Made by a program: the position numbers and the translations under genes | The notes under the pieces: generated by a model | Databases searched by the model: none | Seen by the model: only the letters and a program-made list of their open reading frames with translations | What the model was told of the DNA's origin: nothing | Origin: an uncultured Calditrichaceae bacterium | Lineage (GTDB): Bacteria > Calditrichota > Calditrichia > RBG-13-44-9 | Assembly: GCA_964387645.1 (NCBI GenBank) | Contig: CAYLYM010000002.1 | Span: 642-64,641, forward strand | DNA length: 64,000 bases | Reading direction: 5' to 3' | Shown here: positions 1-64,000 of the stretch, in pieces | How positions within the stretch are numbered: the first letter of the stretch is position 1 | Layout: every line of letters begins with the position of its first letter

Positions 1-119
1 AACTTCTTGTAAATATCAATTAGAAATTCCCAAGCGAATGAAAAAGGCTTTCGACCTTTTTAAATCATCTCTGGTCTAATTTTTTTTAAGTCAATTAGGT
101 AAAAAAAGCAGGAATCAAT

Positions 120-1016
120 ATGAAGAATTTATTATTTATTATAATTTTTTTATTTTCTTTTATTGTTTTTTTACGTTCAGAACAAATGCCCTCAGATAAA
201 CAGCTACTTTCTTTACTTCCTCAAGTTGAAGGATGGAAATTGGCAGAAAAACCAGAAATCTATATAAGGGAAAACTTATTTGATTATATTGATGGAAATT
301 GTGAATTATATTATTCTTATGGATTTAAAAAATTAGTTAGCGGATATTATGAAAAAGATGACAATCCGAATGCTTCGGTAACGGTTGATATTTATCATAT
401 GGGTACTCCAAAAGGTGCCTTTGGGGTTTATTCCAGTATGAGTAATCCCGATTATACCTATGAAGAAATTGGTTGTGAAGCAATTGTTTCTCCTTATCAG
501 TTGCAATTTTGGCAGGATCGTTACGAAGTCGAGATCCGTGGAGCCGGAATTGATGAAAGCTCAAATGTTCTGAAAACATTTGCGCACAAAGTTCTGGAAA
601 AATTACCGCCTTGTTCACCATTGGAAATTATTTTCTGGTTACCTGAAAAGGGCAGAGTTCCCCACTCCTTTAAGTATATTGCTGAAGGATTCCTGGGGCA
701 GGATTATTTCCCTGGAGGGGTTGAGGCGCTATATAAAATAGATGGTAAAGAAGTTAAAGGATTTGTTACAAAGGCGAATTCTGTTAAAGAAGCAAATGAA
801 TTTTTAAGGAAGTATCGTAAAGCGCAAATGAATTTTAAAGATGTTCAAATCAGTGAAGGGAAAAATTTCTTCACCTCGTTCCATCGATATACAGGCCATA
901 TGCGAGTGGAAGTTTTAGATAATTGGATATTTGGCGCCATATCTCAATCCGATGTCGATGGTTGTAATAAACTTGTATCTGTGATAAGATCACATTTAGC
1001 TTCTCGTGAAAAATAG
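120..1016 (+). CDS. Exported DUF6599-like protein
   Basis: Hydrophobic N-terminal signal; the segment EGWKLAEKPEIY..ENLFDYIDGNCELYYSYGF resembles DUF6599 proteins as I recall them; AGGA SD upstream. Confidence 0.65.
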   Translation: MKNLLFIIIFLFSFIVFLRSEQMPSDKQLLSLLPQVEGWKLAEKPEIYIRENLFDYIDGNCELYYSYGFKKLVSGYYEKDDNPNASVTVDIYHMGTPKGAFGVYSSMSNPDYTYEEIGCEAIVSPYQLQFWQDRYEVEIRGAGIDESSNVLKTFAHKVLEKLPPCSPLEIIFWLPEKGRVPHSFKYIAEGFLGQDYFPGGVEALYKIDGKEVKGFVTKANSVKEANEFLRKYRKAQMNFKDVQISEGKNFFTSFHRYTGHMRVEVLDNWIFGAISQSDVDGCNKLVSVIRSHLASREK

Positions 1017-1050
1017 AATTGATTGAATTAAATTTTTTGAGAAATAGGTA

Positions 1051-1737
1051 ATGAATACTTTAAAAACCAAAGCATTGATTTTAATTCTATTATTTTTATC
1101 TCTAATTTTTTCTTGCACAAGGAGCACTCAGTCTGAAGTGATTCGAGTGGCTTGTGTAGGAAATAGCATTACTTATGGCAGTGGGATACAAGATAGGGAA
1201 CATCGGTCATATCCAGCTCAGTTGGGAAAGATGCTGGGTGAAGGATATGATGTTCGAAACTTTGGTGTTAGCGGAGCAACAATGCTAAAAAAAGGCGATA
1301 AGCCTTACTGGAAACAGGAAGTATTTCAGCAGGCTCTGAATTTTAGGCCACATATTGTTATTATCCAACTGGGAACAAATGATAGTAAACCACAAAATTG
1401 GCAATACAGAGATGAATATAAGAAAGATTATCTGGATATGGTTGATCGTTTTCTGATCCAGGAACCACAGCCAAAAATATTTTTGTGTCTTCCGGTACCG
1501 GCTTTTGAAGTTCGTTGGGGGATTTGCCCTGAAGATTTAGAGGAAGAAGTGATACCTATAGTGAAAGAAGTTGCGGCTCAGAGGAACCTACCAATAATAG
1601 ACCTATTTACTCCTTTTAAAGGGAAAGAAGAATTGTTTCCGGATAAAATACATCCTAATGCAGAAGGCGCCAAATTGATGGCTGAAGTTATTTATCAAAT
1701 GATTACAGGTAAAAAAGCACCACTCACTTCGAATTGA
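1051..1737 (+). CDS. SGNH/GDSL-family carbohydrate esterase (acetyl esterase-like), probable lipoprotein
   Basis: SGNH blocks GNSITYG, NFGVSG, LGTND and DKIHPN; lipobox-like IFSC after a hydrophobic stretch. Confidence 0.9.
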   Translation: MNTLKTKALILILLFLSLIFSCTRSTQSEVIRVACVGNSITYGSGIQDREHRSYPAQLGKMLGEGYDVRNFGVSGATMLKKGDKPYWKQEVFQQALNFRPHIVIIQLGTNDSKPQNWQYRDEYKKDYLDMVDRFLIQEPQPKIFLCLPVPAFEVRWGICPEDLEEEVIPIVKEVAAQRNLPIIDLFTPFKGKEELFPDKIHPNAEGAKLMAEVIYQMITGKKAPLTSN

Positions 1738-1790
1738 GAATGGGTTTTAAAGGCTTAAGAAGATGATTGAAAAAAATCAGAGGAATTTTT

Positions 1791-3044
1791 ATGAAAAAGC
1801 TTGGTAAATATTCTATCGGAATAGGAGACCGTTTTGCACATCAAGGAAAAGCTCAACTAAAGGCTATTATTCAGGCCAAAGAGGTCGGAGTAGAAATCAC
1901 ACCAGTGTGGAATAAATCCTACCGGGAACATAACATCGTAAAAAGTAATCCGAAGGATACCAGAGTTGAAGCAGATGAAGCTGTAAAAGCGCTTGGCTGG
2001 AAAGATGCCTATTTTGTTGATGCCGACCATGTGGGAATGAAAACAGTTGATTTGTTTATTGATTATAGTGATTTTTTCACGTTAGACGTGGCAGATTTTA
2101 TTGGAAAATCGGCAATTGATGATGACATCAATGCTTTTGTGGAAAGAAATAGAAAGTTTTTAGGAAATTTACAAATTCCTGGTATTTCAGAAGTATTTCA
2201 GATTACAGAAGAACAATTAAAGGCAGTTGCTGAGAAATTTCTTTTTGCCATTCAGGAGGCTGGACGCATCTATCGTCACATAGCTGGTAAAAAAGCAGAA
2301 AACTCTTTTATAGTGGAAGTTTCTATGGATGAAACAGATGAACCTCAAACACCGGTTGAGTTACTGTTTATTTTAGAAGCAATTGCAGCGGAAGGTATTC
2401 CTGCCCAAACTATTGCACCGAAGTTTACCGGTCGGTTTAATAAAGGAGTTGACTATGTGGGGGATGTGGAACAATTTTCTCGCGAATTTGAGCAGGACGT
2501 GGCGGTTATCAATTTTGCTGTTAAATCCTTTAGACTTCCTCCAGATTTAAAACTGAGTGTTCATTCTGGTAGCGATAAATTTGCTATCTATGGACCTATA
2601 AATCGCACGCTTAAGAAATTTAAAGCAGGACTTCATCTGAAAACAGCTGGTACAACCTGGTTAGAGGAATTAATTGGTCTAGCCGAAGCGGGAGGTGAGG
2701 GTTTAAAAATTGCCAAAGATGTCTATAGTGAGGCGTATCGCCGTTTTGATGAATTATGTGGCCCGTATGCTGCTGTAATTGATATTGATAAAGAACAACT
2801 CCCAACTCCAGAAACTGTAGAAACGTGGGATGGACAAACTTATGCCGATACCCTGCGTCATGATCAATCTTGTGATAAGTATAATCCGAATTTTCGTCAA
2901 CTTCTACATGTTGGATATAAGATAGCTGCCGAGATGGGAGATCGTTATCTCAGTGCTCTGAGAAAATATGAAGGGATCATAGCCAAAAACGTTACAGAAA
3001 ATATCTTTGAGCGTCACATCAAACCCGTTTTTATCAATCAATAA
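1791..3044 (+). CDS. uxaE: Tagaturonate/fructuronate epimerase UxaE
   Basis: Motifs SIGIGDRF, YFVDADH, EVSMDET, FTGRFNKGVDY, KLSVHSGSDKF, HLKTAGTTWLEE. Start moved from the TTG at 1767 to the ATG at 1791, which follows an AGAGGA SD. Confidence 0.9.
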   Translation: MKKLGKYSIGIGDRFAHQGKAQLKAIIQAKEVGVEITPVWNKSYREHNIVKSNPKDTRVEADEAVKALGWKDAYFVDADHVGMKTVDLFIDYSDFFTLDVADFIGKSAIDDDINAFVERNRKFLGNLQIPGISEVFQITEEQLKAVAEKFLFAIQEAGRIYRHIAGKKAENSFIVEVSMDETDEPQTPVELLFILEAIAAEGIPAQTIAPKFTGRFNKGVDYVGDVEQFSREFEQDVAVINFAVKSFRLPPDLKLSVHSGSDKFAIYGPINRTLKKFKAGLHLKTAGTTWLEELIGLAEAGGEGLKIAKDVYSEAYRRFDELCGPYAAVIDIDKEQLPTPETVETWDGQTYADTLRHDQSCDKYNPNFRQLLHVGYKIAAEMGDRYLSALRKYEGIIAKNVTENIFERHIKPVFINQ

Positions 3045-3065
3045 AAACCTTATAAGGAGTGAATT

Positions 3066-3362
3066 ATGGCCTTTATTCGAAGAAATTGGACACCTGAAGA
3101 GGCTGATGAGTGGCATAAAGAAGATTGGATTGCAATCATCCTATCTGTGATCTCTTATATTACTTTAACTATTGGTGTGGCCTTATCTTTCTTATTGCTT
3201 ACCGAAGGATTTATTATTCTTCTAATAGGCGTTATCGTCACATTACTCATGTATTGGGTTATTGATCCCAAGCTTAGAGTCATTTCTAACGAGTACGAAA
3301 AGAAACAAAAGGAATTCCTTGAACATATTGAAGAGATTCAAAGATGGGAGGTCAGATCATGA
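3066..3362 (+). CDS. Small two-TM membrane protein (98 aa), first of three small ORFs before the SSS transporter
   Basis: AAGGAG SD; two hydrophobic helices flanked by charged ends (WTPEEADEWHKEDW ... EYEKKQKEFL). Confidence 0.8.
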   Translation: MAFIRRNWTPEEADEWHKEDWIAIILSVISYITLTIGVALSFLLLTEGFIILLIGVIVTLLMYWVIDPKLRVISNEYEKKQKEFLEHIEEIQRWEVRS

Positions 3363-3487
3363 CCAAAGGCCTGGCAGTGGTAATAGGGATGACTATTGCT
3401 TATGCTGCATCATTTATCGGGATGATTTTCGCATACATTTATTATAAAAGAAATAAGCAAAATTTAAAATCTGACAAGGAAGGTTAA
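3359..3487 (+). CDS. Small single-TM protein (42 aa, MTKGLAVVIGMTIAYAASFIGMIFAYIYYKRNKQNLKSDKEG); not in ORF track
   Basis: ATGA overlap with the stop of 3066..3362; GGGAGGT SD; one TM helix followed by a basic tail. Confidence 0.7.
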   Translation: MTKGLAVVIGMTIAYAASFIGMIFAYIYYKRNKQNLKSDKEG

Positions 3488-3488
3488 A

Positions 3489-3629
3489 ATGTTAATCACT
3501 TTGCTTTCATCTACACGTATTGGTTCGCCCATTCTTGGTGTAATTTTACCGGCAATTATCTTTGGTCTTTCGTTGCTACTCACCATTTTACTCATCCGCC
3601 ATTTTATGAAAAAGCATCCAGACGCATAA
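3489..3629 (+). CDS. Small single-TM protein (46 aa, MLITLLSSTRIGSPILGVILPAIIFGLSLLLTILLIRHFMKKHPDA); not in ORF track
   Basis: Starts 1 nt after the previous stop; AAGGAAGGT SD; one TM helix plus basic tail; ends 16 nt before the SSS start. Confidence 0.7.
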   Translation: MLITLLSSTRIGSPILGVILPAIIFGLSLLLTILLIRHFMKKHPDA

Positions 3630-3645
3630 CATAGATGGAGTTCTT

Positions 3646-5583
3646 ATGATCACTTTTGAATTATTAGACTGGATATGGTTATTTCTTTTTATTGTTTTGA
3701 TGGTTGTTTTTGGATCCTATTTTTATCGTTTGGGTAAACGTTCAGAATCAGATTTTTTCTTAGCAGGTAGAGGATTGCCCTGGTGGTTGCCAGCTTCATC
3801 AGTTTATGCCACCCATACAGCTACAGATACACCTATTTGGGTTGCCGGTGTTGTTTATAAATATGGATTTGCTGGATTGTGGTATGCCTTTTTTGCGGCA
3901 TGGTGTGCTATTAGTGCTTTTGTGTCCACCAAAATTTTCCGACGTTCGTTAGCTTACAGCCAAGCGGAGTGGCAAAGCCTACGTTTTGGTGGTCTGGGAG
4001 CAGAGATGTTGCGAGGCTGGTTAGCTGGATGGCAGGTATTTATGAATATGTTTATCCTTGGTTGGGTAGGTATTGCTATGGGCAAGTTGTGTAACCTGCT
4101 GTTTGGATGGGATTTGTGGATTGGTCTGGTACTTTTTACCAGCATTGGAGCTATTTACGTGCTTCTTTCGGGTTATTGGGGAGTGGTGATGGCCGACTTT
4201 CAACAAGGGGTCATCGCCTTCTTGGTAATTGTTATTGTATCTATTTGGGGTGTTGTTGCGGCTGGCGGTCCCGATGCTATTGTGAATAAGCTCAAAAAAT
4301 ACAATAGCACCTGTGAATGGAAAATTCCAGATGATGTTCCCAATAATACTACTGGAATAGTCAGAATTACTGATTCTGAGACGGGTAAAGAATTTGCGCG
4401 ATCTTCCGGAACTTTTACCATTTTGAATAAAGAAGATGAACAGCAATTTAGAGCAACTGAGGAACGGGTAAAACAATTAGTAACTCAGGTTGAAAGTTCT
4501 TCAGCGGATTATCCCGAGGTCTTGTTTCCACGTGCAGGAGATGTGCTTTTAGCAAACCATGGTTATAATGTGGTTTGGACAGCAGGTAAAACCGGAAAAC
4601 GGGTGAATGTTGAGTATTCATTTGACAATGGTAAAACATGGTCTGCCATTGAATTGAATCATTTTGATGGTCAAATATGGCGAATTAATCCATTCAGCTT
4701 TACTGGTTTAACCAAGGGGCAGTTTCCTGTGGCATGGTTTATTACCATGATGATCATAGCTCTTATTGGCGGTTTTGGCATGGGAACCACTATTGATTGG
4801 TACACCGAAGCCCAGAGAATTCAGTCGGCCAAATCCGTTCGGGATGCTTCTTACAGTATCTGGGCTGGAACGGCTTTGGTGCTCATTCGTAATTCAATCT
4901 GGGCGGCAGCTATCATGGGCTTTTTTGTTTTATTTCCACATTTAGGCCAGAGCAGTGAATACGAAATGGGATGGTACATCGTAGGATTTCGATATCTACC
5001 TGTTGGAATGGTTGGATTCCTATTTGCAGGAATTCTGGCAATTCATTTATCCACTGTTTCGACTCAATTAAATTTAGGTGCAATGTATGCCACTCGCGAT
5101 TTTTATCATCATTATGTTAATCCCAAAGCTGACGAGAAAAAATTGGTATTAGTTGGACGTATATCCACTTTTATTATTTTAATCGGGTCTTTCATATTTG
5201 GAACAATTATTGGTGAAGAAATCACGGCATGGTTGATTTTTGCTCTCTGGATTATGGCTGCTGGTGTTTGGTTACCAAATATTCTACAGGTTATTTGGTG
5301 GCGTTTTAATGCCTGGGGTTCCTTAAGTGCATGGATTGCTAATCTGGGATTAAGTTGGTTGATTGTCTGGGTCTTACCCAGGTTTGGTGTCATCCCAGAA
5401 TTGCCAGATTATTTGCAATTCTGGATTCTTATTGTCTTGAATGCACTTATTTACATTCCTGTAACTTACTTAACAAAACCAGAAGATATGGACCATTTAG
5501 TCAAATTCTACGTTATGTCTCGTCCAATTGGTTTTTGGGGCCCAGTGAAGAAAGAAGCTATTCGCAGGGGATTGATTTCTTAA
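3646..5583 (+). CDS. Sodium:solute symporter (SSS) family transporter with an about 125 aa soluble insertion
   Basis: SDFFLAGRGLPWW, GYWGVVMADFQQG, AQRIQSAKS, GILAIHLSTVSTQLN and LVLVGRI motifs; many TM helices; hydrophilic insert at about 4300-4680. Confidence 0.9.
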   Translation: MITFELLDWIWLFLFIVLMVVFGSYFYRLGKRSESDFFLAGRGLPWWLPASSVYATHTATDTPIWVAGVVYKYGFAGLWYAFFAAWCAISAFVSTKIFRRSLAYSQAEWQSLRFGGLGAEMLRGWLAGWQVFMNMFILGWVGIAMGKLCNLLFGWDLWIGLVLFTSIGAIYVLLSGYWGVVMADFQQGVIAFLVIVIVSIWGVVAAGGPDAIVNKLKKYNSTCEWKIPDDVPNNTTGIVRITDSETGKEFARSSGTFTILNKEDEQQFRATEERVKQLVTQVESSSADYPEVLFPRAGDVLLANHGYNVVWTAGKTGKRVNVEYSFDNGKTWSAIELNHFDGQIWRINPFSFTGLTKGQFPVAWFITMMIIALIGGFGMGTTIDWYTEAQRIQSAKSVRDASYSIWAGTALVLIRNSIWAAAIMGFFVLFPHLGQSSEYEMGWYIVGFRYLPVGMVGFLFAGILAIHLSTVSTQLNLGAMYATRDFYHHYVNPKADEKKLVLVGRISTFIILIGSFIFGTIIGEEITAWLIFALWIMAAGVWLPNILQVIWWRFNAWGSLSAWIANLGLSWLIVWVLPRFGVIPELPDYLQFWILIVLNALIYIPVTYLTKPEDMDHLVKFYVMSRPIGFWGPVKKEAIRRGLIS

Positions 5584-5704
5584 TAAGAAAGTAATTTTTT
5601 CTATGGTTTAAAAAAAGCGTGAGTAAATATTTTTAAAAGATATTTGATTATGTCTTTGCTCCGAAAAATTAAAATGTCGAAGATATTTTTAATATGACTT
5701 TATA

Positions 5705-5785
5705 GTAGGAGTGGCTTCCAGTCACGATTGATATTGAAATTAGGGACAAGGATGTCCGTCTGGCCACCTGGCAGGCTCGTCCTAC
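5705..5785. repeat. REP-like palindromic element (GTAG-type)
   Basis: GC-rich patch in an AT-rich spacer, bounded by GTAG (5705) and CTAC (5782-5785); internal hairpins GTGGCT-TCC-AGTCAC and GGACA-AGGA-TGTCC. Single copy in the window. Confidence 0.4.
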
Positions 5786-5914
5786 AATTTTGGATGATTT
5801 AAAAAAATCATTTTTCAGAGCTAAAATAACAATCGTTAAAAAATATCATCATAAAACTTATTAAATTAAAGTTAATGGGAGTGAAAGTTTAAGAAAGGAA
5901 GGAGATAAAGAGGT

Positions 5915-6748
5915 ATGAATCAGGAAGAATTAACCAAGATGTATGATTTCACAGATCGAACAGTGGTAGTGACGGGAGGAACGGGAATTTTGGGGGGTGA
6001 AATAGCCTGTGCGCTGGTGGGCTGTGGAGCGAATGTAGCAATCATGGACCGAAATACTGAGTTACGGGAAGATATGAAAAAGAAGATTGAAGCGTCTGTT
6101 GGAAGGGCGATTGTGGTCTATGGTGATGTTTTAGACCGTGATGTATTAAATCAATCTTTTGAACGTATTCTGGAAGAATTTGGAAAAGTAGATATTTTGA
6201 TAAATGCCGCAGGGGGCAATCATCCCGATGCGACAACTTCTCCGGAAAAACCATTTTTTGATTTACCTTTGGAAGCTTTTCGTTTCACATCTGAGTTGAA
6301 TTTATTAGGAACTGTGCTGCCCAGTCAAATTTTTGGGAAACATATGGCTGAAAGAGGAGAGGGGGTCATCCTCAATGTATCTTCAATGAATGCCTTTAGA
6401 CCTCTTACGCGAATTCCGGCTTATTCGGCGGCTAAAGCGGCTGTAAGTAATTTTACTCAATGGTTGGCTGTGCATATGGCACAGGAATATTCTCCAAAAA
6501 TCAGGGTGAATGCCATTGCTCCAGGTTTCTTCTTAACCATGCAGAATAAGTTCTTGCTAATTGATGAGAAGACGGGTGAACTTACACCTCGAGGAAAAAG
6601 TATTATAGACCATACGCCGATGGGACGATTTGGTGATCCGGAAGATTTATTAGGCACTGTTTTATGGCTGATTTCTCCAGCCTCATCTTTTGTTACTGGA
6701 ATTGTAGTTCCCGTTGATGGCGGATTTTCTGCCTTTAGTGGTGTTTGA
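5915..6748 (+). CDS. uxuB: SDR-type D-mannonate oxidoreductase (fructuronate reductase)
   Basis: TGGTGILG, INAAGGNHPDATT, SSMNAFRPLTRIPAYSAAKAAVSNFTQWLAVHMA, typical of SDR-type UxuB; uronate gene context. Confidence 0.85.
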   Translation: MNQEELTKMYDFTDRTVVVTGGTGILGGEIACALVGCGANVAIMDRNTELREDMKKKIEASVGRAIVVYGDVLDRDVLNQSFERILEEFGKVDILINAAGGNHPDATTSPEKPFFDLPLEAFRFTSELNLLGTVLPSQIFGKHMAERGEGVILNVSSMNAFRPLTRIPAYSAAKAAVSNFTQWLAVHMAQEYSPKIRVNAIAPGFFLTMQNKFLLIDEKTGELTPRGKSIIDHTPMGRFGDPEDLLGTVLWLISPASSFVTGIVVPVDGGFSAFSGV

Positions 6749-6795
6749 AAAAGAAACGAATGAAAAATAAACAAAAAGAAAAGAGAGGAAGAGGG

Positions 6796-8814
6796 ATGAG
6801 CAAGTTAAAGTACACTCCTGAGTTGCGAAAATTGGCTGCCGATACGATTCGATTTCTATCAGCAGACGGTGTTCAAAAAGCTAATTCGGGCCATCCAGGA
6901 ATGCCTATGGGCATGGCTGATGTTGCTTTTTTATTGTGGACGCATTATTTAAAATTTAATCCCAAAGATCCCAGGTGGCCGAACCGGGATCGGTTTGTGC
7001 TTTCAGCCGGTCATGGTTCTATGTTGCTATATTCATTGCTTTATTTAAGCGGTTATGATGTCACCATGGAGGATCTCAGATCATTTCGGCAATGGGACAG
7101 CCGTACTCCCGGACATCCCGAGTACTGGTGTCTTCCCGGTGTCGAAACAACTACCGGTCCGCTTGGACAGGGCTTCGCTAATGGTGTTGGTATGGCTATT
7201 GCTGCAAAAATGACTGCGGAGCGTTTTAATACCGCTGATTTCAATCTTTTTGGTAACCATTACATTTATGCGATCGTTAGTGACGGTGATCTGATGGAAG
7301 GTGTGGCTTCGGAAGCGGCTTCAATTGCCGGTCACCTGAAACTTGGCAATCTGATTTATATTTATGATGATAATCAGATCACCATTGAAGGAAATACCGA
7401 TCTAACTTTTTCTGAAGATGTAGCCAAACGTTTCGAAGCCTATCATTGGCATACCATTACTGTGGATGCTTACGATCATCAAGCAGTAGTTGATGCCATC
7501 GAAGAAGGACGTCGGGAAACTGAAAAACCGACATTAATAATAGCCAAATCGCACATTGGATATGGTAGTCCAAATAAACAAGATACTGCAGGGGTGCATG
7601 GTGCCCCATTGGGTGAGGATGAGTTAAAAGCTACCAAACGTAATTTAGGTTGGCCGGAGGATGCGGAATTTTTTGTACCTGAAGAAGTATCCAAAATTTT
7701 TTCTGAACGGGTTGAGGAATTAAAACAAGAATATGAAAGCTGGCAGAAAGCTTTCAGCGGATGGAAGGAAAAGAATCCAGATTTAGCCAGTCAATGGGAA
7801 AATTTTCAAAATAAAACGGTTCCTGAAGATATCGAGAAGGAATTATTATCTGTATTACCGCAAGAACCCGATGCGACACGTAAATTATCAGGTAAAGTTA
7901 TTCAAAAGATTGCTGATTTAGTGCCCAGCTTTGTTGGTGGCTCAGCCGATTTGGCACCATCTACCAATACACTGATGAAAGCTTATGAATCCATTGCTCC
8001 AGAGAAATTCTCCGGGCGTAATTTCCACTTTGGTATTCGGGAACATGGAATGGGAGCCATTCTGAATGGCATTGCACTTTATGGTGGTTTTATACCTTTT
8101 GGTGCAACATTTTTAGTGTTTTCCGATTATATGCGTCCGCCTATCCGTCTGGCCGCCTTAATGGAACAACAAGTAATTTATGTTTTTACACACGATAGTA
8201 TTTTTATTGGTGAGGATGGACCAACCCACCAACCCGTGGAGCATTTTGCTGCCTTACGTGCTATACCTAATCTAACAGTTTTACGTCCAGCCGATGGCAC
8301 TGAGGTTGCCATGAGTTGGGCTTATGCTTTGAAAAACCGTAAAGGACCGACTGCTTTGCTATTGACCCGACAAAAAGTGCCTGTAATTGAACGAGGTGGT
8401 GATTTTGATCCGAGTCTTGTCCTGAAAGGTGGTTACATCGTATCCAATTGTCAAAAAGATACACCCGATGTTGTCCTGATTGGAACGGGATCAGAATTGG
8501 CTGTGGCTATCGAGGCACAAAAGATTTTGAAAGAGCATAACATTGATGCCCGGGTAGTTTCCATGCCTTCTGTTGAGCTGTTTAAACACCAGGATAAAAG
8601 ATACCGAGATTCAGTGATCCCCCCGCAGGGCAGTAGAGTTGTAGTAATAGAAGCAGGTGTTGGTTTTGGATGGAAAGATATCACTGGCTTGCCGGTTTTG
8701 ATGATTGGATTAGATCGTTTTGGTGCATCCGCACCTTATAAAGTGCTTGCAGAAAAGTTTGGTTTTACTGGCGAGCAGGTGGCAACCAAAGTTATAGAAT
8801 GGCTTAAAAAATAG
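6796..8814 (+). CDS. tkt: Transketolase
   Basis: SGHPGMPMG, RDRFVLSAGHGSM, TTGPLGQG, GDLMEG, HFGIREH, THDSIFIGEDGPTHQP. Start moved to the ATG at 6796 (GAGGG SD). Confidence 0.97.
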   Translation: MSKLKYTPELRKLAADTIRFLSADGVQKANSGHPGMPMGMADVAFLLWTHYLKFNPKDPRWPNRDRFVLSAGHGSMLLYSLLYLSGYDVTMEDLRSFRQWDSRTPGHPEYWCLPGVETTTGPLGQGFANGVGMAIAAKMTAERFNTADFNLFGNHYIYAIVSDGDLMEGVASEAASIAGHLKLGNLIYIYDDNQITIEGNTDLTFSEDVAKRFEAYHWHTITVDAYDHQAVVDAIEEGRRETEKPTLIIAKSHIGYGSPNKQDTAGVHGAPLGEDELKATKRNLGWPEDAEFFVPEEVSKIFSERVEELKQEYESWQKAFSGWKEKNPDLASQWENFQNKTVPEDIEKELLSVLPQEPDATRKLSGKVIQKIADLVPSFVGGSADLAPSTNTLMKAYESIAPEKFSGRNFHFGIREHGMGAILNGIALYGGFIPFGATFLVFSDYMRPPIRLAALMEQQVIYVFTHDSIFIGEDGPTHQPVEHFAALRAIPNLTVLRPADGTEVAMSWAYALKNRKGPTALLLTRQKVPVIERGGDFDPSLVLKGGYIVSNCQKDTPDVVLIGTGSELAVAIEAQKILKEHNIDARVVSMPSVELFKHQDKRYRDSVIPPQGSRVVVIEAGVGFGWKDITGLPVLMIGLDRFGASAPYKVLAEKFGFTGEQVATKVIEWLKK

Positions 8815-8872
8815 CAGATTATGTTTGAATGGAAATAGATGTGGTAATTATAAAACCAAGGAGAGATAAAAA

Positions 8873-10327
8873 ATGGAAAAATACGATATTGGTCTAATAG
8901 GTCTGGCTGTAATGGGGGAAAATTTGGTATTAAATATGGAAAGGCACGGTTTTTCGGTAGCGGTTTATAATCGTACTGTAAGTAAAGTAGATGCTTTTAT
9001 TGAAGGACGTGCCAAAGGGAAAAATATAAAAGGATGCCACAGCATTGAGGAGTTGGTAGCCAGTTTGAAAAAGCCGCGCAAAATTATGCTTCTGGTGAAA
9101 GCTGGAAAACCTGTTGATGATTTTATTGAGCGTCTCATTCCGCATCTTGAGAAAGGTGACATCATTATTGATGGTGGAAACAGTTATTTCCATGATACCA
9201 TTCGACGGACAGAGTATGTGGAGAGCAAGGGATTATTATATATAGGCACTGGAGTGTCTGGTGGAGAAGAAGGTGCTTTAAATGGTCCTTCTCTCATGCC
9301 AGGTGGTTCACCGGAGGCTTGGCCGCATGTTGAGCCTATTTTTAAGAGCATTGCGGCAAAAGTGGCCGATGGTACCCCATGCTGTGAATGGGTGGGTAGC
9401 AATGGTGCTGGACATTTTGTTAAAATGGTGCATAATGGCATAGAATATGGCGATATGCAAATGATCTGCGAAGCGTACTGGATCATGAAAAATGCACTGG
9501 GTTTGACGCCAGAAGAAATGCAACCCATATTCACTGAATGGAATAAAGGTGAATTAAATAGTTATTTGATCGAGATTACCGCAGATATCATGGGAAAGAA
9601 AGATGATGAGACCGGAAAATCCATGCTCGATGTTATTCTTGATACTGCTGGACAGAAAGGAACTGGCAAATGGACTAGTCTGGAGGCGCTTAATCTGGGT
9701 GTTCCTGCACCTACAGTAGTGGAAGCTGTCTTCGCTCGTGCTTTAAGTGCTATCAAAGAAGAACGGGTAGAGGCCTCGAAAATTTTGCATGGGCCTAACA
9801 CAAAATTCGAAGGCGATAAAGAAGAATTCATCGAGATGATCCGCAAAGCACTTTATGCGGCCAAGATATGCTCATACGCCCAGGGATTTCAGATCATGCG
9901 AACTGCTTCTAAAGAATACAATTGGACTCTTAAATTTGGTGATATTGCTTTGATGTGGCGAGGCGGTTGTATCATCAGAGCTCAATTCCTGGATAAAATT
10001 AAAGCAGCATTTGATAAAAATCCTGATTTACCCAACTTGCTTTTAGATGATTATTTCAGAACTGCTATTGAAACGAATCAGGATGCCTGGCGAAAGGTAG
10101 TGGCGAAAGCTGTAGAGTTGGGAATCCCGGTGCCAGCCTTTAGTAGTGCATTAGCCTATTATGATGGATATCGCAGTGAGAGATTACCAGCCAATCTATT
10201 GCAGGCTCAGCGCGATTATTTCGGTGCTCACACTTATGAACGCGTGGATAAGCCGCGCGGCCAATTTTTCCATACTAATTGGACGGGACGTGGTGGAACC
10301 ACTTCTTCTACTACTTATAATGTCTAG
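8873..10327 (+). CDS. gnd: 6-phosphogluconate dehydrogenase, decarboxylating
   Basis: [62 protein letters not shown]. Confidence 0.98.
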
Positions 10328-10364
10328 CTGGATATTATATCTATCAAAAATACTGAATTGAAAG

Positions 10365-10395
10365 CAGGAACGATAGGTTATTTCTATCGCTCCTG
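10365..10395 (+). terminator. Intercistronic stem-loop after gnd (terminator or mRNA stabiliser)
   Basis: CAGGAACGATAG / CTATCGCTCCTG, 12 bp with one mismatch and a 7 nt loop; no clear U-tract. Confidence 0.45.
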
Positions 10396-10430
10396 TTCAA
10401 AGTTCAAACAAGTAATTTAAGGAAAACGAG

Positions 10431-11696
10431 ATGTTAATTGGAAAAGGCGCAAAAGATGTCGTTCTTAAAGAAGAGGAAGTTTTCAACCTGTGCGATCAGG
10501 CTTTTTCTCAAAAAGACCTTGATGGGAAAAAATTACTCGTGATTATCCCGGATCATTCTCGAACTGCTCCAATTGATATGATGTTCCGCCTGGTTTATCA
10601 ATTGCTGGCAGATCGGGTTCAACTTTTAGATTTCTTAATTGCTCTGGGAACACATCCCCCCATGAGCGATGAAATGATAAATAAGCGAGTTGGTATTACC
10701 CAGGAAGACCGTGTAACTAAATATCAAAAAGCCCGTTTCTTCAACCATTCTTGGAACGATCCTAATCAACTTCGATTAGCTGGTACGATCACCGAAAAAG
10801 AAGTTGAAGAGATTTCGGAAGGATTGATGCGAGAAGAAGTGGAAGTGACAGTTAACAAAATGATTTACAACTACGATCTGCTGTTGATAATAGGTCCTAC
10901 ATTTCCTCATGAAGTGGTTGGATTCTCTGGTGGAAACAAATATCTTTTTCCAGGAATTGCTGGACAGAAAATAATCGACATGTTTCACTGGTTGGGAGCG
11001 CTTATTACTAGTCCTAGGATCATTGGTACTAAGTATACTCCGGTTAGAAGAGTGGTCGATCGTGCAGCTCAATTTTTACCTGTAGAACGTATGTGTATCA
11101 GTCTGGTGGTCAAAGGTTATGATCTTGCCGGTTTATATATTGGCACACCAGAAGAAGCTTGGGATGCTGCTGCCGATCTGTCCAATCAGCTACACATCAT
11201 CTACAAAGAAAAACCTTTTCATACTGTTTTATCTCGCGCTCCGGAAATGTATGATGATTTATGGACGGGTGGAAAATGTATGTACAAATTAGAACCGGTT
11301 GTAGCGGATGGCGGAGAACTTATCATTTATGCACCGCATATTAAGGAAATATCTGTGACTCATGGAAAAATTATTGAAAAAATTGGTTACCATGTACGCG
11401 ATTATTTCTTAAAGCAAATGGATAAATTCAAAGACATTCCAGGTGGAGTAATGGCGCATTCAACACATGTGCGCGGTATTGGTACTTATGAGAATGGCGT
11501 GGAAAAACCGAGAATTAAAGTAACATTAGCAACTCAAATTCCGGAAGAAGTTTGTCAAAAAATCAACCTTGGTTATCGTGATCCAAGAACAATCAATATT
11601 GCTGATTTTGAGAATAGAGAGGAAGAAGGTATTCTTTATGTTCCCAAAGCTGGAGAAATGCTTTATCGTTTAAAAGACGATCCTTTTTGCAAATAA
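10431..11696 (+). CDS. LarA/DUF2088-family (nickel-pincer-dependent) 2-hydroxy-acid epimerase; candidate D-mannonate/D-gluconate 2-epimerase
   Basis: IIPDHSRT, IALGTHPPM, NHSW, GPTFPHEVVGFSGGNKYLFPG (equivalent to LarA PH..AGFSGGRK with the cofactor Lys kept). Substrate inferred from context only. Confidence 0.75.
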   Translation: MLIGKGAKDVVLKEEEVFNLCDQAFSQKDLDGKKLLVIIPDHSRTAPIDMMFRLVYQLLADRVQLLDFLIALGTHPPMSDEMINKRVGITQEDRVTKYQKARFFNHSWNDPNQLRLAGTITEKEVEEISEGLMREEVEVTVNKMIYNYDLLLIIGPTFPHEVVGFSGGNKYLFPGIAGQKIIDMFHWLGALITSPRIIGTKYTPVRRVVDRAAQFLPVERMCISLVVKGYDLAGLYIGTPEEAWDAAADLSNQLHIIYKEKPFHTVLSRAPEMYDDLWTGGKCMYKLEPVVADGGELIIYAPHIKEISVTHGKIIEKIGYHVRDYFLKQMDKFKDIPGGVMAHSTHVRGIGTYENGVEKPRIKVTLATQIPEEVCQKINLGYRDPRTINIADFENREEEGILYVPKAGEMLYRLKDDPFCK

Positions 11697-11892
11697 CAAT
11701 TCCCAGTGTTAAATCCATTAAAGTGAAAATCATAATTTTAATTTTATTCATCTAAATCGAAAAATATTTTTCTTTTTGCAAAATTAAAGAATGATTATAT
11801 TTAAACAATTCTTTAAAAGAAATATTTCTCAAGGCTAATTTTGAGAAGAAATAGAAGTTAAAAACTTACATGTCGAAATTGGAGGTTAACCG

Positions 11893-13185
11893 ATGGCACA
11901 GAATAAAAATGTTGTTGTTGCCCAATCTGGTGGGCCTTCGCCGGTTATAAATAATTCCTTACGTGGAATTATTGAAACCTGCAAGATGTTTCCAGACAAA
12001 TTTGCTACCATTTATGGCGGTTATCATGGGGTTGAAGGAATTTTAAAGGAAGAACTACTTGATTTATCTGCTCAACCGGAAGAAGAGATTTCTCTTTTAC
12101 GTACAACCCCGGCAGCGGGGTCAATCGGTACTTGCCGTTACAAATTGAGAGAACATCAACAGGAAGATTTCGAACGCGTCATCGAAGTATTTAAAGCACA
12201 TAATGTGGGGTACTTTTTCTACATAGGGGGCAACGACTCGATGGACACCGCCAATAAAGTAGCAAAGTTAGCTCATAAAAGAGGATTAGATCTTGTTGCT
12301 GTGGGTGTGGCAAAGACCATCGATAATGATGTTGGCGATTCTGAATTCAAATTAATCGATCATACACCGGGTTACGGAAGTGTGGCACGCTATTGGGCAC
12401 ATATTATTCAAAATGCCAATGAAGAAAATATGGGATCATCGCCGTCGGATCCTGTATTAGTGATTCAAATGATGGGTCGGAAGATCGGATTTATTCCAGC
12501 GGCCGCACGATTAGCTGATCCCAAACGTGAAATGCCGCTACAAATTTATATGCCAGAATCAAATGTATCTATGGAGGAGTTGGTAGACAATGTAAATGAT
12601 GAACTAAAAAGAAGCGGTCGGGTAATTGTTTGTATCAGTGAAGGGTTTGATGTAGGAGATGTTGGCGCAGTAAAAGATGCTTTCGGCCATACGCAATTCA
12701 GTGCCAGCAAATTGACCGTGGCTCAGATTGTAGTGAATCACTTGAATAGTGTTGGATTAAAAGCCCGTGGTGCAGCTCGAGGCCAGGTACCTGGCACTGA
12801 CCAGAGGGATACCATGATATATGCTTCTACAGTAGATTTAGACGAAGCATACAAAATCGGACAAAATGCAGTTGTTATTGCCATAGAAAGTGGCTCTGGA
12901 TATATGTCTACTTTGAAAAGACGTCCTGGAATTATATACAATGTGGACTATGATAAAGTACCTCTGGAATTGGTGGCCAACTCAGAACGTGAATTTCCAA
13001 AAGAATGGATTGCACCAAACCGGATTGATGTAACAGATGATTTTGTGCGGTATGCTCGGCCCTTGATTGGAGAGGATTGGGTGAGTGTTCCTATTATTAA
13101 TGGTCGGCAGAGATTTACCCGTTTCAAGAAAATTTTTGCTGAGAAAAAACTACCACAATATGTGCCCCAGGCTTATCGATCTTGA
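11893..13185 (+). CDS. pfp: Phosphofructokinase family, probably PPi-dependent
   Basis: AQSGGPSPVIN, GGNDSMDT (Asp in GGxD indicates the PPi type), KTIDND, MGR motifs. Confidence 0.8.
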   Translation: MAQNKNVVVAQSGGPSPVINNSLRGIIETCKMFPDKFATIYGGYHGVEGILKEELLDLSAQPEEEISLLRTTPAAGSIGTCRYKLREHQQEDFERVIEVFKAHNVGYFFYIGGNDSMDTANKVAKLAHKRGLDLVAVGVAKTIDNDVGDSEFKLIDHTPGYGSVARYWAHIIQNANEENMGSSPSDPVLVIQMMGRKIGFIPAAARLADPKREMPLQIYMPESNVSMEELVDNVNDELKRSGRVIVCISEGFDVGDVGAVKDAFGHTQFSASKLTVAQIVVNHLNSVGLKARGAARGQVPGTDQRDTMIYASTVDLDEAYKIGQNAVVIAIESGSGYMSTLKRRPGIIYNVDYDKVPLELVANSEREFPKEWIAPNRIDVTDDFVRYARPLIGEDWVSVPIINGRQRFTRFKKIFAEKKLPQYVPQAYRS

Positions 13186-13223
13186 AAAGATTAAATTATT
13201 GAATAATATAAACGATAAGGAGG

Positions 13224-14117
13224 ATGCAACCAATGACTGACCCGCAGGCTGAATTACGTAATATGGAACCACAGCACGAATACCTTGTGGCTATTGATTC
13301 TGATGGTTGTGCTTTCGACACTATGGAAATCAAGCACAAAGAATGCTTCATTCCCAACATTATTAAATACTGGCACTTGCAACCAGTATCTAAATATGCC
13401 CGTGCTGCTGCTGAATTTGTTAATCTATACTCTAAATGGCGGGGGATTAATCGCTTTCCAGCTCTAATTATGGTTTTTGATTTACTACGCGAATGGCCTG
13501 ATGTCAAGAAACGTCAAGTGGAAATTCCAATAGCACAACCTTTGCGGGATTGGATTCAGCGAGAAACGAAACTTGGTAACCCGGCCTTAAAAGCGGAAGT
13601 AGAACGTACCAATGATCCAGTCCTTAAGCAAGCTCTGGAATGGAGCGAAGCTGTGAATCGTACAGTGGCCGACATTGTACATGGAGTTCCGCCCTTTCCA
13701 TACGTGCGCGAAAGCCTTGAGAAAATTTCCCAATGGGCAGATATCATTGTCTGCTCCGCCACCCCTTACGAAGCCTTAAGAAGAGAGTGGGAAGAGCATG
13801 ATATTGCGAAATATGTACGCGTAATAGCTGGACAGGAAATGGGTAGCAAAAAGGAACATATTCAATTAGCTTCGGAAGGCAAGTATGACAAGGATAAAGT
13901 TTTGATGATAGGTGATGCACCGGGTGATATGAAAGCTGCAAAAGCCAACAATGCCAAATATTTCCCCATTAATCCAGGACATGAGGATGATTCCTGGGAA
14001 TTCTTCTACAAAGAGGCTGCGGATAAATTTTTAAGTGGAGAGTATACGGAGGAATATGAAACGAAACTGGTGGCGGAATTTGAAAAGCTTTTACCTGAAA
14101 AACCTCCCTGGAAGTAG
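13224..14117 (+). CDS. HAD-superfamily hydrolase/phosphatase
   Basis: Motif I DSDGCAFDT, motif II CSAT, motif III K (GSKKEH), motif IV IGDAPGD. Confidence 0.85.
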   Translation: MQPMTDPQAELRNMEPQHEYLVAIDSDGCAFDTMEIKHKECFIPNIIKYWHLQPVSKYARAAAEFVNLYSKWRGINRFPALIMVFDLLREWPDVKKRQVEIPIAQPLRDWIQRETKLGNPALKAEVERTNDPVLKQALEWSEAVNRTVADIVHGVPPFPYVRESLEKISQWADIIVCSATPYEALRREWEEHDIAKYVRVIAGQEMGSKKEHIQLASEGKYDKDKVLMIGDAPGDMKAAKANNAKYFPINPGHEDDSWEFFYKEAADKFLSGEYTEEYETKLVAEFEKLLPEKPPWK

Positions 14118-14150
14118 ATTATATTCCTATCGGCTTTCTTGCAAAAAATT

Positions 14151-14187
14151 CCTGAAGCAGAATGTTCGTAAAACATTCTGCTTCAGG
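14151..14187 (+). terminator. Rho-independent terminator
   Basis: Perfect 16 bp stem CCTGAAGCAGAATGTT / AACATTCTGCTTCAGG, 5 nt loop, followed by TTT; lies just after the HAD gene. Confidence 0.8.
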
Positions 14188-14588
14188 TTTCTGAGGAACA
14201 GTTTATTGACAGAAATTAAAATTTAAGTTCGGTGATATTATCTATAAATTTAAGTTGAATTGCAAGCCAACTATTTTAACTCCAGTGGTTAAAATAATTT
14301 CGTTATTTAGTGTTTATTTAAAATATGAATTTACCACCCCCTGGGTTTTTTAGGGAATTAGGTGATTAAAACTTTCGTAAAAAAGTTACTTAAATTTTCA
14401 TATTAAAGAATGTTACCCGCCTGGTTTTATTACCTCATGAAGTTGATTTGTCCTGCTTTCTTATTGCTATTCATGAATGGATATAAATTCAATCTTTCTT
14501 TAAGTAAAACTCTCGATATTTTTTAAAGAAATGTCGTTAATATTTTATAGAAGTTCCATTTAATAAAGATTTGTGAAAAATAATGGCC

Positions 14589-14617
14589 TTGCAACATGAA
14601 ATGAAAATTGTTAATAT
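14589..14617 (+). promoter_or_regulatory. Putative sigma70 promoter for the GHMP kinase-galU-uxaC unit
   Basis: TTGCAA-17 nt-TAATAT, about 50 nt upstream of the ATG at 14667. Confidence 0.55.
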
Positions 14618-14666
14618 CACATTAAATTAAAAAATTTATGAATAAAAAAACAGATGTTGCAGGCCA

Positions 14667-15662
14667 ATGATTATTGAAACTCATGCTTTTGCCAGGGCAG
14701 GCTTACTTGGTAATCCTTCTGATGGTTATTTCGGAAAAACCATTTCTATTAGTGTTCGAAACTTTGGTGCTCATATTTCTTTATACGAAACGCCTGAATT
14801 GCAGATAATTCCTCAAGAAGTGGATAAAAATGTTTACAGAAATATCCACGAGTTAGTTGAAAATATTAGCCTGACTGGATATTATGGTGGAGAAAGACTC
14901 ATCAAAGCAGCTATTAAAAAGTTTTATGAATACTGCCGGGAAAATAAAATTAAGATTAGTAACCGAAATTTTACCATTCGCTATCATTCTTCAATACCCA
15001 GACAGGTAGGACTTGCTGGTTCTAGTGCTATTATTACTGCCACAATGAAAGCTTTGATGAAATTTTATCAGGTAAAAATCCCATTAGAAATTCTTCCTAA
15101 TGTAGTGCTTTCTGCAGAAGTAGACGAATTGGGAATTAATGCTGGTTTACAAGATCGCGTTATTCAGGCTTATGAAGGATGTGTATATATGGATTTTGAT
15201 AAAAAATATATGGAAAAACATGGTCACGGTAGATATGAGCGGATTAATCCAGAGCTTTTACCCAATCTTTATATTGCCTACAAAACTGACTTAGGTAAAG
15301 TCTCGGGCAAGGTTTTAAATACGATTAAACAGAGATATGACGAAGGGGATGAATTTGTCATCAATACCCTGAACCAGATTGCTGAACTGGCTGAATTGGG
15401 CAGGAAGGCGATTCTGGATCGTGATTATGATAAGTTGAATGAATATATGAACTTGAATTTCGATTTACGCCGCAAAATTATGAATATCAGCGAAAGTAAT
15501 CTGGAACTGGTAGAAACAGCTCGCAAATGTGGTGTATCAGCAAAGTTTTCTGGTTCAGGTGGATCTATTATTGGTATTTACAAAGATGACAAAATGCTAA
15601 CCAGATTGATTGTTAATTTAAAAAAAATTAAAGCTAGAGTCATAAAACCCTATATTGTGTGA
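14667..15662 (+). CDS. GHMP kinase, glucuronokinase-like
   Basis: GHMP motifs IPRQVGLAGSSA and AKFSGSGGS; the N-terminus FARAGLLGNPSDGYFGKTIS matches the plant glucuronokinase N-terminus as I recall it. Confidence 0.8.
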   Translation: MIIETHAFARAGLLGNPSDGYFGKTISISVRNFGAHISLYETPELQIIPQEVDKNVYRNIHELVENISLTGYYGGERLIKAAIKKFYEYCRENKIKISNRNFTIRYHSSIPRQVGLAGSSAIITATMKALMKFYQVKIPLEILPNVVLSAEVDELGINAGLQDRVIQAYEGCVYMDFDKKYMEKHGHGRYERINPELLPNLYIAYKTDLGKVSGKVLNTIKQRYDEGDEFVINTLNQIAELAELGRKAILDRDYDKLNEYMNLNFDLRRKIMNISESNLELVETARKCGVSAKFSGSGGSIIGIYKDDKMLTRLIVNLKKIKARVIKPYIV

Positions 15663-15677
15663 TTAAGGGAGGTAAAT

Positions 15678-16577
15678 ATGGTTAGAAAGGCTGTGATACC
15701 TGCTGCGGGAATGGGTACTCGTTTTTTACCTGCTACCAAAGCACAACCTAAAGAAATGTTGCCCATTATCGATACCCCAACTATTCAATATGTGGTTCAA
15801 GAAGCAGTAGATTCCGGGATTGAAGATATTTTAATTATTACAGGTAAAGGTAAAAGAGCTTTGGAAGATCATTTTGACCGAAACTTTGAATTGGAGGTTT
15901 TATTAGAAAAAAAGAATGAAATGTTTTATTATAATGAAATTCGCCGTATTGCCGATATGGCGAATATTCATTTTATCAGGCAAAAGGAGCTAAATGGGTT
16001 GGGTGATGCCATTTCTTATGCCGCAGATCATATCGGTAATGAGCCGTTTGCGGTTCTTTTAGGCGATACTATTGTCGATTCAGTTATTCCTGTTACTCAA
16101 CAGTTGATCGATATTTATGAACAATTTCGTCAATCAGTGATTGCAGTTGAAGAAGTGCCCGAAGATAAAGTAAATCGTTACGGTATTGTTGGTGGGAAAA
16201 AGATTAGCGATAGAATTCTTGAAGTCGATCAACTAATCGAAAAACCTTCTGTTGAAGAAACTCCATCTAATCTAGCGATTGCTGGAAGGTATATTCTTAC
16301 ACCTGAAATTTTTAAAGCTATTAAACAAACATTTCCTGGTAAAAACAATGAAATTCAATTAACTGATGCATTAAGGATACTTCTCGATAGAGAAAATATT
16401 TATTCATATACTATTGAAGGTAAGCGTTACGACATAGGGAACAAATTGGATTACTTAAAAACAGTGGTTGAGTTTGGATTAAAACGACCGGAATTCAGTG
16501 AGCCTTTTTCTGAATTTCTCCAAGAAATCATCCAATCTCATATTAAAAAGAATCATCAAAATGATACAAATAAGTAA
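15678..16577 (+). CDS. galU: UTP--glucose-1-phosphate uridylyltransferase (GalU family)
   Basis: KAVIPAAGMGTRFLPATKAQPKEMLP, GLGDAI, LLGD, EKP, GRYILTP, NEIQLTDAL. Confidence 0.92.
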   Translation: MVRKAVIPAAGMGTRFLPATKAQPKEMLPIIDTPTIQYVVQEAVDSGIEDILIITGKGKRALEDHFDRNFELEVLLEKKNEMFYYNEIRRIADMANIHFIRQKELNGLGDAISYAADHIGNEPFAVLLGDTIVDSVIPVTQQLIDIYEQFRQSVIAVEEVPEDKVNRYGIVGGKKISDRILEVDQLIEKPSVEETPSNLAIAGRYILTPEIFKAIKQTFPGKNNEIQLTDALRILLDRENIYSYTIEGKRYDIGNKLDYLKTVVEFGLKRPEFSEPFSEFLQEIIQSHIKKNHQNDTNK

Positions 16578-16606
16578 AACTTCACTGTAATAAAAGGGGA
16601 TTTATT

Positions 16607-18025
16607 ATGTCAGAATTTGTTTTGGAAGAAGATCGTTTTTTTGAACCAGATCCGATTATTAGGAAAATAGCTCGCGAACTTTACCAAGAGGTAAAGGATC
16701 TGCCTATTGTTAGTCCACATGGACATGTTGACCCGCGGATTTTGGCTGAAAATACGCCTTTTCCTGATCCGACAGAACTTATTCTTATCCCTGATCATTA
16801 TATTTTCCGAATGCTTTATTCTCAGGGAATTCCTCTGGAATCACTTGGGATTCCTACGATAGACGGGACACCGGTGGAAACGGATCACCGCAAAATCTGG
16901 CAAATTTTTGGAGAGAATTTTTACCTATTTAGGGGAACACCAACTGGTGTCTGGTTAACTCATGAATTTTATGAAGTTTTTGGTATTCGTGAAAAATTAA
17001 CTGGCGAGTCGGCTTTGCGAATCTATGATCAGATTCAGGAAAAACTACAATCACCGGAATATCTACCACGCAGCTTGTATGACCGGTTTAATATTGAGGT
17101 ATTAACTACTACCGATGGAGCAGAAGATACATTGGAATATCATAAGAAAATTCAGAAATCCGATTGGAACGCTCGTATAATTCCATGCTTTCGTCCCGAT
17201 GCAGTCGTCAATATCACAGCTAAAGATTGGAAACAACATATTCACCGGTTGAGCGAAGTGAGTGGCATTGAAATAAATTCTTTTAAAAATTTTATCAAAG
17301 CTCTGGAACAGCGGCGAGAATTTTTCAAGTCCATGGGAGCAGTTTCAACTGACCAGGGTATTGTAAGCCCTTACACGCATGAATTATCGCCGAATGAAGT
17401 GGAAGCTATTTTTCAACGCGCTTTAAAGGGGACCGCTACCGAAGAGGATTGGAATCAATTTACTGCCCACATGTTGATGGAAATGGCAAGAATGAGTGTA
17501 GAAGATGGTCTGGTAATGCAAATCCATCCGGGGTCTTTCCGAAATCACAATAAATTCATCTTTGAACGATTTGGTCTGGATAAAGGCTGTGATATTCCTG
17601 TACAAACAGAATATACTCGAAATTTACATGAATTACTCAACAAATATGGTAACCATCCAAATTTTACGTTGGTTGTTTTCACGTTGGATGAGAGCACTTA
17701 TTCTAGGGAATTAGCACCGTTAGCAGGTCATTATCCGGCTATGAAATTAGGTGCAGCCTGGTGGTTCCATGACAGCATTGAAGGAATGATGCGGTTCAGA
17801 CAACATGTTACCGAGACTGCTGGATTCTATAACACGGTTGGTTTTACTGATGATACGCGAGCTTTCCCGTCCATTCCAGCGCGTCATGATGTAGCCCGAC
17901 GGATCGATGCTAATTTCCTGGCAATTCAAGTATCTAAACACATAATTGACTTAGAAGATGCTCGAACTATCATAAAGGATCTTGCTTATAATATTCCAAA
18001 AAAAGTTTATAAATTAGACAATTAA
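16607..18025 (+). CDS. uxaC: Uronate isomerase (glucuronate/galacturonate isomerase)
   Basis: SPHGHVDP, PDHYIFRMLYSQG, MQIHPG, LGAAWWFHD, GFTDDTRAFPSIPARHDVARR. Confidence 0.95.
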   Translation: MSEFVLEEDRFFEPDPIIRKIARELYQEVKDLPIVSPHGHVDPRILAENTPFPDPTELILIPDHYIFRMLYSQGIPLESLGIPTIDGTPVETDHRKIWQIFGENFYLFRGTPTGVWLTHEFYEVFGIREKLTGESALRIYDQIQEKLQSPEYLPRSLYDRFNIEVLTTTDGAEDTLEYHKKIQKSDWNARIIPCFRPDAVVNITAKDWKQHIHRLSEVSGIEINSFKNFIKALEQRREFFKSMGAVSTDQGIVSPYTHELSPNEVEAIFQRALKGTATEEDWNQFTAHMLMEMARMSVEDGLVMQIHPGSFRNHNKFIFERFGLDKGCDIPVQTEYTRNLHELLNKYGNHPNFTLVVFTLDESTYSRELAPLAGHYPAMKLGAAWWFHDSIEGMMRFRQHVTETAGFYNTVGFTDDTRAFPSIPARHDVARRIDANFLAIQVSKHIIDLEDARTIIKDLAYNIPKKVYKLDN

Positions 18026-18220
18026 GCAGTCGAAAAAGCTTATTTTAAATCAGGTAATTATCCTTATGTTTTGTAAACACTTGAAAAATTAATTTGAAAA
18101 TTTTATGTTAATCATTACTTTATTTGAACATAATTTAAATCTGGAAGATATGTTTGAACTCCCGGATTTGTAGCTTATGAAATAATTTAATTAAAAATTG
18201 ACTAAATTGGAGGAATTGGA

Positions 18221-19213
18221 ATGCGATCGTTGAAAATTTTAATTTATTTTACTCTTCTTACTTTTATTATAATTGGTTTTTTGTTTTCCGGTTGTGGAAA
18301 GAAGAGTAATGTCGTCACCTTGAAGATGGCTCATGGATTGGCGACCACCCACCCGGTACACAAAGCCATGGAATTCATGGCGAAAAAAGCACTGGAAAAG
18401 TCTGATTCCACGCTGGTGATTGAGATTTATCCAAACGAACAATTAGGCAACGAAAAAGAAATGCTGGAAAAATTACAGTTGGGTGCTATTGCTCTTACCA
18501 AAGTATCCAGCAGCATGTTAGAGAGCTTTCTAGATGAGTACAAAGTATTTGCTCTTCCTTACATTTTCCGCAACGATGAGCACAAATGGAAAGTATTTAA
18601 TGGTCCTATTGGTAAAAAGATATTGGCTTCTGGTGAAAAAATTAAGCTGAAGGGATTGGTTTATTATGATGCAGGTTTCCGTAGTTTTTATACCCGAGAA
18701 AAACCGATTTTGCATCCTGATGATTTAAAAGGATTAAAGATCCGAACTCAGCAAAGCCCCATGGCAATGAAAATGATTTCGGCTTTAGGCGGATCGGCCA
18801 CACCCATTTCGTGGGGCGAATTATACACAGCCCTTCAACAGGGTGTAGTAGATGGTGCAGAAAATAATCCACCTAGCCTTTACACTTCCAATCATTACGA
18901 AGTCTGTAAGCATTATAGTCTGGATGAGCATACGGGAGTGCCAGATGTTGTTTTAATCAATACTGATGTCTGGAACAGATTGTCCCCTCTTCATAAAAAA
19001 GCTCTTATGGAGGCTGCTGAAGAATCTGTACCTTATCAAAGGCAATTGTGGAAAGAATTTGTAAAGGAGAGTATGGATAAAATGGTTGCAGCGGGTCTAA
19101 AAGTATATCATCCCGATAAACAGCCTTTTAAAGAGAAGGCTATGGCATTGTGGAAAGAATTTGAAGGAACAATTGTTGGCGAATTGGCAAAAGAGATTCA
19201 AGAGGTGAAGTAA
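18221..19213 (+). CDS. dctP: TRAP transporter substrate-binding protein, lipoprotein (probably uronate-binding)
   Basis: YPNEQLGNE, DLKGLKIR, ELYTALQQGVVDGAENN; lipobox FSGC. Confidence 0.93.
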   Translation: MRSLKILIYFTLLTFIIIGFLFSGCGKKSNVVTLKMAHGLATTHPVHKAMEFMAKKALEKSDSTLVIEIYPNEQLGNEKEMLEKLQLGAIALTKVSSSMLESFLDEYKVFALPYIFRNDEHKWKVFNGPIGKKILASGEKIKLKGLVYYDAGFRSFYTREKPILHPDDLKGLKIRTQQSPMAMKMISALGGSATPISWGELYTALQQGVVDGAENNPPSLYTSNHYEVCKHYSLDEHTGVPDVVLINTDVWNRLSPLHKKALMEAAEESVPYQRQLWKEFVKESMDKMVAAGLKVYHPDKQPFKEKAMALWKEFEGTIVGELAKEIQEVK

Positions 19214-19215
19214 TC

Positions 19216-19707
19216 ATGTATAAACGAATAAGAAAAGGGCTTGATACATTTTTAGAAGTTCTTACAGCAGTGGTTATGGGTATCTTGGTTCTGGATGTAA
19301 CTTGGCAAGTAATAACTCGTTTTATTCTGAAAAATCCGAGTAATTGGTCGGAGGAATTGGCCACTTATCTGATGATTTGGGTTGGTCTACTGGGGGCGGC
19401 TGTTGCGCTAAATCGTGGCGCACATCTGGGTATTGATTATTTCGTTGGAAAATTGGATCAAAAGAAAAGACTGATCACAGAGCTTATCGTCTTCCTCTCT
19501 ATTGGGTTTTTCTCGGTCTTTGTGTTAATTTTGGGTGGTGTTAAACTTGTTCAAGAAACCTTCCAGATGGGACAAACGGCTCCGGCTACCGGCATTAAAA
19601 TTGGTTATGTTTATATTTCTGTGCCAGTTTCTGGCTTTTTTATTGCCCTTTACAGTTTTGAATTTTTTGTAGAAAGCTTTTTAAAGCTGAAAAAACTATC
19701 ATCTTAA
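19216..19707 (+). CDS. dctQ: TRAP transporter small permease
   Basis: QVITRFI, WSEELATYLMIW, GAHLGID; four TM helices. Confidence 0.92.
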   Translation: MYKRIRKGLDTFLEVLTAVVMGILVLDVTWQVITRFILKNPSNWSEELATYLMIWVGLLGAAVALNRGAHLGIDYFVGKLDQKKRLITELIVFLSIGFFSVFVLILGGVKLVQETFQMGQTAPATGIKIGYVYISVPVSGFFIALYSFEFFVESFLKLKKLSS

Positions 19708-19789
19708 ATTTCTAGTGATTTATCTCCGCAGAGGGAGATGAGAATAAGTGTTGATTAATTGGTTATATTAATTCAAAGTGGAGTTGTCA

Positions 19790-21088
19790 ATGGATTGGCC
19801 TACAATTGTTCTGGTTGTTAGTTTTGTTGTTTTGCTTTTTTTGAATGTACCTATTGCCTTTGCCATTGGTATTTCAACCCTTTTAACCATTTATACCATC
19901 GGTGGATTACCTGCTCTCAAGATTGTGGCACATACCATGGCAACAGGTATCGATAGCTTTGCTTTACTCGCTATTCCATTTTTTATCTTAGCCGGACTTT
20001 TTATGGGTCGCGGTGGAATTGCCCGAAGGCTGATCGACTTTGCCAACGTGATTGTCGGTCGATTTCCAGGTGGCCTGGCGTATGTAAATATTTTAACCTG
20101 TATGCTTTTTGGCGCGATATCAGGGTCAGCCGTTGCGGCTGTTTCCAGCGTCGGTGGATTCATGATTCCTCTAATGAATAAAGAAGGTTATCACCGCGAT
20201 TTTAATGCTTCGGTAAGTATTACAGCAGCAACAACTGGATTACTTATTCCGCCAAGCAATGTAATGATTGTTTATTCTCTGGCTACCGGAGGAATTGTCT
20301 CTATTGCTGCGATATTTCTGGCTGGATTTCTACCAGGGTTTCTGATGGGCCTTGGTTTAATGATAGTTAGCGGTATAATTTCTATTCGGCGTGGATATGG
20401 AAAAGGTATAAAATTTGGTTTGAAAGAAGGGTTTATTAAATTTCTGAGTGCTATTCCGCCATTATTCTTAGTGGTATTAGTTCTCGGTGGTATTTTAGCA
20501 GGATTTTTTACTGCTACTGAAGCCGCAGCAATTGCAGTCGTATATGCCTTCATTCTATCAGTCTTTTTTTACAAAGAGGTTAAACTTAAAGATATCCCGC
20601 ATATTCTTTTACAAGGAGGCATTACTACTGCTGTTGTGTTTTTGCTTATTGGAACTTCCATGGCAATGTCCTGGGTGTTAGCCTATCAGGATATACCACA
20701 AAATATCAGCACTGCCTTATTAAGCCTTTCGAATAGTAAGATTATCATCCTGTTGATTATCAACCTCATTTTATTAGCGGTAGGTACTTTTATGGATATG
20801 ACACCCGCTGTGCTGATTTTTACACCCATTTTCTTACCAATTGTTCAGAATTTAGGTGTGCATCCTATTCATTTTGGTATTATCATGATTATGAATTTAT
20901 GTATTGGTATTTGTACTCCACCAGTGGGTTCTGCGTTGTTTGTCGGCTGTGGAATTGCTGAAACGACTATAACTAAAGTACTGAAACATATTATTCCATT
21001 TTTCATTGCCATGATTATTGTCCTGTTTATCACTACCTATATTCCTGAAATTTCCCTCATTATTCCACGTCTCTTCGGCTTTCACTAA
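19790..21088 (+). CDS. dctM: TRAP transporter large permease
   Basis: LLAIPFFILAG, GAISGSAVA, LLIPPS, GICTPPVG. ATG at 19790 preferred over the GTG at 19778 (GGAG SD). Confidence 0.95.
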   Translation: MDWPTIVLVVSFVVLLFLNVPIAFAIGISTLLTIYTIGGLPALKIVAHTMATGIDSFALLAIPFFILAGLFMGRGGIARRLIDFANVIVGRFPGGLAYVNILTCMLFGAISGSAVAAVSSVGGFMIPLMNKEGYHRDFNASVSITAATTGLLIPPSNVMIVYSLATGGIVSIAAIFLAGFLPGFLMGLGLMIVSGIISIRRGYGKGIKFGLKEGFIKFLSAIPPLFLVVLVLGGILAGFFTATEAAAIAVVYAFILSVFFYKEVKLKDIPHILLQGGITTAVVFLLIGTSMAMSWVLAYQDIPQNISTALLSLSNSKIIILLIINLILLAVGTFMDMTPAVLIFTPIFLPIVQNLGVHPIHFGIIMIMNLCIGICTPPVGSALFVGCGIAETTITKVLKHIIPFFIAMIIVLFITTYIPEISLIIPRLFGFH

Positions 21089-21095
21089 GATAAAT

Positions 21096-21128
21096 GAAAC
21101 CACCTTGAAAAGGATTCAGGGTGGTTTC
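21096..21128 (+). terminator. Stem-loop terminator after the TRAP operon
   Basis: GAAACCACCTTGAA / TTCAGGGTGGTTTC, 14 bp with one G-U pair. Confidence 0.7.
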
Positions 21129-21400
21129 TGCAATTCTTGTATTTAGTTTTTATTTTCTAAAAAGACTATAAGTTCATAAGCTTCTCAATAAAATGCGTCC
21201 TAGTTTATTTTTAAAATTTGTTTGAATTAATCTATTTAACAAAAGCTTTTCATTTTTTGAATATTAGATTTGTTAATATTTTATATTGTGAATTGTTTTA
21301 TTCACTCTATCTATTATTTATAAACGGGGAGTGGATTTACAAAATTTTTGAATTTATTGAATAAATTGATATTAAATAATTCAATTTTTTTGAGGAGGAT

Positions 21401-23560
21401 ATGCAAATAAGGTTTGGTCTCTTTTCTATTTTAATTTTCATTATTAATATATTTATAATTTATTCAGTGTTAGGAAATAGTCGGATAGAAGCTGTGTTAA
21501 TAGAAACGCCGCCTAGGATTGATGGGCGAGTTGTTGAAGATGTATGGTTTAAAGCAGCAGTAGTTGATCAGTTTTTCCAGAGGGAGCCAGATACTGGTCA
21601 ACCCTCATCACAACCAACTGAATTTTACGTCTGTTACGATCGAGATTATCTTTACATTGGAGTCAAATGCTATGATGATCCTGCTAAGGTTACTGCGAAA
21701 GAAATGGCGCGCGATGCCAGTTTAAAATATGATGATAAAGTAGCCATCATTATTGATACTTTTCTTGATCGTCGGAATGCTTACTGGTTTCAAATTAATC
21801 CACGCGGTTGTATTGGCGATGGAATTTTGAGTCAAAATGGTGCTGCATTAAATAAACAGTGGGATGGGCTTTGGGAAGGACGTGCTAAAATTCATGAAAA
21901 GGGTTGGGATGCCGAAATAGCCATACCGTTCAAGACCTTGAGTTTCCATCCTGGTCAGACTACCTGGGGCATCAAATTTATGCGCGAAATTCAACGGAGA
22001 AGTGAAAAGGTTTATTGGCCGGTTGCGAATTTAGATACTTATAAGTTCCAGGTGTCAGATGCAGGACTATTGGAAGGTCTTGATGGTATTTCGCAGGGTG
22101 TGGGATTGGATGTTGCTCCGTACGTTCTGGTTGGATTAGATCAGAAAGTTGGAACGAATTATAAGTACCCCTCAGATGCAGGTGTTGATATTTTTTATCA
22201 GATTACCTCGGGAATAAAAAGCGCTATTACAATAAATACAGATTTTGCACAAACAGAGGTTGACGATCGTCAGATTAATTTAACACGTTTCAGATTACAT
22301 TTTCCGGAGAAACGTGATTTTTTTCTTGATGGCGCCAGTTATTTTCAATTTGGGAGAGAAGGTGATCGGCAAAATCGCTATGCTAAAAAATTAATTCCAT
22401 TTTTTTCACGACGATTGGGATTAGATAAAGATGGTAATCCAATTCCAATCGTATGGGGAGCCAAAGTGACTGGTCAGGTTGGTAAATGGAATCTGGGATT
22501 TTTGAATATTATGGATGAGCGGTCGACAGGAAAAAAGAACTTTACAGTAAATCGAGTATCTCGCAATTTTGGAAGCCAATCGTCAATTGGAATGATTGCA
22601 ACGCACGGAAACGCCCTTTCAGAGGATGATAATCTACTTCTGGGTGTTGATGTGAGATTAGCTACTTCAACTTTCCGTGGCAACAAGAACCTGGCTTTTT
22701 TAGGATATCTTCTCAAATCCAAAACAACCGGTCTATCAGGAAATGATTTCGCTTTTGGAAGCGAGATCGTTTATCCTAACGATTTTTTATTTTTCAGAAC
22801 TGGTTATCACCAGATTGAAGAAAATTTCCGAGCAGGAGTTGGTTTTGTTCCAAGGTTGAATTACCGGGAATCCTATGCTGAAATTTTATTTGGTCCTCGA
22901 CCAAAAAGGTGGGGAATCTTACAAATTAAATTTGGCTCAGAACTGGATTATTTAACAGATTTGAATAATTATTTACTTACCCGAGAAGTTCGGTTTATAC
23001 CATTTTCCATATATTTTAATTCTGGAGATGAAATCGCCTTTGATATATCTCAACGGTATGAGTTTTTAGATAAACCTTTTAATATTTACACGGATCATAT
23101 TATTGATCCTGGCATTTATTCCTTTTGGCGTTACCAAATTAGAGTTGGCAGCGCCCAAAGACGAAATTTCTGGACTACTGTAAATTACAATTGGGGTGAT
23201 TTCTGGAATGGAGAAAACAAGCAATTGCAGTTGGCTATGGGATATAAAATCACTGTTCCTCTTTTCATGGGGCTGCAATTAGAACACAATGATGTTTCTT
23301 TAATCGACGGTGCTTTCAACGCCAAGGTTGTGCGTCTAAACGCCGATATTCTATTCAGTCCCAGGATAACTTTAAGCAATTTTATTCAATATGATAATTT
23401 TTCAAAAGAAATGGGTTGGCAATCTCGTTTTCGCTGGATTCTAAAACCGGGTAACGAAATTTTACTGGTTTGGAATTCTATATGGGAAGAACCCTTAGAA
23501 CGTTATGAAATTTCTCAAAGTGCTTCTCGATTGAAATTCTGTTACAATTATAGATTTTAA
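21401..23560 (+). CDS. CBM9-like domain plus DUF5916 protein; probable outer-membrane beta-barrel
   Basis: Signal peptide; PRIDG, QREPDTG, D.F.DRRNAYWFQINPRG, NTDFAQTEVDDRQINLTRFRLHFPEKRDFFL, FFSRRLG; alternating beta pattern and a terminal YRF. Confidence 0.8.
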   Translation: MQIRFGLFSILIFIINIFIIYSVLGNSRIEAVLIETPPRIDGRVVEDVWFKAAVVDQFFQREPDTGQPSSQPTEFYVCYDRDYLYIGVKCYDDPAKVTAKEMARDASLKYDDKVAIIIDTFLDRRNAYWFQINPRGCIGDGILSQNGAALNKQWDGLWEGRAKIHEKGWDAEIAIPFKTLSFHPGQTTWGIKFMREIQRRSEKVYWPVANLDTYKFQVSDAGLLEGLDGISQGVGLDVAPYVLVGLDQKVGTNYKYPSDAGVDIFYQITSGIKSAITINTDFAQTEVDDRQINLTRFRLHFPEKRDFFLDGASYFQFGREGDRQNRYAKKLIPFFSRRLGLDKDGNPIPIVWGAKVTGQVGKWNLGFLNIMDERSTGKKNFTVNRVSRNFGSQSSIGMIATHGNALSEDDNLLLGVDVRLATSTFRGNKNLAFLGYLLKSKTTGLSGNDFAFGSEIVYPNDFLFFRTGYHQIEENFRAGVGFVPRLNYRESYAEILFGPRPKRWGILQIKFGSELDYLTDLNNYLLTREVRFIPFSIYFNSGDEIAFDISQRYEFLDKPFNIYTDHIIDPGIYSFWRYQIRVGSAQRRNFWTTVNYNWGDFWNGENKQLQLAMGYKITVPLFMGLQLEHNDVSLIDGAFNAKVVRLNADILFSPRITLSNFIQYDNFSKEMGWQSRFRWILKPGNEILLVWNSIWEEPLERYEISQSASRLKFCYNYRF

Positions 23561-23693
23561 AATAATATTAAAAACAAGCTAAATGGATGTGGGAATATTG
23601 ATATAAATTTACCAGATATAATCGTAAGAATTGCTAATTTGTTTAAAATATAATTTTTTAATGTAATTTTATAATTTTAAATTTATATTGTTA

Positions 23694-23722
23694 TTGAAAA
23701 GATCAAAATAGTTTTGTAGACT
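23694..23722 (+). promoter_or_regulatory. Putative sigma70 promoter at the start of the oxidoreductase block
   Basis: TTGAAA-17 nt-TAGACT, about 40 nt upstream of the ATG at 23765. Confidence 0.45.
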
Positions 23723-23764
23723 AATATTAAGTTGCCAATCAACACAAAATAAGGAGAATGAACT

Positions 23765-24760
23765 ATGGCAAGACCTGTTACCCTTTTTACCGGTCAATGG
23801 GCTGATTTGCCCTTGAAAGATCTGGCCAAAATGGCTGCGGAGTGGGGCTACGATGGTCTGGAGTTAGCCTGTTGGGGTGATCACCTGGATGTCGAGAAGG
23901 CAGCTACGGATCTGGATTATTGTGAGAAGCAAAAGCAGATTTTAAAAGATAATAACCTTCAGCTATTTGCCATTAGCAACCATCTGGCTGGACAATTGGT
24001 ATGTGATCCTAACAACGACAGTCGTTCTGATGCTTTTGCTCCAGCTGATTGTGCGGGCGATCCGGAAAAAAAACGTGCCTGGGCAGTAGAATCTATGAAG
24101 AATGCTGCACGTGCCGCCAGGAATTTAGGCATCAAAATTGTAAATGGATTTACTGGCTCTTCAATCTGGCATATGTTCTATAGTTTCCCACCAGTAACTG
24201 ATCAGATGATTGAGGACGGTTTTAAATACTTTGCTGATATGTGGAATCCAATTCTGGATGTTTTTGATGAGTGTGGCGTAAAATTTGCGCTAGAAGTACA
24301 TCCCACTGAAATTGCTTTCGATCTTATTACTGCAAAAAAGGCTCTGGAAGCTATTAATTACCGGAAGTGTTTTGGCTTTAATTTCGATCCCAGCCATTTG
24401 CACTGGCAGATGGTCGATCCGGTAAAATTTATTTATGAATTCCCTGATAGGATTTTCCATGTTCATATGAAAGACGCTGCTTTACAATTAGATGGACGTA
24501 CTGGTATTCTTGGTTCGCATTTGAATTTTGGCCATCGTGAACGCGGATGGGATTTCCGTTCACTTGGTCGCGGCGGAGTGAATTTTGAAGAGATAATTCG
24601 AGCCCTCAACCATATTGGATACAAGGGGCCCCTCTCGGTTGAATGGGAAGACAGCGGAATGAAACGCGAGCAAGGAGCCAAGGAAGCCTGCGAATTTGTT
24701 AAAAGAATAGATTTTGAACCTTCACAGGTTGCCTTCGATGCAGCTTTTGAACAAGAATGA
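23765..24760 (+). CDS. Sugar phosphate isomerase/epimerase family (AP-endonuclease-2 TIM barrel), cytoplasmic
   Basis: [26 protein letters not shown] and SVEWE metal-binding motifs; no signal peptide. Confidence 0.88.
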
Positions 24761-24780
24761 TATTATAAAAGGTAAGAATA

Positions 24781-26100
24781 ATGAGTCCAAAAGAAAAGAT
24801 GAATCGGCGTGAATTTATAAAAAAATCAGTGGGAGCTGCTGCTTGTGCAGCAGCCTTCCCCGCTTTTATCCCTTCAAAAGTTTTAGGAAGAAACGGTTCA
24901 GTACCGCCTAGTGAGAAAATTACCATGGGTTTCATTGGTGTAGGTGGAATGGGAACGGGTAATTTGCGTGGTTTTATCGGAAAACCCGATGTTCAAGTTG
25001 TCGCAGTTTGTGATGTAGATACCGAGCACCGTAATAGGGCGCGAGATATTGTTAATTCAAGGTATGGTAATAAAGATTGTGCGACTTATAATGATTTTCG
25101 AGATTTATTAAACCGGGATGATATTGATGCGGTGTGCATTGCAACCCCAGATCATTGGCATGCATTAATTGCCGTTGCTGCAGCCCGGGCAAAAAAGGAT
25201 GTTTATGCCGAAAAACCGTTGGCCTATTCTATTGCCGAAGGTCGTGCCATTGTCGATGCTGTCCACCGTTATAACATCGTCTGGCAAACTGGTAGCCAGC
25301 AAAGGTCAGGTCGGAATTTTCGTTTTGCCTGTGAATTGGTTCGTAATGGACGAATCGGTGAAGTTAAAGTTGTCCGAGTGGGGTTGCCTTATGGGAATGG
25401 TATTCGCAAAGCCAGTACCAAACCTGCGCCTGTCCCCAGAGGATTCGATTACGACATGTGGTTAGGGCCGGCTCCGTGGGCACCTTATTGTCCTGCACGT
25501 TGCCACTGGAACTTCCGATGGATTAGTGATTACTCACAGGGTCAATTGACTGACTGGGCTGGTCATCACATTGATATTGCCCACTGGGGTATGAACACTG
25601 AATTGTCTGCTCCTATTGAAGTTTTCGATGCACGAGCTGATTATCCCAAAGCTGAAGACGGTCTTTTCGATACTCCTCCCAGTTATCGTTTTGTCTGTAA
25701 GTATAAAGAAGGTTTTACCATGGTCGTTTCTGATACCCGACAACATCCAATTGGACGAGGCGTGTTGTTTGAGGGTTCGGAAGGCTGGATATTTGTCAGC
25801 CGCAGCGGTATGAAAGCCAACCCGGAATCGCTCTTAAAATCGAAAATTGGACCAAACGAAATTCATCTTTACGAAAGCAATGATCACAGACAAAATTTTT
25901 TAGATTGTGTACGAACGAGGAAGAAAACGGTAGCCCCAGTTGATGTTGCTCATCATTCCATCATGGTAGCTCATATCGGTGCCATTGCCATGAAATTAGG
26001 GCGAAATTTGCGATGGGATAACAAAAAAGAACGTTTTATTGATGATCCAGAAGCCAATCGCTTACTTTCACGTCCCATGCGGAGTCCCTGGAAAATTTGA
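24781..26100 (+). CDS. Tat-exported Gfo/Idh/MocA oxidoreductase
   Basis: NRREFIK Tat motif; GFIGVGGMG, ATPDHWH, EKPL, DWAGHHID. Confidence 0.92.
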   Translation: MSPKEKMNRREFIKKSVGAAACAAAFPAFIPSKVLGRNGSVPPSEKITMGFIGVGGMGTGNLRGFIGKPDVQVVAVCDVDTEHRNRARDIVNSRYGNKDCATYNDFRDLLNRDDIDAVCIATPDHWHALIAVAAARAKKDVYAEKPLAYSIAEGRAIVDAVHRYNIVWQTGSQQRSGRNFRFACELVRNGRIGEVKVVRVGLPYGNGIRKASTKPAPVPRGFDYDMWLGPAPWAPYCPARCHWNFRWISDYSQGQLTDWAGHHIDIAHWGMNTELSAPIEVFDARADYPKAEDGLFDTPPSYRFVCKYKEGFTMVVSDTRQHPIGRGVLFEGSEGWIFVSRSGMKANPESLLKSKIGPNEIHLYESNDHRQNFLDCVRTRKKTVAPVDVAHHSIMVAHIGAIAMKLGRNLRWDNKKERFIDDPEANRLLSRPMRSPWKI

Positions 26101-26152
26101 TTAGAAAATTTTATATAATAATTTGAAATCAAAAATTATTCACCAAAAAATT

Positions 26153-27532
26153 ATGGGTGAAAATCAAATTTCAAGGCGGTCTTTTCTAAAAAGGTCGGCA
26201 GGGACCCTCGTAGGTACTTTGCTCTTCCCTTATTTTGTGCCAGCATCAGCATTAGGTAAAAATGGTTTTACTGTTCCAAGTGATCGTATCACTATGGGAT
26301 GCATTGGACTTGGTGGGCAGGGCACTTATAATATGCGTAATTTTATTCAGCAACCAGATGCACAAGTGATTGCTTTATGCGATGTAGATCGTGGTAGTAC
26401 TGATTATGGTATTTTAAATGCCGGAAGTTATTTTGGACTGGAACCAGCTTTGAAAAGAGCATTAGATGAATATGCCCGACAAAACCGCCCGGTAAATACA
26501 GAAAGTATTTCTTTGTATACAGATTTTCGTGAACTGCTGGCAAGAGAAGATATCGACGCTGTAACAGTGTGTACCCCGGATCATTGGCATGGATTGATTA
26601 CTATTGCTGCAGCAAAAGCCGGCAAAGATATTTATTGTGAAAAACCTTTAGTCAACAGTATTCCAGAAGGGCGAGCTGTTTGTGAAGCAGTAAAATGTTT
26701 TGGAAGAGTTTTACAAACAGGGAGTCATGAACGTTCCAACGATTCCGTCCGATTTGCATGCGAACTGGTGAGAAATGGCAGAATAGGTGAACTTCGCACC
26801 ATTGAAATCAACATGCCTAACTCTGATCAGCATCATAAATGGATACTGTCCCATAATCAGCCGCAACCAGAAATGCCGGTACCGAAGAATCTGGATTATG
26901 ATATGTGGTTAGGGCCAGCACCCTGGCGACCTTATACCCAAAATGGAGTGCATTTTTTCTGGCGTTTTATTCTGGACTTTGGTGGTGGAGAAATGACAGA
27001 TCGTGGCGCACATATCATTGATATTGCCCAACTGGCCAATAATACAGATAATTCTGGTCCAATAGAAATAAAAGGAGTTGGTAAAGCACCGAAGACGGGA
27101 ATTTACGATTGTTTTATGGATTATCAATTTGAATGTTGGTATGCCAATGGTGTCCGGCTTATCGGCAGTAGTAAGGGAGAACGAGGGTTGAAACTGGTTG
27201 GGTCTGAAGGTTGGATTTTTATTCACATCCACGGAGGTCGTTTAGAGGCAGAACCAAAATCGTTACTGCGAGAAAAAATTGGACCAGATGATATTCACAT
27301 CGGTAGAAGTCCCGGACATCATCGAAATTTTTTAGATTGTGTTAAAACACGAAATTTACCAGTAGCCCATGCCGAAATAGGTCATCGAACCGCCACTATT
27401 TGTCATTTATTGAATATTGCTTACCTTACCGGACGTCCAATTAAGTGGGATCCAGTTAAAGAAGATGTTGTGAATGATCCCGAGGTACAGCGCCTTGTTA
27501 ATCGGCCAATGCGTACTCCCTGGCATGTATAG
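26153..27532 (+). CDS. Tat-exported Gfo/Idh/MocA oxidoreductase
   Basis: SRRSFLK; GCIGLGGQG, TPDHWH, EKPL, DRGAHIID. ATG at 26153 preferred; the TTG at 26123 remains possible. Confidence 0.9.
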   Translation: MGENQISRRSFLKRSAGTLVGTLLFPYFVPASALGKNGFTVPSDRITMGCIGLGGQGTYNMRNFIQQPDAQVIALCDVDRGSTDYGILNAGSYFGLEPALKRALDEYARQNRPVNTESISLYTDFRELLAREDIDAVTVCTPDHWHGLITIAAAKAGKDIYCEKPLVNSIPEGRAVCEAVKCFGRVLQTGSHERSNDSVRFACELVRNGRIGELRTIEINMPNSDQHHKWILSHNQPQPEMPVPKNLDYDMWLGPAPWRPYTQNGVHFFWRFILDFGGGEMTDRGAHIIDIAQLANNTDNSGPIEIKGVGKAPKTGIYDCFMDYQFECWYANGVRLIGSSKGERGLKLVGSEGWIFIHIHGGRLEAEPKSLLREKIGPDDIHIGRSPGHHRNFLDCVKTRNLPVAHAEIGHRTATICHLLNIAYLTGRPIKWDPVKEDVVNDPEVQRLVNRPMRTPWHV

Positions 27533-27555
27533 TGATTTAATGGAGGATTAAATTT

Positions 27556-28881
27556 ATGTCTCAATCTAAAAAAATAAATCGAAGACAGTTTTTAAAAAAT
27601 GCATCAGCAATTACCTTAAGCGCCGTGGCAGCGCCAACTATTATTCCAGCATCTGTGCTTGGCAGAAACGGTACCATTGCACCAAGCAATAAAATTGTTA
27701 TGGGATGTATTGGTGTGGGATGGCAGGGTACTTCTAACATGGAAAATTTTTTAAGAGAACCAGACGCCCAGATTGTGGCGGTTTGCGACGTTGATAAAAA
27801 TCATTTACAACGTGCTAAACAAATTGTAGATAAACATTATGGTAATAACGATTGTGCTGTTTACCACGATTTCCGCGAATTATTAGAACGGGATGATATT
27901 GATGCCGTTTCGTTAGGTTTACCTGACCACTGGCATGCCATTCCTGCCATAATGGCTGCAGAAAAAGGTAAGGATATTTACGGAGAAAAACCATTATCAC
28001 ATACGCTAGCCGAAGGTAGAGCTATTTGCAATGCTGTTAAAAAATATCAGCGTATCTGGCAAACCGGCAGTTGGCAGCGATCGCAGGATAAATTTCGTTT
28101 TGCCTGTGAATTGGTGCGGAATGGACGAATTGGTAGAGTCCATACTGTGGAAGTAGGTTTACCATCCGGTCATACAGATTTTGCTGGTACACGTCATTTG
28201 AATAAAATAACGCCAGTACCTGAGGAATTGGATTATGATTTCTGGATTGGCCCGGCACCTTATCAACCTTATGTGCCTGCAAAAGTTCATAAAAATTGGC
28301 GCTGGGTTTTAGATTTTGGTGGAGGTCAGTTGTTAGACTGGGTTGGTCATCATCTTGATATCGCTCATTGGGGACTTGGATTAGAATATACCGGGCCAGT
28401 AGAAGTAGAAGGTTATGGCGAATATCCTAAAGACGGTATTTGGAATACAGCAACCCGTTACAAGATTACCACAAAATATCGAAATGGCATCACTATCATT
28501 TTAGCCGGTGGACATGATGATATCTGCAATGGAAAAAGAGGTACTAAATGGATTGGTGAATACGGGTGGATCTGGGTAGATCGTAGTGGAATTGATGCAA
28601 ATCCAAGGAGCCTTTTAAAAGAAAAGATCGGTCCCGATGAAATTCATCTCTACCGTTCTCCAGGACACTGGCGAAATTTTCTGGATTGTATTAAAACCCG
28701 TAAGACAACCATTGCGCCTGCTGAAGTAGCGCATCGATCGGCAACTCCCGGACACCTTGGTCAAATCGCCATGTTACTCGGTCGAAAAATACATTTTAAT
28801 CCCGATACAGAAGAAATATTAAATGATGAAACTGCCAGCAGAATGTTGAGTAACGCTTTCCGAAGTCCCTGGCACTTATAA
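27556..28881 (+). CDS. Tat-exported Gfo/Idh/MocA oxidoreductase
   Basis: NRRQFLK; GCIGVGWQG, PDHWH, EKPL, DWVGHHLD. Confidence 0.92.
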   Translation: MSQSKKINRRQFLKNASAITLSAVAAPTIIPASVLGRNGTIAPSNKIVMGCIGVGWQGTSNMENFLREPDAQIVAVCDVDKNHLQRAKQIVDKHYGNNDCAVYHDFRELLERDDIDAVSLGLPDHWHAIPAIMAAEKGKDIYGEKPLSHTLAEGRAICNAVKKYQRIWQTGSWQRSQDKFRFACELVRNGRIGRVHTVEVGLPSGHTDFAGTRHLNKITPVPEELDYDFWIGPAPYQPYVPAKVHKNWRWVLDFGGGQLLDWVGHHLDIAHWGLGLEYTGPVEVEGYGEYPKDGIWNTATRYKITTKYRNGITIILAGGHDDICNGKRGTKWIGEYGWIWVDRSGIDANPRSLLKEKIGPDEIHLYRSPGHWRNFLDCIKTRKTTIAPAEVAHRSATPGHLGQIAMLLGRKIHFNPDTEEILNDETASRMLSNAFRSPWHL

Positions 28882-29071
28882 AAAATTTGAGATTTTTATT
28901 CGAAAGAGTTGTATCTGATAAGTTTTGCAAATTATTTCTTGTATAAATAGAAATTATTATTTTTTAGGAATATTGTGTTTTTCAAAAAATTACAATATCA
29001 TTAATATTCGTTGTAATTTATAGAAAATTACATTATAAATTATTTTAGTAAAATTAACAGAAGGGATAGCC

Positions 29072-31906
29072 ATGAGATTCAGTAAACTGATTTTCTTACC
29101 GCTAATTTTGTCGTTTTTATGCCTTCTATTTTTTCAAAATCCAATTCAAGCACAAACACCTGAAGAGATTCAGAAAATTGAGAACGCAGCCCCTGAAAAG
29201 GCTACTGTTACACCAAAAAAACCCCGCAAGCTATTGGTAGTGTCGATTTGTCATGGATTCAAACACAAGTGTATTCCTATTGCTGCTAAAGCTATCGAAA
29301 TTTTAGGAAAAAAGACCGGCGCATACGAAGTAGTACATGCTAAAGACCTGAGTGTTTTTGAATGGGATAACCTCAAGCAATATGATGGAGTGCTTTTCAA
29401 TAACACGACCAAGCTGAAATTCGATAACGAGAAATGGCGTAAAAATTTGCTGAAATTTATTAAAAATGGGAAAGGTGTGATAGGCATACACGCTGCAACG
29501 GATAATTTTTATGACTGGCCGGAAGGCGCCGAAATGATGGGTGGCCTGTTTGATGGACATCCGTGGAATTCGAAGGGAACCTGGAAAGTGAAAATAGACG
29601 AACCCGATCACCCCTTGAATGCGGCTTTCGAGGGGAAAGATTTCGAAGTGAATGACGAAATTTACCGCACCAAAGGTTTCACCCGGGAGAAACTGCGAGT
29701 GTTGGTCAGTCTGGATATGGCTGATGAAGTTAATTTGAGTGCGAAAGGGGTAAAATATACTGATAAAGATATCCCCATTAGCTGGATTCGCCGGTATGGT
29801 AAAGGTCGTCTATTTTATTGTTCTTTTGGGCATAATAATCATATTTACTGGACCCCTTCGATTTTGCGGCATTATTTAGATGGAATTCAGTATGCGCTCG
29901 GCGATTATCCGGTGGATGATACTCCCAGTGTCGACAAATACATGGAGGATGCCGCCAAATACCAGTGGGGCCAGAGCCGCGCTTCGCTCACCATGTTAAG
30001 TGATTTTGTACGCTGGGCAATCGACCATCCGGATGTTCGTGCCCGCACAGAGGAACGATTCATTAAATTTTTAAAGCGAAAAGATGCCAGTCTGCCGGGA
30101 AAACAATTCGTTTGCCGCCAATTGAGCCTGATTGGTACCGAAAAATCCGTTCCCGTACTGGTCAGTTTGCTTCGGAAGGAAAAAACTTCTAACATGGCAA
30201 GGTATGCACTGGAGCGAATTCCGGGTGAAAAGGTAGATGTGGAATTACTTAAAGCTTTGAAAAAAACCAGGGGATTGGTCAGGATTGGGATTGTTAATAC
30301 ACTTGGAGTAAGACGATACGCAAAAGCCCTTTCAGAGTTAAAGAAACTGGTTTATGATAAGGATGCTGAGGTAGCCAGTGCGGCTGTTGCAGCCATTGGT
30401 CGGATTGGTGGAGATCAGGCTGTTAAGATTTTGGCAGAAGCTAAGAACAAGCTCAGCGGGAAATTGCGTAATCAGGTTCTGGATGCCTATCTGGCATGCG
30501 CTGATCAGTATTTAAATAAAGGCAAATCTACTGCTGCAAATAAGATATACCGGGAATTATATCAACCAAAGGAACCTGTACCTGTGAGAGCATCAGCTTT
30601 AAGGGGACTAATTCTTTCTGACCTGCAGAATGGTGTGCAAACGATAAAGGAGGTTCTGCAAGGGGATGATACAGAATTGCAAGCAGTAGCTATAAGTATG
30701 ATTCGGGAATTACCTGAGTCAACAGATGTGCGTGAGATTGCTGAACTATTGCCTGATCTTCCATTGGAAGGACAGATTCAATTACTCTCAGCGTTAGCGG
30801 ATCGTGGCGATTCAGCTGCTCGCATGGTAGTTTTAAAGGCTACGGAAAGTCCCGAGGCTGAAGTCCGCATTGCAGCACTCAGAGCTTTGGCTGTGTTAGG
30901 AAATTCCCGAGATGTAAAGCTTTTAGCCAGTAAAGCTGCATCCTCCCGGGGGAAAGAGAGCCAAATTGCACGTGAAAGCTTATATCGACTGAGCGGTCCA
31001 GATATCGATGATACTATCTTGAAAACCATCCCTGATGTAGAACCAGCTGTTAAAGTTGAACTTATCCGAAGCCTGGCGGAACGCGGTGTCACAAAAGGCG
31101 TAGATTTGTTGTTCACCACTGCAAAGGATGAAGACAGTAAAGTGAGAGTGGAATCGCTCAAATCTCTGGGTGTACTGGCCGCACCGGGTCGTTTGTCAGA
31201 ATTGATTCAGCTTTTACTTCAGGCGCAAACCGATACTGAACGTCGTGAAGCAGAACGAGCAGTATACGCTGTAACGCAGAAAATTCCTCCAAAAGGTGGT
31301 AAAGCAGAAGCCATCCTTGCCGTTTTACCTATAGTAAAAGACGAGACCAGCCGCGGATCTTTGCTACAAGTTTTAGGAAGAATTGGTGATCGAAAAGCGC
31401 TGGGTATCTTAAGAAAATCTCTTAAATCGAAAAGTGATGTCATAAAAACGGCGGCTATTCGTGCGCTTACTGACTGGCCCACACCAGAACCAGCCGAGGA
31501 TTTATTGGAAGTTGCCAAAACCTCTAAAAATAAAGTTCATCAGGTTCTGGCTCTGCGCGGTTACATCCGATTGGTTGACGTCATGCATACTCACCCAGCC
31601 AGTGTTACCCTTAAAATGTATAAAACCGCAATGGAATTGGCTACTGAGGCGAATGAGAAAAGAATGGTTCTGTCTGCTTTGGCTAATGTTCAATCTGTTG
31701 AAGCGTTAAATTGGGCGATGAATTATCTCAATGATCCCCTGTTAAAAGGCGAGGCGCAAGCAGCCGCAGTGCGAATTGCAAGGGAAATTTATCGTTCTTA
31801 TCCAGATGAATGTAAAAAAGCTATGGAGAAAATTCTGACAACAAATCCGTCTGAACAAGTGAAAAATAATGCGGAAAGGGTTTTAAGATATATCCAAGAA
31901 CTGTAA
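29072..31906 (+). CDS. Secreted ThuA-like domain fused to a long HEAT-repeat solenoid
   Basis: Sec signal; ThuA-like GFKH, GVIGIHAATD, GGLFDGHPW, DEIY, GRLFYCSFGH; about 650 aa of HEAT-like repeats (e.g. VRIAALRALAVLG). Confidence 0.8.
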   Translation: MRFSKLIFLPLILSFLCLLFFQNPIQAQTPEEIQKIENAAPEKATVTPKKPRKLLVVSICHGFKHKCIPIAAKAIEILGKKTGAYEVVHAKDLSVFEWDNLKQYDGVLFNNTTKLKFDNEKWRKNLLKFIKNGKGVIGIHAATDNFYDWPEGAEMMGGLFDGHPWNSKGTWKVKIDEPDHPLNAAFEGKDFEVNDEIYRTKGFTREKLRVLVSLDMADEVNLSAKGVKYTDKDIPISWIRRYGKGRLFYCSFGHNNHIYWTPSILRHYLDGIQYALGDYPVDDTPSVDKYMEDAAKYQWGQSRASLTMLSDFVRWAIDHPDVRARTEERFIKFLKRKDASLPGKQFVCRQLSLIGTEKSVPVLVSLLRKEKTSNMARYALERIPGEKVDVELLKALKKTRGLVRIGIVNTLGVRRYAKALSELKKLVYDKDAEVASAAVAAIGRIGGDQAVKILAEAKNKLSGKLRNQVLDAYLACADQYLNKGKSTAANKIYRELYQPKEPVPVRASALRGLILSDLQNGVQTIKEVLQGDDTELQAVAISMIRELPESTDVREIAELLPDLPLEGQIQLLSALADRGDSAARMVVLKATESPEAEVRIAALRALAVLGNSRDVKLLASKAASSRGKESQIARESLYRLSGPDIDDTILKTIPDVEPAVKVELIRSLAERGVTKGVDLLFTTAKDEDSKVRVESLKSLGVLAAPGRLSELIQLLLQAQTDTERREAERAVYAVTQKIPPKGGKAEAILAVLPIVKDETSRGSLLQVLGRIGDRKALGILRKSLKSKSDVIKTAAIRALTDWPTPEPAEDLLEVAKTSKNKVHQVLALRGYIRLVDVMHTHPASVTLKMYKTAMELATEANEKRMVLSALANVQSVEALNWAMNYLNDPLLKGEAQAAAVRIAREIYRSYPDECKKAMEKILTTNPSEQVKNNAERVLRYIQEL

Positions 31907-32077
31907 ATAATTTTGCCAGATTGTTGAAAAAGAATTTCGTCCGGGCGTCTGTGTAACCAGGCAAGAAAAATTTTGAGAAAGATGAGGTTTTTAGATTGAG
32001 AACATTAAGTGTTAAAAAATACTTAGTTTTCATCGTATTTTATTAAATAATTCTGTTTGATAAATGAACCAGAGGGG

Positions 32078-33103
32078 ATGATGTCAGAAAAAATGAATCG
32101 TCGAAATTTTTTAAAGAAAACTTTAGCTGCATCAGCAACCGCTCCTCTGATTTTAAGTTTTGAAGAAAAAGCTTTGTTAGCGGCAAAATCCAATTATAGT
32201 AAATCACCGGAAAAGAAGACTGCTTCGATGAAAATCCCAACAGGAAAGATAAAAAATGTTGAAATCACCCGTTTAATCGTTGGTGGAAACCTTACCAGCG
32301 GTTTTGCCCATAGTCGTGATTTGATTTATGTATCATCATTGTTACGTCATTACTTTACAGATGATAAAATTTTCGAAACCTGGCAGCTTTGTGAGGAAAA
32401 TGGGATAAACACCGCCATCCTGCGACTGGATAATCAGGTGATCCGATTAATTAATAAGTACTGGCATGAAGTCGGTGGTAATATTCAGTGGTTAGCTCAG
32501 GTAAAGATCAAAGAAGATGATTTATTTTCAGATATCTCCCGGGCTATCGATAATGGAGCCATTGGAGCTTACATTCATGGAGGTGTGGCTGATAAATTTA
32601 TTACTCAGGGAAAAATTGATTTGATAGCCAAAGCAGTGGAGTATATTAAAGATAATGGGGTGATTGCCGGTGTTGCCGGTCATTTGTTGCAGGTGCCTAT
32701 GACCTGTGAGAAAGAGGGCCTGGATGTGGACTTTTACATGAAAACATTAAATAGTGGTAATTATTGGACGGCAGGGCCGCGATTAATCGAAGATGAAAAT
32801 TGGGTGCCTGATCCCGAGAAAGAGATTGTACCAGAATATAATCCCCGTACGCATGACAATATCTGGGCTACTACCCCCCAACAAACCATCGCTTTTATGA
32901 AAAAGGTAAAGAAGCCCTGGATTGCTTACAAGGTATTGGGTGCTGGAGCTATCCATCCGAAAGAAGGTTTTGATTATGCCTTCCGGAATGGAGCGGATTT
33001 CATTTGTGTAGGTATGTTTGATTTTCAGGTTCAGGAAGATGTGGCAATTGCTCAAAAGGTGCTTTCCAGCGATTTGAAACGCAAACGTCCCTGGTGTGCC
33101 TGA
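32078..33103 (+). CDS. Tat-exported aldo/keto-reductase-like fold protein
   Basis: NRRNFLK; ITRLIVGGN and KPWIAYKVLGAGAIHPKEGFDYAF, AKR-barrel-like. Start at 32078 or 32081 (GAGGGG SD). Confidence 0.65.
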   Translation: MMSEKMNRRNFLKKTLAASATAPLILSFEEKALLAAKSNYSKSPEKKTASMKIPTGKIKNVEITRLIVGGNLTSGFAHSRDLIYVSSLLRHYFTDDKIFETWQLCEENGINTAILRLDNQVIRLINKYWHEVGGNIQWLAQVKIKEDDLFSDISRAIDNGAIGAYIHGGVADKFITQGKIDLIAKAVEYIKDNGVIAGVAGHLLQVPMTCEKEGLDVDFYMKTLNSGNYWTAGPRLIEDENWVPDPEKEIVPEYNPRTHDNIWATTPQQTIAFMKKVKKPWIAYKVLGAGAIHPKEGFDYAFRNGADFICVGMFDFQVQEDVAIAQKVLSSDLKRKRPWCA

Positions 33104-33248
33104 TTACCGATTAAAGAAACTTGAATATCCGCCCAATCTGGATTGTTCGTGTAATATTTATTCTAAAATGGAAGTGGTGTGAAAAATATATTTTTAGAGC
33201 AAGAGTGGTTAGATAATTTCGAAAGAAAATTTAATGAACAATTAACTA

Positions 33249-34352
33249 ATGAAAAAATATCGCTACATTCTTGAATGCGGTTTTATTTTACTATTTACCA
33301 TTGTTATTTTGATTCTGATAGGTTGTGACCAGCAAAATGATCATCGAAAATTTGATTCTGCCAAAAAGATTGTTAAAGATCTTGACCCGTTCATGGGAGA
33401 CTACCAGGGAGAGATAACGTTTGATTCAGGAGAAAAACGACCTCTTTATTCCCAGGTTATTGCGTATGGTAATGGCCAATATCAAATCAATTTTTTAAAA
33501 GCTTTTGATGCAAGGAATGTTCTCATTTTTTCTACAAAGGTTCAAAAAACGGACCAATCCATCCAGTTTTCAAAAACAGTTTCAGAGGGTGAATTCAAAA
33601 ATTCAACGTGGGAAGGTTTACTTGGAGTAGAAGGTCTGGTGGGAAAAATTGAGGGAAGCCAGGCGGGACGTTTCCAATTGAAAAAAGTTGTCCGATTATC
33701 TCCCACTTTAGGTGCAAAACCGCCAGAGGGTGCGATTGTTCTTTTTGATGGCACTGGATTTGACGAGTGGGAAGGACGCGGAAAAGGCGGTTTACTGGGT
33801 TTATTATTCAAGCACAGTGAACCAGCCTGGAAATTGGTTGATGGTACAATGGAGGTGGTTCCACGAAGCGGTTCTATTCGAACGAAGAGAAAATTCAGGA
33901 ATTACAAATTACATTTGGAATTTCGAAGCCCTTTTATGCCTTTTGCGAAAGGGCAGAAACGCGGTAACAGTGGAGTATATAACCTGGAACGTTATGAAGT
34001 CCAGATTTTAGACTCTTATGGTCTGGAAGGAAAAGATAACGAATGTGGTGCTATTTACAAGGTTGCTGCTCCACGCGTGAACATGTGTGCTCCGCCTATG
34101 CAGTGGCAAACTTATGATATCACCTTCCATGCTCCTCAATTTGATCCCTCAGGAAAAAAAGTTCAAAATGCTCGCATCACTGTTGTGCACAATGGTGTCA
34201 CTATTCACAAAGACCTGGAAATTCCACATCCAACCGGCGGTGCAAGAATAAAACCCGAACAGATGATGGGTTCTATTTCATTGCAAGATCATGGAGATCC
34301 CGTCCAATTTCGGAATATATGGTTAGTTGAGTTACCTGATGGAAAACGGTAA
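33249..34352 (+). CDS. DUF1080 (3-keto-disaccharide hydrolase family) lipoprotein with N-terminal extension
   Basis: Lipobox LIGC; VLFDG, LHLEF, GNSGVY, WQTYDI, GSISLQDHGDPVQFRNIW. Confidence 0.88.
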   Translation: MKKYRYILECGFILLFTIVILILIGCDQQNDHRKFDSAKKIVKDLDPFMGDYQGEITFDSGEKRPLYSQVIAYGNGQYQINFLKAFDARNVLIFSTKVQKTDQSIQFSKTVSEGEFKNSTWEGLLGVEGLVGKIEGSQAGRFQLKKVVRLSPTLGAKPPEGAIVLFDGTGFDEWEGRGKGGLLGLLFKHSEPAWKLVDGTMEVVPRSGSIRTKRKFRNYKLHLEFRSPFMPFAKGQKRGNSGVYNLERYEVQILDSYGLEGKDNECGAIYKVAAPRVNMCAPPMQWQTYDITFHAPQFDPSGKKVQNARITVVHNGVTIHKDLEIPHPTGGARIKPEQMMGSISLQDHGDPVQFRNIWLVELPDGKR

Positions 34353-34410
34353 ACAGCAAGAATTCTTAAAAATGGGAAAATCTTAAAGACATAGAGAGGA
34401 GGCTCTGGTC

Positions 34411-35358
34411 ATGAAACCACAAGATCAGGAAAAGAGACTTTCCCGCCGGGAGTTTTTATCCAGATCCGCCCTGGCGGCTGCTGCCATATCAGTCGTCGGT
34501 ACAACTTCCAAAAGCCAGGCTTCTAACAGTTCTGGCGATAAACATCATTTTAAACTGAAATATGCACCGCATTTTGGCATGTTCAAAAATCACGCCGGAA
34601 AAGACTTAATCGACCAGATAAAATTCATGGCGGATGTTGGATTTCGCGCCCTTGAAGATAATGGAATGAAGAACCGGTCAGTGGCTTTACAAGAAAAAAT
34701 TGCCAGTACCATGGCCAATTTAGGCATGGAAATGGGTGTGTTTGTTGCCCACAAAATCTATTGGAAAGAACCAAATCTTGCCAGTGGAGACGAATCGCTT
34801 CGTGAGGAATTTTTACAGCATATCAGAGAATCCGTGGATGTTGCTCGGCGTGTCAACGCCAAATGGATGACGGTAGTTCCTGGTCATGTGGATTTACGCA
34901 AGGACATGGGTTATCAAACAGCAAACGTCATTGAAGCATTAAAACGAGCTTGTGACATCCTGGAACCTCATGGTCTGGTGATGGTTTTAGAACCGCTGAA
35001 TTTTTATAACCATCCCGGCATGTTCCTCACTAAAATTCCGCAAGCCTATCAAATCTGTCGCGCTGTAAATAGTCCTTCTTGTAAAATTTTATTTGACATT
35101 TATCACCAACAAATCACTGAAGGCAATCTTATTCCTAACATCGATATGGCCTGGAGTGAAATTGGTTATTTTCAGATTGGTGATAATCCTGGAAGAAAAG
35201 AACCGACCACTGGAGAGATTAACTACAAGAATGTTTTCAAACATATTTATGAAAAAGGCTATAAAGGGATTCTTGGAATGGAACACGGAAACAGTAAAAA
35301 GGGCAAAGAGGGTGAGTTAGCAGTTATAGATGCTTATAAGGAAGTAGATTCATTTTAG
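34411..35358 (+). CDS. Tat-exported hydroxypyruvate-isomerase-like TIM barrel (AP-endonuclease-2 family)
   Basis: SRREFLS; YAPHFGMF, VLEPLN, LFDIYHQQITEGNL, QIGDNPGRKEPTTGEINY. Confidence 0.88.
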   Translation: MKPQDQEKRLSRREFLSRSALAAAAISVVGTTSKSQASNSSGDKHHFKLKYAPHFGMFKNHAGKDLIDQIKFMADVGFRALEDNGMKNRSVALQEKIASTMANLGMEMGVFVAHKIYWKEPNLASGDESLREEFLQHIRESVDVARRVNAKWMTVVPGHVDLRKDMGYQTANVIEALKRACDILEPHGLVMVLEPLNFYNHPGMFLTKIPQAYQICRAVNSPSCKILFDIYHQQITEGNLIPNIDMAWSEIGYFQIGDNPGRKEPTTGEINYKNVFKHIYEKGYKGILGMEHGNSKKGKEGELAVIDAYKEVDSF

Positions 35359-35393
35359 CTAGTTAAAAATAAAAAAGAGACAGGAAGGGCTAA

Positions 35394-36074
35394 ATGAAAA
35401 AAATTGCTTATTTTGCACTATTTATTTGTTTTATTTTCGATTTTATCGAATGTACTCAAAAAGAGGAGCAAGAATCAACAGAGCCTGTTTCTCAAAAAGT
35501 CATCACACCTACTCAAAAAATTGTTCTCTGGAATGGTAAAGATTATTCCGGGTGGAAGCTGGTATTGGAGGATCCCGGTGTGGATGTAAAAACGGTGTGG
35601 TCTGTAAAAAATGGAAACGCTTATTGCACAGGCGTGCCCAAAGGGTATATGCGGACTGTGGACAGCTACACAAATTACAAACTTCATGTGGAATGGCGGT
35701 GGCCAGAAGAGCCAGGTAACAGTGGTGTGCTTCTTCACTGCCAGGAGCCGGATACGGTTTGGCCGGTGTGTGTTGAGGCGCAATTACATTCCGGGGATGC
35801 CGGAGATTTTATTTTAATGGGTGGCACTTTGCTCAATGAGCAGGTGGACAAGACGATGCGGAGAATTCGCAAAAAAGAAGAAAGCAGTGAAAAAGCCGCG
35901 GGTGAGTGGAATACTTATGATATTATTTGTAAGGACGATACCATTAAATTGTTTGTCAACGGCGTATTGCAGAATGTAGGGACTGGCTCTTCAGTGAAAT
36001 CGGGTTTTATTGCCTTACAGAGCGAAGGTAAACCCATTGAATTTAGAAATATTTATCTGGAACCAGTCGAGTGA
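35394..36074 (+). CDS. DUF1080 family protein, exported
   Basis: LWNGKDYSGW, YKLHVEWRW, GNSGVLLH, GEWNTYDI, GFIALQSEGKPIEFRNI. Confidence 0.88.
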   Translation: MKKIAYFALFICFIFDFIECTQKEEQESTEPVSQKVITPTQKIVLWNGKDYSGWKLVLEDPGVDVKTVWSVKNGNAYCTGVPKGYMRTVDSYTNYKLHVEWRWPEEPGNSGVLLHCQEPDTVWPVCVEAQLHSGDAGDFILMGGTLLNEQVDKTMRRIRKKEESSEKAAGEWNTYDIICKDDTIKLFVNGVLQNVGTGSSVKSGFIALQSEGKPIEFRNIYLEPVE

Positions 36075-36180
36075 ATCTATTCACATCGAATAAATTAATT
36101 TTTTTGTTGAGATCATTAAAAATAATTTTAGTTTTGAGATAGAAACAGCGATGAGTTTAAAATGAAGGAATTTCAACCAT

Positions 36181-37704
36181 ATGAAGAAGCTCCTGCGATT
36201 TCTGTTTCGTTTCATTCGTCGTCATTATATTCCTTTAATTTTCTTTTTTATTGGTATTGTAACTGTTTTTCTTATACGTAGCGGAATCGAATATACTTCA
36301 ACGGATGCGTTTTGTGAATCATGTCATGTACATCCACAGGCAATCTCCAGTTGGAAGTTAGGTCAGCATCGCGACACAGAGAGTGGTGTTGTGGCACATT
36401 GTACGGATTGTCATTTACCCCCCGATGGCTGGGATTACCTGGTAGCCAAAGCTAAAACAGGATTACGAGATATATTTAGTACATTATTTAAAGATGTATC
36501 CAGGATTGATTGGGAGTTGAAATCCCGTCGAGAACATGCCGTCAGGCATGTGTATAAAGCTTCATGTTTGAAGTGTCACCAGAATTTGTTTCCGAAAGGA
36601 TTAACTAAAAAAGGTGAGGATGCCCACCTTTATTATGAACAGAATGCGGAAAAGCTTCGATGTATCAATTGCCATTTGAAAGTCGGACACTTTCATAAAG
36701 AAGAACCGAAATTAGCTGCAATGAATGAGAAATCTGGTAAAGATAAAGTCATTTATACAAAGCCAGCAGTGGTAACAGAGTTTAAAGATTATACTGAATA
36801 TATCCCGGGAACTTCAGTGAGTTTTGAGATGGTAGCGATACCAGGTGGGACGTTTACTATTGGTAGCCCGCAAGATGAGCCTTACCGGGATGAAGATGAG
36901 GGGCCACAGCGTACCATCGAAATCAGTCCTTTTTGGATGGGAAAGACTGAAGTTAGTTGGGACGAATATTTTGCTTTTTACCGACAGACGCATCGTGAAG
37001 GCCGGAGCGAAGACCAATTGACTACAATCAAGAAAATATCAGATGTGAATGCCATTACTGGCCCAACTCCACCCTATGGTAATCCTGATCAGGGTTGGGG
37101 AAGAGGGAAACGTCCGGCCATTACCATGACATACCACGCCGCGACTGTCTATTGTCAATGGCTTTCGCAGGTCACGGGAAAAAAGTATCGTTTACCGACC
37201 GAAGCTGAATGGGAATATGCGGCCCGAGGAGGAACAACCGGCGCTTATTTCTTTGAAGGCGATCCGCGAAAGTTCTCTGAAACCCGCCTGTGGAATAAAA
37301 TTTTTGGCATCGATACCACCATTAATCAATATGTGATTTATCGGGGCAACAGTGGTGGGAAAACTCATTTGCCTTCAGCGGTGAAACCGAATCCTTTTGG
37401 ATTGTTACATATGCTTGGTAATGTAAAGGAATTTTGCCTGGATTGGTATGCACCAGATGCTTACGCTGCCTATCCTGCCGATGAAGTTATTAAAGATCCT
37501 ACCGGACCACCTACTGGTACGGAACATGTCATTCGTGGGGGATCTTTCAAAAGTTTGGCGTCAGAAGTTCGCGTTGCCGCACGTGAATCAACTCATCATG
37601 ATGCCTGGATGGTAACTGATCCACAAATGCCTAAAAGTATATGGTGGTATTCAGATAATAATGAAGTAGGCTTTCGGGTCGTATGCGAATATGAACAAGA
37701 ATAA
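36181..37704 (+). CDS. Fusion of NapC/NirT-type membrane tetraheme cytochrome c and FGE-sulfatase (SUMF1/EgtB/PvdO) fold
   Basis: N-terminal TM then TSTDAFCESCH, CTDCH, CLKCH, CINCH; C-terminal EMVAIPGGTFTIGS, YRLPTEAEWEYAARGG, PNPFGLLHMLGNVKE, VIRGGSF, GFRVV. Confidence 0.88.
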   Translation: MKKLLRFLFRFIRRHYIPLIFFFIGIVTVFLIRSGIEYTSTDAFCESCHVHPQAISSWKLGQHRDTESGVVAHCTDCHLPPDGWDYLVAKAKTGLRDIFSTLFKDVSRIDWELKSRREHAVRHVYKASCLKCHQNLFPKGLTKKGEDAHLYYEQNAEKLRCINCHLKVGHFHKEEPKLAAMNEKSGKDKVIYTKPAVVTEFKDYTEYIPGTSVSFEMVAIPGGTFTIGSPQDEPYRDEDEGPQRTIEISPFWMGKTEVSWDEYFAFYRQTHREGRSEDQLTTIKKISDVNAITGPTPPYGNPDQGWGRGKRPAITMTYHAATVYCQWLSQVTGKKYRLPTEAEWEYAARGGTTGAYFFEGDPRKFSETRLWNKIFGIDTTINQYVIYRGNSGGKTHLPSAVKPNPFGLLHMLGNVKEFCLDWYAPDAYAAYPADEVIKDPTGPPTGTEHVIRGGSFKSLASEVRVAARESTHHDAWMVTDPQMPKSIWWYSDNNEVGFRVVCEYEQE

Positions 37705-37837
37705 ATTTTATATTTTGTTTTTTTAGTGTATATTATTAAATAGTTAAAGAATCTGGAGTTTTGTGAGCCCTATGAATATATTTTTGATATACTAAATCAA
37801 TCTTTATTTTGTCAAAACAAGATAGGGAGAACATGTA

Positions 37838-39163
37838 ATGGAAAAAACTGTAAACCGCAGGGAATTTTTAGAGATAGGCGCTGCTGCAGCGGCAGGTGCC
37901 TTGATTTTGGGTTGCGCCAAAAAGAAAAAAGTTGAACTCAAACTCCCGCCGCTTTTAGATCAGGCGCCTGAGGGACCTGTTTTAAAGGCTGGATTGATTG
38001 GTTGTGGAGGAAGGGGAACTGGTGCAGCATTAAACTTTTTAGATGCCGGACCAGGTTTACAAATTACCGCTTTAGGAGATGTATTTGAAGATCGTATTGA
38101 AAAATGTGCCAAAAAGTTAAAGGATCAGAAAAATGTCGAAGTGCCGCGCGATCACTGGTTTACAGGATTTGATGCCTATAAAAAAGTTCTGGATTCTGGT
38201 GTCGATCTGGTTATTCTGGCTACCCCTCCCCATTTTCGACCAGAACATTTTGCCGCAGCCGTGGAAGCGCGTAAACATGTTTTTATGGAAAAACCCGTTG
38301 CGGTCGATCCGGTGGGAGCTCGTTCAATAATGGCTACTGCTAAAAGAGCTGATCAACTGGGCTTGAAAGTTGTTACCGGTACTCAACGAAGACATAAAAG
38401 AGATTACATTGGTACTTATAAGCAGATTATGCAGGGAGCTATCGGTGACATTGTTTCGGCCAATTGCTACTGGAATCAAAGGCAATTGTGGTACCGTACA
38501 CCTAAAAGTGGTTGGACAGAAATGGAATATATGATCCGCGATTGGGTAAACTGGTGCTGGTTATCTGGTGACCATATCGTGGAACAGCATGTTCATAATC
38601 TGGATGTAGTCCATTGGTTCACAGGTAAGGTACCTGTGAAAGCTGTGGGATTTGGTGGACGTCACCGCAGGGTTACAGGCGATCAATATGATTTTTTCAG
38701 TGTGGATTACGTATATGATAACAATATGCATGTTCATAGCATGTGCCGCCAGATTAATGGTTGTGCTAACAATGTTTCAGAGTTTTTCATGGGAACCAAA
38801 GGTTATGCAACACTAAACAATAGTGGAGTGCAGAAGATCTACGATCATAATGGTAAACTTATCTGGGAATATGAATATCCCAAAGATGAGTCAGGTAAAC
38901 CTACTAACAAACCTAAGGTAAATCCCTACGTTCAGGAGCATATCGATCTGGTAACCTGTATTCGTCAGGACATTCCAATTAATGAAGCTGAAAATACCGC
39001 TATCTCAACATTAATCGCTATAATGGGACGGATTTCTGCCTACACCGGTAAAGAAGTTACCTGGGAAGAAATGATGAGTTCGGATTTGCGGTTAGGTCCA
39101 AAAGAGTACAAATTAGGGCCGGTTAATATTCCTAAGGAAATTCCAGTTCCCGGAGAGGCTTAA
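37838..39163 (+). CDS. Tat lipoprotein Gfo/Idh/MocA oxidoreductase (BT2159-like)
   Basis: NRREFLE plus lipobox ILGC; GLIGCGGRG, ATPPHFRP, EKPV, RDWVNWCWLSGDHIVEQHVHNLD, which I recall from Bacteroides BT2159-type proteins. Confidence 0.88.
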   Translation: MEKTVNRREFLEIGAAAAAGALILGCAKKKKVELKLPPLLDQAPEGPVLKAGLIGCGGRGTGAALNFLDAGPGLQITALGDVFEDRIEKCAKKLKDQKNVEVPRDHWFTGFDAYKKVLDSGVDLVILATPPHFRPEHFAAAVEARKHVFMEKPVAVDPVGARSIMATAKRADQLGLKVVTGTQRRHKRDYIGTYKQIMQGAIGDIVSANCYWNQRQLWYRTPKSGWTEMEYMIRDWVNWCWLSGDHIVEQHVHNLDVVHWFTGKVPVKAVGFGGRHRRVTGDQYDFFSVDYVYDNNMHVHSMCRQINGCANNVSEFFMGTKGYATLNNSGVQKIYDHNGKLIWEYEYPKDESGKPTNKPKVNPYVQEHIDLVTCIRQDIPINEAENTAISTLIAIMGRISAYTGKEVTWEEMMSSDLRLGPKEYKLGPVNIPKEIPVPGEA

Positions 39164-39249
39164 TACAAATTATCTTCTATTTAAAAGTATCTTCTATTTT
39201 AAATAAAGATGGTACTTAAAAAAAAAATTAATTAATGAGAGGGTTTAAG

Positions 39250-40641
39250 ATGGAAGAGAAAAAACAAAAAGAATCCAAAACCATGACAAGGCGTGATTTT
39301 ATTGGCAAGTCTGCGGCGGCAGCCGCTACCGTAACTGCTTTTACTATTGTACCACGCCACGTAGTTGCGCGTTCAGGTAAAACGCCACCCAGCGATAAAT
39401 TAAATATTGCCAGTGTTGGCGTATGGGGAAAGGGCCGTTCGGATATTATGAGTGTTAGCTCCGAAAATATTGTGGCGTTGTGCGATGTGGATGACGAACA
39501 TATGGCCATGTTCCGAGATTATTCGAAAAAGGAAGGTAAACCAGAAATTTTTGAAAAAGCCAAAAAGTATCGTGATTTCCGCAAGATGCTGGAAGAAAAT
39601 GATAAGATTATTGATGCTGTTACAGTAACGACACCTGATCATAATCATGCGGTGATTGCCGCCATGGCCATGAAAATGAAGAAACATGTATTTGTTCAGA
39701 AACCGCTGACCCATACTATTTACGAAGCGCGTTATCTGGCTAAACTGGCTAAAGAAACTGGTGTTGTGACTCAGATGGGTAATCAGGGTCATGCCGGTGA
39801 AGGTGGGCGTCTGATTTGTGAATGGATATGGGATGGAGCAATTGGTGAAATTCGTGAAGTGCATTGTTGGACAAACCGGCCTATTTGGCCACAGGGAATT
39901 GAGAGACCCAAGGAAATTCCTTCAGTTCCCAGCACGTTGGATTACAACCTGTGGTTAGGCCCGGCACCGTTTAAACCATACCATCCGATTTGTTCACATT
40001 TCAACTGGCGTGGTTGGTGGGATTACGGTACGGGAGCTATAGGCGATATGGGTGCTCATATTCTCGACCATGCTTACTGGGCTTTAAAATTAAAATATCC
40101 GACTTCAGTTCATGCCACATCAACTCCATGGACAGAAGATTCTTATCCCCTTGCGGAATTAATTACCTGGGAATTTCCAGCACGCGAAAATATGCCTCCG
40201 GTAACTCTTCATTGGTATGATGGTGGTTTAAAACCTCCTCGTCCACCACAAATTGAAGATGGTCGCATGATGGGAGATCGTGGTGGCGGTGTTCTTTTTA
40301 TTGGCGATAAAGGTGCTTTAATGTGCAGTGTCTATGGACGAAATCCACGGATTATTCCAGAATCAAAAATGAGAGAATATAAACGTCCTCCTAAAACCAT
40401 TCCAAGATCACCTGGTATTCATGAGGAATGGATTCAAGCTATTAAAGAAGGTAAAAAATCCACAACTGATTTTTCCTATTCCGGTCCACTAACTGAAACC
40501 ATGTTATTAGGTAATCTGGCTATCCGGTTCCAGGATAAGAATACAAAACTTTATTATGATGGTGAGAAAGGGGAAATTACTAACCTGCCGGAAGCAAATG
40601 AATTCTTACACTTCAAATACCGACCGGGTTGGCATTTATAA
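39250..40641 (+). CDS. Tat-exported Gfo/Idh/MocA oxidoreductase (BT2158-like)
   Basis: TRRDFIG; PPSDKLNIA, TPDHNH, QKPLTHTIYEAR, TQMGNQGHA, GAIGDMGAHILD. ATG at 39250 preferred over 39235. Confidence 0.88.
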   Translation: MEEKKQKESKTMTRRDFIGKSAAAAATVTAFTIVPRHVVARSGKTPPSDKLNIASVGVWGKGRSDIMSVSSENIVALCDVDDEHMAMFRDYSKKEGKPEIFEKAKKYRDFRKMLEENDKIIDAVTVTTPDHNHAVIAAMAMKMKKHVFVQKPLTHTIYEARYLAKLAKETGVVTQMGNQGHAGEGGRLICEWIWDGAIGEIREVHCWTNRPIWPQGIERPKEIPSVPSTLDYNLWLGPAPFKPYHPICSHFNWRGWWDYGTGAIGDMGAHILDHAYWALKLKYPTSVHATSTPWTEDSYPLAELITWEFPARENMPPVTLHWYDGGLKPPRPPQIEDGRMMGDRGGGVLFIGDKGALMCSVYGRNPRIIPESKMREYKRPPKTIPRSPGIHEEWIQAIKEGKKSTTDFSYSGPLTETMLLGNLAIRFQDKNTKLYYDGEKGEITNLPEANEFLHFKYRPGWHL

Positions 40642-40662
40642 AAGTATTTTTTTCGTAGAGTT

Positions 40663-40693
40663 GAGGGTGGATATTAAAGGTATATCCACCCTC
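40663..40693 (+). terminator. Stem-loop between 39250..40641 and 40735
   Basis: Perfect 12 bp GAGGGTGGATAT / ATATCCACCCTC with a 7 nt loop. Confidence 0.6.
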
Positions 40694-40734
40694 TTGCTAA
40701 TTTTCCTGTCAGATTTTTTACAGGTTGGATTGGT

Positions 40735-41808
40735 ATGAGTGACAAGATAAGAGTCATTGTCGTGGGTTGCGGGAATATGGGGTCTTCCCATGCTCGCGCT
40801 TATAAAGCTTTAGATGGTTTTGAATTGGTAGGATTAGTTGCCCGTACTTCTTTACGCCGAAGTCCTCTGGCCAAAGAATTGGGTGGAATTCCTGAATTTG
40901 ATACTCTTCGAAAAGCTATCATCGAAACCCAACCTGATGCAGCCGCTATTTGTACCTATCCCGATACCCATTATGAATTCACCCGAACCTGTCTTGAGGC
41001 CGGCATGCACGTTTTTGTAGAAAAACCATTAGCCGAAACTGTGGATCAGGCTAAAGAAATTGTTTATTTAGCTAAACAGAAGAACAAAAAGGTGGTGGTG
41101 GGATACATTTTACGACATCATCCCGCCTGGAAGCAGTTCGTGGAAGAAGCCCGTGCCCTTGGAAAACCACTGGTTATGCGGATGAATCTCAACCAGCAAA
41201 GCAAAGGAAAGGAATGGGAAACCCATAAAAATCTTATGAAGAGCATGTCTCCCATTGTGGATTGTGGCGTGCATTATGTGGATATCATGTGCCAGATGAC
41301 TCGATGTAAACCTATCCGGGTTCATGCTATCGGAGCCCGTTTAAGCCAGGAAGTTTCATCTGAGATGTATAATTACGGTCAATTGCAGGTTGTCTTTGAA
41401 GATGGATCGGTGGGGTGGTATGAAGCAGGATGGGGGCCCATGATGAGCCAGGTGGCTTTTTTTGTAAAAGATGTCATCGGACCTAACGGCTGTGTGAGTA
41501 TAGTTGAACCACAAGCAACAACTGAAGCAGCTTCCTCCGATATCGATTCCCACACCAAGACAAATTCATTATTGAAACATCTGGCAGAGGTTGATGAACA
41601 GGGCAATTTTGTTCACCGTGATGTTCTTATTGATACATCGGATGAACCGGATCACCAGGAACTGTGCAATCGAGAACAGGCTTACTTTTTAAAGGTCATT
41701 CAGGAAGATTTGGATTTAACAGATCATTTGGAAGATGCTATTAATAGTTTGAGAATTGTGCTTGCCGCCGATGAATCCGTTAGATCTGGCAGGGTAGTCT
41801 ATTTATGA
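40735..41808 (+). CDS. Cytoplasmic Gfo/Idh/MocA oxidoreductase
   Basis: VVGCGNMG at the very N-terminus (no signal), EKPL, DCGVHYVD. Confidence 0.9.
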   Translation: MSDKIRVIVVGCGNMGSSHARAYKALDGFELVGLVARTSLRRSPLAKELGGIPEFDTLRKAIIETQPDAAAICTYPDTHYEFTRTCLEAGMHVFVEKPLAETVDQAKEIVYLAKQKNKKVVVGYILRHHPAWKQFVEEARALGKPLVMRMNLNQQSKGKEWETHKNLMKSMSPIVDCGVHYVDIMCQMTRCKPIRVHAIGARLSQEVSSEMYNYGQLQVVFEDGSVGWYEAGWGPMMSQVAFFVKDVIGPNGCVSIVEPQATTEAASSDIDSHTKTNSLLKHLAEVDEQGNFVHRDVLIDTSDEPDHQELCNREQAYFLKVIQEDLDLTDHLEDAINSLRIVLAADESVRSGRVVYL

Positions 41809-41861
41809 CATCCTGTTCTAATGATTTATTTTCTTTCGGATAAACCAGATATGGAGGTATT

Positions 41862-43088
41862 GTGGAAAGGAATATTTACCTTCGATTAAGTTTGATGATG
41901 TTTATAGAGTTTTTTGTCTGGGGAGCCTGGTATGTAACGGTTGGTAATTATATGAACAGTATCGGTATGGCAGATGTTATCTATTGGGCATACACAGTTG
42001 GACCAATCGGCGCGATTGTTTCCCCGTTTTTTCTGGGAATGGTGGCAGATCGATTTTTTGCTACAGAACGAGTATTAGGTGTCTTACACACCGTTGGTGG
42101 CATTGCAATGTTTATAGCGCCCTTTGTTGCAGAAGGTGGTCCAGCTTCAGCTCCGCTTTTTATTGTCTTTTTGTTAATCCACATGTTATGTTATATGCCC
42201 ACAATTAGTCTGGCTAATTCACTGGCATTTCACCACATTACCAATCAGGAAAAACAATTTCCGATTATCAGGGTTTTTGGGACCATTGGCTGGATCGTTG
42301 CAGGAATTTTTGTTAGTTATGTATTAAATGCTGACGAGAGCGCATTACCTCTTCACATTGCCGGATTGGCCGGAATTTTAATGGGGCTTTATAGTTTCAC
42401 CTTACCGCATACACCACCTCCTGCAGCAGGAGAAGAAGTATCCATCCGGAAAATTTTGGGACTGGATGCCTTAGCACAGCTAAAAAGTCGGCCATTTATT
42501 GTTTTTATCATCAGTTCATTTCTTATTTGTATCCCTTTAGCAGCATATTATGCTTATGCGCCGGTTTTCGTAAACGTGGCGAAAATTTCCAATCCGGCAT
42601 TTAAGATGTCATTTGGTCAAATGTCAGAAACTTTATTTATTATTTTAATGCCCTTATTTTTTAGCTTTATGGGAATAAAATGGATGTTATTGACTGGAAT
42701 GTTTGCCTGGGTATTAAGATATGTACTCTTCTCACTTGCAGCTCCTACTGGTATATTATGGATGATTATGGCCGGGATTATTCTTCATGGCCTTTGTTAT
42801 GATTTTTTCTTTGTCGCAGGCCAAATTTATGTCGATAAAAAATCGACTCCAGCCATACGCGGGCAGGCACAGGGATTCCTGGTGCTGGTTACTTATGGTG
42901 TGGGCATGTTAATCGGTGCTCAGGTTTCCGGATGGGTTTTCAATGGAATCGTTACCGGGAATGTGGAAAATGCTCTTTCTCAATGGCAGGTGTTCTGGAT
43001 TATTCCAGCTCTTTTTGCAGGAATTGTGATGGTGATATTTGGAATTTTATTTAATGATCGTTTGCCGGAAACTAAAACGGCTTCATAA
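41862..43088 (+). CDS. MFS permease, nucleoside:H+ symporter (NupG/XapB)-like
   Basis: LSLMMFIEFFVWGAW, ADRFFATERVLG, FPIIRVFGTIGW, GQMSE, LHGLCYDFFFV; GTG start with GGAGGT SD. Confidence 0.88.
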   Translation: MERNIYLRLSLMMFIEFFVWGAWYVTVGNYMNSIGMADVIYWAYTVGPIGAIVSPFFLGMVADRFFATERVLGVLHTVGGIAMFIAPFVAEGGPASAPLFIVFLLIHMLCYMPTISLANSLAFHHITNQEKQFPIIRVFGTIGWIVAGIFVSYVLNADESALPLHIAGLAGILMGLYSFTLPHTPPPAAGEEVSIRKILGLDALAQLKSRPFIVFIISSFLICIPLAAYYAYAPVFVNVAKISNPAFKMSFGQMSETLFIILMPLFFSFMGIKWMLLTGMFAWVLRYVLFSLAAPTGILWMIMAGIILHGLCYDFFFVAGQIYVDKKSTPAIRGQAQGFLVLVTYGVGMLIGAQVSGWVFNGIVTGNVENALSQWQVFWIIPALFAGIVMVIFGILFNDRLPETKTAS

Positions 43089-43146
43089 AAATTTTATTTG
43101 TTTTTTTAATATTAAAGGATTCATAAGAAGTTAATTTTCCAGAGCT

Positions 43147-44418
43147 ATGTCAAAAAAAACAACCTTAAATCGACGTCAATTTCTGAAAAATACTTTTATT
43201 GGAATTGGATTATTTTCAATTGTTCCACGCCATGTACTGGGAGGACCGGGTTATACACCTCCCAGCGAAATGTTGACCAAAGCCGTCATTGGTGTTGGCT
43301 CCATGGGGCGTTGGCATCTGGGAGAAACCGGCGCCAAATTGTTGGCTGTTTGCGATGTGGATGATAAACACCTGCAACGAGCTTTAGAAATAGCTGGACC
43401 GGGAGTAAAGGGATATCATGATTTTCGGGAAGTTCTGGCACGACCGGATATCGATATTGTCCACATTGCCACACCGCCACACTGGCATGCTTTGATTGCC
43501 ATCGCCGCTGCCGAAGCTGGAAAAGACATTTGGTGTGAAAAACCTATGACCCGCACCATTGGTGAAGGAATTAAAGTAGTGGAAGCTGTACAGCGATATG
43601 GCCGTATATTCCGCATAAATACCTGGTTCCGGTTCCGATCCCGGTTTTATGGTTTTGGTACGCCAGTTCGCCCCATAAAAAAGTTGGTTGACAGCGGTTT
43701 GTTGGGTTGGCCATTAAAGGTAAATATTTGCGCGGCTACGGGTTTTAATTGGAAATTCCAGTGGAGTGGGAAAAAAGACCTCAAACCACAATGGATACCG
43801 CCACATCTGGATTATGATTTCTGGCTGGGACCAGCACCTTATAAACCTTACCATCCGCATAGAGTTCATGTCACTTTTCGTGGTTATTGGGATTATGATG
43901 GTGGTGGTCTGGGAGATATGGGACAACATTACATGGATCCGGTTCAATACCTCCTGAATAAAGATGATACCAGTCCGATAGAAATAGAGGTCGATGCACC
44001 GCAGCAACATCCCGATGCGGTGGGAAGCTGGCGAAAGATTAGATTGCGTTATAGCGACGGCTGCGAAATAATTCTTGATGGTGAAAATAAAGAGAAAGAT
44101 GTGCCATTCATAGAAGGTCCACATGGGAAGTTATTTCGCGGTTTTAAGTCGAATATTCCCAATTTGGAAGAAAAGCTCCGAGAGTTTCCCGATCCTGAAC
44201 CGCAGGTAACCGATTTCATCGAAGCAGTAAAAACGCGCCAAAAATTTGCCCTCAATGAAGCCAATGGACATCGTTCGGCTACCCTGGTAAATTTAGCAAA
44301 AATAGCTGTGCGTTTGGGCAGAAATCTCAAGTTCGATCCAGTGAAGCAACGCTTCATTGGGGATGAAACGGCCAATCGGCTTATTTTTCAACCCATGAGA
44401 GCACCATGGCATCTTTAA
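43147..44418 (+). CDS. Tat-exported Gfo/Idh/MocA oxidoreductase
   Basis: NRRQFLK; VIGVGSMG, ATPPHWH, EKPM, DMGQHYMD. Confidence 0.9.
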   Translation: MSKKTTLNRRQFLKNTFIGIGLFSIVPRHVLGGPGYTPPSEMLTKAVIGVGSMGRWHLGETGAKLLAVCDVDDKHLQRALEIAGPGVKGYHDFREVLARPDIDIVHIATPPHWHALIAIAAAEAGKDIWCEKPMTRTIGEGIKVVEAVQRYGRIFRINTWFRFRSRFYGFGTPVRPIKKLVDSGLLGWPLKVNICAATGFNWKFQWSGKKDLKPQWIPPHLDYDFWLGPAPYKPYHPHRVHVTFRGYWDYDGGGLGDMGQHYMDPVQYLLNKDDTSPIEIEVDAPQQHPDAVGSWRKIRLRYSDGCEIILDGENKEKDVPFIEGPHGKLFRGFKSNIPNLEEKLREFPDPEPQVTDFIEAVKTRQKFALNEANGHRSATLVNLAKIAVRLGRNLKFDPVKQRFIGDETANRLIFQPMRAPWHL

Positions 44419-44459
44419 TTCTGGAATTGTTTAATGGTAAAAAAGGATACTTTATCCAG

Positions 44460-47400
44460 ATGAAACAACATGTCAAAAATCTCTTGTTTTTTTTAGTTCT
44501 TTTACTTATAGGCTGTTCTGCAGGCTTAAAAACAGGTCTGTCTGTGAAACCAGAGTATTCCTTAGAGGATATTCTTGTTCAATATCCTGCAGAGAATGAA
44601 GTCCAATGGCAATTGTTGAATGAGGCATTGCTGAAATGGGGAGAACAGGGCATACTCCAAATATGCGATAATTTGGTTCCGACAAAGGTAGGGGGCGATA
44701 GTTTATCAAGGTATGCCATAAGCGGATTAACTAAATATCTATCCAGAGCAGGACTGGAAAAGCAAAGAAAAATGTATGTTCGCACTATTCTTCGAGCGCT
44801 GGAAAAAGAAGATGAAACCGAAGTTCAACATTTTCTAATTGAGCAATTACAATGGATTGGAGGAGATGAATCAGTCAAGCATTTGGCCAGATTTTTAAAT
44901 GATGATAAATTGTGTGATCCCGCAGTCAGAGCCCTGAAAGCCATAGGCAGCTCCAGCGCAAAAGAAGTTTTGTTGAAGGGACTGAAAAATTGCCATAATA
45001 AAAAATGTTGTCTATCACTTATTTTAACCCTTGGTGAACTTGAGTATGAAAAAGCGTTCGATCAAATAAAAGATTTTGTTGACAGCAAGGATAAAGAGAT
45101 TCGAGATGCAGCCTTCTTTGCTCTGGCCAGCCTGGGTCAAACCAGAGCTATTTCAATTTTTCAAACGACGCTGACAACAAGTGAAAATTCCAAAAAAAAT
45201 ACTTTATTTACAAATTTTCTACTTTTAGCTAGAAGATTGAAAGAAAAAGGAAATATAAAGCAGTGTGAAGTGATCTGTCGAGATCTACTAAATTCTGATC
45301 AGTATCAAGCGGATGGGACTGTAAAGGCTGCGGCGTTGAGGCTATTAGTGGAAGCTGTGGGAGAATCTGCAATAGATGAACTCGTTTCAGCGATAACAAG
45401 TGAGGATAAAGCTTATCGATCAGTTGCTCTGGAGTTAGCAGTGAATGTTGGAGGCCCGGAGGCCACCAACATCTGGATTGAGAAATTGAAACAGGTCTCT
45501 CCAGAAAAACAGGCCGAAATCGTCACGATGTTAGGTGACAGAGGCGATACCCTGGCTTTCCCGATTGTGCAGGAGATGTTGTCCAGCGAAAACAAAAATG
45601 TGCGGTTAGCGGCAATTGTGGCTATGAGTAAGTGTGGAAGAGAAAGTGCCATTCCTCATCTGATGGAATTGTTGAGAAAAACGAATGACCGGGAAGAGAT
45701 CAGGCTTATCCTTCAAAACTTAGAGAAATTGATAGAAAGCCGTCAATTAATGTCGAAGCTGGTAAACTCACTGGACAATTTTACTACACCTGCCATTGAA
45801 GAAATTATTCATCTATTGGTAGAGCGAAATGCTCGAGATCATATAAACAAAATCGCCAAATTAATGGATCACTCAGAGAAAAGAATTCGTCTAGCTGCCA
45901 TTCGAGCTGTAGGAGAATTGGGCGATGGTTCATATTTGGATAATTTGACAGAAATTTATCTAACCTCGGATAAGGGCGGGGAAGAATCGGCTACTTTGAA
46001 TGCACTGGTCTCGTTGGCCCGCCGCACCAATCGCCTGGTTGAAGTCAGTCAAAAGTTGGTTGATTTATTTCCCAGAGTGAACCGGGAAAAACAAAGAAGA
46101 ATATTAAGGGCACTTCCAAGGATTGGTAGTGATGAAGGACTGAAATGTGTCAGAGAAGCTGTTCTGAATTTTAAAGGTGAAAAGCGTACCGAAGCCATTC
46201 GTTCCTTATCAAATTGGAGGAAATTAGAAGCAATAGACCCGTTATTTGAGATTCTCGAAAAAGATACTGCTTTGGTTCATAAGATTCTCGCATTACGTGG
46301 ATTGCTGCAAATTTTAAAAGCTGATACAGTACTTGGTCCTGTCGAGAAATTGAATTTTTATCAAAAAGTTATGCACCTGTCACCGCGTTATTCAGAGAAA
46401 AAGATGATACTGGCCGCAGTAAGCGGTTTAGAGCATGTGCAGAGCCTTAAATATATTTTGAAATATTTACAGGATGATTCGTTAAAAACGGAAGCTGCGA
46501 TGGCGGCATATCAAATGGCTGTTTCCATGTTGGACGCCAATCGCGAATCCATGGCCAGCGAAATCATTCAGACACTTATTACATCTCAACTTGATTCCAA
46601 TACTGTTTATACTATTAAAGAAAAATTTATTGAACTGGAGCGATTGAATGAGCCACCGCCTGGATTTCGTGCACTTTTCAATGGGAAAAATCTGGCTGGC
46701 TGGAAAGGACTGGTCGGCAATCCGGTTACGCGAGCCAAAATGACACCTGAGGAATTAGCTAAAGCTCAGGCTAAAGCAGATTCTTCGATGCGTGAACACT
46801 GGAGAGTTGAAAACGGTATTCTGATTTTTGATGGCAAGGGTAAGAATATTTGTACGGTAGAAGAGTTTGGTGACTTTGAATTGTTAGTGGATTGGAAAAT
46901 TGAAAAGGGCGGTGATAGTGGTATCTATTTAAGAGGTTCTCCACAGGTGCAAATCTGGGACATTACTGAAAGGCCTGAAGGTTCTGGAGGGCTTTACAAT
47001 AATAAGTTACATCCCAGTAAGCCACTGGTGCCTGCAGATTTGCCTCCCGGAAAATGGAACCGTTTTAGAATAATTATGATTGGCGATCGTGTTACCGTTT
47101 ATTTAAATGGTGTTAAAGTGGTGGATAATGTGGTGATGGAAAATTACTGGGAGCGGGATAAACCTATTTATTCTCGTGGTCCAATTGAATTGCAAGCCCA
47201 TAACACATCTTTGTATTTCAGGAATATTTTCATCAGGGAAATTCCCAGAGAAGAAAAATCTTTTAAGGGTCCACTTTTTAATGGAAAAGATTTAACGGGT
47301 TGGGAATTGGTGGGAGCACAATCCGGGACATGGCGGGTCGAGAATGGCGTACTTATCACCGAAGGCCGTGGGGGAGGATGGTTGTCCACCACACGGGAAT

Positions 47401-47852
47401 TCGATAATTTTAAATTAGAATTGGATTTCCGCGTTTCTCAAGGTGGAAACAGTGGCGTTTTCATCCGGGCACCACATGAGGGAGATCCGGCTTATACTGG
47501 AATGGAAATTCAAATTCTGGACGATTACGCCCCAAAATATGCCAATTTGAAGCCCTGGCAATATACCGGAAGCATTTATGGTGTGCAGGCACCGGCCCAG
47601 CGGAAGAGTAAACCAGCCGGCACCTGGCAACATTTTGTGATTACCTGTGATGGCCCTAACATTACAGTTGAATTAAATGGAGACATTATTATTCAAACAA
47701 ATTTGATTGATCACATGGACAAAGAAAAAGAACATCCAGGATTGAAGCGTAGGAGGGGTTTCATTGGGTTACAAAACCATGGAAGCCGAGTAGAATTCAG
47801 GAATATTTATATCACAGAATTGGGAGTAAATACAAAAATGGTAGACAAATGA
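44460..47852 (+). CDS. Lipoprotein: HEAT-repeat solenoid plus two DUF1080 domains
   Basis: Lipobox LIGC (true start 44460; the ORF-track start overlaps the upstream gene); HEAT repeats; GDSGIYLRG...GPIELQAH and GNSGVFIR...GFIGLQNHG. Confidence 0.87.
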   Translation: MKQHVKNLLFFLVLLLIGCSAGLKTGLSVKPEYSLEDILVQYPAENEVQWQLLNEALLKWGEQGILQICDNLVPTKVGGDSLSRYAISGLTKYLSRAGLEKQRKMYVRTILRALEKEDETEVQHFLIEQLQWIGGDESVKHLARFLNDDKLCDPAVRALKAIGSSSAKEVLLKGLKNCHNKKCCLSLILTLGELEYEKAFDQIKDFVDSKDKEIRDAAFFALASLGQTRAISIFQTTLTTSENSKKNTLFTNFLLLARRLKEKGNIKQCEVICRDLLNSDQYQADGTVKAAALRLLVEAVGESAIDELVSAITSEDKAYRSVALELAVNVGGPEATNIWIEKLKQVSPEKQAEIVTMLGDRGDTLAFPIVQEMLSSENKNVRLAAIVAMSKCGRESAIPHLMELLRKTNDREEIRLILQNLEKLIESRQLMSKLVNSLDNFTTPAIEEIIHLLVERNARDHINKIAKLMDHSEKRIRLAAIRAVGELGDGSYLDNLTEIYLTSDKGGEESATLNALVSLARRTNRLVEVSQKLVDLFPRVNREKQRRILRALPRIGSDEGLKCVREAVLNFKGEKRTEAIRSLSNWRKLEAIDPLFEILEKDTALVHKILALRGLLQILKADTVLGPVEKLNFYQKVMHLSPRYSEKKMILAAVSGLEHVQSLKYILKYLQDDSLKTEAAMAAYQMAVSMLDANRESMASEIIQTLITSQLDSNTVYTIKEKFIELERLNEPPPGFRALFNGKNLAGWKGLVGNPVTRAKMTPEELAKAQAKADSSMREHWRVENGILIFDGKGKNICTVEEFGDFELLVDWKIEKGGDSGIYLRGSPQVQIWDITERPEGSGGLYNNKLHPSKPLVPADLPPGKWNRFRIIMIGDRVTVYLNGVKVVDNVVMENYWERDKPIYSRGPIELQAHNTSLYFRNIFIREIPREEKSFKGPLFNGKDLTGWELVGAQSGTWRVENGVLITEGRGGGWLSTTREFDNFKLELDFRVSQGGNSGVFIRAPHEGDPAYTGMEIQILDDYAPKYANLKPWQYTGSIYGVQAPAQRKSKPAGTWQHFVITCDGPNITVELNGDIIIQTNLIDHMDKEKEHPGLKRRRGFIGLQNHGSRVEFRNIYITELGVNTKMVDK

Positions 47853-48095
47853 GCATTATTAAAATTGGGACAAAATTGTCGTTGCTGGTAAATAATGAAG
47901 ATGTAGATTTAAATAAAGTACTAAATTCCAATTTATTTATGAATGTAGATTAAGAAGTAAAGTTCTGATGAATTTATTTGATACAAAGACATTTTGAGGT
48001 CGATTTAATCTTTAAAAAACATGGTATTACTTTTTTTCGATATGTATCAGAAACCATGAACTTGCTAAAATAATAATAATAATGAGGAGGACAAA

Positions 48096-49574
48096 ATGGT
48101 TAAGAAGATCGCTTTTACCACATTGATTGTTGTGTTATCGTTTGCGGTAATAAATTGCGGAAAATCGCAGCAAACATCGGTTCAAAAAACTTCAGCCGAG
48201 GAAACTGAATTACCAACAACCTATCATCCTGCCATTGATTTTTATGATGGTTGGCATTTGGCTGTTCAAGCCTGGTCATTTAATCGTTTTACTTTCTTTG
48301 AAGCCATTGATAAAGTGGCTTCTCTGGGTTTAAGTTGGATTGAGGCTTATCCAGGTCAAAAGTTAAGTTCGGAATATCCTGATGCCAAATTTGATCCAAC
48401 CTTACCGGCAGAATTGAGAGCTCTGGTGAAACGTAAATTAAAAGAAACAGGTATTCGATTGATTAATTACGGAGTGACAAAATTGCCCAATGATGAAGCG
48501 GAGTGTCGGAAAGTTTTTGAATTTGCGAAGGAATTTGGTATAAAAACCATAATGGCAGAGCCGCGCGAAGATGCTTTGGATTTAATTGAAAAACTCTGTC
48601 AGGAGTATCAGATTCAGGTGGCTATTCACAATCATCCCAAGCCATCTTATTATTGGAATCCGGATAAAGTGTTGGAAGTTTTAAAAGGACGAAGCAAGTG
48701 GCTTGGAGCTTGTGGCGATATTGGGCATTGGATGCGTTCTGGGATAGATCCATTGGAAGCGTTGAAAAAATTAGAAGGTCGATTACTTAGTTTGCATTTT
48801 AAAGATTTAAATGAATTTGGTGTGCGAGAGGCTCACGATGTTCCCTGGGGTACCGGAAAGGCAAATGTTCCAGCTCTTTTAGCTGAACTTCATCGTCAGG
48901 GCTATAGGGGTGTATTTTCCATAGAGTATGAGTACAACTGGCTAAATTCACTTCCCGAAATACGTCAATGTGTAGAATATTTTAATCAAGAGGCGGCAAA
49001 ACTCAATCCCTCTGGTTGGAAATATTTATTCGCTAAAGATTTATCCAACGCGATTTTCAAGGAAGGCAGTTGGACAATGGAAGATGGTGTTTTAACATGG
49101 CATGGTGGCAGCTATATCTGGACTAAAGAAAAATATGGTGATTTTATTTTAGATTTAGAATTTAAACTGGCTCCCCAAACCAACAGTGGCGTTTTCCTAA
49201 GAGCTGGATCACTGAAAAATTATGTTCAAACTTCCATTGAAGTGCAAATTCATGAAACCACTGATGGTACCAAACATGGCCAGTGTGGAGCTATTTATGA
49301 TTGTTTATCTCCCAGGGTTAATGCAGTCAAAAAGCCTGGCGAATGGAATCGGTACACCATTACATGCAAAGACAATAAAATTTATGTTGTACTAAATGGT
49401 GAACCTATAATAGATATGGATCTCGATTTGTGGACGGAACCTCACAAAAATCCCGATGGGACCAAAAACAAATTCCGTACGCCTTTAAAAGATTTCCCAA
49501 GAGAAGGGTATATTGGATTGCAAGACCATGGAAAACCTATCTGGTTTAGAAATTTAATGATTAAAGAATTGTAA
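48096..49574 (+). CDS. Lipoprotein fusion: AP-endonuclease-2 TIM barrel (BT2156-like) plus DUF1080
   Basis: Lipobox VINC; GWHLAVQAWSF, IEAYPGQ, AIHNH, GDIGHW, LHFKD, SIEYE; then TNSGVFLR...GYIGLQDHGKPIWFRNL. Confidence 0.87.
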   Translation: MVKKIAFTTLIVVLSFAVINCGKSQQTSVQKTSAEETELPTTYHPAIDFYDGWHLAVQAWSFNRFTFFEAIDKVASLGLSWIEAYPGQKLSSEYPDAKFDPTLPAELRALVKRKLKETGIRLINYGVTKLPNDEAECRKVFEFAKEFGIKTIMAEPREDALDLIEKLCQEYQIQVAIHNHPKPSYYWNPDKVLEVLKGRSKWLGACGDIGHWMRSGIDPLEALKKLEGRLLSLHFKDLNEFGVREAHDVPWGTGKANVPALLAELHRQGYRGVFSIEYEYNWLNSLPEIRQCVEYFNQEAAKLNPSGWKYLFAKDLSNAIFKEGSWTMEDGVLTWHGGSYIWTKEKYGDFILDLEFKLAPQTNSGVFLRAGSLKNYVQTSIEVQIHETTDGTKHGQCGAIYDCLSPRVNAVKKPGEWNRYTITCKDNKIYVVLNGEPIIDMDLDLWTEPHKNPDGTKNKFRTPLKDFPREGYIGLQDHGKPIWFRNLMIKEL

Positions 49575-49735
49575 TTTTCTTATAACTGAGCAAATTTATT
49601 TGCGAAAGGAATAAAAAGGAAATAAACTGATCTGAAGAGAAATTGATTTTATAGATTTTTCTCTTTATCCTTATATTTAAAAGTGGGGCAGAATTTATTT
49701 AAATACAAAATTCAAAAGAAAAAATGAACATATAC

Positions 49736-49764
49736 TTGACCCAAAGAATGCTATTTATTATTAT
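49736..49764 (+). promoter_or_regulatory. Putative sigma70 promoter for the oxidoreductase-multiheme-cytochrome b unit
   Basis: TTGACC-17 nt-TATTAT in the 49575-49923 spacer. Confidence 0.55.
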
Positions 49765-49923
49765 AGGACACTATTGAAGGTAAATTTGAGTGATTAATAC
49801 AATTAAAAATGAAAAACATTTAATTTAAACTTCTTTTTATTTAGTTATCTGGTTAATTTTTAAGTGATTGTATTTTCAAAATATTTTAAAAAAAGGAAGG
49901 GAAAGTATTATTATAGGTGTCTT

Positions 49924-51288
49924 ATGAGCAGTGACAAAAAACAAAACGCTATGGACAGAAGAAGTTTTTTGCGGTATACAGCTGTAGCTGGGGCCGGGCT
50001 TATGGTTACTTCTTTAGCTAGGCCTGCAAGAGTAACTTCTTCTTCAGACGATTTAAACATTGCCTTATTAGGGGCAGGAGCACAGGGACAAGTTTTAATG
50101 AATGCTATTCTAAAATTGAACGCCAAACCCAATATGCCGCAGGTGAGGTTTAGGGCCGTTTGCGATATTTGGAAAGATTACAACCAGAAACGGGCAGCTC
50201 GATTGTTACAGAAATATGGACATAATGTAAACCGTTATGAAGATTATCGGGAAATGCTGGCCAAAGAAAGGGATCTGGATGCGGTAATTATTGCTACGCC
50301 AGACTTTTGGCATGCTCGGCATACAATTGCCTGCTTGGAAGCCGGTTTAAATGTCTATTGTGAAAAAGAAATGTCTAATAAACTTGAAGATGCCAAAAAG
50401 ATGGTGCTGGCGGCTCGTCGAACTGGAAAGTTATTACAAATAGGGCATCAACGAAGGAGTAATCCACGTTATATACATTGCTATAACAAATTAATTAAAG
50501 ATGCCCAGATTCTGGGACGAATCACTACAACTCGCGGACAATGGAATCGATCGGTTCAGCCAGATTTAGGATGGCCCAAAAAGTATGCCATTGAACCAAG
50601 CGTCCTGAGAAAATATGGTTTTGAGAATATGCGGCAATTTAGAAATTGGCGTTGGTACAAACGACTAGGTGGCGGTCCAATTGTAGATTTAGGGTCCCAT
50701 CAAATTGATATCTTTAGTTGGTTTCTTGAAGCCAATCCTTCTTCAGTAATTGCCAGTGGTGGTACTGACTATTACGATAAAAGCACTCATGAATGGTATG
50801 ATACTGTAATGGTTATTTACGAATATGATACGAAATATGGAAAAGTGAGGGCATATTACCAGACCCTGACAACCAACAGTAGCGAAGGTTATTTCGAAAG
50901 CTTTCTTGGTGACCAGGGAACTTTACAAATTTCTGAATCTGGTAATCGTGGTGGTGTATGGCGAGAACCATCGGCTCCTATCTGGGATAAATGGGTGCAA
51001 ATGGGATATATTTTGGAACCTGAGGAGGAAAAAAAGAAACAGGATGTTACAGCGGTATTGGATGTGCGAGAAACTATTGCTCCACCCAAACACAATTTGC
51101 CAGTTGTATTAAAAGATCCGTATCATTTACCTCATTTACAGAATTTCTTTGATGCTGTTCGCGGAAAAACTAAGTTGAATTGTCCTGCTGAAATAGGTTA
51201 TGAAACAGCCGTGGCTGTTCTGAAGGTGAACCAGGCGGTTGAAGCTGGCCGAAAGCTCACCTTTAGGCCCGAAGAGTTTCATGTTTAA
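49924..51288 (+). CDS. Tat-exported Gfo/Idh/MocA oxidoreductase (EKE variant)
   Basis: DRRSFLR; ALLGAGAQG, ATPDFWH, CEKEM in place of EKP, DLGSHQID. Start moved to 49924. Confidence 0.88.
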   Translation: MSSDKKQNAMDRRSFLRYTAVAGAGLMVTSLARPARVTSSSDDLNIALLGAGAQGQVLMNAILKLNAKPNMPQVRFRAVCDIWKDYNQKRAARLLQKYGHNVNRYEDYREMLAKERDLDAVIIATPDFWHARHTIACLEAGLNVYCEKEMSNKLEDAKKMVLAARRTGKLLQIGHQRRSNPRYIHCYNKLIKDAQILGRITTTRGQWNRSVQPDLGWPKKYAIEPSVLRKYGFENMRQFRNWRWYKRLGGGPIVDLGSHQIDIFSWFLEANPSSVIASGGTDYYDKSTHEWYDTVMVIYEYDTKYGKVRAYYQTLTTNSSEGYFESFLGDQGTLQISESGNRGGVWREPSAPIWDKWVQMGYILEPEEEKKKQDVTAVLDVRETIAPPKHNLPVVLKDPYHLPHLQNFFDAVRGKTKLNCPAEIGYETAVAVLKVNQAVEAGRKLTFRPEEFHV

Positions 51289-51318
51289 ATGATGTATATT
51301 GGTTGTAAGGGGAGAATT

Positions 51319-53289
51319 ATGGCAAAAGTAGGAATAATATTCTGCCTGATAGGTGTGGTGCATTTCCTTTTTGCACAAGCAGATACCTCGCAATCGGGTA
51401 TCGACACTCAGAAAGTAGCTTCGGATTCTATAATTAGTGAGCAACCAAAAAAGCTGGAATTAAAGCTAGGCGACAAAAATGACGGAAATCGTTCGATACC
51501 GATTCACCTTATCGATATATTCGATGAAGAGGGCATGAAAATATTTCCTGAGGATCGCCCGCAGTTACCATTTTCTACCAAACAAACCTGTTTACCTTGT
51601 CACAATTATGAAATTATCCGTAGAGGATGGCATTTTAATGCTTTGGATCAAGATGTTCCCCCAGGGAGACGTGGTGAACCATGGATTTTGTATGATCCTT
51701 TAACCGCTACACAATTACCATTGTCGTATCGTTCCTGGCCGGGGAGCTATCGACCCGAAGATTTAGGTATAAATTATTTCACTTTCACTCGAAAGTTTGG
51801 TCGGCATTTTCCGGGTGGTGGTCCTGGAGAGAAAGCCGAAGAAGACGATCCAGATGCCTATGTTCGCTGGATGGTTTCTGGCCAATTGGAGATTAATTGT
51901 TTGAGCTGTCATAATGCCCATCCTGAACATGATCAAGCCGAATTTGCTGCTCATGTGACTCGAGAAAATTATCGGTGGGCAGCGGCAGCATCAAGTGGAC
52001 TGGCCATAGGTAAAGGTTCCGCCAAAGACATGCCTAATAATTTTGATATTTATTTTGGTATCGATCCGGATAATCCCAGAGCCATACCCCCTAGCATAAC
52101 TTACAAACCTAATATTTTTGACGAAAGAGCTCGGGTTTTTTTCAATCTTGTCAGGAAAGTTCCTGCAGAAAGGTGTTATTTTTGTCACTCTACTGTTTAT
52201 TTAGAGGAAAATTTGGTGGAAATGTGGGAAATGGATGAGGATGTTCATCTCAAGGCGGGAATGACTTGTGTAGATTGCCATCGTAACGGATTAGATCACA
52301 TGATTGTGAGAGGTTATGAAGGAGAATCGGAGGTGAGAGAAAATCCTGTTATTGCTTCATTTACTTGTAAAGGTTGTCATCTGGGTACTGAAGATGGAGA
52401 AATTCCCCTTACCGGTCGATTAGGTGCCCCAAGGCCTGAGCACAAAGGTATTCCAACCGTCCATTTTGAAAGACTTTCCTGTACAGCTTGTCATTCTGGC
52501 CCCTGGCCAACTGACCATGCTTATCGCATTAAAACTTCTAGAGCAAATGCACTGGGCACTCATACCGTCAATCGAAATGAAGAAATTATTCCCAAGCTTC
52601 AAGCAACCGTTTTTGTAAAAGATGAATCCGGGAAAATTGAACCACATAAGTTGCTTTGGCCTTCTTTTTGGGCTGAAATCAAAGGTGACAGTGTGACTCC
52701 ATTGCTTCCGGAAAAAGTACAACCGGCTATTCTCAAAGCCTTAGCTGCGGATACTTTAACGGATAGTATGAATTATGAAAAAATACTTTCTGGCGATTGG
52801 CCAGAATTAAGCAGAGATCAGATTATCCTGATTTTGAAAGAATTATCATCTGATAGTACTCATCCTATGCATGCAGCTTATATTGGTGGAGGAAAATTAT
52901 ATAAACTTTCTAAATCAGGAGATCTGGTAAAAGAAAATCATCCTGCTGCTCAACCCTATACCTGGGCATTCGCTCATGATGTTCGACCAGCATCCCAATC
53001 ACTGGGCATTCATGGTTGCAATGATTGTCATAATAATAGCGCCCCCTTTTATTTTAGCAAGGTAGCTGTTCTATCACCTTTGAAATTCCAGAATGAGAAA
53101 TTTCGTAGAATGACTTCTTTTGAAAAAACAGGTGTTTTATTTCCAAGACTCTTCGCCATGACATTTATTTTCCGACCCTGGTTAAAGTTAATAATTTTCA
53201 TTTGTAGTATTATTATCGCTTCAGTATTAATTCTTTATGCCTTCAAAGGCCTGGACAAGATTATAAAAGTTTTAGCGGATCAACAATAA
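51319..53289 (+). CDS. Periplasmic multiheme (7x CxxCH) cytochrome c with C-terminal membrane anchor
   Basis: Sec signal; CLPCH, CLSCH, CYFCH, CVDCH, CKGCH, CTACH, CNDCH; C-terminal hydrophobic helix. ATG 51319 follows an AGGGGAG SD. Confidence 0.88.
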   Translation: MAKVGIIFCLIGVVHFLFAQADTSQSGIDTQKVASDSIISEQPKKLELKLGDKNDGNRSIPIHLIDIFDEEGMKIFPEDRPQLPFSTKQTCLPCHNYEIIRRGWHFNALDQDVPPGRRGEPWILYDPLTATQLPLSYRSWPGSYRPEDLGINYFTFTRKFGRHFPGGGPGEKAEEDDPDAYVRWMVSGQLEINCLSCHNAHPEHDQAEFAAHVTRENYRWAAAASSGLAIGKGSAKDMPNNFDIYFGIDPDNPRAIPPSITYKPNIFDERARVFFNLVRKVPAERCYFCHSTVYLEENLVEMWEMDEDVHLKAGMTCVDCHRNGLDHMIVRGYEGESEVRENPVIASFTCKGCHLGTEDGEIPLTGRLGAPRPEHKGIPTVHFERLSCTACHSGPWPTDHAYRIKTSRANALGTHTVNRNEEIIPKLQATVFVKDESGKIEPHKLLWPSFWAEIKGDSVTPLLPEKVQPAILKALAADTLTDSMNYEKILSGDWPELSRDQIILILKELSSDSTHPMHAAYIGGGKLYKLSKSGDLVKENHPAAQPYTWAFAHDVRPASQSLGIHGCNDCHNNSAPFYFSKVAVLSPLKFQNEKFRRMTSFEKTGVLFPRLFAMTFIFRPWLKLIIFICSIIIASVLILYAFKGLDKIIKVLADQQ

Positions 53290-53308
53290 ATAGAGGTAGT
53301 CAAGGCTT

Positions 53309-53968
53309 ATGTTTTTCCGAATATTATCATTTATTGGATTGATAGCTGTTATTATATGGATTTATTCTGCTTTAAAATCCAATCAAGAAATAAAGAAAAG
53401 TATAGGAGTATGGATAAAAGGGCAAATTCAAGAAATTTTTATTGCTTTTAAAAATATTAAAAAAACGCCTCCATCTGATTATTTTGTAATTTTCAGGAAA
53501 ACTATTTATTTTTTAACAATTTTATGTGTGCTAATTTTAGCATTTACTGGATTTTTACCAGTACTTTTTGGTAGTCACCTTTCTGGTTATTTGCTTTTGA
53601 TTCATGTGAGTGTGGCGCCTATTTTTGCTATTTGTATGGCTCTTATTAGCCTTATTTGGGCTAGTCAAAAACGTTTTGACCGTCTCAATTGGGAATGGTT
53701 TAGAAAATTATTTAAAAAAAATCGAAATCAAAGTAATAGTGTTCAATTTTATAATTGTACAGAAAAAGTATTCTTCTGGTTTTTGTTAATTTTAGCTTTG
53801 ATAATAATTCTATCCATATTGTTAAGCATGCTTAAATATTTTGGAACTGGAGCGCAGGAGTTTTTGATACAATTGCATAGGTTTAGTGCCTTGTTTTTTG
53901 TGATAGCTTCGTGTTACCATACGTATTTAATAATATTTCAATGTATTAAAGAAAAATCTATAAAGTGA
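53309..53968 (+). CDS. Cytochrome b-like membrane protein (FdnI/formate dehydrogenase gamma-like)
   Basis: 4-5 TM helices; LLIHVSV, FYNCTEKVFFW, and QLH...CYH with His residues 14 apart; the helix-I His position appears to be Tyr (RKTIYF). Confidence 0.7.
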   Translation: MFFRILSFIGLIAVIIWIYSALKSNQEIKKSIGVWIKGQIQEIFIAFKNIKKTPPSDYFVIFRKTIYFLTILCVLILAFTGFLPVLFGSHLSGYLLLIHVSVAPIFAICMALISLIWASQKRFDRLNWEWFRKLFKKNRNQSNSVQFYNCTEKVFFWFLLILALIIILSILLSMLKYFGTGAQEFLIQLHRFSALFFVIASCYHTYLIIFQCIKEKSIK

Positions 53969-54138
53969 TTTAATTTGTCAATATTTAATGATTTTTTAAA
54001 TATTTTACTTGAGAAAGAAATAGTAAATGTTTAAGATTTTTGAGCCACATAATTAATTGAAAAAATTATATTGAATATGTTTGCCCCCATTTATTTCAAT
54101 ATAAAATATATAAGCAATGATTGTAAGGAGGAGAGAAG

Positions 54139-55287
54139 ATGGAAAAAATTGTATGTTTATTAGCGCTTTATGGTTTGGGAATGTGTTTTGCATTATTGGG
54201 ATCAATTAGTGTTAAGCTAATGCCGCGATTGGAAATTGATGAAGGAAAATTTGGATCCTTAATCTCGGTTTTTATGTTTTCTGCAGTGATTGCCTCGCTT
54301 ATTATTGGAGTGGTAATTGATTCGATTGGTTATAAACCTGTTGCAATTATTGGTTTTCTTTTTACTGGATTAGTTATTTTGCTCATGGCTCGTGGTAAAA
54401 CTTATGGTCTGGTGTTGATATCGTGTATATTATTGGGATTTGGAGCTATGGCATTAAATACTGCTGGAAATACTTTAGCACCAGTTGTATTATTTGGAGG
54501 AAAGAATCCAGCGGCTGCTAGTAATCTTGGTAATGTATTCTTTGGATTAGGCCTATTTCTTACTCCATTAATTGTTAGTTACTTATTTAAAAAGATTTCC
54601 TATGAAAATGCTGTTTCTGTTCTTGGTATAATTGCTTTTGTTCCCCTTATTTTTGCTATTCCTGCAACCTACCCAGCAAGTCAAGCCGGATTTAAACTTT
54701 CGACTGCATTTGGATTACTTGGTGAGCCCGCTGTCTTACTCGGAGCTATAACACTCTTTTTCTACATAAGCTTAGAATCTTCACTTACTAACTGGTTGCC
54801 TTCATTTGGTAAAGAAATTATTAAAAAAGCACAGAGTGATATTGATGAAAATGTCGTGGATGCCTCAGCAGCACAGTTACTTTCATTTTTTGCTATTGCT
54901 ATGATGATTGGTCGATTAATTGCAAGTCAGATTCCCGCCATTACTACTTATGGAGCCTGGTTTATTATTGGTGCTGCATTGCTTTCTTTAATAATAATAT
55001 TTTTAATGACTATTACCAAAAGTGTAATGTTTTCCAGAGTTTGTGCTTTTCTTGCTGGTTTATTTTTTGCTCCTATATTTCCAACAACAGTGGGAGTTAC
55101 ATTTGCTAAATTCAATCCCGAAATTTATGGAAGTATCTTTGGTATTATCTTTGCTGTAGGTTTGCTTGGTGCTGTAACTATACCTAAAGCAATAGGTAAT
55201 TTGGCTCGTGGAACGAGTGTTCAAAAAGGTATGAGACTTCTTATACCTGCATGTATAATTCTAATAGTTTTAGGCTTTTTCTTATAA
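54139..55287 (+). CDS. MFS sugar transporter
   Basis: About 12 TM helices; GVVIDSIGYK loop, NLGNVFFGLG, AMMIGRL, APIFPT. Confidence 0.85.
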   Translation: MEKIVCLLALYGLGMCFALLGSISVKLMPRLEIDEGKFGSLISVFMFSAVIASLIIGVVIDSIGYKPVAIIGFLFTGLVILLMARGKTYGLVLISCILLGFGAMALNTAGNTLAPVVLFGGKNPAAASNLGNVFFGLGLFLTPLIVSYLFKKISYENAVSVLGIIAFVPLIFAIPATYPASQAGFKLSTAFGLLGEPAVLLGAITLFFYISLESSLTNWLPSFGKEIIKKAQSDIDENVVDASAAQLLSFFAIAMMIGRLIASQIPAITTYGAWFIIGAALLSLIIIFLMTITKSVMFSRVCAFLAGLFFAPIFPTTVGVTFAKFNPEIYGSIFGIIFAVGLLGAVTIPKAIGNLARGTSVQKGMRLLIPACIILIVLGFFL

Positions 55288-55302
55288 CTTCTATTTAAGT
55301 AG

Positions 55303-55335
55303 ATTCAGGGGCCTAAAATTCCTTGGCCCCTGAAT
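55303..55335 (+). terminator. Rho-independent terminator after the MFS gene
   Basis: Perfect 11 bp ATTCAGGGGCC / GGCCCCTGAAT followed by ACTTT. Confidence 0.75.
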
Positions 55336-55676
55336 ACTTTCATTTAAAATTGAAATTTTTTTATTGTTTATTAATCGCACAAGTTGCCACAAATTTAATC
55401 CACAAGTTAGTCCACTAATTTTGCTATTTATTGAAGTATTCTAAGTTATTGAACAGTGTTAATTTCTCTAAAGAATTTTAATTTTCTCTTTGACAGTGAA
55501 TTTGTATTGTGATTTTTTTACCTGCCTAACCTATTTTTTCTCATATTTGAGATTAAACCTGATTTAATTTTTGGAAGGGAAACTACCAAATTACTGATCT
55601 ATTTTTTAAAAATATTCACATTTTCTTTAAACTATCACAATATTTAAGTTAAGATAAATAAAAGGATAGGTGAGCA

Positions 55677-56951
55677 ATGGAAAAAGAAAAAATTATTTCA
55701 TTTCTAAACGAATCAAAACATCATTTAGAAAATGAATTACTGCCTTTTTGGCTAACTCGCTGTAAAGACGAAAAATATGGTGGATTTATTACTCATTTCG
55801 ATAAAGATGGGAATGATACTGGTGAGGATGAGAAATCCCTGATTGCTCAAACACGAACAATTTACACCATGGCTTCAGCTCACCGGGCCGGATATGGCGA
55901 TGGTCAGTGTCTGGAATTTGCTAAACATGGCGTGGATTTTTTACTGAATAAAATGTGGGATAAAGAAAAGGGTGGTTTCTATTGGATGCTGGATCGCAAA
56001 GGAAATATAAAGATAGATCAGAAAATTCTTTATGGTCATAATTTTGCCATTTATTCGTTAAGTGAGTACACCCTTGCTTCGGGTGATCCGATAGGGCTGG
56101 AATATGCGGAAAAAACTTTTGATCTTATTCAAAAATATTGTACAGATACCATGTATGGCGGATATTTTGAGATGTTTGATAGAAATTGGAATTTATGCGG
56201 TCCGGGAAGTCAAGGGGGAGATCGGAAGACCCTGGATGTTCATATGCATTTAATGGAAGCGTTCACCACCTTGTTCGAAGCCAGTCAGAAGGAAATTCAT
56301 AAAAGAAAATTACAAGAAGACATCGAGATATTGCTACAACGCATGTTGCATCCTGAGTACGGTACGGGTATTCCACAATTTTGGCGAGATTGGCGTGTAG
56401 CCCCGCAAATAAAATTTGATATTGTTTGGGGTTGGGATCGATTTGCTAATGGACAAAAAAAGGCCCATGCAGAAGATAATACTTCCTATGGTCATAATGT
56501 AGAATTGGCCTGGCTCTTTATTCATGCTTTGAATGTCATGGGAATTCCAGTTTCAGATTATGAGGATGTACTTAAAAAATTGTTCGATCATGCGGTGAAT
56601 TATGGTATCGATCACGAGTATGGTGGCGTTTACGTCGAAGGCTCTCATGCTGGGGAAGTTTATGATCGTGAAAAAGAATTCTGGCAACAAGCAGAACTAC
56701 TTATAGGGATGTTGGATGCCTGCATTTATTTCAAAGATGAAAAATACTGGCAAGCTTATGAAAAAGTCCATCGTTTTGTTTTCGATAAGATGATCAATCA
56801 TCAAGTAGGTGAATGGTGGCCTTTGTTAACCCGTGAAGGTCAGCCCATCTGGACCCATATGAGCCATTCATGGAAAGTAAACTATCACACCGTACGAGCA
56901 ATGGTGCAGAGTATTAAACGGTTAGAAAAATTATTGGAGATGACATTGTAA
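55677..56951 (+). CDS. AGE-family epimerase/isomerase (cellobiose 2-epimerase-like)
   Basis: LLPFWL, AQTRTIY, YGHNFAIY, KTLDVHMHLMEA, SYGHNVELAWL, WQQAE, WKVNYHTVRA. Confidence 0.88.
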   Translation: MEKEKIISFLNESKHHLENELLPFWLTRCKDEKYGGFITHFDKDGNDTGEDEKSLIAQTRTIYTMASAHRAGYGDGQCLEFAKHGVDFLLNKMWDKEKGGFYWMLDRKGNIKIDQKILYGHNFAIYSLSEYTLASGDPIGLEYAEKTFDLIQKYCTDTMYGGYFEMFDRNWNLCGPGSQGGDRKTLDVHMHLMEAFTTLFEASQKEIHKRKLQEDIEILLQRMLHPEYGTGIPQFWRDWRVAPQIKFDIVWGWDRFANGQKKAHAEDNTSYGHNVELAWLFIHALNVMGIPVSDYEDVLKKLFDHAVNYGIDHEYGGVYVEGSHAGEVYDREKEFWQQAELLIGMLDACIYFKDEKYWQAYEKVHRFVFDKMINHQVGEWWPLLTREGQPIWTHMSHSWKVNYHTVRAMVQSIKRLEKLLEMTL

Positions 56952-57029
56952 TTTTTCAGGAAGTTGGGAAAGTTCTCTATTAAAATTATTCTTTATTACT
57001 CATCTGATTTTTTATTTCGAAAATGAATA

Positions 57030-58964
57030 ATGTTGGATAAAAATTGGCATGGGATGTCTATGAAGGAAAGTCGAGTTAGAGAGATATTGGAAAAAATAAA
57101 AAATGTCCGTATAGCAGTTTATGGTGATTTTTGTCTTGATGCTTACTGGATTTTAGATCCGCATGGTTCAGAAGTTTCTGTGGAAACAGGACTTTTAGCA
57201 GAGGCTGTTCGTGAGCAACGATATTCTCCTGGTGGAGCTTCAAACGTTGTAGCTAATGTTGCGGCATTGGAACCGGCTTCTGTTTTGGCTATCGGTGTCA
57301 TCGGTAATGATATTTTTGGAAGAGAATTGCTTCGTCAACTGAGGAAGCTGAAGATTGATACCAGTGGTCTGATTATCCAAAAAGAAAATTTCGATACGGT
57401 GACTTTCGCCAAAAGATATCTTAACGATCAGGAACAACCTCGCATCGATTTTGGCTTTTTTAACCGTCGCTCTCGAAAGACGGATCGGGCCATTTTAGAC
57501 AACCTTCGGAAAGCTTTAAATGAATACGATGTGGTGATATTTAATCAACAAGTACCGGGAAGCCTGACCAATGAAGAGTTTATCGATGAGTGCAACAGGT
57601 TATTCCTGGAATTTAACGATAAAATCATCCTGTTTGATTCACGGCATTACGGACACCGTTTCAAACATGTTTATAGAAAGACCAACGATATCGAAGTAGC
57701 CCGATTGAATGGAGTCGATGTATCATCTGGTGATATTATTCCTCTCTGTGATATTAAAAAATTTGCGCAAAAACTTTTTAATGAATCTCATAAACCGGTT
57801 TTTGTAACACGGGGTGCACGCGGGATAATTACTGTTGATGATGATGGGATTCATGAAATTCCAGGAATTCAACTTTTAGGTAAAATTGATCCGGTTGGTG
57901 CAGGTGACACGACTATTAGTGCTTTGGGACTTTGTCTGGGCGCAGGGTATTCTCCATCTGAAGCGGCCGAATTTGCTAATTTTGCGGCAGCAGTCACTGT
58001 TCAAAAACTTTTTACTACCGGTACGGCCTCTGCCCCTGAAATTATTGAAATGTGCCGAAATGCCGATTATATTTATCAGCCTGAGTTGGCTGAGGACATT
58101 CGCCAGGCAAGGTATATCGAAGGTACCGAAATCGAAGTATGTGGTGACATGAATATAATCACTTCGGGCAAAATAAAACATGCTGTTTTTGACCATGATG
58201 GAACAATTAGTACATTACGGCAGGGATGGGAAGCAATCATGGAGCCGGTTATGATCCGTGCTATCTTAGGGGATCAATATGAAACGGCTGATGAAACACT
58301 TTATCATAAAGTACGCAATCGGGTTTTGGAGTTTATTGAGGCAACTACAGGAATGCAGACTATTGTTCAAATGGAAGGTCTGGTGGCGCTGGTTAAGGAA
58401 TTTGGCATTGTGCCGGAAAGTCAAATCCTGGACAAGTTTGGTTATAAAGAGATATACAATAACGCATTGATGGAAATGGTGAATAAAAGAATGGCTAAAT
58501 TGAAGAGAGGGGAGTTGGATGCTACCGATTTCACGGTAAAAGGAGCAGTGGATTTTTTAAAGGCGCTCCGAGACCATGGTGTAACGCTTTATTTGGCGAG
58601 TGGAACTGATCGTGAAGACGTTGAACGCGAAGCAAAATCTCTCGGGTATGCCGATTTATTTAATGGAGGTATTTATGGTGCAGTTGGAGATATCAAGAAA
58701 TATTCTAAAAAAATAGTGATCGAAAAGATAATGAACGAAAACCAATTAAGTGGTGTAGAATTACTGGTGGTCGGCGATGGACCGGTGGAGATTCGGGAAT
58801 GTCGTAAACGAGACGGTATTGCAATAGGGGTTGCAAGTGATGAAATTCGTCGACATGGTTTAAACACCCGTAAACGAACGCGACTCATAAAAGCAGGAGC
58901 GCAACTTGTTATCCCTGATTATTCTCAAAAACATCATTTGCTTACTATTCTGTTTCCTGGATAG
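57030..58964 (+). CDS. Bifunctional PfkB (RfaE/HldE-kinase-like) carbohydrate kinase plus HAD phosphatase
   Basis: IAVYGDFCLDAYW, PGGASNV, DPVGAGDT (PfkB); FDHDGT, LASGT, VVGDGPVE (HAD). Start could be 57054 or 57060. Confidence 0.82.
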   Translation: MLDKNWHGMSMKESRVREILEKIKNVRIAVYGDFCLDAYWILDPHGSEVSVETGLLAEAVREQRYSPGGASNVVANVAALEPASVLAIGVIGNDIFGRELLRQLRKLKIDTSGLIIQKENFDTVTFAKRYLNDQEQPRIDFGFFNRRSRKTDRAILDNLRKALNEYDVVIFNQQVPGSLTNEEFIDECNRLFLEFNDKIILFDSRHYGHRFKHVYRKTNDIEVARLNGVDVSSGDIIPLCDIKKFAQKLFNESHKPVFVTRGARGIITVDDDGIHEIPGIQLLGKIDPVGAGDTTISALGLCLGAGYSPSEAAEFANFAAAVTVQKLFTTGTASAPEIIEMCRNADYIYQPELAEDIRQARYIEGTEIEVCGDMNIITSGKIKHAVFDHDGTISTLRQGWEAIMEPVMIRAILGDQYETADETLYHKVRNRVLEFIEATTGMQTIVQMEGLVALVKEFGIVPESQILDKFGYKEIYNNALMEMVNKRMAKLKRGELDATDFTVKGAVDFLKALRDHGVTLYLASGTDREDVEREAKSLGYADLFNGGIYGAVGDIKKYSKKIVIEKIMNENQLSGVELLVVGDGPVEIRECRKRDGIAIGVASDEIRRHGLNTRKRTRLIKAGAQLVIPDYSQKHHLLTILFPG

Positions 58965-59164
58965 ATTACACTTTTATTTGTAATTATTTCGGTAAAAAAA
59001 TGTAAAAATTGCAATTTCGAGCAATTAAACTTTGAAATAAAAAAAAGATTTTAGTAATTTTAGATTGATTTAATTTTAGTTTATATTAGATTAGTGATTA
59101 ATTTTGGAGGCTTCAAAATTCATTTCATTATAAATAACTAATTAGAATTTGAAGGAGGAGGTAC

Positions 59165-60082
59165 ATGTCTCTAAATAAGAAAGACTTATCTCGCCGGGAA
59201 TTTATTCAACAGGGTTCAAAAGCAGCAGCAGGATTGGTGGCCGCTAGTGCACTGGCTGCTTATAATGTAAAAGCCGGACAAAAGCGTGGTTCAAAAATGC
59301 GTTTTGGTTTGGTAACATACCTTTGGGGTAAAGATTGGGATTTGCCAACACTGATCCGTAATTGTGAACGAACCAATGTTCTGGGTGTTGAGTTAAGAAC
59401 ACAACATGCTCATGGTGTTGAATCTAACCTGAATGCGCGTCAACGATACGAAGTGAAAATACGTTTTCAGAACAGCCCGGTTACGCTGGTTGGACTGGGA
59501 ACTAATTTTGCTTTCCATTATGTCGATCAGGATCGCCTGAAAAAAGAAATTCAGGGAGCTAAAGATTATATCAAATTATCTTATGACGTTGGTGGAAGCG
59601 GTATTAAAGTAAAACCTAATGCTTTACCTAAAGAAGTTCCTCCGGAAAAAACTTTTGAACAGATCGGACGCTGTTTAAATGAGCTTGGTAAATATGCGGC
59701 AGATTATGGGCAAAAAATTAGAGTAGAAGTTCATGGTAAAGATACTCAAAAGCTTCCTAACATGAAAAAGATTTTTGACCATGTGACTGAACCAAATGTA
59801 GGCGTGTGTTGGAATTGTAACCAACAGGATCTGGAGGGAAAAGGGTTAGAATATAATTTTAATTTAGTAAAAGATCGTTTTGGAGATACGGTTCATGTAC
59901 GAGAGCTGAATAATCCTGATTATCCTTACCAGAAATTAATTAATCTCTTTGTTCAAATGGATTATGCCGGGTGGATCTTATTAGAAGCGCGGGGAAATCC
60001 TCCTGACCGTATCAAGGCCTTGGCTGAACAATATGCTCTTTTTAAAGAAATGTTAGCAAAAGCTCAGGATCAATTTGGTTGA
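59165..60082 (+). CDS. Tat-exported AP-endonuclease-2-family TIM barrel, divergent metal site
   Basis: SRREFIQ; GVELRT, RVEVH, CWNCN, VHVREL, LLEAR. Confidence 0.78.
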   Translation: MSLNKKDLSRREFIQQGSKAAAGLVAASALAAYNVKAGQKRGSKMRFGLVTYLWGKDWDLPTLIRNCERTNVLGVELRTQHAHGVESNLNARQRYEVKIRFQNSPVTLVGLGTNFAFHYVDQDRLKKEIQGAKDYIKLSYDVGGSGIKVKPNALPKEVPPEKTFEQIGRCLNELGKYAADYGQKIRVEVHGKDTQKLPNMKKIFDHVTEPNVGVCWNCNQQDLEGKGLEYNFNLVKDRFGDTVHVRELNNPDYPYQKLINLFVQMDYAGWILLEARGNPPDRIKALAEQYALFKEMLAKAQDQFG

Positions 60083-60149
60083 TAGAAAGTTTTAAATTTT
60101 GTTAATGTTTAAAGATTAACTTTTCACTTAAATAAAAGGAGGTAATCGT

Positions 60150-61616
60150 ATGTCTTCTGAATCCAAAAAAATGTCGCGTCGTGAGTTTATAACACGCGGT
60201 GCAGCAGGACTTGCTGCTGGAAGCGCATTATTTTCAGCAGCAAAGGTTTATTCAAAACCAGGTGCCAGAGTTATAGGCGCCAATGACACAATCAATATGG
60301 CTATCATTGGCATTCGTGGCCGCGGTGGGAGTCTGATTTCGAACTTCGCTAGCATTAAGAATGTTCGTATTAAGTACTTTGTAGATGTGGACGAAAATTT
60401 ATTTGCTTCAAGGTTGGCCCAATTTGAGAAAAAATTTGGCTATCGTCCTAAAACAGAATGGGATATGAGACGGGTCTTTGATGATCCAGAAATAGATGCG
60501 GTTGGTATTGCCACACCGAATCATTGGCATGCATTGGCCACTATCTGGGCGTGCCAGGCAGGAAAACATGTTTATGTAGAAAAACCAGCTTGCCATAATA
60601 TCTGGGAAGGTCGCAAGATGGTTGAAGCAGCCCGGAAATATAATGTCTTGGTGCAAGTTGGTTTCCAGAACCGTTCTAGGATAAATACTAATGCCGCTAT
60701 TAAATTCTTACGTTCCGGAAAACTGGGTCATATTTATATGGCACGCGGTTTGTGTTTCAAACCTCGTGGCCCCATCGGTCGGTACCCGGATGGTCCGATG
60801 AAACCTGGAACAAAGCATTATTTAGACCTAGAGAAGAAAAATACAGCTCCTGTTTATACCAAAGAATATCTATCAAAAGTCCATTATGATATGTGGTTGG
60901 GTCCTGCTCCTAAACGCCCGTTTAATCCAAATAGGTTCCATTACAACTGGCACTGGCATTGGGACTACGGCAATGGCGACACCGGTAATCAAGGACCACA
61001 TCAGTTCGATATTGCCCGTTGGGGATTGAACAAAAATGAACATCCGGTTAAAGTTCGTTCTATGGGTGGTTATTTTGTTTATGATTCTTCGCAAGAAACA
61101 CCAAATACTCAAATTTCAATTTTTGAATATGCTGATGGTACGATTTTAGAGTTCGGTACTCGTGGATTGATGACCAATCCTGAAGGTATTACATTACCAG
61201 GAGGTGTTAAACCAATTACAATTGGCAATATCTTTTATGGTTCTGAAGGTTGGATGCAAATCGATTCAGGTGGTAACTGGCAAACCTTCTTTGGTCGAAA
61301 GAATGAACCGGGACCCAAATCTGGCGATACGGATGAAGAAGCTTATGATCCGATGAACCTAGCTGGGGCTGGAGGCGGTCGACATTTTGCTAATTTTATT
61401 ATGGCTTTGCGTAGTGGCAAACGAGAGGACTTAACCTGTGATATTGAAGAAGGCTACATGTCCAGTGTATTGCCGCACCTGGGGAATATTTCTTACCGAC
61501 TGGGGCGCGATCTCATTTTCGATGGCAGTAAAGAGAAATTTGTCGATGATAAAGAAGCAGATGCTTTACTAACTCGCGATTATCGTCCACCGTATGTTGT
61601 GCCTGAAAATGTTTAA
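60150..61616 (+). CDS. Tat-exported Gfo/Idh/MocA oxidoreductase
   Basis: SRREFIT; IIGIRGRG, ATPNHWH, EKPA, GDTGNQGPHQFD. Confidence 0.92.
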   Translation: MSSESKKMSRREFITRGAAGLAAGSALFSAAKVYSKPGARVIGANDTINMAIIGIRGRGGSLISNFASIKNVRIKYFVDVDENLFASRLAQFEKKFGYRPKTEWDMRRVFDDPEIDAVGIATPNHWHALATIWACQAGKHVYVEKPACHNIWEGRKMVEAARKYNVLVQVGFQNRSRINTNAAIKFLRSGKLGHIYMARGLCFKPRGPIGRYPDGPMKPGTKHYLDLEKKNTAPVYTKEYLSKVHYDMWLGPAPKRPFNPNRFHYNWHWHWDYGNGDTGNQGPHQFDIARWGLNKNEHPVKVRSMGGYFVYDSSQETPNTQISIFEYADGTILEFGTRGLMTNPEGITLPGGVKPITIGNIFYGSEGWMQIDSGGNWQTFFGRKNEPGPKSGDTDEEAYDPMNLAGAGGGRHFANFIMALRSGKREDLTCDIEEGYMSSVLPHLGNISYRLGRDLIFDGSKEKFVDDKEADALLTRDYRPPYVVPENV

Positions 61617-61647
61617 TTGAAACCTGAAATTTTATTTTATGTTTATG

Positions 61648-61677
61648 ACCCCCGGGGGTTTTTTAAACCCCGGGGGT
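61648..61677 (+). terminator. GC-rich stem-loop, probable terminator
   Basis: ACCCCCGGGGGTTT-TTT-AAACCCCGGGGGT, 31 nt after the stop at 61616. Confidence 0.65.
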
Positions 61678-61939
61678 GTTTATAATTTTAAAATCCGATT
61701 TTTAAACCCACCCAACACAAAAACTATAATTGTAAAAAAATGTAACAATATTGCTGTTTTTCATACCTTTTTTTAATTTATTTTCTAAATATACTTAATT
61801 ATAAAATATTGAAGATAGTTAGTAAAAAACTGACTGAGAATTATCTATTCAAATCTGGAACATAATTTATTGGGGAAAATTTTAAAAATAGAGACTAAAA
61901 TGTACGAGGGAAATTTTGGAAAGAAGACATCAAAACTCT

Positions 61940-63208
61940 ATGGGAATATTGAATAGGCGGCAATTTATTAAACGAGCTGCTTCCAGCACTTTTGCAACAT
62001 TTGCTGCCCCTTTTATAGTTCCAGCAAGTGTGTTTGGTGCCAATGCTCCCAGCAACCGAATAACTATTGGTAGCATTGGTGTTGGAGGTATGGGCACTAA
62101 TAATCTGCGTGGATTCATGTCTCAACCTGGAGCACAAGTAGTAGCTGTTTGTGATGTGGATACTGAACATAGAGAACGAGCTCGCAAGATTGCGGGTCTT
62201 GATAAATCGGCCGCATATAACGATTTTCGTGAGTTACTTGCCAGAGATGATATCGATGCTGTGGTCGTCTGCACCCCTGACCATTGGCACGTACCGATCT
62301 CCATTGCTGCAGCAAAAAGTGGTAAAGATATTTATTGTGAAAAGCCCTTGACCAGATACATTGCCGAAGGAAGAAGATTGGTAGAGACAGTTCGGAGATA
62401 TAACCGCATCTTACAAACGGGGTCTCAGCAGCGTTCTGATGATCGCTTTCGTTTTGCTTGCGAATTGGTGCTTAATGGGCGAATAGGCGAACTTCGCACA
62501 ATGTGGGTGGAAATTCCAGGGAATAATCGGAAAAATCCACTTAATTGGAAAGTTGAACCTGTACCAGAGGGATTTGATTATGAAATGTGGTTAGGTCCGG
62601 CGCCCTGGGCACCGTATACAAAACAACGATGTCATTACACTTTTCGATTTATCTTGGATTATTCTGGCGGACAGATCACCAATTGGGGTGCCCATTATCT
62701 GGATATTGCTCAATGGGGAAACGGGACTGATCTTACTGGTCCGGTTGAAATAGAAGGTAATGGTGAATTCCCTCGTGATGGACTTTTTAATACGGCATTA
62801 CGATATCATATTGAATACAAATATGCCAATGGAGTTAAATTAATTTTAAATACAGGTAAAGCTGGTATTCGGTTCGAAGGAACGGAAGGGTGGGTTTATG
62901 TCGATCGAAGTCGAATTGATGCTGATCCGAAATATATATTAAAATCTAAAATCAGGCCTGATGAAAAGCATTTATATGTGAGTCGTGACCATAAAGCTAA
63001 TTTTTTAGAATCTATTAAGCTGCGTAAAAAGCCTATTGCTGATGTAGAAATTGGTCACCGATCAGCGACATTGTGTCATTTAGGAAATATTGCTCTTTTT
63101 ACCGGACGTAAATTGTATTGGGATCCTGATCAGGAAAGGTTTATCAACGATGATGTTGCTAATAGTTATCTTGAACCGAGCCGACGTCCACCCTGGCATA
63201 AGGATTAA
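61940..63208 (+). CDS. Tat-exported Gfo/Idh/MocA oxidoreductase
   Basis: NRRQFIK; GSIGVGGMG, TPDHWH, EKPL, NWGAHYLD. ATG 61940 preferred; the TTG at 61916 remains possible. Confidence 0.9.
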   Translation: MGILNRRQFIKRAASSTFATFAAPFIVPASVFGANAPSNRITIGSIGVGGMGTNNLRGFMSQPGAQVVAVCDVDTEHRERARKIAGLDKSAAYNDFRELLARDDIDAVVVCTPDHWHVPISIAAAKSGKDIYCEKPLTRYIAEGRRLVETVRRYNRILQTGSQQRSDDRFRFACELVLNGRIGELRTMWVEIPGNNRKNPLNWKVEPVPEGFDYEMWLGPAPWAPYTKQRCHYTFRFILDYSGGQITNWGAHYLDIAQWGNGTDLTGPVEIEGNGEFPRDGLFNTALRYHIEYKYANGVKLILNTGKAGIRFEGTEGWVYVDRSRIDADPKYILKSKIRPDEKHLYVSRDHKANFLESIKLRKKPIADVEIGHRSATLCHLGNIALFTGRKLYWDPDQERFINDDVANSYLEPSRRPPWHKD

Positions 63209-63331
63209 GTCTATTTTTTAATAGATTCTGTTAAAATAAATAGATTAATTAAAGGTTGTTGTTGATTGAAATTTTGATATAGAATTTACTATTTAATGGG
63301 AATTGTTTATAAAAGATAAAAAGGATTAATA

Positions 63332-64000
63332 ATGGTATTAAAAAAGAAAAATCTAATTGTTGTTTTTTTACTATTTTTTGCTGCATGCAGTCCAACAAAT
63401 AACAAATCGGTTGTAATTCATCTCCAAAGTGAGCCTTCGCTAATTTCTGGAGAGAATATTCCATTAAATGTCGCATTGGAACTTCCTGATCAATTTAAAA
63501 ATACTGCTTTAAATGAGATTTTAGTAAAAGTTCAGCAAAAAGGAAATTCTTCCTCCATACTGGATGGGCAGTTATCCCACGGACCTGATGGTAAGATTTA
63601 TTTATGGTGGATTGCTCCGAAAATTGAAAAAGGTCAGGTGATGAGTTGGCAGGTTACTCTGACCAAAGGTTCACGGGAAATGCAAAAAAAAGGATTTCGA
63701 TGGAAGGATGTACCAGGCCAATATCTAGATTTACAATTTGATGGACGGAATATTATTCGTTATGTATATGCATACGATCGTTCATCTCCAGAAAAAATCG
63801 AAGAAACGAATAAACCCTTTCATCATATATTTGATTTCGATGGTAAAGACTTTATTACAAATAGTCCAGGCGGTCTTTACCCACACCATAGAGGATTATT
63901 TATTGGATGGCAGAAAGTAGAATGTGGTTCGCAAACTTTCAATTTCTGGTCTATGGAAGAAGGTGTTTCTCAAAAACATCAAAAATTTTTACAGATAGAA
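63332..64000 (+). CDS. Lipoprotein of the DUF6807/PmoA-named family, truncated by the window end; not in ORF track
   Basis: Open frame of 223 codons from ATG 63332 (AAGGA SD) to the window end; lipobox FAAC; KPFHHIFD...PGGLYPHHRGLFIGW motif. Confidence 0.7.
   Translation, partial: MVLKKKNLIVVFLLFFAACSPTNNKSVVIHLQSEPSLISGENIPLNVALELPDQFKNTALNEILVKVQQKGNSSSILDGQLSHGPDGKIYLWWIAPKIEKGQVMSWQVTLTKGSREMQKKGFRWKDVPGQYLDLQFDGRNIIRYVYAYDRSSPEKIEETNKPFHHIFDFDGKDFITNSPGGLYPHHRGLFIGWQKVECGSQTFNFWSMEEGVSQKHQKFLQIE

Follow-up and report, generated by a model that had tools for sequence, protein, structure and literature searches.

Bacteria have one textbook source of UDP-glucuronate (UDP-GlcA), the oxidation of UDP-glucose by Ugd. 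A group of genes in a 64,000-nt stretch of DNA from an uncultured Calditrichaceae bacterium (hereafter, the window) raises the question of whether glucuronic acid (GlcA) taken up from outside can also be activated directly, by a kinase and a GalU-family uridylyltransferase acting in turn. The features that bear on this question are the following.

14118..14666, + strand: AT-rich intergenic region of 549 nt 5' of the kinase gene, presumed promoter region (from reading the sequence)
14667..15662, + strand: GHMP-family sugar-1-kinase of 331 aa, probable D-glucuronokinase (EC 2.7.1.43), from Pfam GHMP N and C domains and plant homology
15678..16577, + strand: GalU-family sugar-1-phosphate uridylyltransferase of 299 aa, kinase-linked subfamily (Asp110, Thr131, Arg167, Ala202), from TIGR01099
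16607..18025, + strand: UxaC of 472 aa, glucuronate/galacturonate isomerase, first step of hexuronate catabolism, from NF002794 and Pfam UxaC
18221..19213, + strand: DctP-family TRAP solute-binding protein, probable hexuronate receptor, from Pfam DctP and its best PDB matches
19216..19707, + strand: DctQ, TRAP small permease, from Pfam DctQ (E 1.4e-30)
19778..21088, + strand: DctM, TRAP large permease, from Pfam DctM (E 3e-125) and TIGR00786 (430 bits)

The kinase, galU and uxaC genes all lie on the + strand, separated by 15 nt and 29 nt, as an earlier sequence-only reading of this DNA had described. The DctPQM TRAP transporter found 3' of uxaC (18221–21088) was absent from that reading.

The same reading had placed the three genes behind one promoter-like element, which our scans did not confirm. 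Sigma-70 sites occurred at chance level (27 sites at positions 13100–21500, against 29.1 expected from shuffled sequences), and none fell on the + strand of the 549-nt gap, where the best resemblance to a promoter found by eye was TTGCAA-17-TAATAT at 14589–14617 (8 of 12 positions matching). The Bacteroidetes-type TAnnTTTG (-7) motif had zero matches in this gap and was at chance level overall. A search of positions 13000–21500, including the 549-nt leader, against Rfam (E up to 1) returned no riboswitch or other RNA element, and the search for operator motifs shared across the intergenic regions of the window yielded chance AT-rich 11-mers only. Just 3' of the upstream HAD gene lies a perfect hairpin with a 17-bp stem (14151–14187), besides which no convincing palindrome was found in the intergenic regions of the window. 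This hairpin and the long AT-rich gap behind it are compatible with a new transcription unit beginning before the kinase gene, and kinase, galU and uxaC are presumably co-transcribed.

Family and presumed substrate of the kinase

The kinase exceeded the gathering scores of both GHMP domains in Pfam (PF00288, GHMP_kinases_N, 46.8 bits; PF08544, GHMP_kinases_C, 31.4 bits). It aligned over 319 aa with glucuronokinase 1 of Ziziphus jujuba (P0140) at 46% identity and 67% positives (E 5e-98), which bears out the 'plant-type' glucuronokinase label given to it earlier, and it was 43–50% identical to eukaryotic kinase-pyrophosphorylase fusions. Other GHMP families matched far more weakly (heptose kinase 42 bits, mevalonate kinase 70 bits, both below the cutoff); heptose kinases were the best sequence matches in the PDB. 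An N-terminal GNPSD motif is common to the kinase and the enzyme purified from lily pollen, and residues 11–24 of the kinase (AGLLGNPSDGYFGK) share 10 of their 14 positions with the lily glucuronokinase peptide VGFLGNPSDVYFGR. By these sequence comparisons, the kinase clearly belongs to the glucuronokinase family (AtGlcAK / DrGK type), and its substrate is presumably D-glucuronate.

The idea of a bacterial glucuronokinase is itself less new than the sequence-only reading had suggested, since bacterial homologues were already noted in 2009 (PMC2823444) and JGI names close homologues of this kinase 'glucuronokinase' by automatic annotation. Many such kinases appear in NCBI records as 'GHMP kinase' or 'mevalonate kinase'. 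Our literature search found no characterised bacterial glucuronokinase or GlcA-1-phosphate (GlcA-1-P) uridylyltransferase.

The family assignment also bears on whether the pair activates D-galacturonate (GalA), or both hexuronates, so that polysaccharide synthesis would receive UDP-GalA or a mixture. Such a role would fit UxaC and the nearest solved relatives of the TRAP binding protein, which handle both glucuronate and galacturonate, and the UxaE-like gene (tagaturonate epimerase, typical of galacturonate catabolism) at 1767–3044 of the window; the bacterial kinase clade, moreover, is as distant from the plant enzyme as the bacterial clades are from one another. We nevertheless regard it as quite unlikely, since GalA activity of AtGlcAK was undetectable and the galacturonokinase of plants sits on a separate GHMP-kinase branch with no relation to this one (PMC2823444). 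The two characterised family members, from Arabidopsis (PMC2823444) and zebrafish (PMC3938481), are strictly GlcA-specific. The neighbour-joining tree of the kinases is star-like with most tips unlabelled, and so we draw nothing from it on which way transfer between bacteria and eukaryotes went.

Genomic neighbourhood of the kinase gene

Conservation of the kinase-galU pair was assessed at 33 loci, whose 392 flanking ORFs were clustered. The pairing held up well: galU lay directly 3' of the kinase gene in 28 of the 33, usually with a gap of less than 30 nt, and the paired loci span at least six phylum-level groups (KSB1, Bacteroidota, Caldithrix, KSB3, Lentisphaerota and Planctomycetota). No other neighbour of the kinase was widely conserved. 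Only GalU and the TRAP transporter recurred among the flanking ORFs; Ugd, UDP-GlcA decarboxylase/epimerase, glycosyltransferases and MIOX did not. One metagenomic protein (P0132, a single case on a 2.2-kb contig) carries, fused to the kinase, a domain of the GalU type (32% identity, E 4e-42). Kinase and GalU identities were correlated across 34 pairs (r = 0.94), a value that reflects two groups (inside the distant one, r = 0.27) and is hence simply consistent with co-inheritance. These data suggest that the kinase and its GalU partner form a conserved functional unit, a candidate two-gene salvage module in many bacterial phyla, and this conserved pairing of the kinase with a specialised GalU appears to be undescribed so far.

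The surroundings of the pair vary far more. UxaC is identified by NF002794 (561 bits against a cutoff of 387, residues 5–470) and by Pfam UxaC (E 2e-91), and its gene follows the pair in only 2 of the 33 loci, the window and one KSB1 locus (L001). The proposed branch point with UxaC is therefore lineage-specific and lies outside the conserved module. TRAP transporter genes occur 3' of the kinase gene in 6 of the 33 loci (the window and five others), with DctP orthologues in L012, L014, L015 and L019. Organic acids are the general cargo of TRAP transporters, and the top PDB matches of the DctP protein were 4X8R (glucuronate-bound, 251 bits, aligned over nearly its whole length), 4N8Y (galacturonate-bound), 4N91 and 4MHF. 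In the window, the adjoining uxaC and the UxaE-like gene likewise point to a uronate as substrate. Neither uxaC nor the transporter is a fixed companion of the pair; both linkages depend on the lineage.

The same loci allow the adjacency itself to be questioned. It could reflect co-regulation only, with GlcA-1-P passing to some other fate (a phosphorylase/mutase route or signalling) while GalU makes UDP-glucose independently. This would account for three Aminicenantes-type loci (L012, L014 and L015), in which the kinase is linked to a TRAP transporter with no adjacent GalU, and for L037, in which a close GalU of the Thr type described below has no kinase within 4 kb. We consider it very unlikely, because the pair is kept in so many loci across phyla with very short gaps and because, to our knowledge, no other enzyme consumes GlcA-1-P. 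Covalent fusion of the two domains in bacteria, paralleled by a eukaryotic fusion (PMC3938481), argues in the same direction.

The GalU subfamily linked to the kinase

The GalU of the window scored 381.5 bits with TIGR01099 (equivalog cutoff 326.8) and is about 56% identical to YngB of B. subtilis, a proven UDP-glucose pyrophosphorylase (UGPase). When residue roles (catalytic Arg, uridine, Mg, phosphate Lys, sugar Glu/Gly) were taken from published work (PMC7961091, PMC11796359), all canonical residues were found to be kept (A10, G11, R15, K25, E26, Q102, G107, D130, G169, E188 and K189). Thr131 stands where a sugar-contacting Asp follows the Mg-binding Asp in YngB (D134) and PaUGP (D131). The equivalent residue of RmlA may lie near O6.

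Thr or Ser occupied position 131 in 28 of 28 kinase-adjacent genomic GalUs, whereas mainstream metagenomic GalUs had Asp at 131 (57/57) and mostly His at 110 (53/57). Residues specific to the subfamily include D110 (for His), T131, E158, R167 and A202, among others; two of these are near sugar contacts, Arg167 lying two residues before Gly169 and Ala202 right after Ile201. The upstream flank was long enough to judge in 60 metagenomic GalUs. Of these, 18 were non-Asp genes, 9 of them beside the kinase gene, and 42 were Asp-type genes, none of them beside it (Fisher p = 3e-6). Thr-type GalUs also occur with no kinase nearby, some of them in archaeal-looking contexts. A simple argument from charge, in which a carboxylate would take the space left by the lost Asp131, is weakened and does not hold, because the same subfamily has acquired Asp110.

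It is possible that the GalU makes UDP-glucose for the cell, either as its only role or as an additional one. If it were a housekeeping UGPase, the kinase would act at C1 of a neutral hexose (glucose or galactose), and the products would be UDP-glucose or UDP-galactose. The score above the curated galU cutoff, the identity to YngB and the intact catalytic residues all agree with this, as does the pair of Catalinimonas, which lies among unrelated genes with no uronate context. Enterobacterial UGPases likewise lack the Asp (Klebsiella has Val), so Asp131 is not universal in active UGPases (PMC11796359). We judge this explanation unlikely all the same, because the GlcA-specific eukaryotic enzymes to which the kinase is about 46–50% identical do not accept Glc, Gal, Xyl, Ara or GalA and share its conserved N-terminal, sugar-site-like motif, because organic-acid transporters of the TRAP type, with relatives that bind uronates, recur beside the kinase, and because the partner GalUs depart from mainstream GalUs at or beside sugar-contact residues. 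No second galU and no ugd were found among the scanned ORFs of the window. On the salvage reading, the substrate of the kinase-linked GalU would be GlcA-1-P.

Proposed glucuronate salvage and comparison with known systems

Taken as a whole, the locus probably serves the uptake of D-glucuronate and two fates for it, one of them salvage to UDP-GlcA by the kinase and GalU. Uronate would be imported by the TRAP transporter, and part of it would enter catabolism through UxaC. Another part would be phosphorylated at C1 by the GHMP kinase with ATP to give alpha-D-glucuronate-1-phosphate, which the adjacent GalU-family enzyme would convert with UTP to UDP-glucuronate and pyrophosphate. UDP-GlcA would thereby be formed without UDP-glucose dehydrogenase and would presumably pass to downstream use. 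The route from GlcA through GlcA-1-P to UDP-GlcA, as first put forward, thus keeps its core at the level of sequence (kinase family, conservation of the pair, GalU signature, fusion and TRAP transporter) and loses its promoter and a general branch point with uxaC. As a reading of predicted functions, salvage is well supported by comparative genomics, and the pair probably lets this and many other bacteria convert scavenged glucuronic acid directly to UDP-glucuronic acid.

More tentatively, we suggest that GalUs with Thr131, Asp110, Arg167 and Ala202 might be dedicated GlcA-1-P uridylyltransferases derived from UDP-glucose pyrophosphorylase. With a kinase strictly specific for GlcA, they might form a widespread Ugd-independent route to UDP-GlcA in the FCB and PVC groups and candidate phyla, fed by environmental or host glucuronate. 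Should this possibility prove right, glucuronate salvage would have its first bacterial enzyme pair, and the GalU would match, in working form, the pyrophosphorylase half of the fish fusion, which could not be shown to be active.

If salvage operates as proposed, many environmental and gut-associated lineages would have a second, scavenging-driven route to UDP-GlcA, and genome-based reconstructions of the supply of capsule, exopolysaccharide, UDP-xylose and UDP-galacturonate would change. The pathway is invisible in current annotation because many of the kinases are named GHMP or mevalonate kinase and their partners all GalU. The subfamily signature offers a testable handle on sugar specificity in a very well studied family. 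One-pot syntheses of UDP-GlcA and hyaluronan use the plant kinase (PMC6888640), and a soluble bacterial kinase-transferase pair could serve there.

Among bacterial systems, GalU, GtaB and YngB share full-length homology with the GalU of the window, including the conserved uridine, Mg and phosphate residues, but the subfamily of the window differs in its own signature and in its obligatory-looking linkage to glucuronokinase. The same logic of sugar, sugar-1-phosphate and NDP-sugar is found in FKP of Bacteroides fragilis (fucokinase/GDP-fucose pyrophosphorylase; PMC11982464) and in heptose activation by HddA/HddC, in which a GHMP kinase is likewise adjacent to or fused with an NTP-transferase. 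Here, in contrast, a uronate and UTP would be used, and the kinases are only distantly related (42 bits to 3K85).

Plant salvage by AtGlcAK (At3g01640) and UDP-sugar pyrophosphorylase (USP), part of the myo-inositol oxygenation route, has the chemistry proposed here, from GlcA through GlcA-1-P to UDP-GlcA. The plant and window kinases are clear homologues, with the same GHMP motifs and the same N-terminal GNPSD. The second enzymes differ: USP, the customary uridylyltransferase for GlcA-1-P (EC 2.7.7.44/64), is a eukaryotic-type UDPGP protein of about 600 aa, whereas that of the window is a prokaryotic GalU-type protein of 299 aa that matched only PF00483 (NTP_transferase) and PF12804 in Pfam and no UDPGP family. 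It may act like USP, but it does not belong to the USP family. The bacterial genes, moreover, form an adjacent pair, and GlcA is probably imported by the TRAP transporter; no MIOX gene was found among the scanned ORFs of the window.

In GKUP of zebrafish and Xenopus (PMC3938481), a kinase of this family and a domain of the NTP-transferase fold are physically joined. GKUP is a single polypeptide with the transferase at its N-terminus, whereas the window has two ORFs, kinase first, separated by a stop codon and a 15-nt gap. The transferase domains of the eukaryotic fusions are divergent and mostly lack significant BLAST similarity to the GalU of the window. The analogy is incomplete, since the pyrophosphorylase domain of the fish fusion was almost inactive in vitro (PMC3938481), while the GalU of the window keeps every canonical catalytic residue.

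Finally, the known hexuronate TRAP systems (Salmonella STM3169-3171; Rsph17029_2138, PDB 4X8R) have the same DctP/DctQ/DctM architecture, and the association with uxaC described for them recurs in the window. Those systems are linked to catabolism through UxaC/UxuAB, whereas the transporter of the window, like those of five other loci, is linked to a kinase of presumed anabolic function.

The kinase locus and its protein family

The three open reading frames lie where the sequence-only reading had placed them, with ORF calls in agreement, and are followed by TRAP transporter genes.

Genes of the kinase locus
14667-15662, + strand: GHMP kinase, 331 aa (Pfam/NCBIfam)
15678-16577, + strand: GalU, 299 aa (TIGR01099, 381.5 bits against a cutoff of 326.8)
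16607-18025, + strand: UxaC, glucuronate isomerase, 472 aa (NF002794, 561 bits against 387)
18221-19213: TRAP DctP
19216-19707: TRAP DctQ
19778-21088: TRAP DctM

The kinase and galU are spaced by 15 nt, galU and uxaC by 29 nt, and uxaC and the TRAP genes by 195 nt; from this spacing, a single transcript for kinase, galU and uxaC is plausible. A 549-nt AT-rich gap, with a HAD-family gene on its far side, precedes the kinase. The promoter-like element proposed there gained no support: sigma-70 consensus matches occurred at chance level in the region scan (27 observed, 29.1 expected), none of them on the + strand 5' of the kinase, the Bacteroidetes -7 motif was absent there, and Rfam returned zero family matches. 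The gap contains a hairpin (14151-14187; perfect 17-bp stem, 3-nt loop) 34 nt beyond the stop codon of the HAD gene; a T-run is confined to its minus-strand side. This hairpin is probably a terminator or boundary element ahead of the kinase leader.

Pfam and NCBIfam searches identified the first protein as a GHMP kinase, with no curated NCBIfam equivalog. When 1.84 billion cluster representatives were searched exhaustively with phmmer, it matched 516 clusters (E up to 1e-30). Its description as a plant-type glucuronokinase was borne out at family level by 46% identity (67% positives over 319 residues; BLASTP, E 5e-98) to the 366-aa homologue P0140, named 'glucuronokinase 1 [Ziziphus jujuba]' by both NCBI and UniRef, and by its N-terminal AGLLGNPSDGYFGK, which is identical at 10/14 positions to VGFLGNPSDVYFGR, a peptide sequenced from lily-pollen glucuronokinase after purification (PMC2823444). 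About 50 proteins of 560-960 aa in the phmmer clusters, one of them from the ichthyosporean Chromosphaera, carry the kinase domain at the C-terminus (43-50% identity), the layout of the zebrafish glucuronokinase/pyrophosphorylase (PMC3938481). Other GHMP families matched far more weakly: the heptose kinase match in the PDB search reached 42 bits, and the mevalonate kinase model scored 70 bits, under its cutoff of 163. On these similarities, the window kinase is assigned to the glucuronokinase family, and its predicted substrate is glucuronate. A rough neighbour-joining tree gathered eukaryotic sequences, from plants and of the fusion type, into a single large clade amid many bacterial-length lineages; the window kinase grouped with sequences from KSB1, Catalinimonas, Bacteroidales, Caldithrix and Aminicenantes. 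Bacterial homologues are auto-named glucuronokinase by JGI and mostly 'GHMP kinase' or 'mevalonate kinase' by NCBI.

The kinase-GalU pair and its GalU subfamily

One genome per species was scanned, yielding 31 loci (KSB1, Bacteroidales, Marinilabiliaceae, Caldithrix, Aminicenantes, KSB3/UASB270, Lentisphaerota, Tepidisphaeraceae and others), and the Catalinimonas locus and the window brought the survey to 33. When the 392 flanking ORFs of all 33 loci were clustered, GalU was the sole widely recurrent neighbour, lying immediately 3' of the kinase in 28 loci, mostly with gaps below 30 nt, so that the pairing proved to be conserved; one of the five loci with no downstream GalU is truncated by a contig end. 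In Catalinimonas the pair stands alone among unrelated genes. Complete genomes with the pair include those of Lentisphaerota zth2 (CP071032), Aminicenantes (CP070750) and Catalinimonas alkaloidigena. UxaC follows the pair in only two of the 33 loci, the window and a KSB1 genome (L001). Therefore, the conserved unit is kinase plus GalU, and the proposed branch point with UxaC, present in the window, is a trait of its lineage. The core of the earlier proposal, a putative salvage through kinase and GalU, is supported by comparative genomics.

TRAP genes were the second most frequent kinase neighbour (6/33 loci). In three Aminicenantes-type loci (L012, L014 and L015), a transporter resembling that of the window (DctP 53-55%, DctM 65-66% identity) lies directly 3' of the kinase, and GalU is not adjacent. 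A signal-peptide-bearing xylose-isomerase-like TIM barrel protein precedes the kinase in these loci and GFO/IDH/MocA oxidoreductases are close by, giving the same kinase a different local wiring. Three metagenome contigs encode an identical kinase; in one of them (L032, JGI sample 3300033156), galU appears as a pair of overlapping ORFs (128 and 150 aa; 10312-11125) and the genes for 6PGD and Lar_N are shorter as well, reflecting either frameshift variants or assembly errors in that sample.

The two domain types also occur in one polypeptide. P0132, a 626-aa metagenomic protein known as a single case from a 2204-bp contig (JGI sample 3300056388; apparently high G+C), joins a GalU-type domain (32% identity to the window GalU, E 4e-42) to a glucuronokinase domain, in the reverse of the usual bacterial gene order. 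Its GalU-type domain carries the GLGDA motif, with Cys where the window GalU has Thr131. In the eukaryotic fusions, the N-terminal domain belongs to another, divergent NTP-transferase type. Co-regulation alone, with GlcA-1-P routed elsewhere, would account for adjacency and is a very improbable reading of a pair also found fused.

The window GalU shares about 56% identity with YngB of B. subtilis, whose UDP-glucose pyrophosphorylase activity is proven. With residue roles mapped from the published YngB, Pseudomonas and Klebsiella enzymes (PMC7961091, PMC11796359), it keeps A10, G11, R15, K25, E26, Q102, G107, D130, G169, E188 and K189, which cover the uridine, Mg, phosphate and Glu/Gly sugar positions and the catalytic Arg. 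The Asp after the Mg ligand, which contacts glucose (YngB D134, PaUGP D131; PMC7961091, PMC11796359), is replaced by Thr131. Of 28 kinase-adjacent GalUs (genome loci and window), 27 have Thr at this position and the remaining one Ser. As background, metagenome contigs were scanned with a GalU alignment, the best 80 loci (51-75% identity to the window GalU) were taken, and adjacency was assessed in the 60 that had 1100 nt or more of upstream sequence. None of the 42 loci with Asp at position 131 had an adjacent kinase, versus 9 of the 18 with Thr, Ala, Ser or Glu (Fisher's exact p = 3e-6). A comparison of 37 kinase-adjacent with 57 Asp-type GalUs gave the following positions, and further positions also separate the two sets.

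Positions separating kinase-adjacent from Asp-type GalUs
110 (GLG(H/D)A loop): Asp in 37/37 kinase-adjacent; His in 53/57 Asp-type
131 (sugar-contact position): Thr in 35/37; Asp in 57/57
158: Glu in 37/37; Gln in 50/57
167 (two residues ahead of sugar-contact Gly169): Arg in 35/37; Lys in 36/57
202 (next after sugar-contact Ile201): Ala in 35/37; Leu, Ile, Met or Val

This pattern fits a remodelled sugar pocket in the kinase-adjacent GalUs. A simple charge argument for the loss of Asp131 fails because the subfamily gains Asp110. Certain Thr-type GalUs lack a neighbouring kinase, among them archaeal-looking relatives (about 281-284 aa; L059, 3998-4843; L077, 4007-4861) that adjoin RmlA-like nucleotidyltransferase and epimerase genes; Thr131 by itself is therefore no marker of the kinase-linked subfamily. 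The Klebsiella enzyme is active with Val at the Asp position (PMC11796359). Both this activity and the likeness to YngB would suit salvage of a neutral hexose with a housekeeping GalU, which we consider unlikely given the substitutions at and next to sugar-contact positions.

Uronate uptake and the surrounding sugar genes

The best PDB matches of the window DctP are the uronate receptors 4X8R (251 bits, nearly full-length), 4N8Y, 4N91 and 4MHF, which bind glucuronate, galacturonate, glucuronate, and both sugars, respectively (PMC11668362, PMC7660916). Because DctP resembles uronate receptors and organic acids are the general cargo of TRAP systems (PMC7660916), the TRAP genes beside the kinase support an acid-sugar substrate for that enzyme. 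The galacturonate-binding matches would allow activation of galacturonate, or of both uronates, an unlikely alternative: the Arabidopsis enzyme phosphorylates D-GlcA as its sole sugar and rejects Glc, Gal, Xyl, Ara and GalA (PMC2823444), and the specificity of the zebrafish enzyme was reported as unique for glucuronic acid (PMC3938481). In the glucuronate reading, the TRAP system would import glucuronate, UxaC would isomerise a share for catabolism, the kinase would convert another share with ATP into GlcA-1-P, and the Thr131-type GalU would use UTP to make UDP-GlcA from it. We regard these steps, taken as one mechanism, as on balance probable.

Among the scanned window ORFs, a second galU, ugd and MIOX are all absent. 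All 43 gene-like ORFs of at least 130 aa lie on the + strand and GC skew is positive in all 2-kb bins (1-64000), a co-directional stretch of unusual length. A UxaE-like gene 12 kb upstream of the kinase locus adds another element of hexuronate metabolism. Further sugar genes encode a transketolase, 6-phosphogluconate dehydrogenase, PPi-dependent phosphofructokinase and a LarA-like protein.

Other features of the window
1767-3044, + strand: UxaE-like tagaturonate epimerase (PF16257, 186 bits)
3646-5583, + strand: sodium:solute symporter, after the UxaE-like gene
10431-11696, + strand: LarA-like protein, Lar_N domain
29072-31906, + strand: ThuA-HEAT protein
36181-37704, + strand: NapC/NirT-type multihaem cytochrome c domain fused to an FGE-sulfatase (formylglycine-generating enzyme-like) domain
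44406-47852, + strand: 3-keto-disaccharide hydrolase-domain protein with HEAT repeats, 1148 aa
51289-53968, + strand: multihaem cytochrome, then cytochrome b561-like protein
57030-58964, + strand: PfkB-family carbohydrate kinase/HAD phosphatase domain fusion, 644 aa

The LarA-like gene is flanked by those for 6-phosphogluconate dehydrogenase and PPi-dependent phosphofructokinase, and its product, whose best NCBIfam match is 'nickel-dependent putative hexonate epimerase' (189 bits, far under the cutoff of 500), may be a nickel-pincer sugar-acid epimerase. A very dense array at 23765-63208, with at least 12 GFO/IDH/MocA oxidoreductases, five xylose-isomerase-like TIM barrels, five 3-keto-disaccharide hydrolase-domain proteins (the 1148-aa HEAT-repeat protein among them) and the ThuA-HEAT protein, has the appearance of a large region for oxidative (3-keto) glycoside utilisation. 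The cytochrome genes sit amid sugar oxidoreductase genes and may carry off electrons from sugar oxidation in the periplasm.

Comparison with known systems

One sentence in 2009 placed glucuronokinase homologues in 'a few bacteria' (PMC2823444). Our literature search found no characterised bacterial enzyme of either kind, and no description of the conserved kinase-GalU pairing or of the GalU subfamily. A 'GHMP kinase plus nucleotidyltransferase' logic is known for bacterial heptoses. The same two-step logic serves fucose in FKP of Bacteroides (PMC11982464). The chemistry proposed here is that of the plant glucuronokinase and UDP-sugar pyrophosphorylase (USP) route, whose kinase is of the same family as the window kinase, and of the fish glucuronokinase-pyrophosphorylase fusion (GKUP). 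The second enzyme differs: it is neither of the GKUP N-terminal type nor a USP, and is instead a variant prokaryotic GalU.

Follow-up and report, generated by a model that had tools for sequence, protein, structure and literature searches.

In the window analysed here, a 64-kb stretch of DNA, an island from position 23765 to the right end combines Gfo/Idh/MocA dehydrogenases, AP_endonuc_2 (AP2) barrels and DUF1080 domains with cytochrome genes. We asked whether glycosides are broken here by the oxidation-elimination-hydration pathway of BT2156-59/AL1-4, as an earlier note on this DNA had proposed, and where the electrons would go. As two Gfo types constantly adjoin membrane cytochrome genes across hundreds of other genomes, our analysis suggests an undescribed glycoside-breaking route with electrons passed to respiration.

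Gene content and modular organisation

Pfam reproduced the inventory of the earlier note in full: ten Gfo/Idh/MocA genes, five DUF1080 domains (PF06439, current name 3keto-disac_hyd) over four genes, four AP2 barrels, one ThuA-HEAT protein, two MFS permeases and two cytochrome modules (Table 1; genes are named by start position). In nine of the ten Gfo/Idh/MocA genes, the encoded N-terminus shows the twin-arginine motif RRxF[LI]; the exception, 40735, has none. The absence of recognisable glycoside hydrolases was also borne out: among ORFs of 100 aa or more across the entire window, none matched a glycoside-hydrolase Pfam family, and no GH109 enzyme was present among the PDB matches of the six Gfo proteins searched (cut-offs of 1e-6 for 60150 and 37838, 1e-8 for 49864, and 1e-10 for 24781, 43147 and 39235). 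In public gene calls, the starts of three genes (32081, 49924 and 51319) lie downstream of those in the ORF list.

Table 1 Features of the island (all on the + strand)
Coordinates	Feature	Basis
23765..24760	AP_endonuc_2 TIM barrel, cytoplasmic, no signal peptide	Pfam 158 bits
24781-26100	Group A Tat Gfo/Idh/MocA, tandem paralogue 1 of 3	Pfam, Tat motif
26123-27532	Group A Tat Gfo/Idh/MocA, tandem paralogue 2 of 3	Pfam, Tat motif
27556-28881	Group A Tat Gfo/Idh/MocA, tandem paralogue 3 of 3	Pfam, Tat motif
29072..31906	Secreted ThuA + HEAT-repeat protein, 944 aa	Pfam ThuA 152 bits, HEAT_2 127 bits
32081..33103	Tat TIM-barrel protein, unnamed family	AF2 model
33249..34352	Lipoprotein, DUF1080 at C-terminus	PF06439 138 bits
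34411..35358	Tat AP_endonuc_2 barrel	Pfam 122 bits, Tat motif
35394..36074	Secreted single-domain DUF1080 protein	Pfam 129 bits
36181..37704	NapC/NirT tetrahaem cytochrome fused to FGE-like domain (NapC-FGE)	Cytochrom_NNT 98 bits, FGE-sulfatase 149 bits
37838..39163	Tat lipoprotein Gfo/Idh/MocA	Pfam; Tat motif + lipobox
39235..40641	BT2158/AL3-type putative glycoside 3-dehydrogenase, Tat (Gfo/Idh/MocA)	NF058561 558 bits, full length
40735..41808	Cytoplasmic Gfo/Idh/MocA dehydrogenase, no signal peptide	Pfam
41862..43088	MFS permease, Nuc_H_symport type	Pfam 318 bits
43147..44418	Tat Gfo/Idh/MocA	PF19051 476 bits
44406..47852	Lipoprotein, HEAT repeats + two DUF1080 domains, 1148 aa	Pfam
48096..49574	Lipoprotein, AP_endonuc_2 barrel fused to DUF1080	Pfam
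49924..51288 (ORF list start 49864)	GfoX, Tat Gfo/Idh/MocA	Pfam
51319..53289 (ORF list start 51289)	MHC, heptahaem c-type cytochrome	7 CxxCH
53309..53968	CytB, membrane cytochrome b, Ni_hydr_CYTB/FdnI family	Pfam 45 bits; TIGR01583 36 bits
54139..55287	MFS permease	Pfam
55677-56951	AGE-family 2-epimerase, cytoplasmic	Pfam
57030-58964	PfkB kinase-HAD phosphatase fusion, cytoplasmic	Pfam
59165-60082	Tat AP_endonuc_2 barrel	Pfam, Tat motif
60150-61616	Tat Gfo	Pfam, Tat motif
61916-63208	Group A Tat Gfo	Pfam, Tat motif
63332..64000 (cut by window end)	Lipoprotein with DUF6807 (PmoA-like) domain	PF14100 48 bits

The island had been described as far larger than four-gene systems. Its size is a lower bound, since its right edge coincides with the window end, where the DUF6807 gene is cut at 64000. 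Rather than a one-off expansion, it consists of four or five sub-modules in a row, every one of which is conserved in other phyla. Comparison of synteny across MAGs recovered identical gene orders in dozens of unrelated MAGs, and the clustering is therefore not due to chance. The order group A Gfo then ThuA-HEAT is found in many other loci, and other loci conserve the order 40735-type gene, MFS, 43147-type Gfo, HEAT-DUF1080x2. The unnamed barrel 32081, which had no match in Pfam or NCBIfam, has at least 7775 homologues at ~60% identity, and its AF2 model (pLDDT 75) matches generic TIM barrels only (TM ~0.5); tandem paralogues of this type occur in the same type of cluster and, in some phyla, ahead of the GfoX, MHC and CytB genes.

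One close AL3 relative among ten dehydrogenases

The three enzyme types of the Bacteroides pathway are all present and exported. The dehydrogenase 39235 is closely related to AL3/BT3 along its full length (PDB 8TDF, E 5e-122, about 50% identity) and retains each of the six residues of the AL3 pocket (Gln, Arg, Trp, Asp, His and Tyr). By sequence, it is the sole demonstrable glycoside 3-dehydrogenase of BT2158/AL3 type in the island, the others matching at family level only. These nine have only the Rossmann half in common with AL3 and lack its sugar-binding Arg, Trp and Tyr. In group A, whose tandem paralogues are 44-53% identical to one another and to 61916, the match to AL3/BT3 is confined to the N-terminal ~230 aa, and 43147 matches 8TDF over its N-terminal half only. 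The cytoplasmic 40735, at only 45 bits against BT_2159_fam, is a candidate keto-sugar reductase.

Among the partner enzymes, no similarity to AL1/BT1 is detectable in any of the four AP2 barrels. In the PDB, 23765 matches 2ZDS (399 bits) and 8RO4, a "2-hydroxy-3-keto-glucal hydratase" (E 3.8e-52), 34411 is closest to 3NGF and to hydroxypyruvate-isomerase-like and tagatose-epimerase-like entries, the barrel of 48096 matches 3P6L (259 bits), and no relative of 59165 was found. The DUF1080 domains match BT2157 at only E about 1e-12; 33249 keeps the C-terminal L-Q-x-H motif, and Q-S-E replaces Q-x-H in 35394 (...ALQSEGKPIEFRN). It is therefore from family membership that we infer the multi-specificity glycoside cleavage proposed earlier.

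Two dehydrogenase types adjoin cytochrome genes

GfoX keeps the Rossmann GxGxxG, EK and DxxxH motifs, and its closest PDB entry is DgpA. MHC starts with a signal peptide and ends in a membrane helix, and all seven CxxCH motifs are invariant; it has at least 2630 homologues, is represented in 504 species genomes, and has neither a model in NCBIfam nor a relative among solved structures. In CytB, also described as cytochrome-b561-type, only two histidines are conserved, His99 and His190, both at 99%. Counted from the cytochrome side, MHC has a 49924-type Gfo directly upstream in all 71 loci where the sequence extends far enough, and CytB lies downstream in 69 of 73. Such loci occur in six or more phyla (KSB1, Calditrichota, Planctomycetota, Bacteroidota/Ignavibacteria, Omnitrophota and Acidobacteriota), and the layout of the proposed three-part unit resembles that of formate dehydrogenase-N.

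The second module, the fusion 36181, has four CxxCH motifs and an N-terminal TM helix as membrane anchor. Again counted from the cytochrome side, a 37838-type Gfo directly follows the NapC-FGE fusion in all 18 loci, orthologues at 52-70% identity standing immediately behind every full-length fusion. FGE-only homologues are paired with a 37838-type Gfo in about 30 loci, often adjoining ApbE. The two HEAT-repeat proteins, 29072 and 44406, contain no CxxCH. Comparison across genomes strongly supports the earlier idea of the cytochromes as part of the machinery.

The same adjacency bears on whether the pathway could be redox-neutral, as in Bacteroides, with the cytochromes serving an unrelated process, such as the modification of envelope glycans or proteins or the maturation of sulfatases. 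In most relatives, the trio is followed by genes for a lectin-like protein, a PMT-type GT-C glycosyltransferase, ApbE and GT2, which could point to another role for it, and 36181 contains an FGE-sulfatase Pfam domain. Given the invariant Gfo-cytochrome pairing, we consider a redox-neutral pathway with unrelated cytochromes very improbable; moreover, the two catalytic cysteines of FGE are deleted from the fusion, Pfam finds no sulfatase within the window, and the trio stands in a window that holds no PMT, GT2 or ApbE gene.

Since the sugar-binding residues of AL3 are missing from GfoX and 37838, their substrates may be other than glycosides. Both could oxidise free monosaccharides, inositols or other polyols, as membrane-bound dehydrogenases do in the periplasm of acetic acid bacteria, and be mere neighbours of glycoside-cleaving genes. 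Their closest solved relatives (DgpA, inositol dehydrogenases and glucose-fructose oxidoreductase) are consistent with this, as is locus L088, where the NapC-FGE and Gfo pair stands alone without other sugar genes. The surroundings make it unlikely: among 49 loci, 39 have a DUF1080 gene in the 6 kb upstream of GfoX and 26 an AP2-DUF1080 fusion of 48096 type directly ahead of it, while an AP2 barrel immediately precedes NapC-FGE in three of the four genome loci examined, 34411-type barrels being found at this position. A BT2158-like Gfo lies within the same 6 kb in 29/49. On a Planctomycetota chromosome, the five-gene unit AP2-DUF1080, GfoX, MHC, CytB and MFS is present again, and a 54139-type MFS occupies the equivalent position in loci L032, L057 and L066.

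Proposed electron flow between sugar and quinone

We favour, with moderate confidence, the reading that the block concatenates conserved periplasmic modules of the 3-keto-glycoside pathway and that two of these modules are linked to the quinone pool. The Gfo/Idh/MocA enzymes would bind their nicotinamide cofactor before leaving the cytoplasm by the Tat route and would oxidise a sugar hydroxyl once exported (C3 for 39235); AP2 barrels and DUF1080 domains would then eliminate the aglycone and hydrate the resulting glucal. Products would be imported via the MFS permeases and finished in the cytoplasm by the hydratase homologue 23765, the dehydrogenase 40735, the AGE epimerase and the kinase-phosphatase fusion (the last two score below NCBIfam cut-offs). 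GfoX, membrane-anchored MHC and CytB would form a three-part membrane-coupled unit, and lipoprotein 37838 would work with the NapC/NirT tetrahaem quinol dehydrogenase, whose FGE-like domain probably docks it. Whereas the Bacteroides system is redox-neutral, two dedicated dehydrogenase subfamilies would here be membrane-coupled. Electron flow, which we infer to be towards respiration, most likely runs from sugar to quinone; this would renew the bound cofactor without a keto-sugar oxidant and conserve energy. In vitro, AL3/BT3 are limited by the re-oxidation of NADH, which they bind tightly, and it has been speculated that cytochromes might take on this step in vivo (Nasseri et al., bioRxiv 10.1101/2024.03.25.586180).

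Flow in reverse would bring quinol electrons through GfoX or Gfo 37838 to periplasmic keto-sugars (3-keto-glucose or hydrated glucal), reducing them to ordinary sugars and leaving BT2158-like enzymes free for continued glycoside oxidation. The classical role of NapC/NirT/NrfH proteins is to oxidise quinol and supply periplasmic reductases with the electrons, and 36181 matches NrfH and TorC in NCBIfam. A dedicated periplasmic reductase would also be useful because the equilibrium ratio of sugar to 3-keto-sugar with AL3/BT3 is close to 1:1 and because 3-keto-glucose converts into a furanose isomer that does not react (Nasseri et al., bioRxiv 10.1101/2024.03.25.586180). We nevertheless regard reverse flow as quite improbable. 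Ketone reduction by quinol would be uphill without energy input, given established potentials of about -0.2 V for ketone/alcohol couples and about -0.07 V for menaquinone, and cytochromes b of the FdnI type normally form the end of a periplasmic dehydrogenase at which quinone is reduced.

To our knowledge, electrons have no established route from Rossmann-bound NAD(P)H to haem unless a flavin or comparable adaptor lies between, which counts against the favoured sugar-to-quinone reading, as does the conservation of only two histidines in CytB. No flavinylation-like motif was found in any ORF of 80 GfoX-MHC-CytB loci. The FGE-like domain of 36181 may be covalently loaded with FMN, which would adapt two-electron to one-electron transfer: its loop NAITGPT resembles the ApbE flavinylation motif, although it is two positions off canonical and the window contains no ApbE gene. 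The loop, of the general pattern D[AG][IVL][TS]G[PA]T, takes the canonical DAxSGAT form in 14 of the 59 best database homologues with a located loop, and in 7/18 full-length NapC-FGE fusion loci.

Kinship of the island's enzymes to 3-keto-glycoside cleavage

The earlier note described positions 23765-64000 of the window (hereafter the island) as an expanded oxidative glycoside-cleavage cluster devoid of glycosidases. Its gene census was reproduced exactly by a Pfam scan covering all ORFs between 23765 and the end of the window, which returned ten Gfo/Idh/MocA (Gfo) genes, four AP_endonuc_2 (AP2) barrels including one fused to DUF1080 (PF06439, 3keto-disac_hyd), five DUF1080 domains in four genes (129-328 bits, all above the PF06439 gathering score), a single ThuA domain fused to HEAT repeats (PF06283, 152 bits over the full model, above the gathering score), two MFS permeases and two cytochrome modules. 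The twin-arginine motif RRxF[LI] is present in nine of the ten Gfo proteins, in two AP2 barrels and in the unnamed protein 32081. The glycosidase-free claim stands as far as Pfam and PDB sequence searches reach, and no glycoside-hydrolase Pfam domain is found in the upstream 23 kb either. GH109 enzymes combine the Gfo/Idh/MocA fold with a Tat signal, and a GH109 identity was suspected for the Tat Gfo proteins; the PDB matches of six of them, taken at cut-offs of ≤1e-10 (24781, 43147, 39235), ≤1e-8 (49864) and ≤1e-6 (60150, 37838), include no GH109 entry.

Coordinates of window features (genes are named by ORF start)
Position	Strand	Feature	Block
1767	+	tagaturonate-epimerase-like gene	upstream block
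10431	+	LarA-N-like protein	upstream block
21401	+	CBM9/DUF5916 protein	upstream block
23765	+	cytoplasmic AP2 barrel	sub-module 1
24781	+	Gfo, group A	sub-module 1
26123	+	Gfo, group A	sub-module 1
27556	+	Gfo, group A	sub-module 1
29072-31906	+	ThuA-HEAT protein	sub-module 1
32081-33103	+	Tat protein, predicted TIM barrel	sub-module 2
33249	+	DUF1080 protein	sub-module 2
35394-36074	+	DUF1080 protein	sub-module 2
36181	+	NapC-FGE fusion	sub-module 2
37838	+	Gfo, Tat lipoprotein	sub-module 2
39235	+	Gfo, BT2158/AL3-like	sub-module 2
40735	+	Gfo, cytoplasmic	sub-modules 2 and 3
43147	+	Gfo	sub-module 3
44406-47852	+	HEAT-DUF1080x2 protein	sub-module 3
48096	+	AP2-DUF1080 fusion	sub-module 4
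49924 (ORF list 49864)	+	Gfo (GfoX)	sub-modules 3 and 4
51319 (ORF list 51289)	+	heptahaem cytochrome (MHC)	sub-module 4
53309	+	cytochrome b (CytB)	sub-module 4
60150	+	Gfo	
61916	+	Gfo, group A	
63332-64000	+	DUF6807 lipoprotein, truncated	sub-module 5

The reference for these families is the oxidation-elimination-hydration pathway of Bacteroides thetaiotaomicron (BT2156-BT2160) and Alistipes (AL1-AL5) (Liu et al. 2021, PMC8121099; Nasseri et al. 2024, bioRxiv 10.1101/2024.03.25.586180), the enzyme families of which are shared with the window. There, the 3-keto-glycoside is formed by BT2158/AL3, a Gfo enzyme that is exported via Tat and binds NAD tightly; the AP2 barrel AL1 (BT1, locus tag BT2156) is a 3-keto-beta-glucoside lyase, the DUF1080 protein AL2 (BT2, locus tag BT2157) is both an alpha-lyase and a glucal hydratase, and the cytosolic Gfo is dispensable in vitro (PMC8121099; bioRxiv 10.1101/2024.03.25.586180). 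That pathway has two dehydrogenases, whereas the window has ten, together with an AP2-DUF1080 fusion, HEAT-repeat proteins as possible scaffolds, a ThuA domain, a new family of Tat TIM barrels and two cytochrome modules; the Bacteroides pathway has no cytochromes and its NAD is thought to be recycled by 3-keto-glucose reduction.

Protein 39235 aligns with 8TDF, a solved structure of the AL3/BT3 type, at E 5e-122, is about 50% identical to AL3/BT3, and keeps six of six AL3 pocket residues (Gln161, Arg192, Trp195, Asp248, His252 and Tyr349, numbered from the 8TDF alignment). It carries a twin-arginine signal (TRRDFI at residue 18) and scores 558 bits on NCBIfam NF058561 over model positions 1-437 of 487, which is below the 750-bit equivalog cut-off. 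The nine other Gfo proteins, i.e. the four mutually 44-53% identical paralogues of group A (24781, 26123, 27556 and 61916) and the singletons 43147, 60150, 49864, 37838 and cytoplasmic 40735, score 30-185 bits on this model, over its N-terminal half alone. All nine retain the Rossmann loop, the EK lysine and the DxxxH histidine, and all lack the sugar-binding Arg, Trp and Tyr of AL3. On these alignments, 39235 is the only demonstrable relative of the BT2158/AL3 dehydrogenase among the ten.

Among the AP2 barrels, which belong to PF01261 at the Pfam level, the cytoplasmic 23765 is, as judged from the match of its residues 8-326 to chain positions 14-332 of 8RO4 (E 3.8e-52), a full-length homologue of that 2-hydroxy-3-keto-glucal hydratase. 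The window barrels have no detectable kinship to AL1/BT1, which is absent from the 28 PDB matches (E ≤ 0.001) of the four. The DUF1080 domains match BT2157 weakly, at about 1e-12 (8TDA, E 1.5e-12). In BT2157 the substitution H275N in the Gln273-x-His275 motif is reported to abolish hydration (PMC13273386). An L-Q-x-H motif is found in 33249, in both domains of 44406 and in 48096, as judged at that level of similarity by motif position only. The one exception among the five domains is the 35394 protein, which reads Q-S-E there; the His it lacks is, by position, that of BT2157 His275, and this domain may be a lyase-only or otherwise divergent member. Thus, the pathway reading of the earlier note is partly borne out: the orthology of 39235 and the synteny described below favour it, and the nine other Gfo proteins, the AP2 barrels and the DUF1080 match speak for it at family level only. 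One good orthologue, family-level membership and gene context are together the basis for assigning the whole block to glycoside cleavage.

Pairing of Gfo/Idh/MocA genes with two cytochrome modules

The first cytochrome module is a trio made of GfoX, MHC and CytB. MHC has seven CxxCH motifs and is followed by CytB, a predicted cytochrome b of the Ni_hydr_CYTB family (PF01292, 45 bits against a cut-off of 30.1). At least 2630 homologues of MHC were found at about 50-60% identity; they have neither a name nor a Pfam family of their own. Conservation extends to all seven haem motifs, the signal peptide and a membrane helix at the C-terminus. No solved relative is present in the PDB at E ≤ 0.01. 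A scan with one genome per species found MHC in 504 genomes; the 80 best are MAGs without exception and carry the labels KSB1, Calditrichota, Planctomycetota (Phycisphaerae, Sedimentisphaerales and Pirellulales), Bacteroidota/Ignavibacteria, Omnitrophota or Acidobacteriota. ORFs were called in these 80 loci and classified against the window proteins, the denominators below being the loci with enough sequence.

The earlier note had proposed a comparison of synteny across related MAGs, and the gene order proved strict for both modules. A GfoX-type gene (47-74% identical) lies directly upstream of MHC in 71/71 loci, and a cytochrome b directly downstream in 69/73. Within 6 kb upstream of MHC there is a DUF1080 gene in 39 of 49 loci, a BT2158-like Gfo in 29 and an AP2-DUF1080 fusion like 48096 in 26. 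The whole window unit of AP2-DUF1080, GfoX, MHC, CytB and MFS also occurs in a closed Planctomycetota chromosome. This gene order strongly supports the idea that the cytochromes are part of the machinery, and this is the main new result.

An alternative is that the cytochromes serve an unrelated role, tied to genes found on the other side of the trio in relatives. In most of them the trio is followed by an F5/F8-type-C lectin-like protein, which is secreted, very conserved and about 186 aa long, and by a PMT-type GT-C, ApbE and GT2; within 6 kb downstream these are found in 37/48, 36/48, 31/48 and 16/48 loci, respectively (seen in loci L005-L084; an example is L004, 14205-18122). Together these genes resemble a kit for flavinylation and for glycosylating proteins or lipids in the periplasm. 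A flavinylation target was sought near the trio to explain the adjoining ApbE, and no such motif was found in any ORF of the 80 GfoX-MHC-CytB loci. None of the four downstream genes is detected in the window by tblastn.

The second module is 36181 (NapC-FGE), in which a NapC/NirT tetrahaem domain (PF03264, 98 bits; CxxCH at residues 45, 74, 129 and 161) is fused to an FGE-sulfatase-like domain of about 300 residues (PF03781, 149 bits; top PDB match 6S07, E 1e-27). At least 7900 matches to this family were found, and both domains are present in all of the top 120. A 37838-type Gfo (52-70% identity) is the next gene after full-length NapC-FGE in 18/18 loci with downstream sequence, and FGE-only homologues adjoin 37838-type Gfo genes in about 30 metagenome loci. 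Like the NapC/NirT/NrfH/CymA quinol dehydrogenases, 36181 has four CxxCH motifs and an N-terminal membrane helix (hydrophobic segment at residues 16-33); unlike them, it bears an FGE-like fusion, and its partner is a sugar-type dehydrogenase, not a reductase of nitrite, nitrate or TMAO. One of the 18 fusion loci lies without other sugar genes, and GfoX and 37838 are both among the nine proteins lacking the AL3 sugar-binding residues; the cytochrome-linked dehydrogenases may alternatively use non-glycoside substrates, a reading to be set beside the DUF1080 and AP2 neighbours of the trio.

The FGE-like domain shares its fold family with FGE and its non-catalytic relatives (PvdO, GldK/PorK). A true formylglycine-generating enzyme was ruled out, as the two catalytic cysteines that follow RGGS[FY] are deleted: 36181 reads RGGSF-KSLASEVRVAAR where the genuine enzymes 6S07 and 2Q17 read RGGS[FY]LCH[ED]SYCNRYRVAAR. 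The family has a loop D[AG][IVL][TS]G[PA]T followed by PPY, where genuine FGE has DAVVPEAPW. The exact ApbE motif DAxSGAT/DAxTGAT occurs in this loop in 14/59 top homologues in which it was located, and in 7/18 fusion loci; FGE-only relatives have [ST]RP[ST] there, with ApbE beside many of them. We hypothesise that the FGE-like domain carries ApbE-attached FMN. We go no further than this because the loop of 36181 (NAITGPT, residues about 291-297) is two positions off the canonical flavinylation motif, the window has no ApbE gene, and two published flavinylation surveys do not mention an FGE-like domain of this kind.

A possible respiratory route

What is directly observed is the gene content with its export signals and haem motifs, the orthology of 39235, and a strict gene order in each of the two Gfo-cytochrome pairs; a mechanism can be proposed around these observations. 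The exported dehydrogenases would oxidise sugars or glycosides, AP2 barrels and DUF1080 domains would eliminate and hydrate, the permeases would take in the products, and 23765, 40735, an epimerase and a kinase would finish catabolism in the cytoplasm. The cytochrome-linked dehydrogenases would hand their electrons to quinone. Electron flow through the cytochrome modules might alternatively be reversed, as the likeness of 36181 to quinol dehydrogenases would allow; the ketone/alcohol couple, near -0.2 V, is able to reduce menaquinone in the direction proposed here.

Delivery to quinone is suggested by the layout of the trio, since a Tat catalytic subunit, an anchored electron-transfer subunit and an FdnI-type cytochrome b are arranged as in a periplasmic dehydrogenase that reduces quinone. 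FdnGHI-type formate dehydrogenase-N and [NiFe]-hydrogenase share this layout, including the C-terminal helix of the electron-transfer subunit and the Ni_hydr_CYTB-family cytochrome b. They differ from it in using iron-sulfur clusters where the electron-transfer subunit of the window has seven c-type haems, in their catalytic subunit, which in the window is a Gfo/Idh/MocA protein, and also in their cytochrome b: in CytB only His99 and His190 are conserved (72 sequences), which suffice for one bis-His haem, not two. In the second module, an FMN in the FGE-like domain would bridge the step from the hydride of NAD(P)H bound in the enzyme to haems that take up one electron at a time. With electrons passed to quinone, the keto-sugar oxidant, the requirement for which limits AL3/BT3 in vitro, would no longer be needed; Nasseri et al. 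(2024) suggest in passing that cytochromes might re-oxidise the enzyme (bioRxiv 10.1101/2024.03.25.586180).

We put forward, tentatively and with somewhat less than even confidence, two undescribed classes of respiratory complex in which a Tat-exported, nicotinamide-loaded Gfo/Idh/MocA enzyme delivers electrons to quinone, either via a heptahaem cytochrome and cytochrome b or via a NapC-type tetrahaem with an FMN-bearing FGE-like domain. The pathway family is already known, as is respiratory 3-keto-glycoside formation for the FAD-type LacABC (PMC9007349). This glucoside/lactose 3-dehydrogenase of Caulobacter and Agrobacterium, with DUF1080 partners (Price et al. 2022, PMC9007349), resembles the proposed route in forming 3-keto-glycosides in the periplasm, in passing electrons to a cytochrome and the respiratory chain, and in having DUF1080 nearby. 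It is, however, a flavoprotein with its own cytochrome c subunit, whereas the window has nicotinamide-dependent Rossmann enzymes with a heptahaem-cytochrome b pair and a NapC-type tetrahaem. Our literature search found no report of a Gfo/Idh/MocA dehydrogenase linked to multihaem cytochromes or locked to a NapC-FGE fusion, and no paper tying FGE-like domains to flavinylation. The chemistry of GH109 and GH4 is the same as that proposed here; these NAD-dependent, redox-neutral enzymes carry out transient C3 oxidation, elimination and hydration in one active site, without splitting the steps among proteins.

Oxidation-elimination-hydration cleavage of glycosides is a recent discovery, made in gut Bacteroidota, and that work leaves a gap as to what re-oxidises the NADH bound tightly to the exported dehydrogenase, in a compartment where free NAD is absent. 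Judged from the window and some 100 related loci, dedicated cytochromes may be how many environmental phyla have met this need. If so, we would have an answer to how periplasmic Gfo/Idh/MocA enzymes recycle their bound cofactor; glycoside cleavage would itself be energy-conserving in KSB1, Calditrichota, Planctomycetota and related phyla; and the cleavage step of glycan breakdown in sediment and soil would be a direct feed into the respiratory chain. A function could then be assigned to three very large families that are so far uncharacterised (the heptahaem cytochrome, NapC-FGE and 32081), and genome surveys restricted to CAZy hydrolases would put the capacity of these organisms to degrade glycans too low. 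The observation of the earlier note is confirmed, and its interpretation, partly supported, is narrowed to two testable gene sets: the strict pairs are defined protein sets, a three-gene and a two-gene unit, that can be expressed heterologously.

Sub-modules, scaffolds and flanking DNA

By gene order, the 40 kb is a string of sub-modules found separately or in the same order elsewhere. The first comprises AP2 23765, group-A Gfo genes and ThuA-HEAT (compare loci L039, L010, L012, L016 and L169). The second runs from 32081 through DUF1080, Tat AP2, DUF1080, NapC-FGE and Gfo 37838 to 39235 and 40735, an order shared by L092 from the first DUF1080 onwards. The third leads from cytoplasmic Gfo 40735, MFS, Gfo 43147 and HEAT-DUF1080x2 to GfoX (compare L035, L036, L063 and L074), the fourth is the AP2-DUF1080, GfoX, MHC, CytB and MFS unit, and the fifth holds an epimerase, a kinase-phosphatase fusion, a Tat AP2, two Tat Gfo genes and the DUF6807 protein.

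The 32081 family has at least 7775 homologues at about 60% identity and matches no Pfam or NCBIfam model. Attempts to identify it by structure gave generic TIM-barrel matches alone, and it is predicted to be a TIM barrel of an unnamed Tat-exported family. A Fidelibacterota genome has four tandem paralogues in the same type of cluster (L169, 3898-8075), and in Omnitrophota-type loci two to four paralogues lie directly before GfoX, in place of the DUF1080/AP2 genes.

The two long HEAT-repeat proteins are 25% identical over about 570 residues; ThuA is found in one and a pair of DUF1080 domains in the other, and both are free of haem motifs. Both may serve as scaffolds holding periplasmic enzymes together. 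C-terminal cytochrome c domains are common on such proteins in Planctomycetes, and were ruled out here by the absence of CxxCH. In ThuAB of Sinorhizobium and Agrobacterium, linked to 3-keto-disaccharide formation, ThuA likewise lies beside a Gfo/Idh/MocA (ThuB-like) gene; the window ThuA differs in that it is part of a secreted protein with some 650 residues of HEAT repeats, and in that the products of its adjoining Gfo genes are exported via Tat.

All 44 large ORFs of the window are on the + strand, as is every ORF of at least 100 aa with a database match (1-64000). All 2-kb bins show positive GC skew and the cumulative curve climbs without reversal, consistent with a single long stretch of co-oriented genes on the leading strand. 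Promoter and terminator scan counts were at or below shuffle expectation, so that these scans are uninformative on operon structure, and no Rfam match was found in the window. The DUF6807 (PmoA-like) lipoprotein gene is cut at the window end and the cluster therefore probably continues beyond it; the deposited contig is 73,044 bp long.

The source organism is uncultivated. DNA 99.9% identical to the window is found in two JGI metagenomes, and the closest relatives of three protein families carry KSB1, Calditrichota or Fidelibacterota labels (55-75% identity). The 99.9%-identical contig L001, from another sample, lacks about 75 bp (47146-47220) and about 90 bp (47816-47906) that lie within or shortly after the second DUF1080 domain of the HEAT-DUF1080x2 gene (1148 aa). 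On that contig the gene call is split in two (925 and 170 aa), and the difference is strain or assembly variation.

Upstream of the island, positions 1-23560 are likewise given over to sugar metabolism, with genes for hexuronate catabolism and for pentose-phosphate enzymes beside those for a TRAP transporter and a CBM9-like protein. This block also includes an SSF symporter, an SDR, transketolase, 6-phosphogluconate dehydrogenase, phosphofructokinase, a GHMP kinase with a nucleotidyltransferase, and glucuronate isomerase. A comparable Lar_N - 6PGD - UxaC neighbourhood lies near a 32081 homologue in L170.

Follow-up and report, generated by a model that had tools for sequence, protein, structure and literature searches.

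Gene neighbourhood links a tetrahaem cytochrome fused to a cysteine-less FGE-fold domain with a Tat-exported Gfo/Idh/MocA dehydrogenase

Results

Gene and domain organization

The window, i.e. the whole 64-kb stretch of DNA that was analysed, contains an ORF with an ATG start codon whose product joins a NapC/NirT tetrahaem cytochrome to an FGE-like domain. The gene, the parts of its product and the neighbouring genes are given below with the basis of each assignment, and genes are named by their start positions.

34411..35358, plus strand: Tat-signal xylose-isomerase-like TIM barrel (hydroxypyruvate-isomerase-like), 315 aa, a frequent third neighbour (Pfam, NCBIfam)
35394..36074, plus strand: DUF1080 / 3-keto-disaccharide hydrolase family protein, directly upstream of 36181 (Pfam, 129 bits)
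36181..37704, plus strand: whole gene, 507-aa NapC/NirT tetrahaem cytochrome fused to an FGE-like domain (ORF, two Pfam domains)
36226..36288, plus strand: N-terminal TM anchor, about aa 16-36, with a Lys/Arg-rich cytoplasmic tail before it (Kyte-Doolittle, AF2)
36235..36696, plus strand: NapC/NirT (Cytochrom_NNT) tetrahaem domain, aa 19-172 (Pfam, motifs, alignment to NrfH 2j7a_C)
36313-36327, 36400-36414, 36565-36579 and 36661-36675, plus strand: CxxCH motifs (motif positions)
36448..36471, plus strand: K90...D97, aligned with the quinol-site residues K82/D89 of NrfH (phmmer to 2j7a_C)
36697..36777, plus strand: linker joining the haem and FGE-like domains, about aa 173-199 (AF2, alignment of homologues)
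36826..37701, plus strand: FGE-fold (SUMF1/PvdO-like) domain, aa 216-507, predicted periplasmic (Pfam, AF2, Foldseek)
37534..37584, plus strand: degenerate FGE active-site segment RGGSFKSLASEVRVAAR, aa 452-468 (alignment to 6s07 and 6muj)
37606..37677, plus strand: signature insert W476...D480-P-Q-x-P-K-S-x-W488...G497-x-R499 (conservation in 37 members)
37838..39163, plus strand: Gfo/Idh/MocA NAD(P) dehydrogenase, 441 aa, with Tat signal R7R8 and lipobox C26 (Pfam, adjacency)

Pfam matches of the 36181 product were Cytochrom_NNT at aa 19-172 (E 5e-28, 98.4 bits against a cutoff of 24.1) and FGE-sulfatase (PF03781) at aa 216-472 (E 2e-43, 149 bits against a cutoff of 23), respectively. Among the best 120 homologues in the database both domains were present in 120/120, so the tetrahaem-FGE fusion is not a one-off, and four CxxCH motifs were present in 118/120. 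A look-up of the exact protein sequence gave no record, and a nearly identical contig is present among ENA metagenomes. The hydrophobicity peak (Kyte-Doolittle 2.17) was located in a 19-residue stretch from aa 16-18, and a single long helix was modelled over aa 2-39 by AF2. The linker region was of weak conservation in the homologue alignment, with pLDDT below 50 at aa 163-186. The product is composed of an N-in TM helix, a tetrahaem domain, a flexible linker and a Cys-less FGE-fold domain; the combination of a TM anchor, four CxxCH motifs and an FGE fold in one protein, as read from the letters in an earlier note on this DNA, was confirmed by ORF, Pfam, motifs and AF2.

The CxxCH motifs start at C45, C74, C129 and C161, and the further His residues H51, H63, H149 and H170 were invariant in the homologue alignment of the tetrahaem domain. 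The earlier assignment to NapC/NirT was upheld by a PF03264 score above the gathering score and by the retention of the counterparts of NrfH K82/D89, with K90 kept in 63/64 and D97 in 64/64 homologues. A quinol-site role has been described for NrfH K82 and CymA K91 (PMC2762525). The scores for the NCBIfam equivalogs NrfH (77.6 against a cutoff of 134.2), TorC (62.5 against 478) and napC_nirT (54.7 against 310.6) were all below cutoff, and the TorC match covered the N-terminal part of the product.

The FGE-like domain and its lost active site

The FGE-fold domain was modelled with pLDDT above 90 over most of its length. The best Foldseek matches (E ~1e-17) were bacterial FGE (2q17/5nyy) and PvdO (5hha), also 6muj, and among the further matches was PorK of the PorK-PorN ring complexes, in which an FGE fold acts as a protein binder. 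When the domain is aligned with FGE of Thermomonospora curvata (6s07), GGSF---KSLASEVRVAAR lies opposite GGSFLCHESYCNRYRVAAR, and because of this alignment the 36181 product is read as lacking both copper-ligand Cys and as carrying a 3-residue deletion. Two Cys in the active-site segment were found in 0/64 fusion homologues, which together with the 6s07 alignment bears out the previously claimed loss of the catalytic Cys pair of true FGE.

Right after the old active-site loop the domain carries an insert, DPQxPKSxW[WY], that makes it ~16 residues longer than true FGE. The motif was invariant in 37 members, fused and stand-alone, and its presence tracks the Gfo neighbour among the related loci; AF2 confidence over the insert was low despite this invariance. 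No invariant His, Cys or Met was present in the same 37 members. The subfamily occurs in three forms, i.e. fused to the tetrahaem anchor, fused to PSCyt1 mono-/dihaem domains, or stand-alone and secreted.

Known families of the fold were compared by NCBIfam score and by context, and were rejected as identities of the domain. PvdO was the top match, at 107.9 bits against an equivalog cutoff of 500, and no pyoverdine genes are present in the window. GldK/PorK scored 100.4 against 350, and the protein has a TM anchor instead of a lipobox and no gld/por genes nearby. EgtB scored 51 against 360, and the N-terminus is a cytochrome, not DinB-like. SenA (58 against 420) and OvoA (38 against 400) were likewise rejected. 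For true FGE/SUMF1 the fold is present, but the Cys pair (C-x4-C before RxxAR) and a nearby sulfatase are absent.

The neighbouring dehydrogenase

Matches to PF01408 and TAT_signal were obtained for the 37838 product by Pfam, and R7R8, G55-x-G57-x-x-G60, E151-K-P153 and E249/H253/D256 were invariant in its family, so that the Tat signal, the Rossmann GxGxxG, EKP and the catalytic acid/His are all in place. The AF2 model had a pLDDT of 86. The nearest solved structures were of 14-21% identity, and the top structural neighbours included AAOR (5a03) and GFOR (1ofg). The 37838 type is a distinct family without a close characterised relative.

In the earlier note the gene was placed before a core dehydrogenase pair, BT2159-like and BT2158-like. 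The former name does not apply to the 37838 product (16 bits for BT_2159_fam against an NCBIfam cutoff of 650), and the latter applies to the 39235 product as a best match below the equivalog cutoff (BT_2158_fam, 557.6 against 750). The 39235-type gene is missing from most related loci, which leaves the 37838 type as the conserved partner in place of the pair, and likewise in place of Tat-exported sugar dehydrogenases in general. BT2160 of Bacteroides thetaiotaomicron, upstream of BT2159, was considered as a cytochrome homologue and rejected, having been published as a SusR-type regulator.

Conservation of the gene pair

For the determination of gene neighbourhood, 105 related loci (L001-L105) were used, similarity to the cytochrome/FGE protein being the sole criterion for the counting set. 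Of the tetrahaem loci that extend 1 kb or more downstream, 19/21 had an adjacent 37838 orthologue; it was adjacent in 18/28 stand-alone motif-bearing loci, a figure that is an undercount, and in 0/9 cases where the FGE-like gene lacked the motif. Counted from the dehydrogenase side over 99 loci, 42/47 orthologues of 37838 immediately adjoin an FGE-like gene, at a median spacing of 26 nt; the FGE-like fusion and Gfo genes overlap by 4 bp in L103, and the fusion was directly upstream of the 37838 orthologue in 5/5 reciprocal look-ups. The identities of the FGE-like and Gfo proteins to the window pair were correlated with r = 0.92.

The pair is retained in Bacteroidota, KSB1, Calditrichota, Ignavibacteriota-like and Acidobacteriota genomes and in PVC-type (PSCyt1) loci while the other neighbours change, and in the cultured Sunxiuqinia elliptica and Gaoshiqia sp. 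it is an isolated unit amid housekeeping genes. The species range of the stand-alone form was drawn from metagenome loci only. Three unrelated haem modules accompany the pair, i.e. NapC/NirT, fused PSCyt1 (L039, L086) and a Tll0287-like protein encoded upstream (L064). Adjacency is found in all three forms of the subfamily, and therefore the conserved core is taken to be the FGE-like subunit plus the 37838-type dehydrogenase, with an interchangeable cytochrome module. Exceptions to adjacency were L005, L038, L040, L043, L046, L053 and L054; by the ORF calls about a third of the stand-alone motif-bearing genes are without a 37838-type neighbour, and L053, a divergent motif-bearing member, adjoins a sulfatase. 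A natural fusion of the FGE-like and Gfo proteins was not present among the best 150 representatives, and the candidates P0377 and P0389 (~720 aa) were rejected as having FG-GAP repeats instead of a Gfo domain.

The FGE-like subfamily is co-inherited, as an immediate neighbour, with one specific Gfo/Idh/MocA family. Co-occurrence with a Gfo/Idh/MocA gene in other genomes, a point on which the earlier proposal depended, is thus observed in the tetrahaem loci and in the reciprocal look-ups, and the tie of the Cys-less FGE-fold domain to a Tat-exported Gfo/Idh/MocA dehydrogenase and to c-type cytochromes is supported by gene neighbourhood. That proposal had also been extended to stand-alone SUMF1-like genes; members of the same subfamily were found beside the same dehydrogenase family, so the idea gives these genes a context. 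A literature search for the FGE-like/Gfo pair or for the tetrahaem-FGE architecture returned no description of either.

Genomic context within the window

The 43 ORFs of at least 120 aa in the window were searched with PF00884 and no sulfatase was found, in agreement with the earlier statement. The window holds ten Gfo/Idh/MocA dehydrogenases and is rich in genes handling keto-sugars. Orthologues of the TIM-barrel protein (52-76% identity) lie beside the pair in L001, L002, L012, L023, L034, L048, L049, L055, L064, L065, L067, L071 and L084. The DUF1080 gene at 35394..36074, likewise upstream in L023 and L104, is a local pathway gene outside the conserved core. A promoter/terminator scan of 33-45 kb gave fewer sites than shuffles did and so carried no information.

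Elsewhere in the window, at 49864-53968, a second chain is encoded, composed of a Gfo/Idh/MocA protein, a 7-haem cytochrome and a cytochrome b. A ThuA-HEAT gene is also present, and in L022, L024 and L028 a ThuA + Gfo pair comes after the cytochrome-FGE/Gfo pair.

Discussion

On balance we lean towards the 36181 product and the Tat-exported Gfo/Idh/MocA enzyme encoded by 37838 being the two subunits of a periplasmic dehydrogenase, the former anchoring it in the membrane and transferring its electrons. The FGE-like domain would be a non-catalytic subunit that binds the dehydrogenase via the DPQxPKSxWW insert near the old active-site groove. The 37838 enzyme, by analogy with other Tat-exported members of its family, would keep NAD(P) tightly bound and use it to oxidise a sugar or cyclitol, and the reducing equivalents would exit through the haems to the membrane quinone, by which turnover of the enzyme would be possible in a compartment without free NAD(P). 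Docking, the direction of electrons and menaquinone as the acceptor we infer from synteny and family knowledge. In the window the pair is probably the oxidative entry or the electron sink of a periplasmic keto-sugar pathway, in which TIM-barrel isomerases/lyases and DUF1080 hydrolases may act, followed by MFS uptake and cytoplasmic reduction.

One step is left unexplained by the two-subunit arrangement. No flavin, Fe-S, Mo or PQQ domain was detected in the 36181 or 37838 product by Pfam and NCBIfam, and with no invariant His, Cys or Met either there is no known chemistry for passing the hydride of NAD(P)H to a c-type haem. The redox role that the earlier note had given to the FGE fold gains no support from a subfamily without such residues. 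As a doubtful possibility, the FGE-like subunit would itself be the missing converter by which the tightly bound NAD(P)H of the Tat-exported Gfo/Idh/MocA enzyme is re-oxidised by c-type haems; a cofactor, metal or radical-relay site might then be built around the DPQxPKSxWW insert.

The same problem would be solved by a cofactor that the FGE-like domain makes or holds. The domain might be catalytic itself, as a PvdO-like periplasmic small-molecule dehydrogenase, or might install a protein-derived cofactor on the Gfo protein, with the haems carrying the electrons and the Gfo enzyme as a pathway neighbour or substrate and not a docked subunit. The invariant insert adjoins the old active-site loop, and PvdO is the best NCBIfam match (108 bits), with 5hha among the top structural matches. 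This score is, however, far under the equivalog cutoff (108 against 500), the FGE Cys pair has been lost and no His, Cys or Met that could hold a metal is kept throughout, and one-to-one genes that often overlap or nearly abut fit a stoichiometric complex better than a maturase, so we regard a catalytic or maturing domain as unlikely.

NapC/NirT proteins usually act as quinol oxidisers and not as quinone reducers, which counts against the two-subunit dehydrogenase as proposed. The characterised NrfH, CymA, NapC and TorC are quinol dehydrogenases, the quinol-site Lys/Asp are kept here, and with many keto-sugar-handling genes in the window the tetrahaem domain might oxidise menaquinol while the Gfo partner reduces a periplasmic keto-sugar or other acceptor. 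Quinone-reducing members do exist, as with cytochrome cM552 of Nitrosomonas, which speaks against the usual direction, and NAD(P)+ has a potential of about -320 mV. Judged from standard potentials, menaquinol, at about -74 mV (PMC2762525), is too weak a reductant for NAD(P)+ or most sugar ketones. The mismatch between hydride and one-electron transfer holds equally, and the reductive direction is decidedly unlikely.

Adjacency might also reflect nothing but shared regulation or a shared pathway, with the cytochrome-FGE protein serving another periplasmic partner or acting as a general electron hub without binding Gfo. Exceptions to adjacency exist, and the physical pairing of the FGE-like and Gfo proteins is drawn from gene neighbourhood; against this, the pair persists across phyla as other neighbours change, stands by itself amid housekeeping genes and has a median intergenic gap of 26 nt, which makes mere co-location improbable. 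A genuine sulfatase-maturing formylglycine-generating enzyme drawing membrane electrons, suggested by the strong FGE-sulfatase Pfam match and the sulfatase beside the L053 relative, is close to refuted and has next to no probability, as both catalytic Cys are absent, the loop is shortened, no sulfatase lies in the 64 kb and the conserved neighbour is a dehydrogenase.

In polysaccharide-degrading Bacteroidota, Planctomycetota, Verrucomicrobiota and their relatives, periplasmic Gfo/Idh/MocA dehydrogenases rank with the families that have expanded most. With them begin the 3-keto-glycoside routes, recognised only recently, by which glycans, glucosinolates and C-glycosides are broken down. A dead-FGE domain beside one exported dehydrogenase across many phyla looks like an undescribed wiring of periplasmic sugar oxidation to respiration. 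The recycling of non-exchangeable NAD(P) outside the cytoplasm is an acknowledged gap (PMC8121099). If the two-subunit dehydrogenase is real, sugar oxidation by Gfo/Idh/MocA enzymes would feed directly into respiration and energy conservation, and the FGE scaffold would have gained a new use. The recurrent genes mis-annotated as 'formylglycine-generating enzyme / SUMF1/EgtB/PvdO family nonheme iron enzyme' that have no sulfatase close by would likewise be explained. If the subunit were in addition the converter, a new, flavin-free class of respiratory sugar dehydrogenase would extend over the FCB and PVC groups and the Acidobacteriota, and a large set of 'SUMF1-like' genes would receive a first biochemical role. 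The cultured carriers Sunxiuqinia elliptica and Gaoshiqia spp. make the question directly testable.

Comparison with known systems

The single N-terminal TM helix, the four CxxCH motifs, the Lys/Asp at the quinol site and PF03264 are shared with NrfH/CymA/NapC. The 36181 product differs from these in lying far below every NCBIfam equivalog cutoff, in adding a 310-aa non-haem C-terminal domain and in an electron flow that is probably reversed, and from NrfH at haem 1, where CxxCHxM is replaced by CxxCHxH with the invariant H51. A membrane tetrahaem module with an extra fused periplasmic domain is also found in TorC/DorC, and the extra C-terminal domain of TorC binds its cognate enzyme. In TorC this domain is a monohaem cytochrome, whereas here it is a haem-free FGE fold; the enzyme partner of TorC/DorC is a molybdoenzyme reductase and at this locus an NAD(P) dehydrogenase.

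An FGE fold without the catalytic Cys pair is likewise present in PvdO, Tsi3 and PorK. The 36181 subfamily is set apart from FGE/SUMF1, PvdO, NirV, Tsi3 and PorK/GldK by its own insert DPQxPKSxW[WY], by being cytochrome-fused or cytochrome-accompanied and by its usual Gfo/Idh/MocA neighbour. In the T6SS immunity protein Tsi3 the FGE fold serves purely as a protein binder (bioRxiv 10.1101/2021.05.21.445229).

In the trehalose 3-dehydrogenase ThuA-ThuB, a system whose mechanism and acceptor are themselves unsettled, the Gfo/Idh/MocA protein ThuB is similarly paired with a protein, ThuA, in which no redox domain is apparent; as accessory folds, ThuA and FGE are unrelated. With Zymomonas GFOR, Caulobacter aldose-aldose oxidoreductase (AAOR) and Bacteroides BT2158, Tat-exported enzymes whose NAD(P) does not dissociate, the 37838 product has in common the twin-arginine signal, the Rossmann fold and EKP, at an identity of just 14-21%. 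In the work on BT2158, 'another as yet unidentified sugar' is invoked as the re-oxidant, and the want of an acceptor for Tat-exported Gfo-type glycoside dehydrogenases is acknowledged (PMC8121099). In GFOR, AAOR and BT2158 the cofactor is re-oxidised by a second sugar, whereas at this locus the cytochrome/FGE-like subunit is the likely sink.

Domain organization of the fusion protein

The cytochrome-FGE gene was recorded as follows.

36181-37704, + strand, NapC/NirT-FGE-like fusion protein, 507 aa

Cytochrom_NNT (NapC/NirT) was assigned by Pfam to aa 19-172 (E 5e-28) and the FGE-sulfatase domain to aa 216-472 (E 2e-43), with four CxxCH motifs at C45, C74, C129 and C161. The Lys/Arg-rich N-terminus and the following hydrophobic segment (about aa 16-36) predict an N-in topology, with the protein facing the periplasm. 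In the AF2 model built from 64 homologues (mean pLDDT 78.7, pTM 0.78), a long N-terminal helix is present, the linker at aa 163-186 is disordered (pLDDT <50), the FGE-fold domain is very confident (pLDDT >90) and the haem domain is of moderate confidence, as expected because the haems are not in the model. The closest folds to the FGE-like domain by Foldseek were bacterial and human FGE and PvdO (E ~1e-17).

Residue-level alignment placed 'KSLAS', with a 3-residue deletion, at the position of the copper-binding 'LCHESYC' of T. curvata and S. coelicolor FGE, and two Cys were present in this former copper-loop segment in 0 of 64 fusion homologues. The earlier description of a tetrahaem cytochrome fused to an FGE fold without the catalytic Cys pair was thus confirmed, and the stated absence of a sulfatase from the window was borne out by Pfam scanning of all its 43 ORFs of at least 120 aa.

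As judged from alignment, the cytochrome half appears able to react with quinone: aa 23-134 were aligned by phmmer with the quinol dehydrogenase NrfH (structure 2j7a_C), and NrfH K82 and D89 correspond to K90 and D97, respectively, which are conserved in 63/64 and 64/64 homologues. NrfH K82 contacts HQNO and is equivalent to the essential CymA K91 (PMC2762525). Beyond the four motif His, exactly four are invariant among the fusion homologues (H51, H63, H149 and H170), and these eight would suffice for four bis-His haems. Orthology to NrfH, NapC, NapC/NirT or TorC was rejected, every model scoring far below its own cutoff.

The 120 top-ranking database relatives (56-99% identity) without exception have both domains and a length of about 500 residues; NCBI names them only 'SUMF1/EgtB/PvdO family nonheme iron enzyme' or 'hypothetical'. 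According to the genome records, the carriers belong to KSB1, Calditrichota, 'Cytophagia', Bacteroidales, Marinilabiliaceae, Prolixibacteraceae, Acidobacteriota, Melioribacteraceae and one Deferribacteres-labelled MAG.

Synteny with a Gfo/Idh/MocA dehydrogenase

Synteny is the decisive evidence for the pairing of the FGE-like gene with the downstream Tat-exported Gfo/Idh/MocA dehydrogenase gene (37838-39163, + strand, 441 aa; 37838 below). Loci from genomes (17) and metagenomes (80) were collected with no bait other than the cytochrome/FGE protein or its alignment, and the neighbour genes were labelled by BLASTP against the window's own proteins. Of the 21 tetrahaem-fusion loci whose downstream flank reaches 1 kb or more, 19 have a 37838 orthologue (52-71% identity) immediately adjacent on the same strand; in L018, one of the two exceptions, the Gfo gene is present and truncated.

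Many proteins in the metagenome scan match only aa ~195-507 of the fusion. They include a stand-alone form of 300-350 aa with a Sec signal and a form that carries one or two fused cytochrome c domains of Planctomycete type (PSCyt1; e.g. L039 and L086, Pfam-confirmed), both of which share the C-terminal signature DPQxPKSxW[WY]...GFR, an insert of about 16 residues relative to true FGE, directly after the degenerate active-site loop. The signature-bearing stand-alone and PSCyt1-fused genes are followed by a 37838 orthologue (38-46% identity) in 18 of 28 cases with flank, an undercount because in high-GC loci (L066 and L083 among them) genes were hidden by antisense ORFs, and none of nine signature-less FGE-like matches has such a neighbour. 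Stand-alone SUMF1-like genes are therefore linked to the fused FGE-like fold, as had been proposed, by the same signature and the same 37838-type neighbour.

Among the 652 other ORFs across 99 loci, 47 are of the 37838 type, and 42 of these immediately adjoin the FGE-like gene (median gap 26 nt). In the reverse test, all five 37838 orthologues from long contigs have a cytochrome-FGE fusion directly upstream, and in L103 the two genes overlap by 4 bp. Two cultured Prolixibacteraceae, Sunxiuqinia elliptica and Gaoshiqia sp. Z1-71, carry the pair by itself among the housekeeping genes SIR2, ileS, lspA and recO, which indicates a self-sufficient unit and not simply one component of a sugar island.

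A Gfo neighbour is missing beside the motif-bearing FGE-like genes that diverge most (34-37% identity; L053, 7001-9610, and L054), so that the signature motif alone is not fully diagnostic of the pairing; both adjoin a TonB-dependent receptor gene, and L053 also a sulfatase gene (PF00884). In some other motif-bearing proteins (L038, L046, and the homologues P0377 and P0389), an N-terminal FG-GAP/VCBS-repeat region of about 400 aa replaces the cytochrome, and no Gfo neighbour was found in the loci seen.

Conserved features of the paired proteins

The twin-arginine motif is present in every 37838 orthologue. In the tetrahaem-paired clade (L001-L034) the Tat signal is followed by a lipobox Cys (C26 in 37838), by which both subunits would be membrane-tethered, and in the partners of the stand-alone clade (L035-L080) an AxA cleavage site replaces the lipobox; it is likely, then, that the Gfo partner is a Tat-dependent lipoprotein solely where its FGE-like partner is membrane-anchored. 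Rossmann G55-C-G-G-R-G60, E151-K-P153 and E249/H253/D256 are invariant. The AF2 model of the 37838 product is confident (pLDDT 86). The structures closest to it are those of aldose-aldose oxidoreductase, scyllo-inositol dehydrogenases, DgpA, YjhC/NanOx and GFOR, each only 14-21% identical. By these motifs and distant structures, the product is predicted to be a true NAD(P) oxidoreductase that acts on a sugar or cyclitol.

In 37 members, both fused and stand-alone, the structural core of the FGE-like subunit (LPTEAEWEYA, N404/G407/G413/E417) is conserved together with the signature-insert residues W476, D480, P481, Q482, P484, K485, S486 and W488, and none of the subunit's His, Cys or Met residues is invariant. 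Although the insert does not vary, its pLDDT is about 60 (<50 at aa 482-484), as would be expected of a loop that orders on a partner.

Surrounding genes of a probable sugar pathway

The following genes surround the pair.

29072-31906, + strand, ThuA domain fused to HEAT repeats, 944 aa
32057-33103, + strand, 348-aa protein of the sugar island with a Tat-like signal (RRNFLKKTLAASATAPL), unmatched in Pfam and NCBIfam
33249 and 35394, + strand, DUF1080/3-keto-disaccharide hydrolases
34411, + strand, Tat-signal hydroxypyruvate-isomerase-like TIM barrel, a frequent third neighbour in other loci (52-76% identity)
39235, + strand, BT2158-like Tat dehydrogenase
40735, + strand, Gfo without a signal
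41862, + strand, nucleoside-permease-like MFS transporter
43147-44418, + strand, further Tat Gfo
44406-47852, + strand, HEAT and two DUF1080/3-keto-disaccharide-hydrolase domains, 1148 aa, its start overlapping the preceding Gfo gene by 13 nt

These surroundings fit periplasmic glycoside oxidation and processing, followed by uptake and cytoplasmic reduction, and the isolated Prolixibacteraceae pairs indicate a core function independent of them. Of the earlier proposal that the FGE-like fold serves Tat sugar dehydrogenases, the coupling to a 37838-type enzyme was upheld by synteny and the partner identity was not: 37838 as a BT2159-like protein was rejected (16 bits against a cutoff of 650), and 39235 lies beside the pair in some loci only (L023, L019 and L103). 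The analogy drawn with Bacteroides was not upheld either.

Every one of the 43 ORFs of at least 120 aa lies on the + strand, and the GC skew stays positive along the whole window (1-64000). The window contains 10 Gfo/Idh/MocA, four xylose-isomerase-like TIM-barrel and four DUF1080 proteins, together with hexuronate genes (UxaE, UxaC, TRAP transporter), transketolase, 6-phosphogluconate dehydrogenase and phosphofructokinase.

In L002 an orthologue (38% identical) of the HEAT-DUF1080 gene comes after the pair. In L022, L024 and L028 a ThuA-like gene and another Gfo/Idh/MocA gene directly follow it, so that two different 'Gfo + accessory protein' pairs are clustered. Downstream of the pair in a Bacteroidales MAG (L105, 4677-8547) come a NanM-like/SSF transporter fusion and a GlcNAc 2-epimerase-family gene, and a gene of the latter family is also present in the window (55677-56951); such neighbours may hint that the substrates are of amino-sugar or sialic type.

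Proposed electron transfer

Tat-exported Gfo/Idh/MocA enzymes such as GFOR and AAOR hold non-dissociable NAD(P), and an in-situ oxidant is needed because the periplasm is without an NAD(P) pool. For BT2158, the oxidant of the cofactor is not known (PMC8121099).

Three unrelated haem modules accompany the FGE-like/Gfo pair: fused NapC/NirT, fused PSCyt1 and an adjacent Tll0287-like protein. The last is a one-CxxCH protein of about 228 aa directly upstream of a stand-alone FGE-like/Gfo/TIM-barrel trio (L061, 4107-4796; L064, 6099-6785), and the haem-PAS match was checked by Pfam on the L064 copy. The best explanation of this recurrent pairing is that electrons leave the dehydrogenase through cytochromes. 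The window also contains a parallel, second dehydrogenase-cytochrome link.

49864-51288, + strand, Gfo/Idh/MocA with a Tat signal
51289-53289, + strand, 7-CxxCH cytochrome, 666 aa, C-terminal TM segment, its start adjoining the Gfo stop
53309-53968, + strand, cytochrome b561-type membrane protein

A 7-haem cytochrome 37% identical to that of the window divergently adjoins the PSCyt1-FGE-like/Gfo pair in L039.

Because of the recurrent haem modules and the parallel chain, a two-subunit dehydrogenase with the FGE-like domain as its docking subunit is favoured. Sugar-derived electrons would pass from the Gfo dehydrogenase to the cytochrome haems and, in the window, directly to the quinone pool through the NrfH-like site; thermodynamics argue for this direction over the opposite one. 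The proposal is weakest at the hydride-to-single-electron step, left without explanation because the pair has no flavin, Fe-S, Mo or PQQ domain and the FGE-like domain has no metal-site signature. Either this gap is the system's most interesting feature, or it signals a different true role, which may be, for example, rescue of an over-reduced cofactor or a catalytic or maturase function of the FGE-like domain.

Comparison with known systems

Full-text searching found no publication on either the fusion or the FGE-like/Gfo pair, and to our knowledge there is no description of a conserved FGE-like subunit for an NAD(P) dehydrogenase whose cytochrome modules are interchangeable. The parts of this combination are of known kinds, namely a NapC/NirT anchor, an inactive FGE scaffold and a Tat-exported Gfo dehydrogenase. 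For the proposed docking subunit, the FGE fold works purely as a protein binder in Tsi3, PorK of the PorK-PorN ring, a documented FGE-fold protein binder, was among the Foldseek matches, and the extra C-terminal domain of TorC is the proposed analogue.
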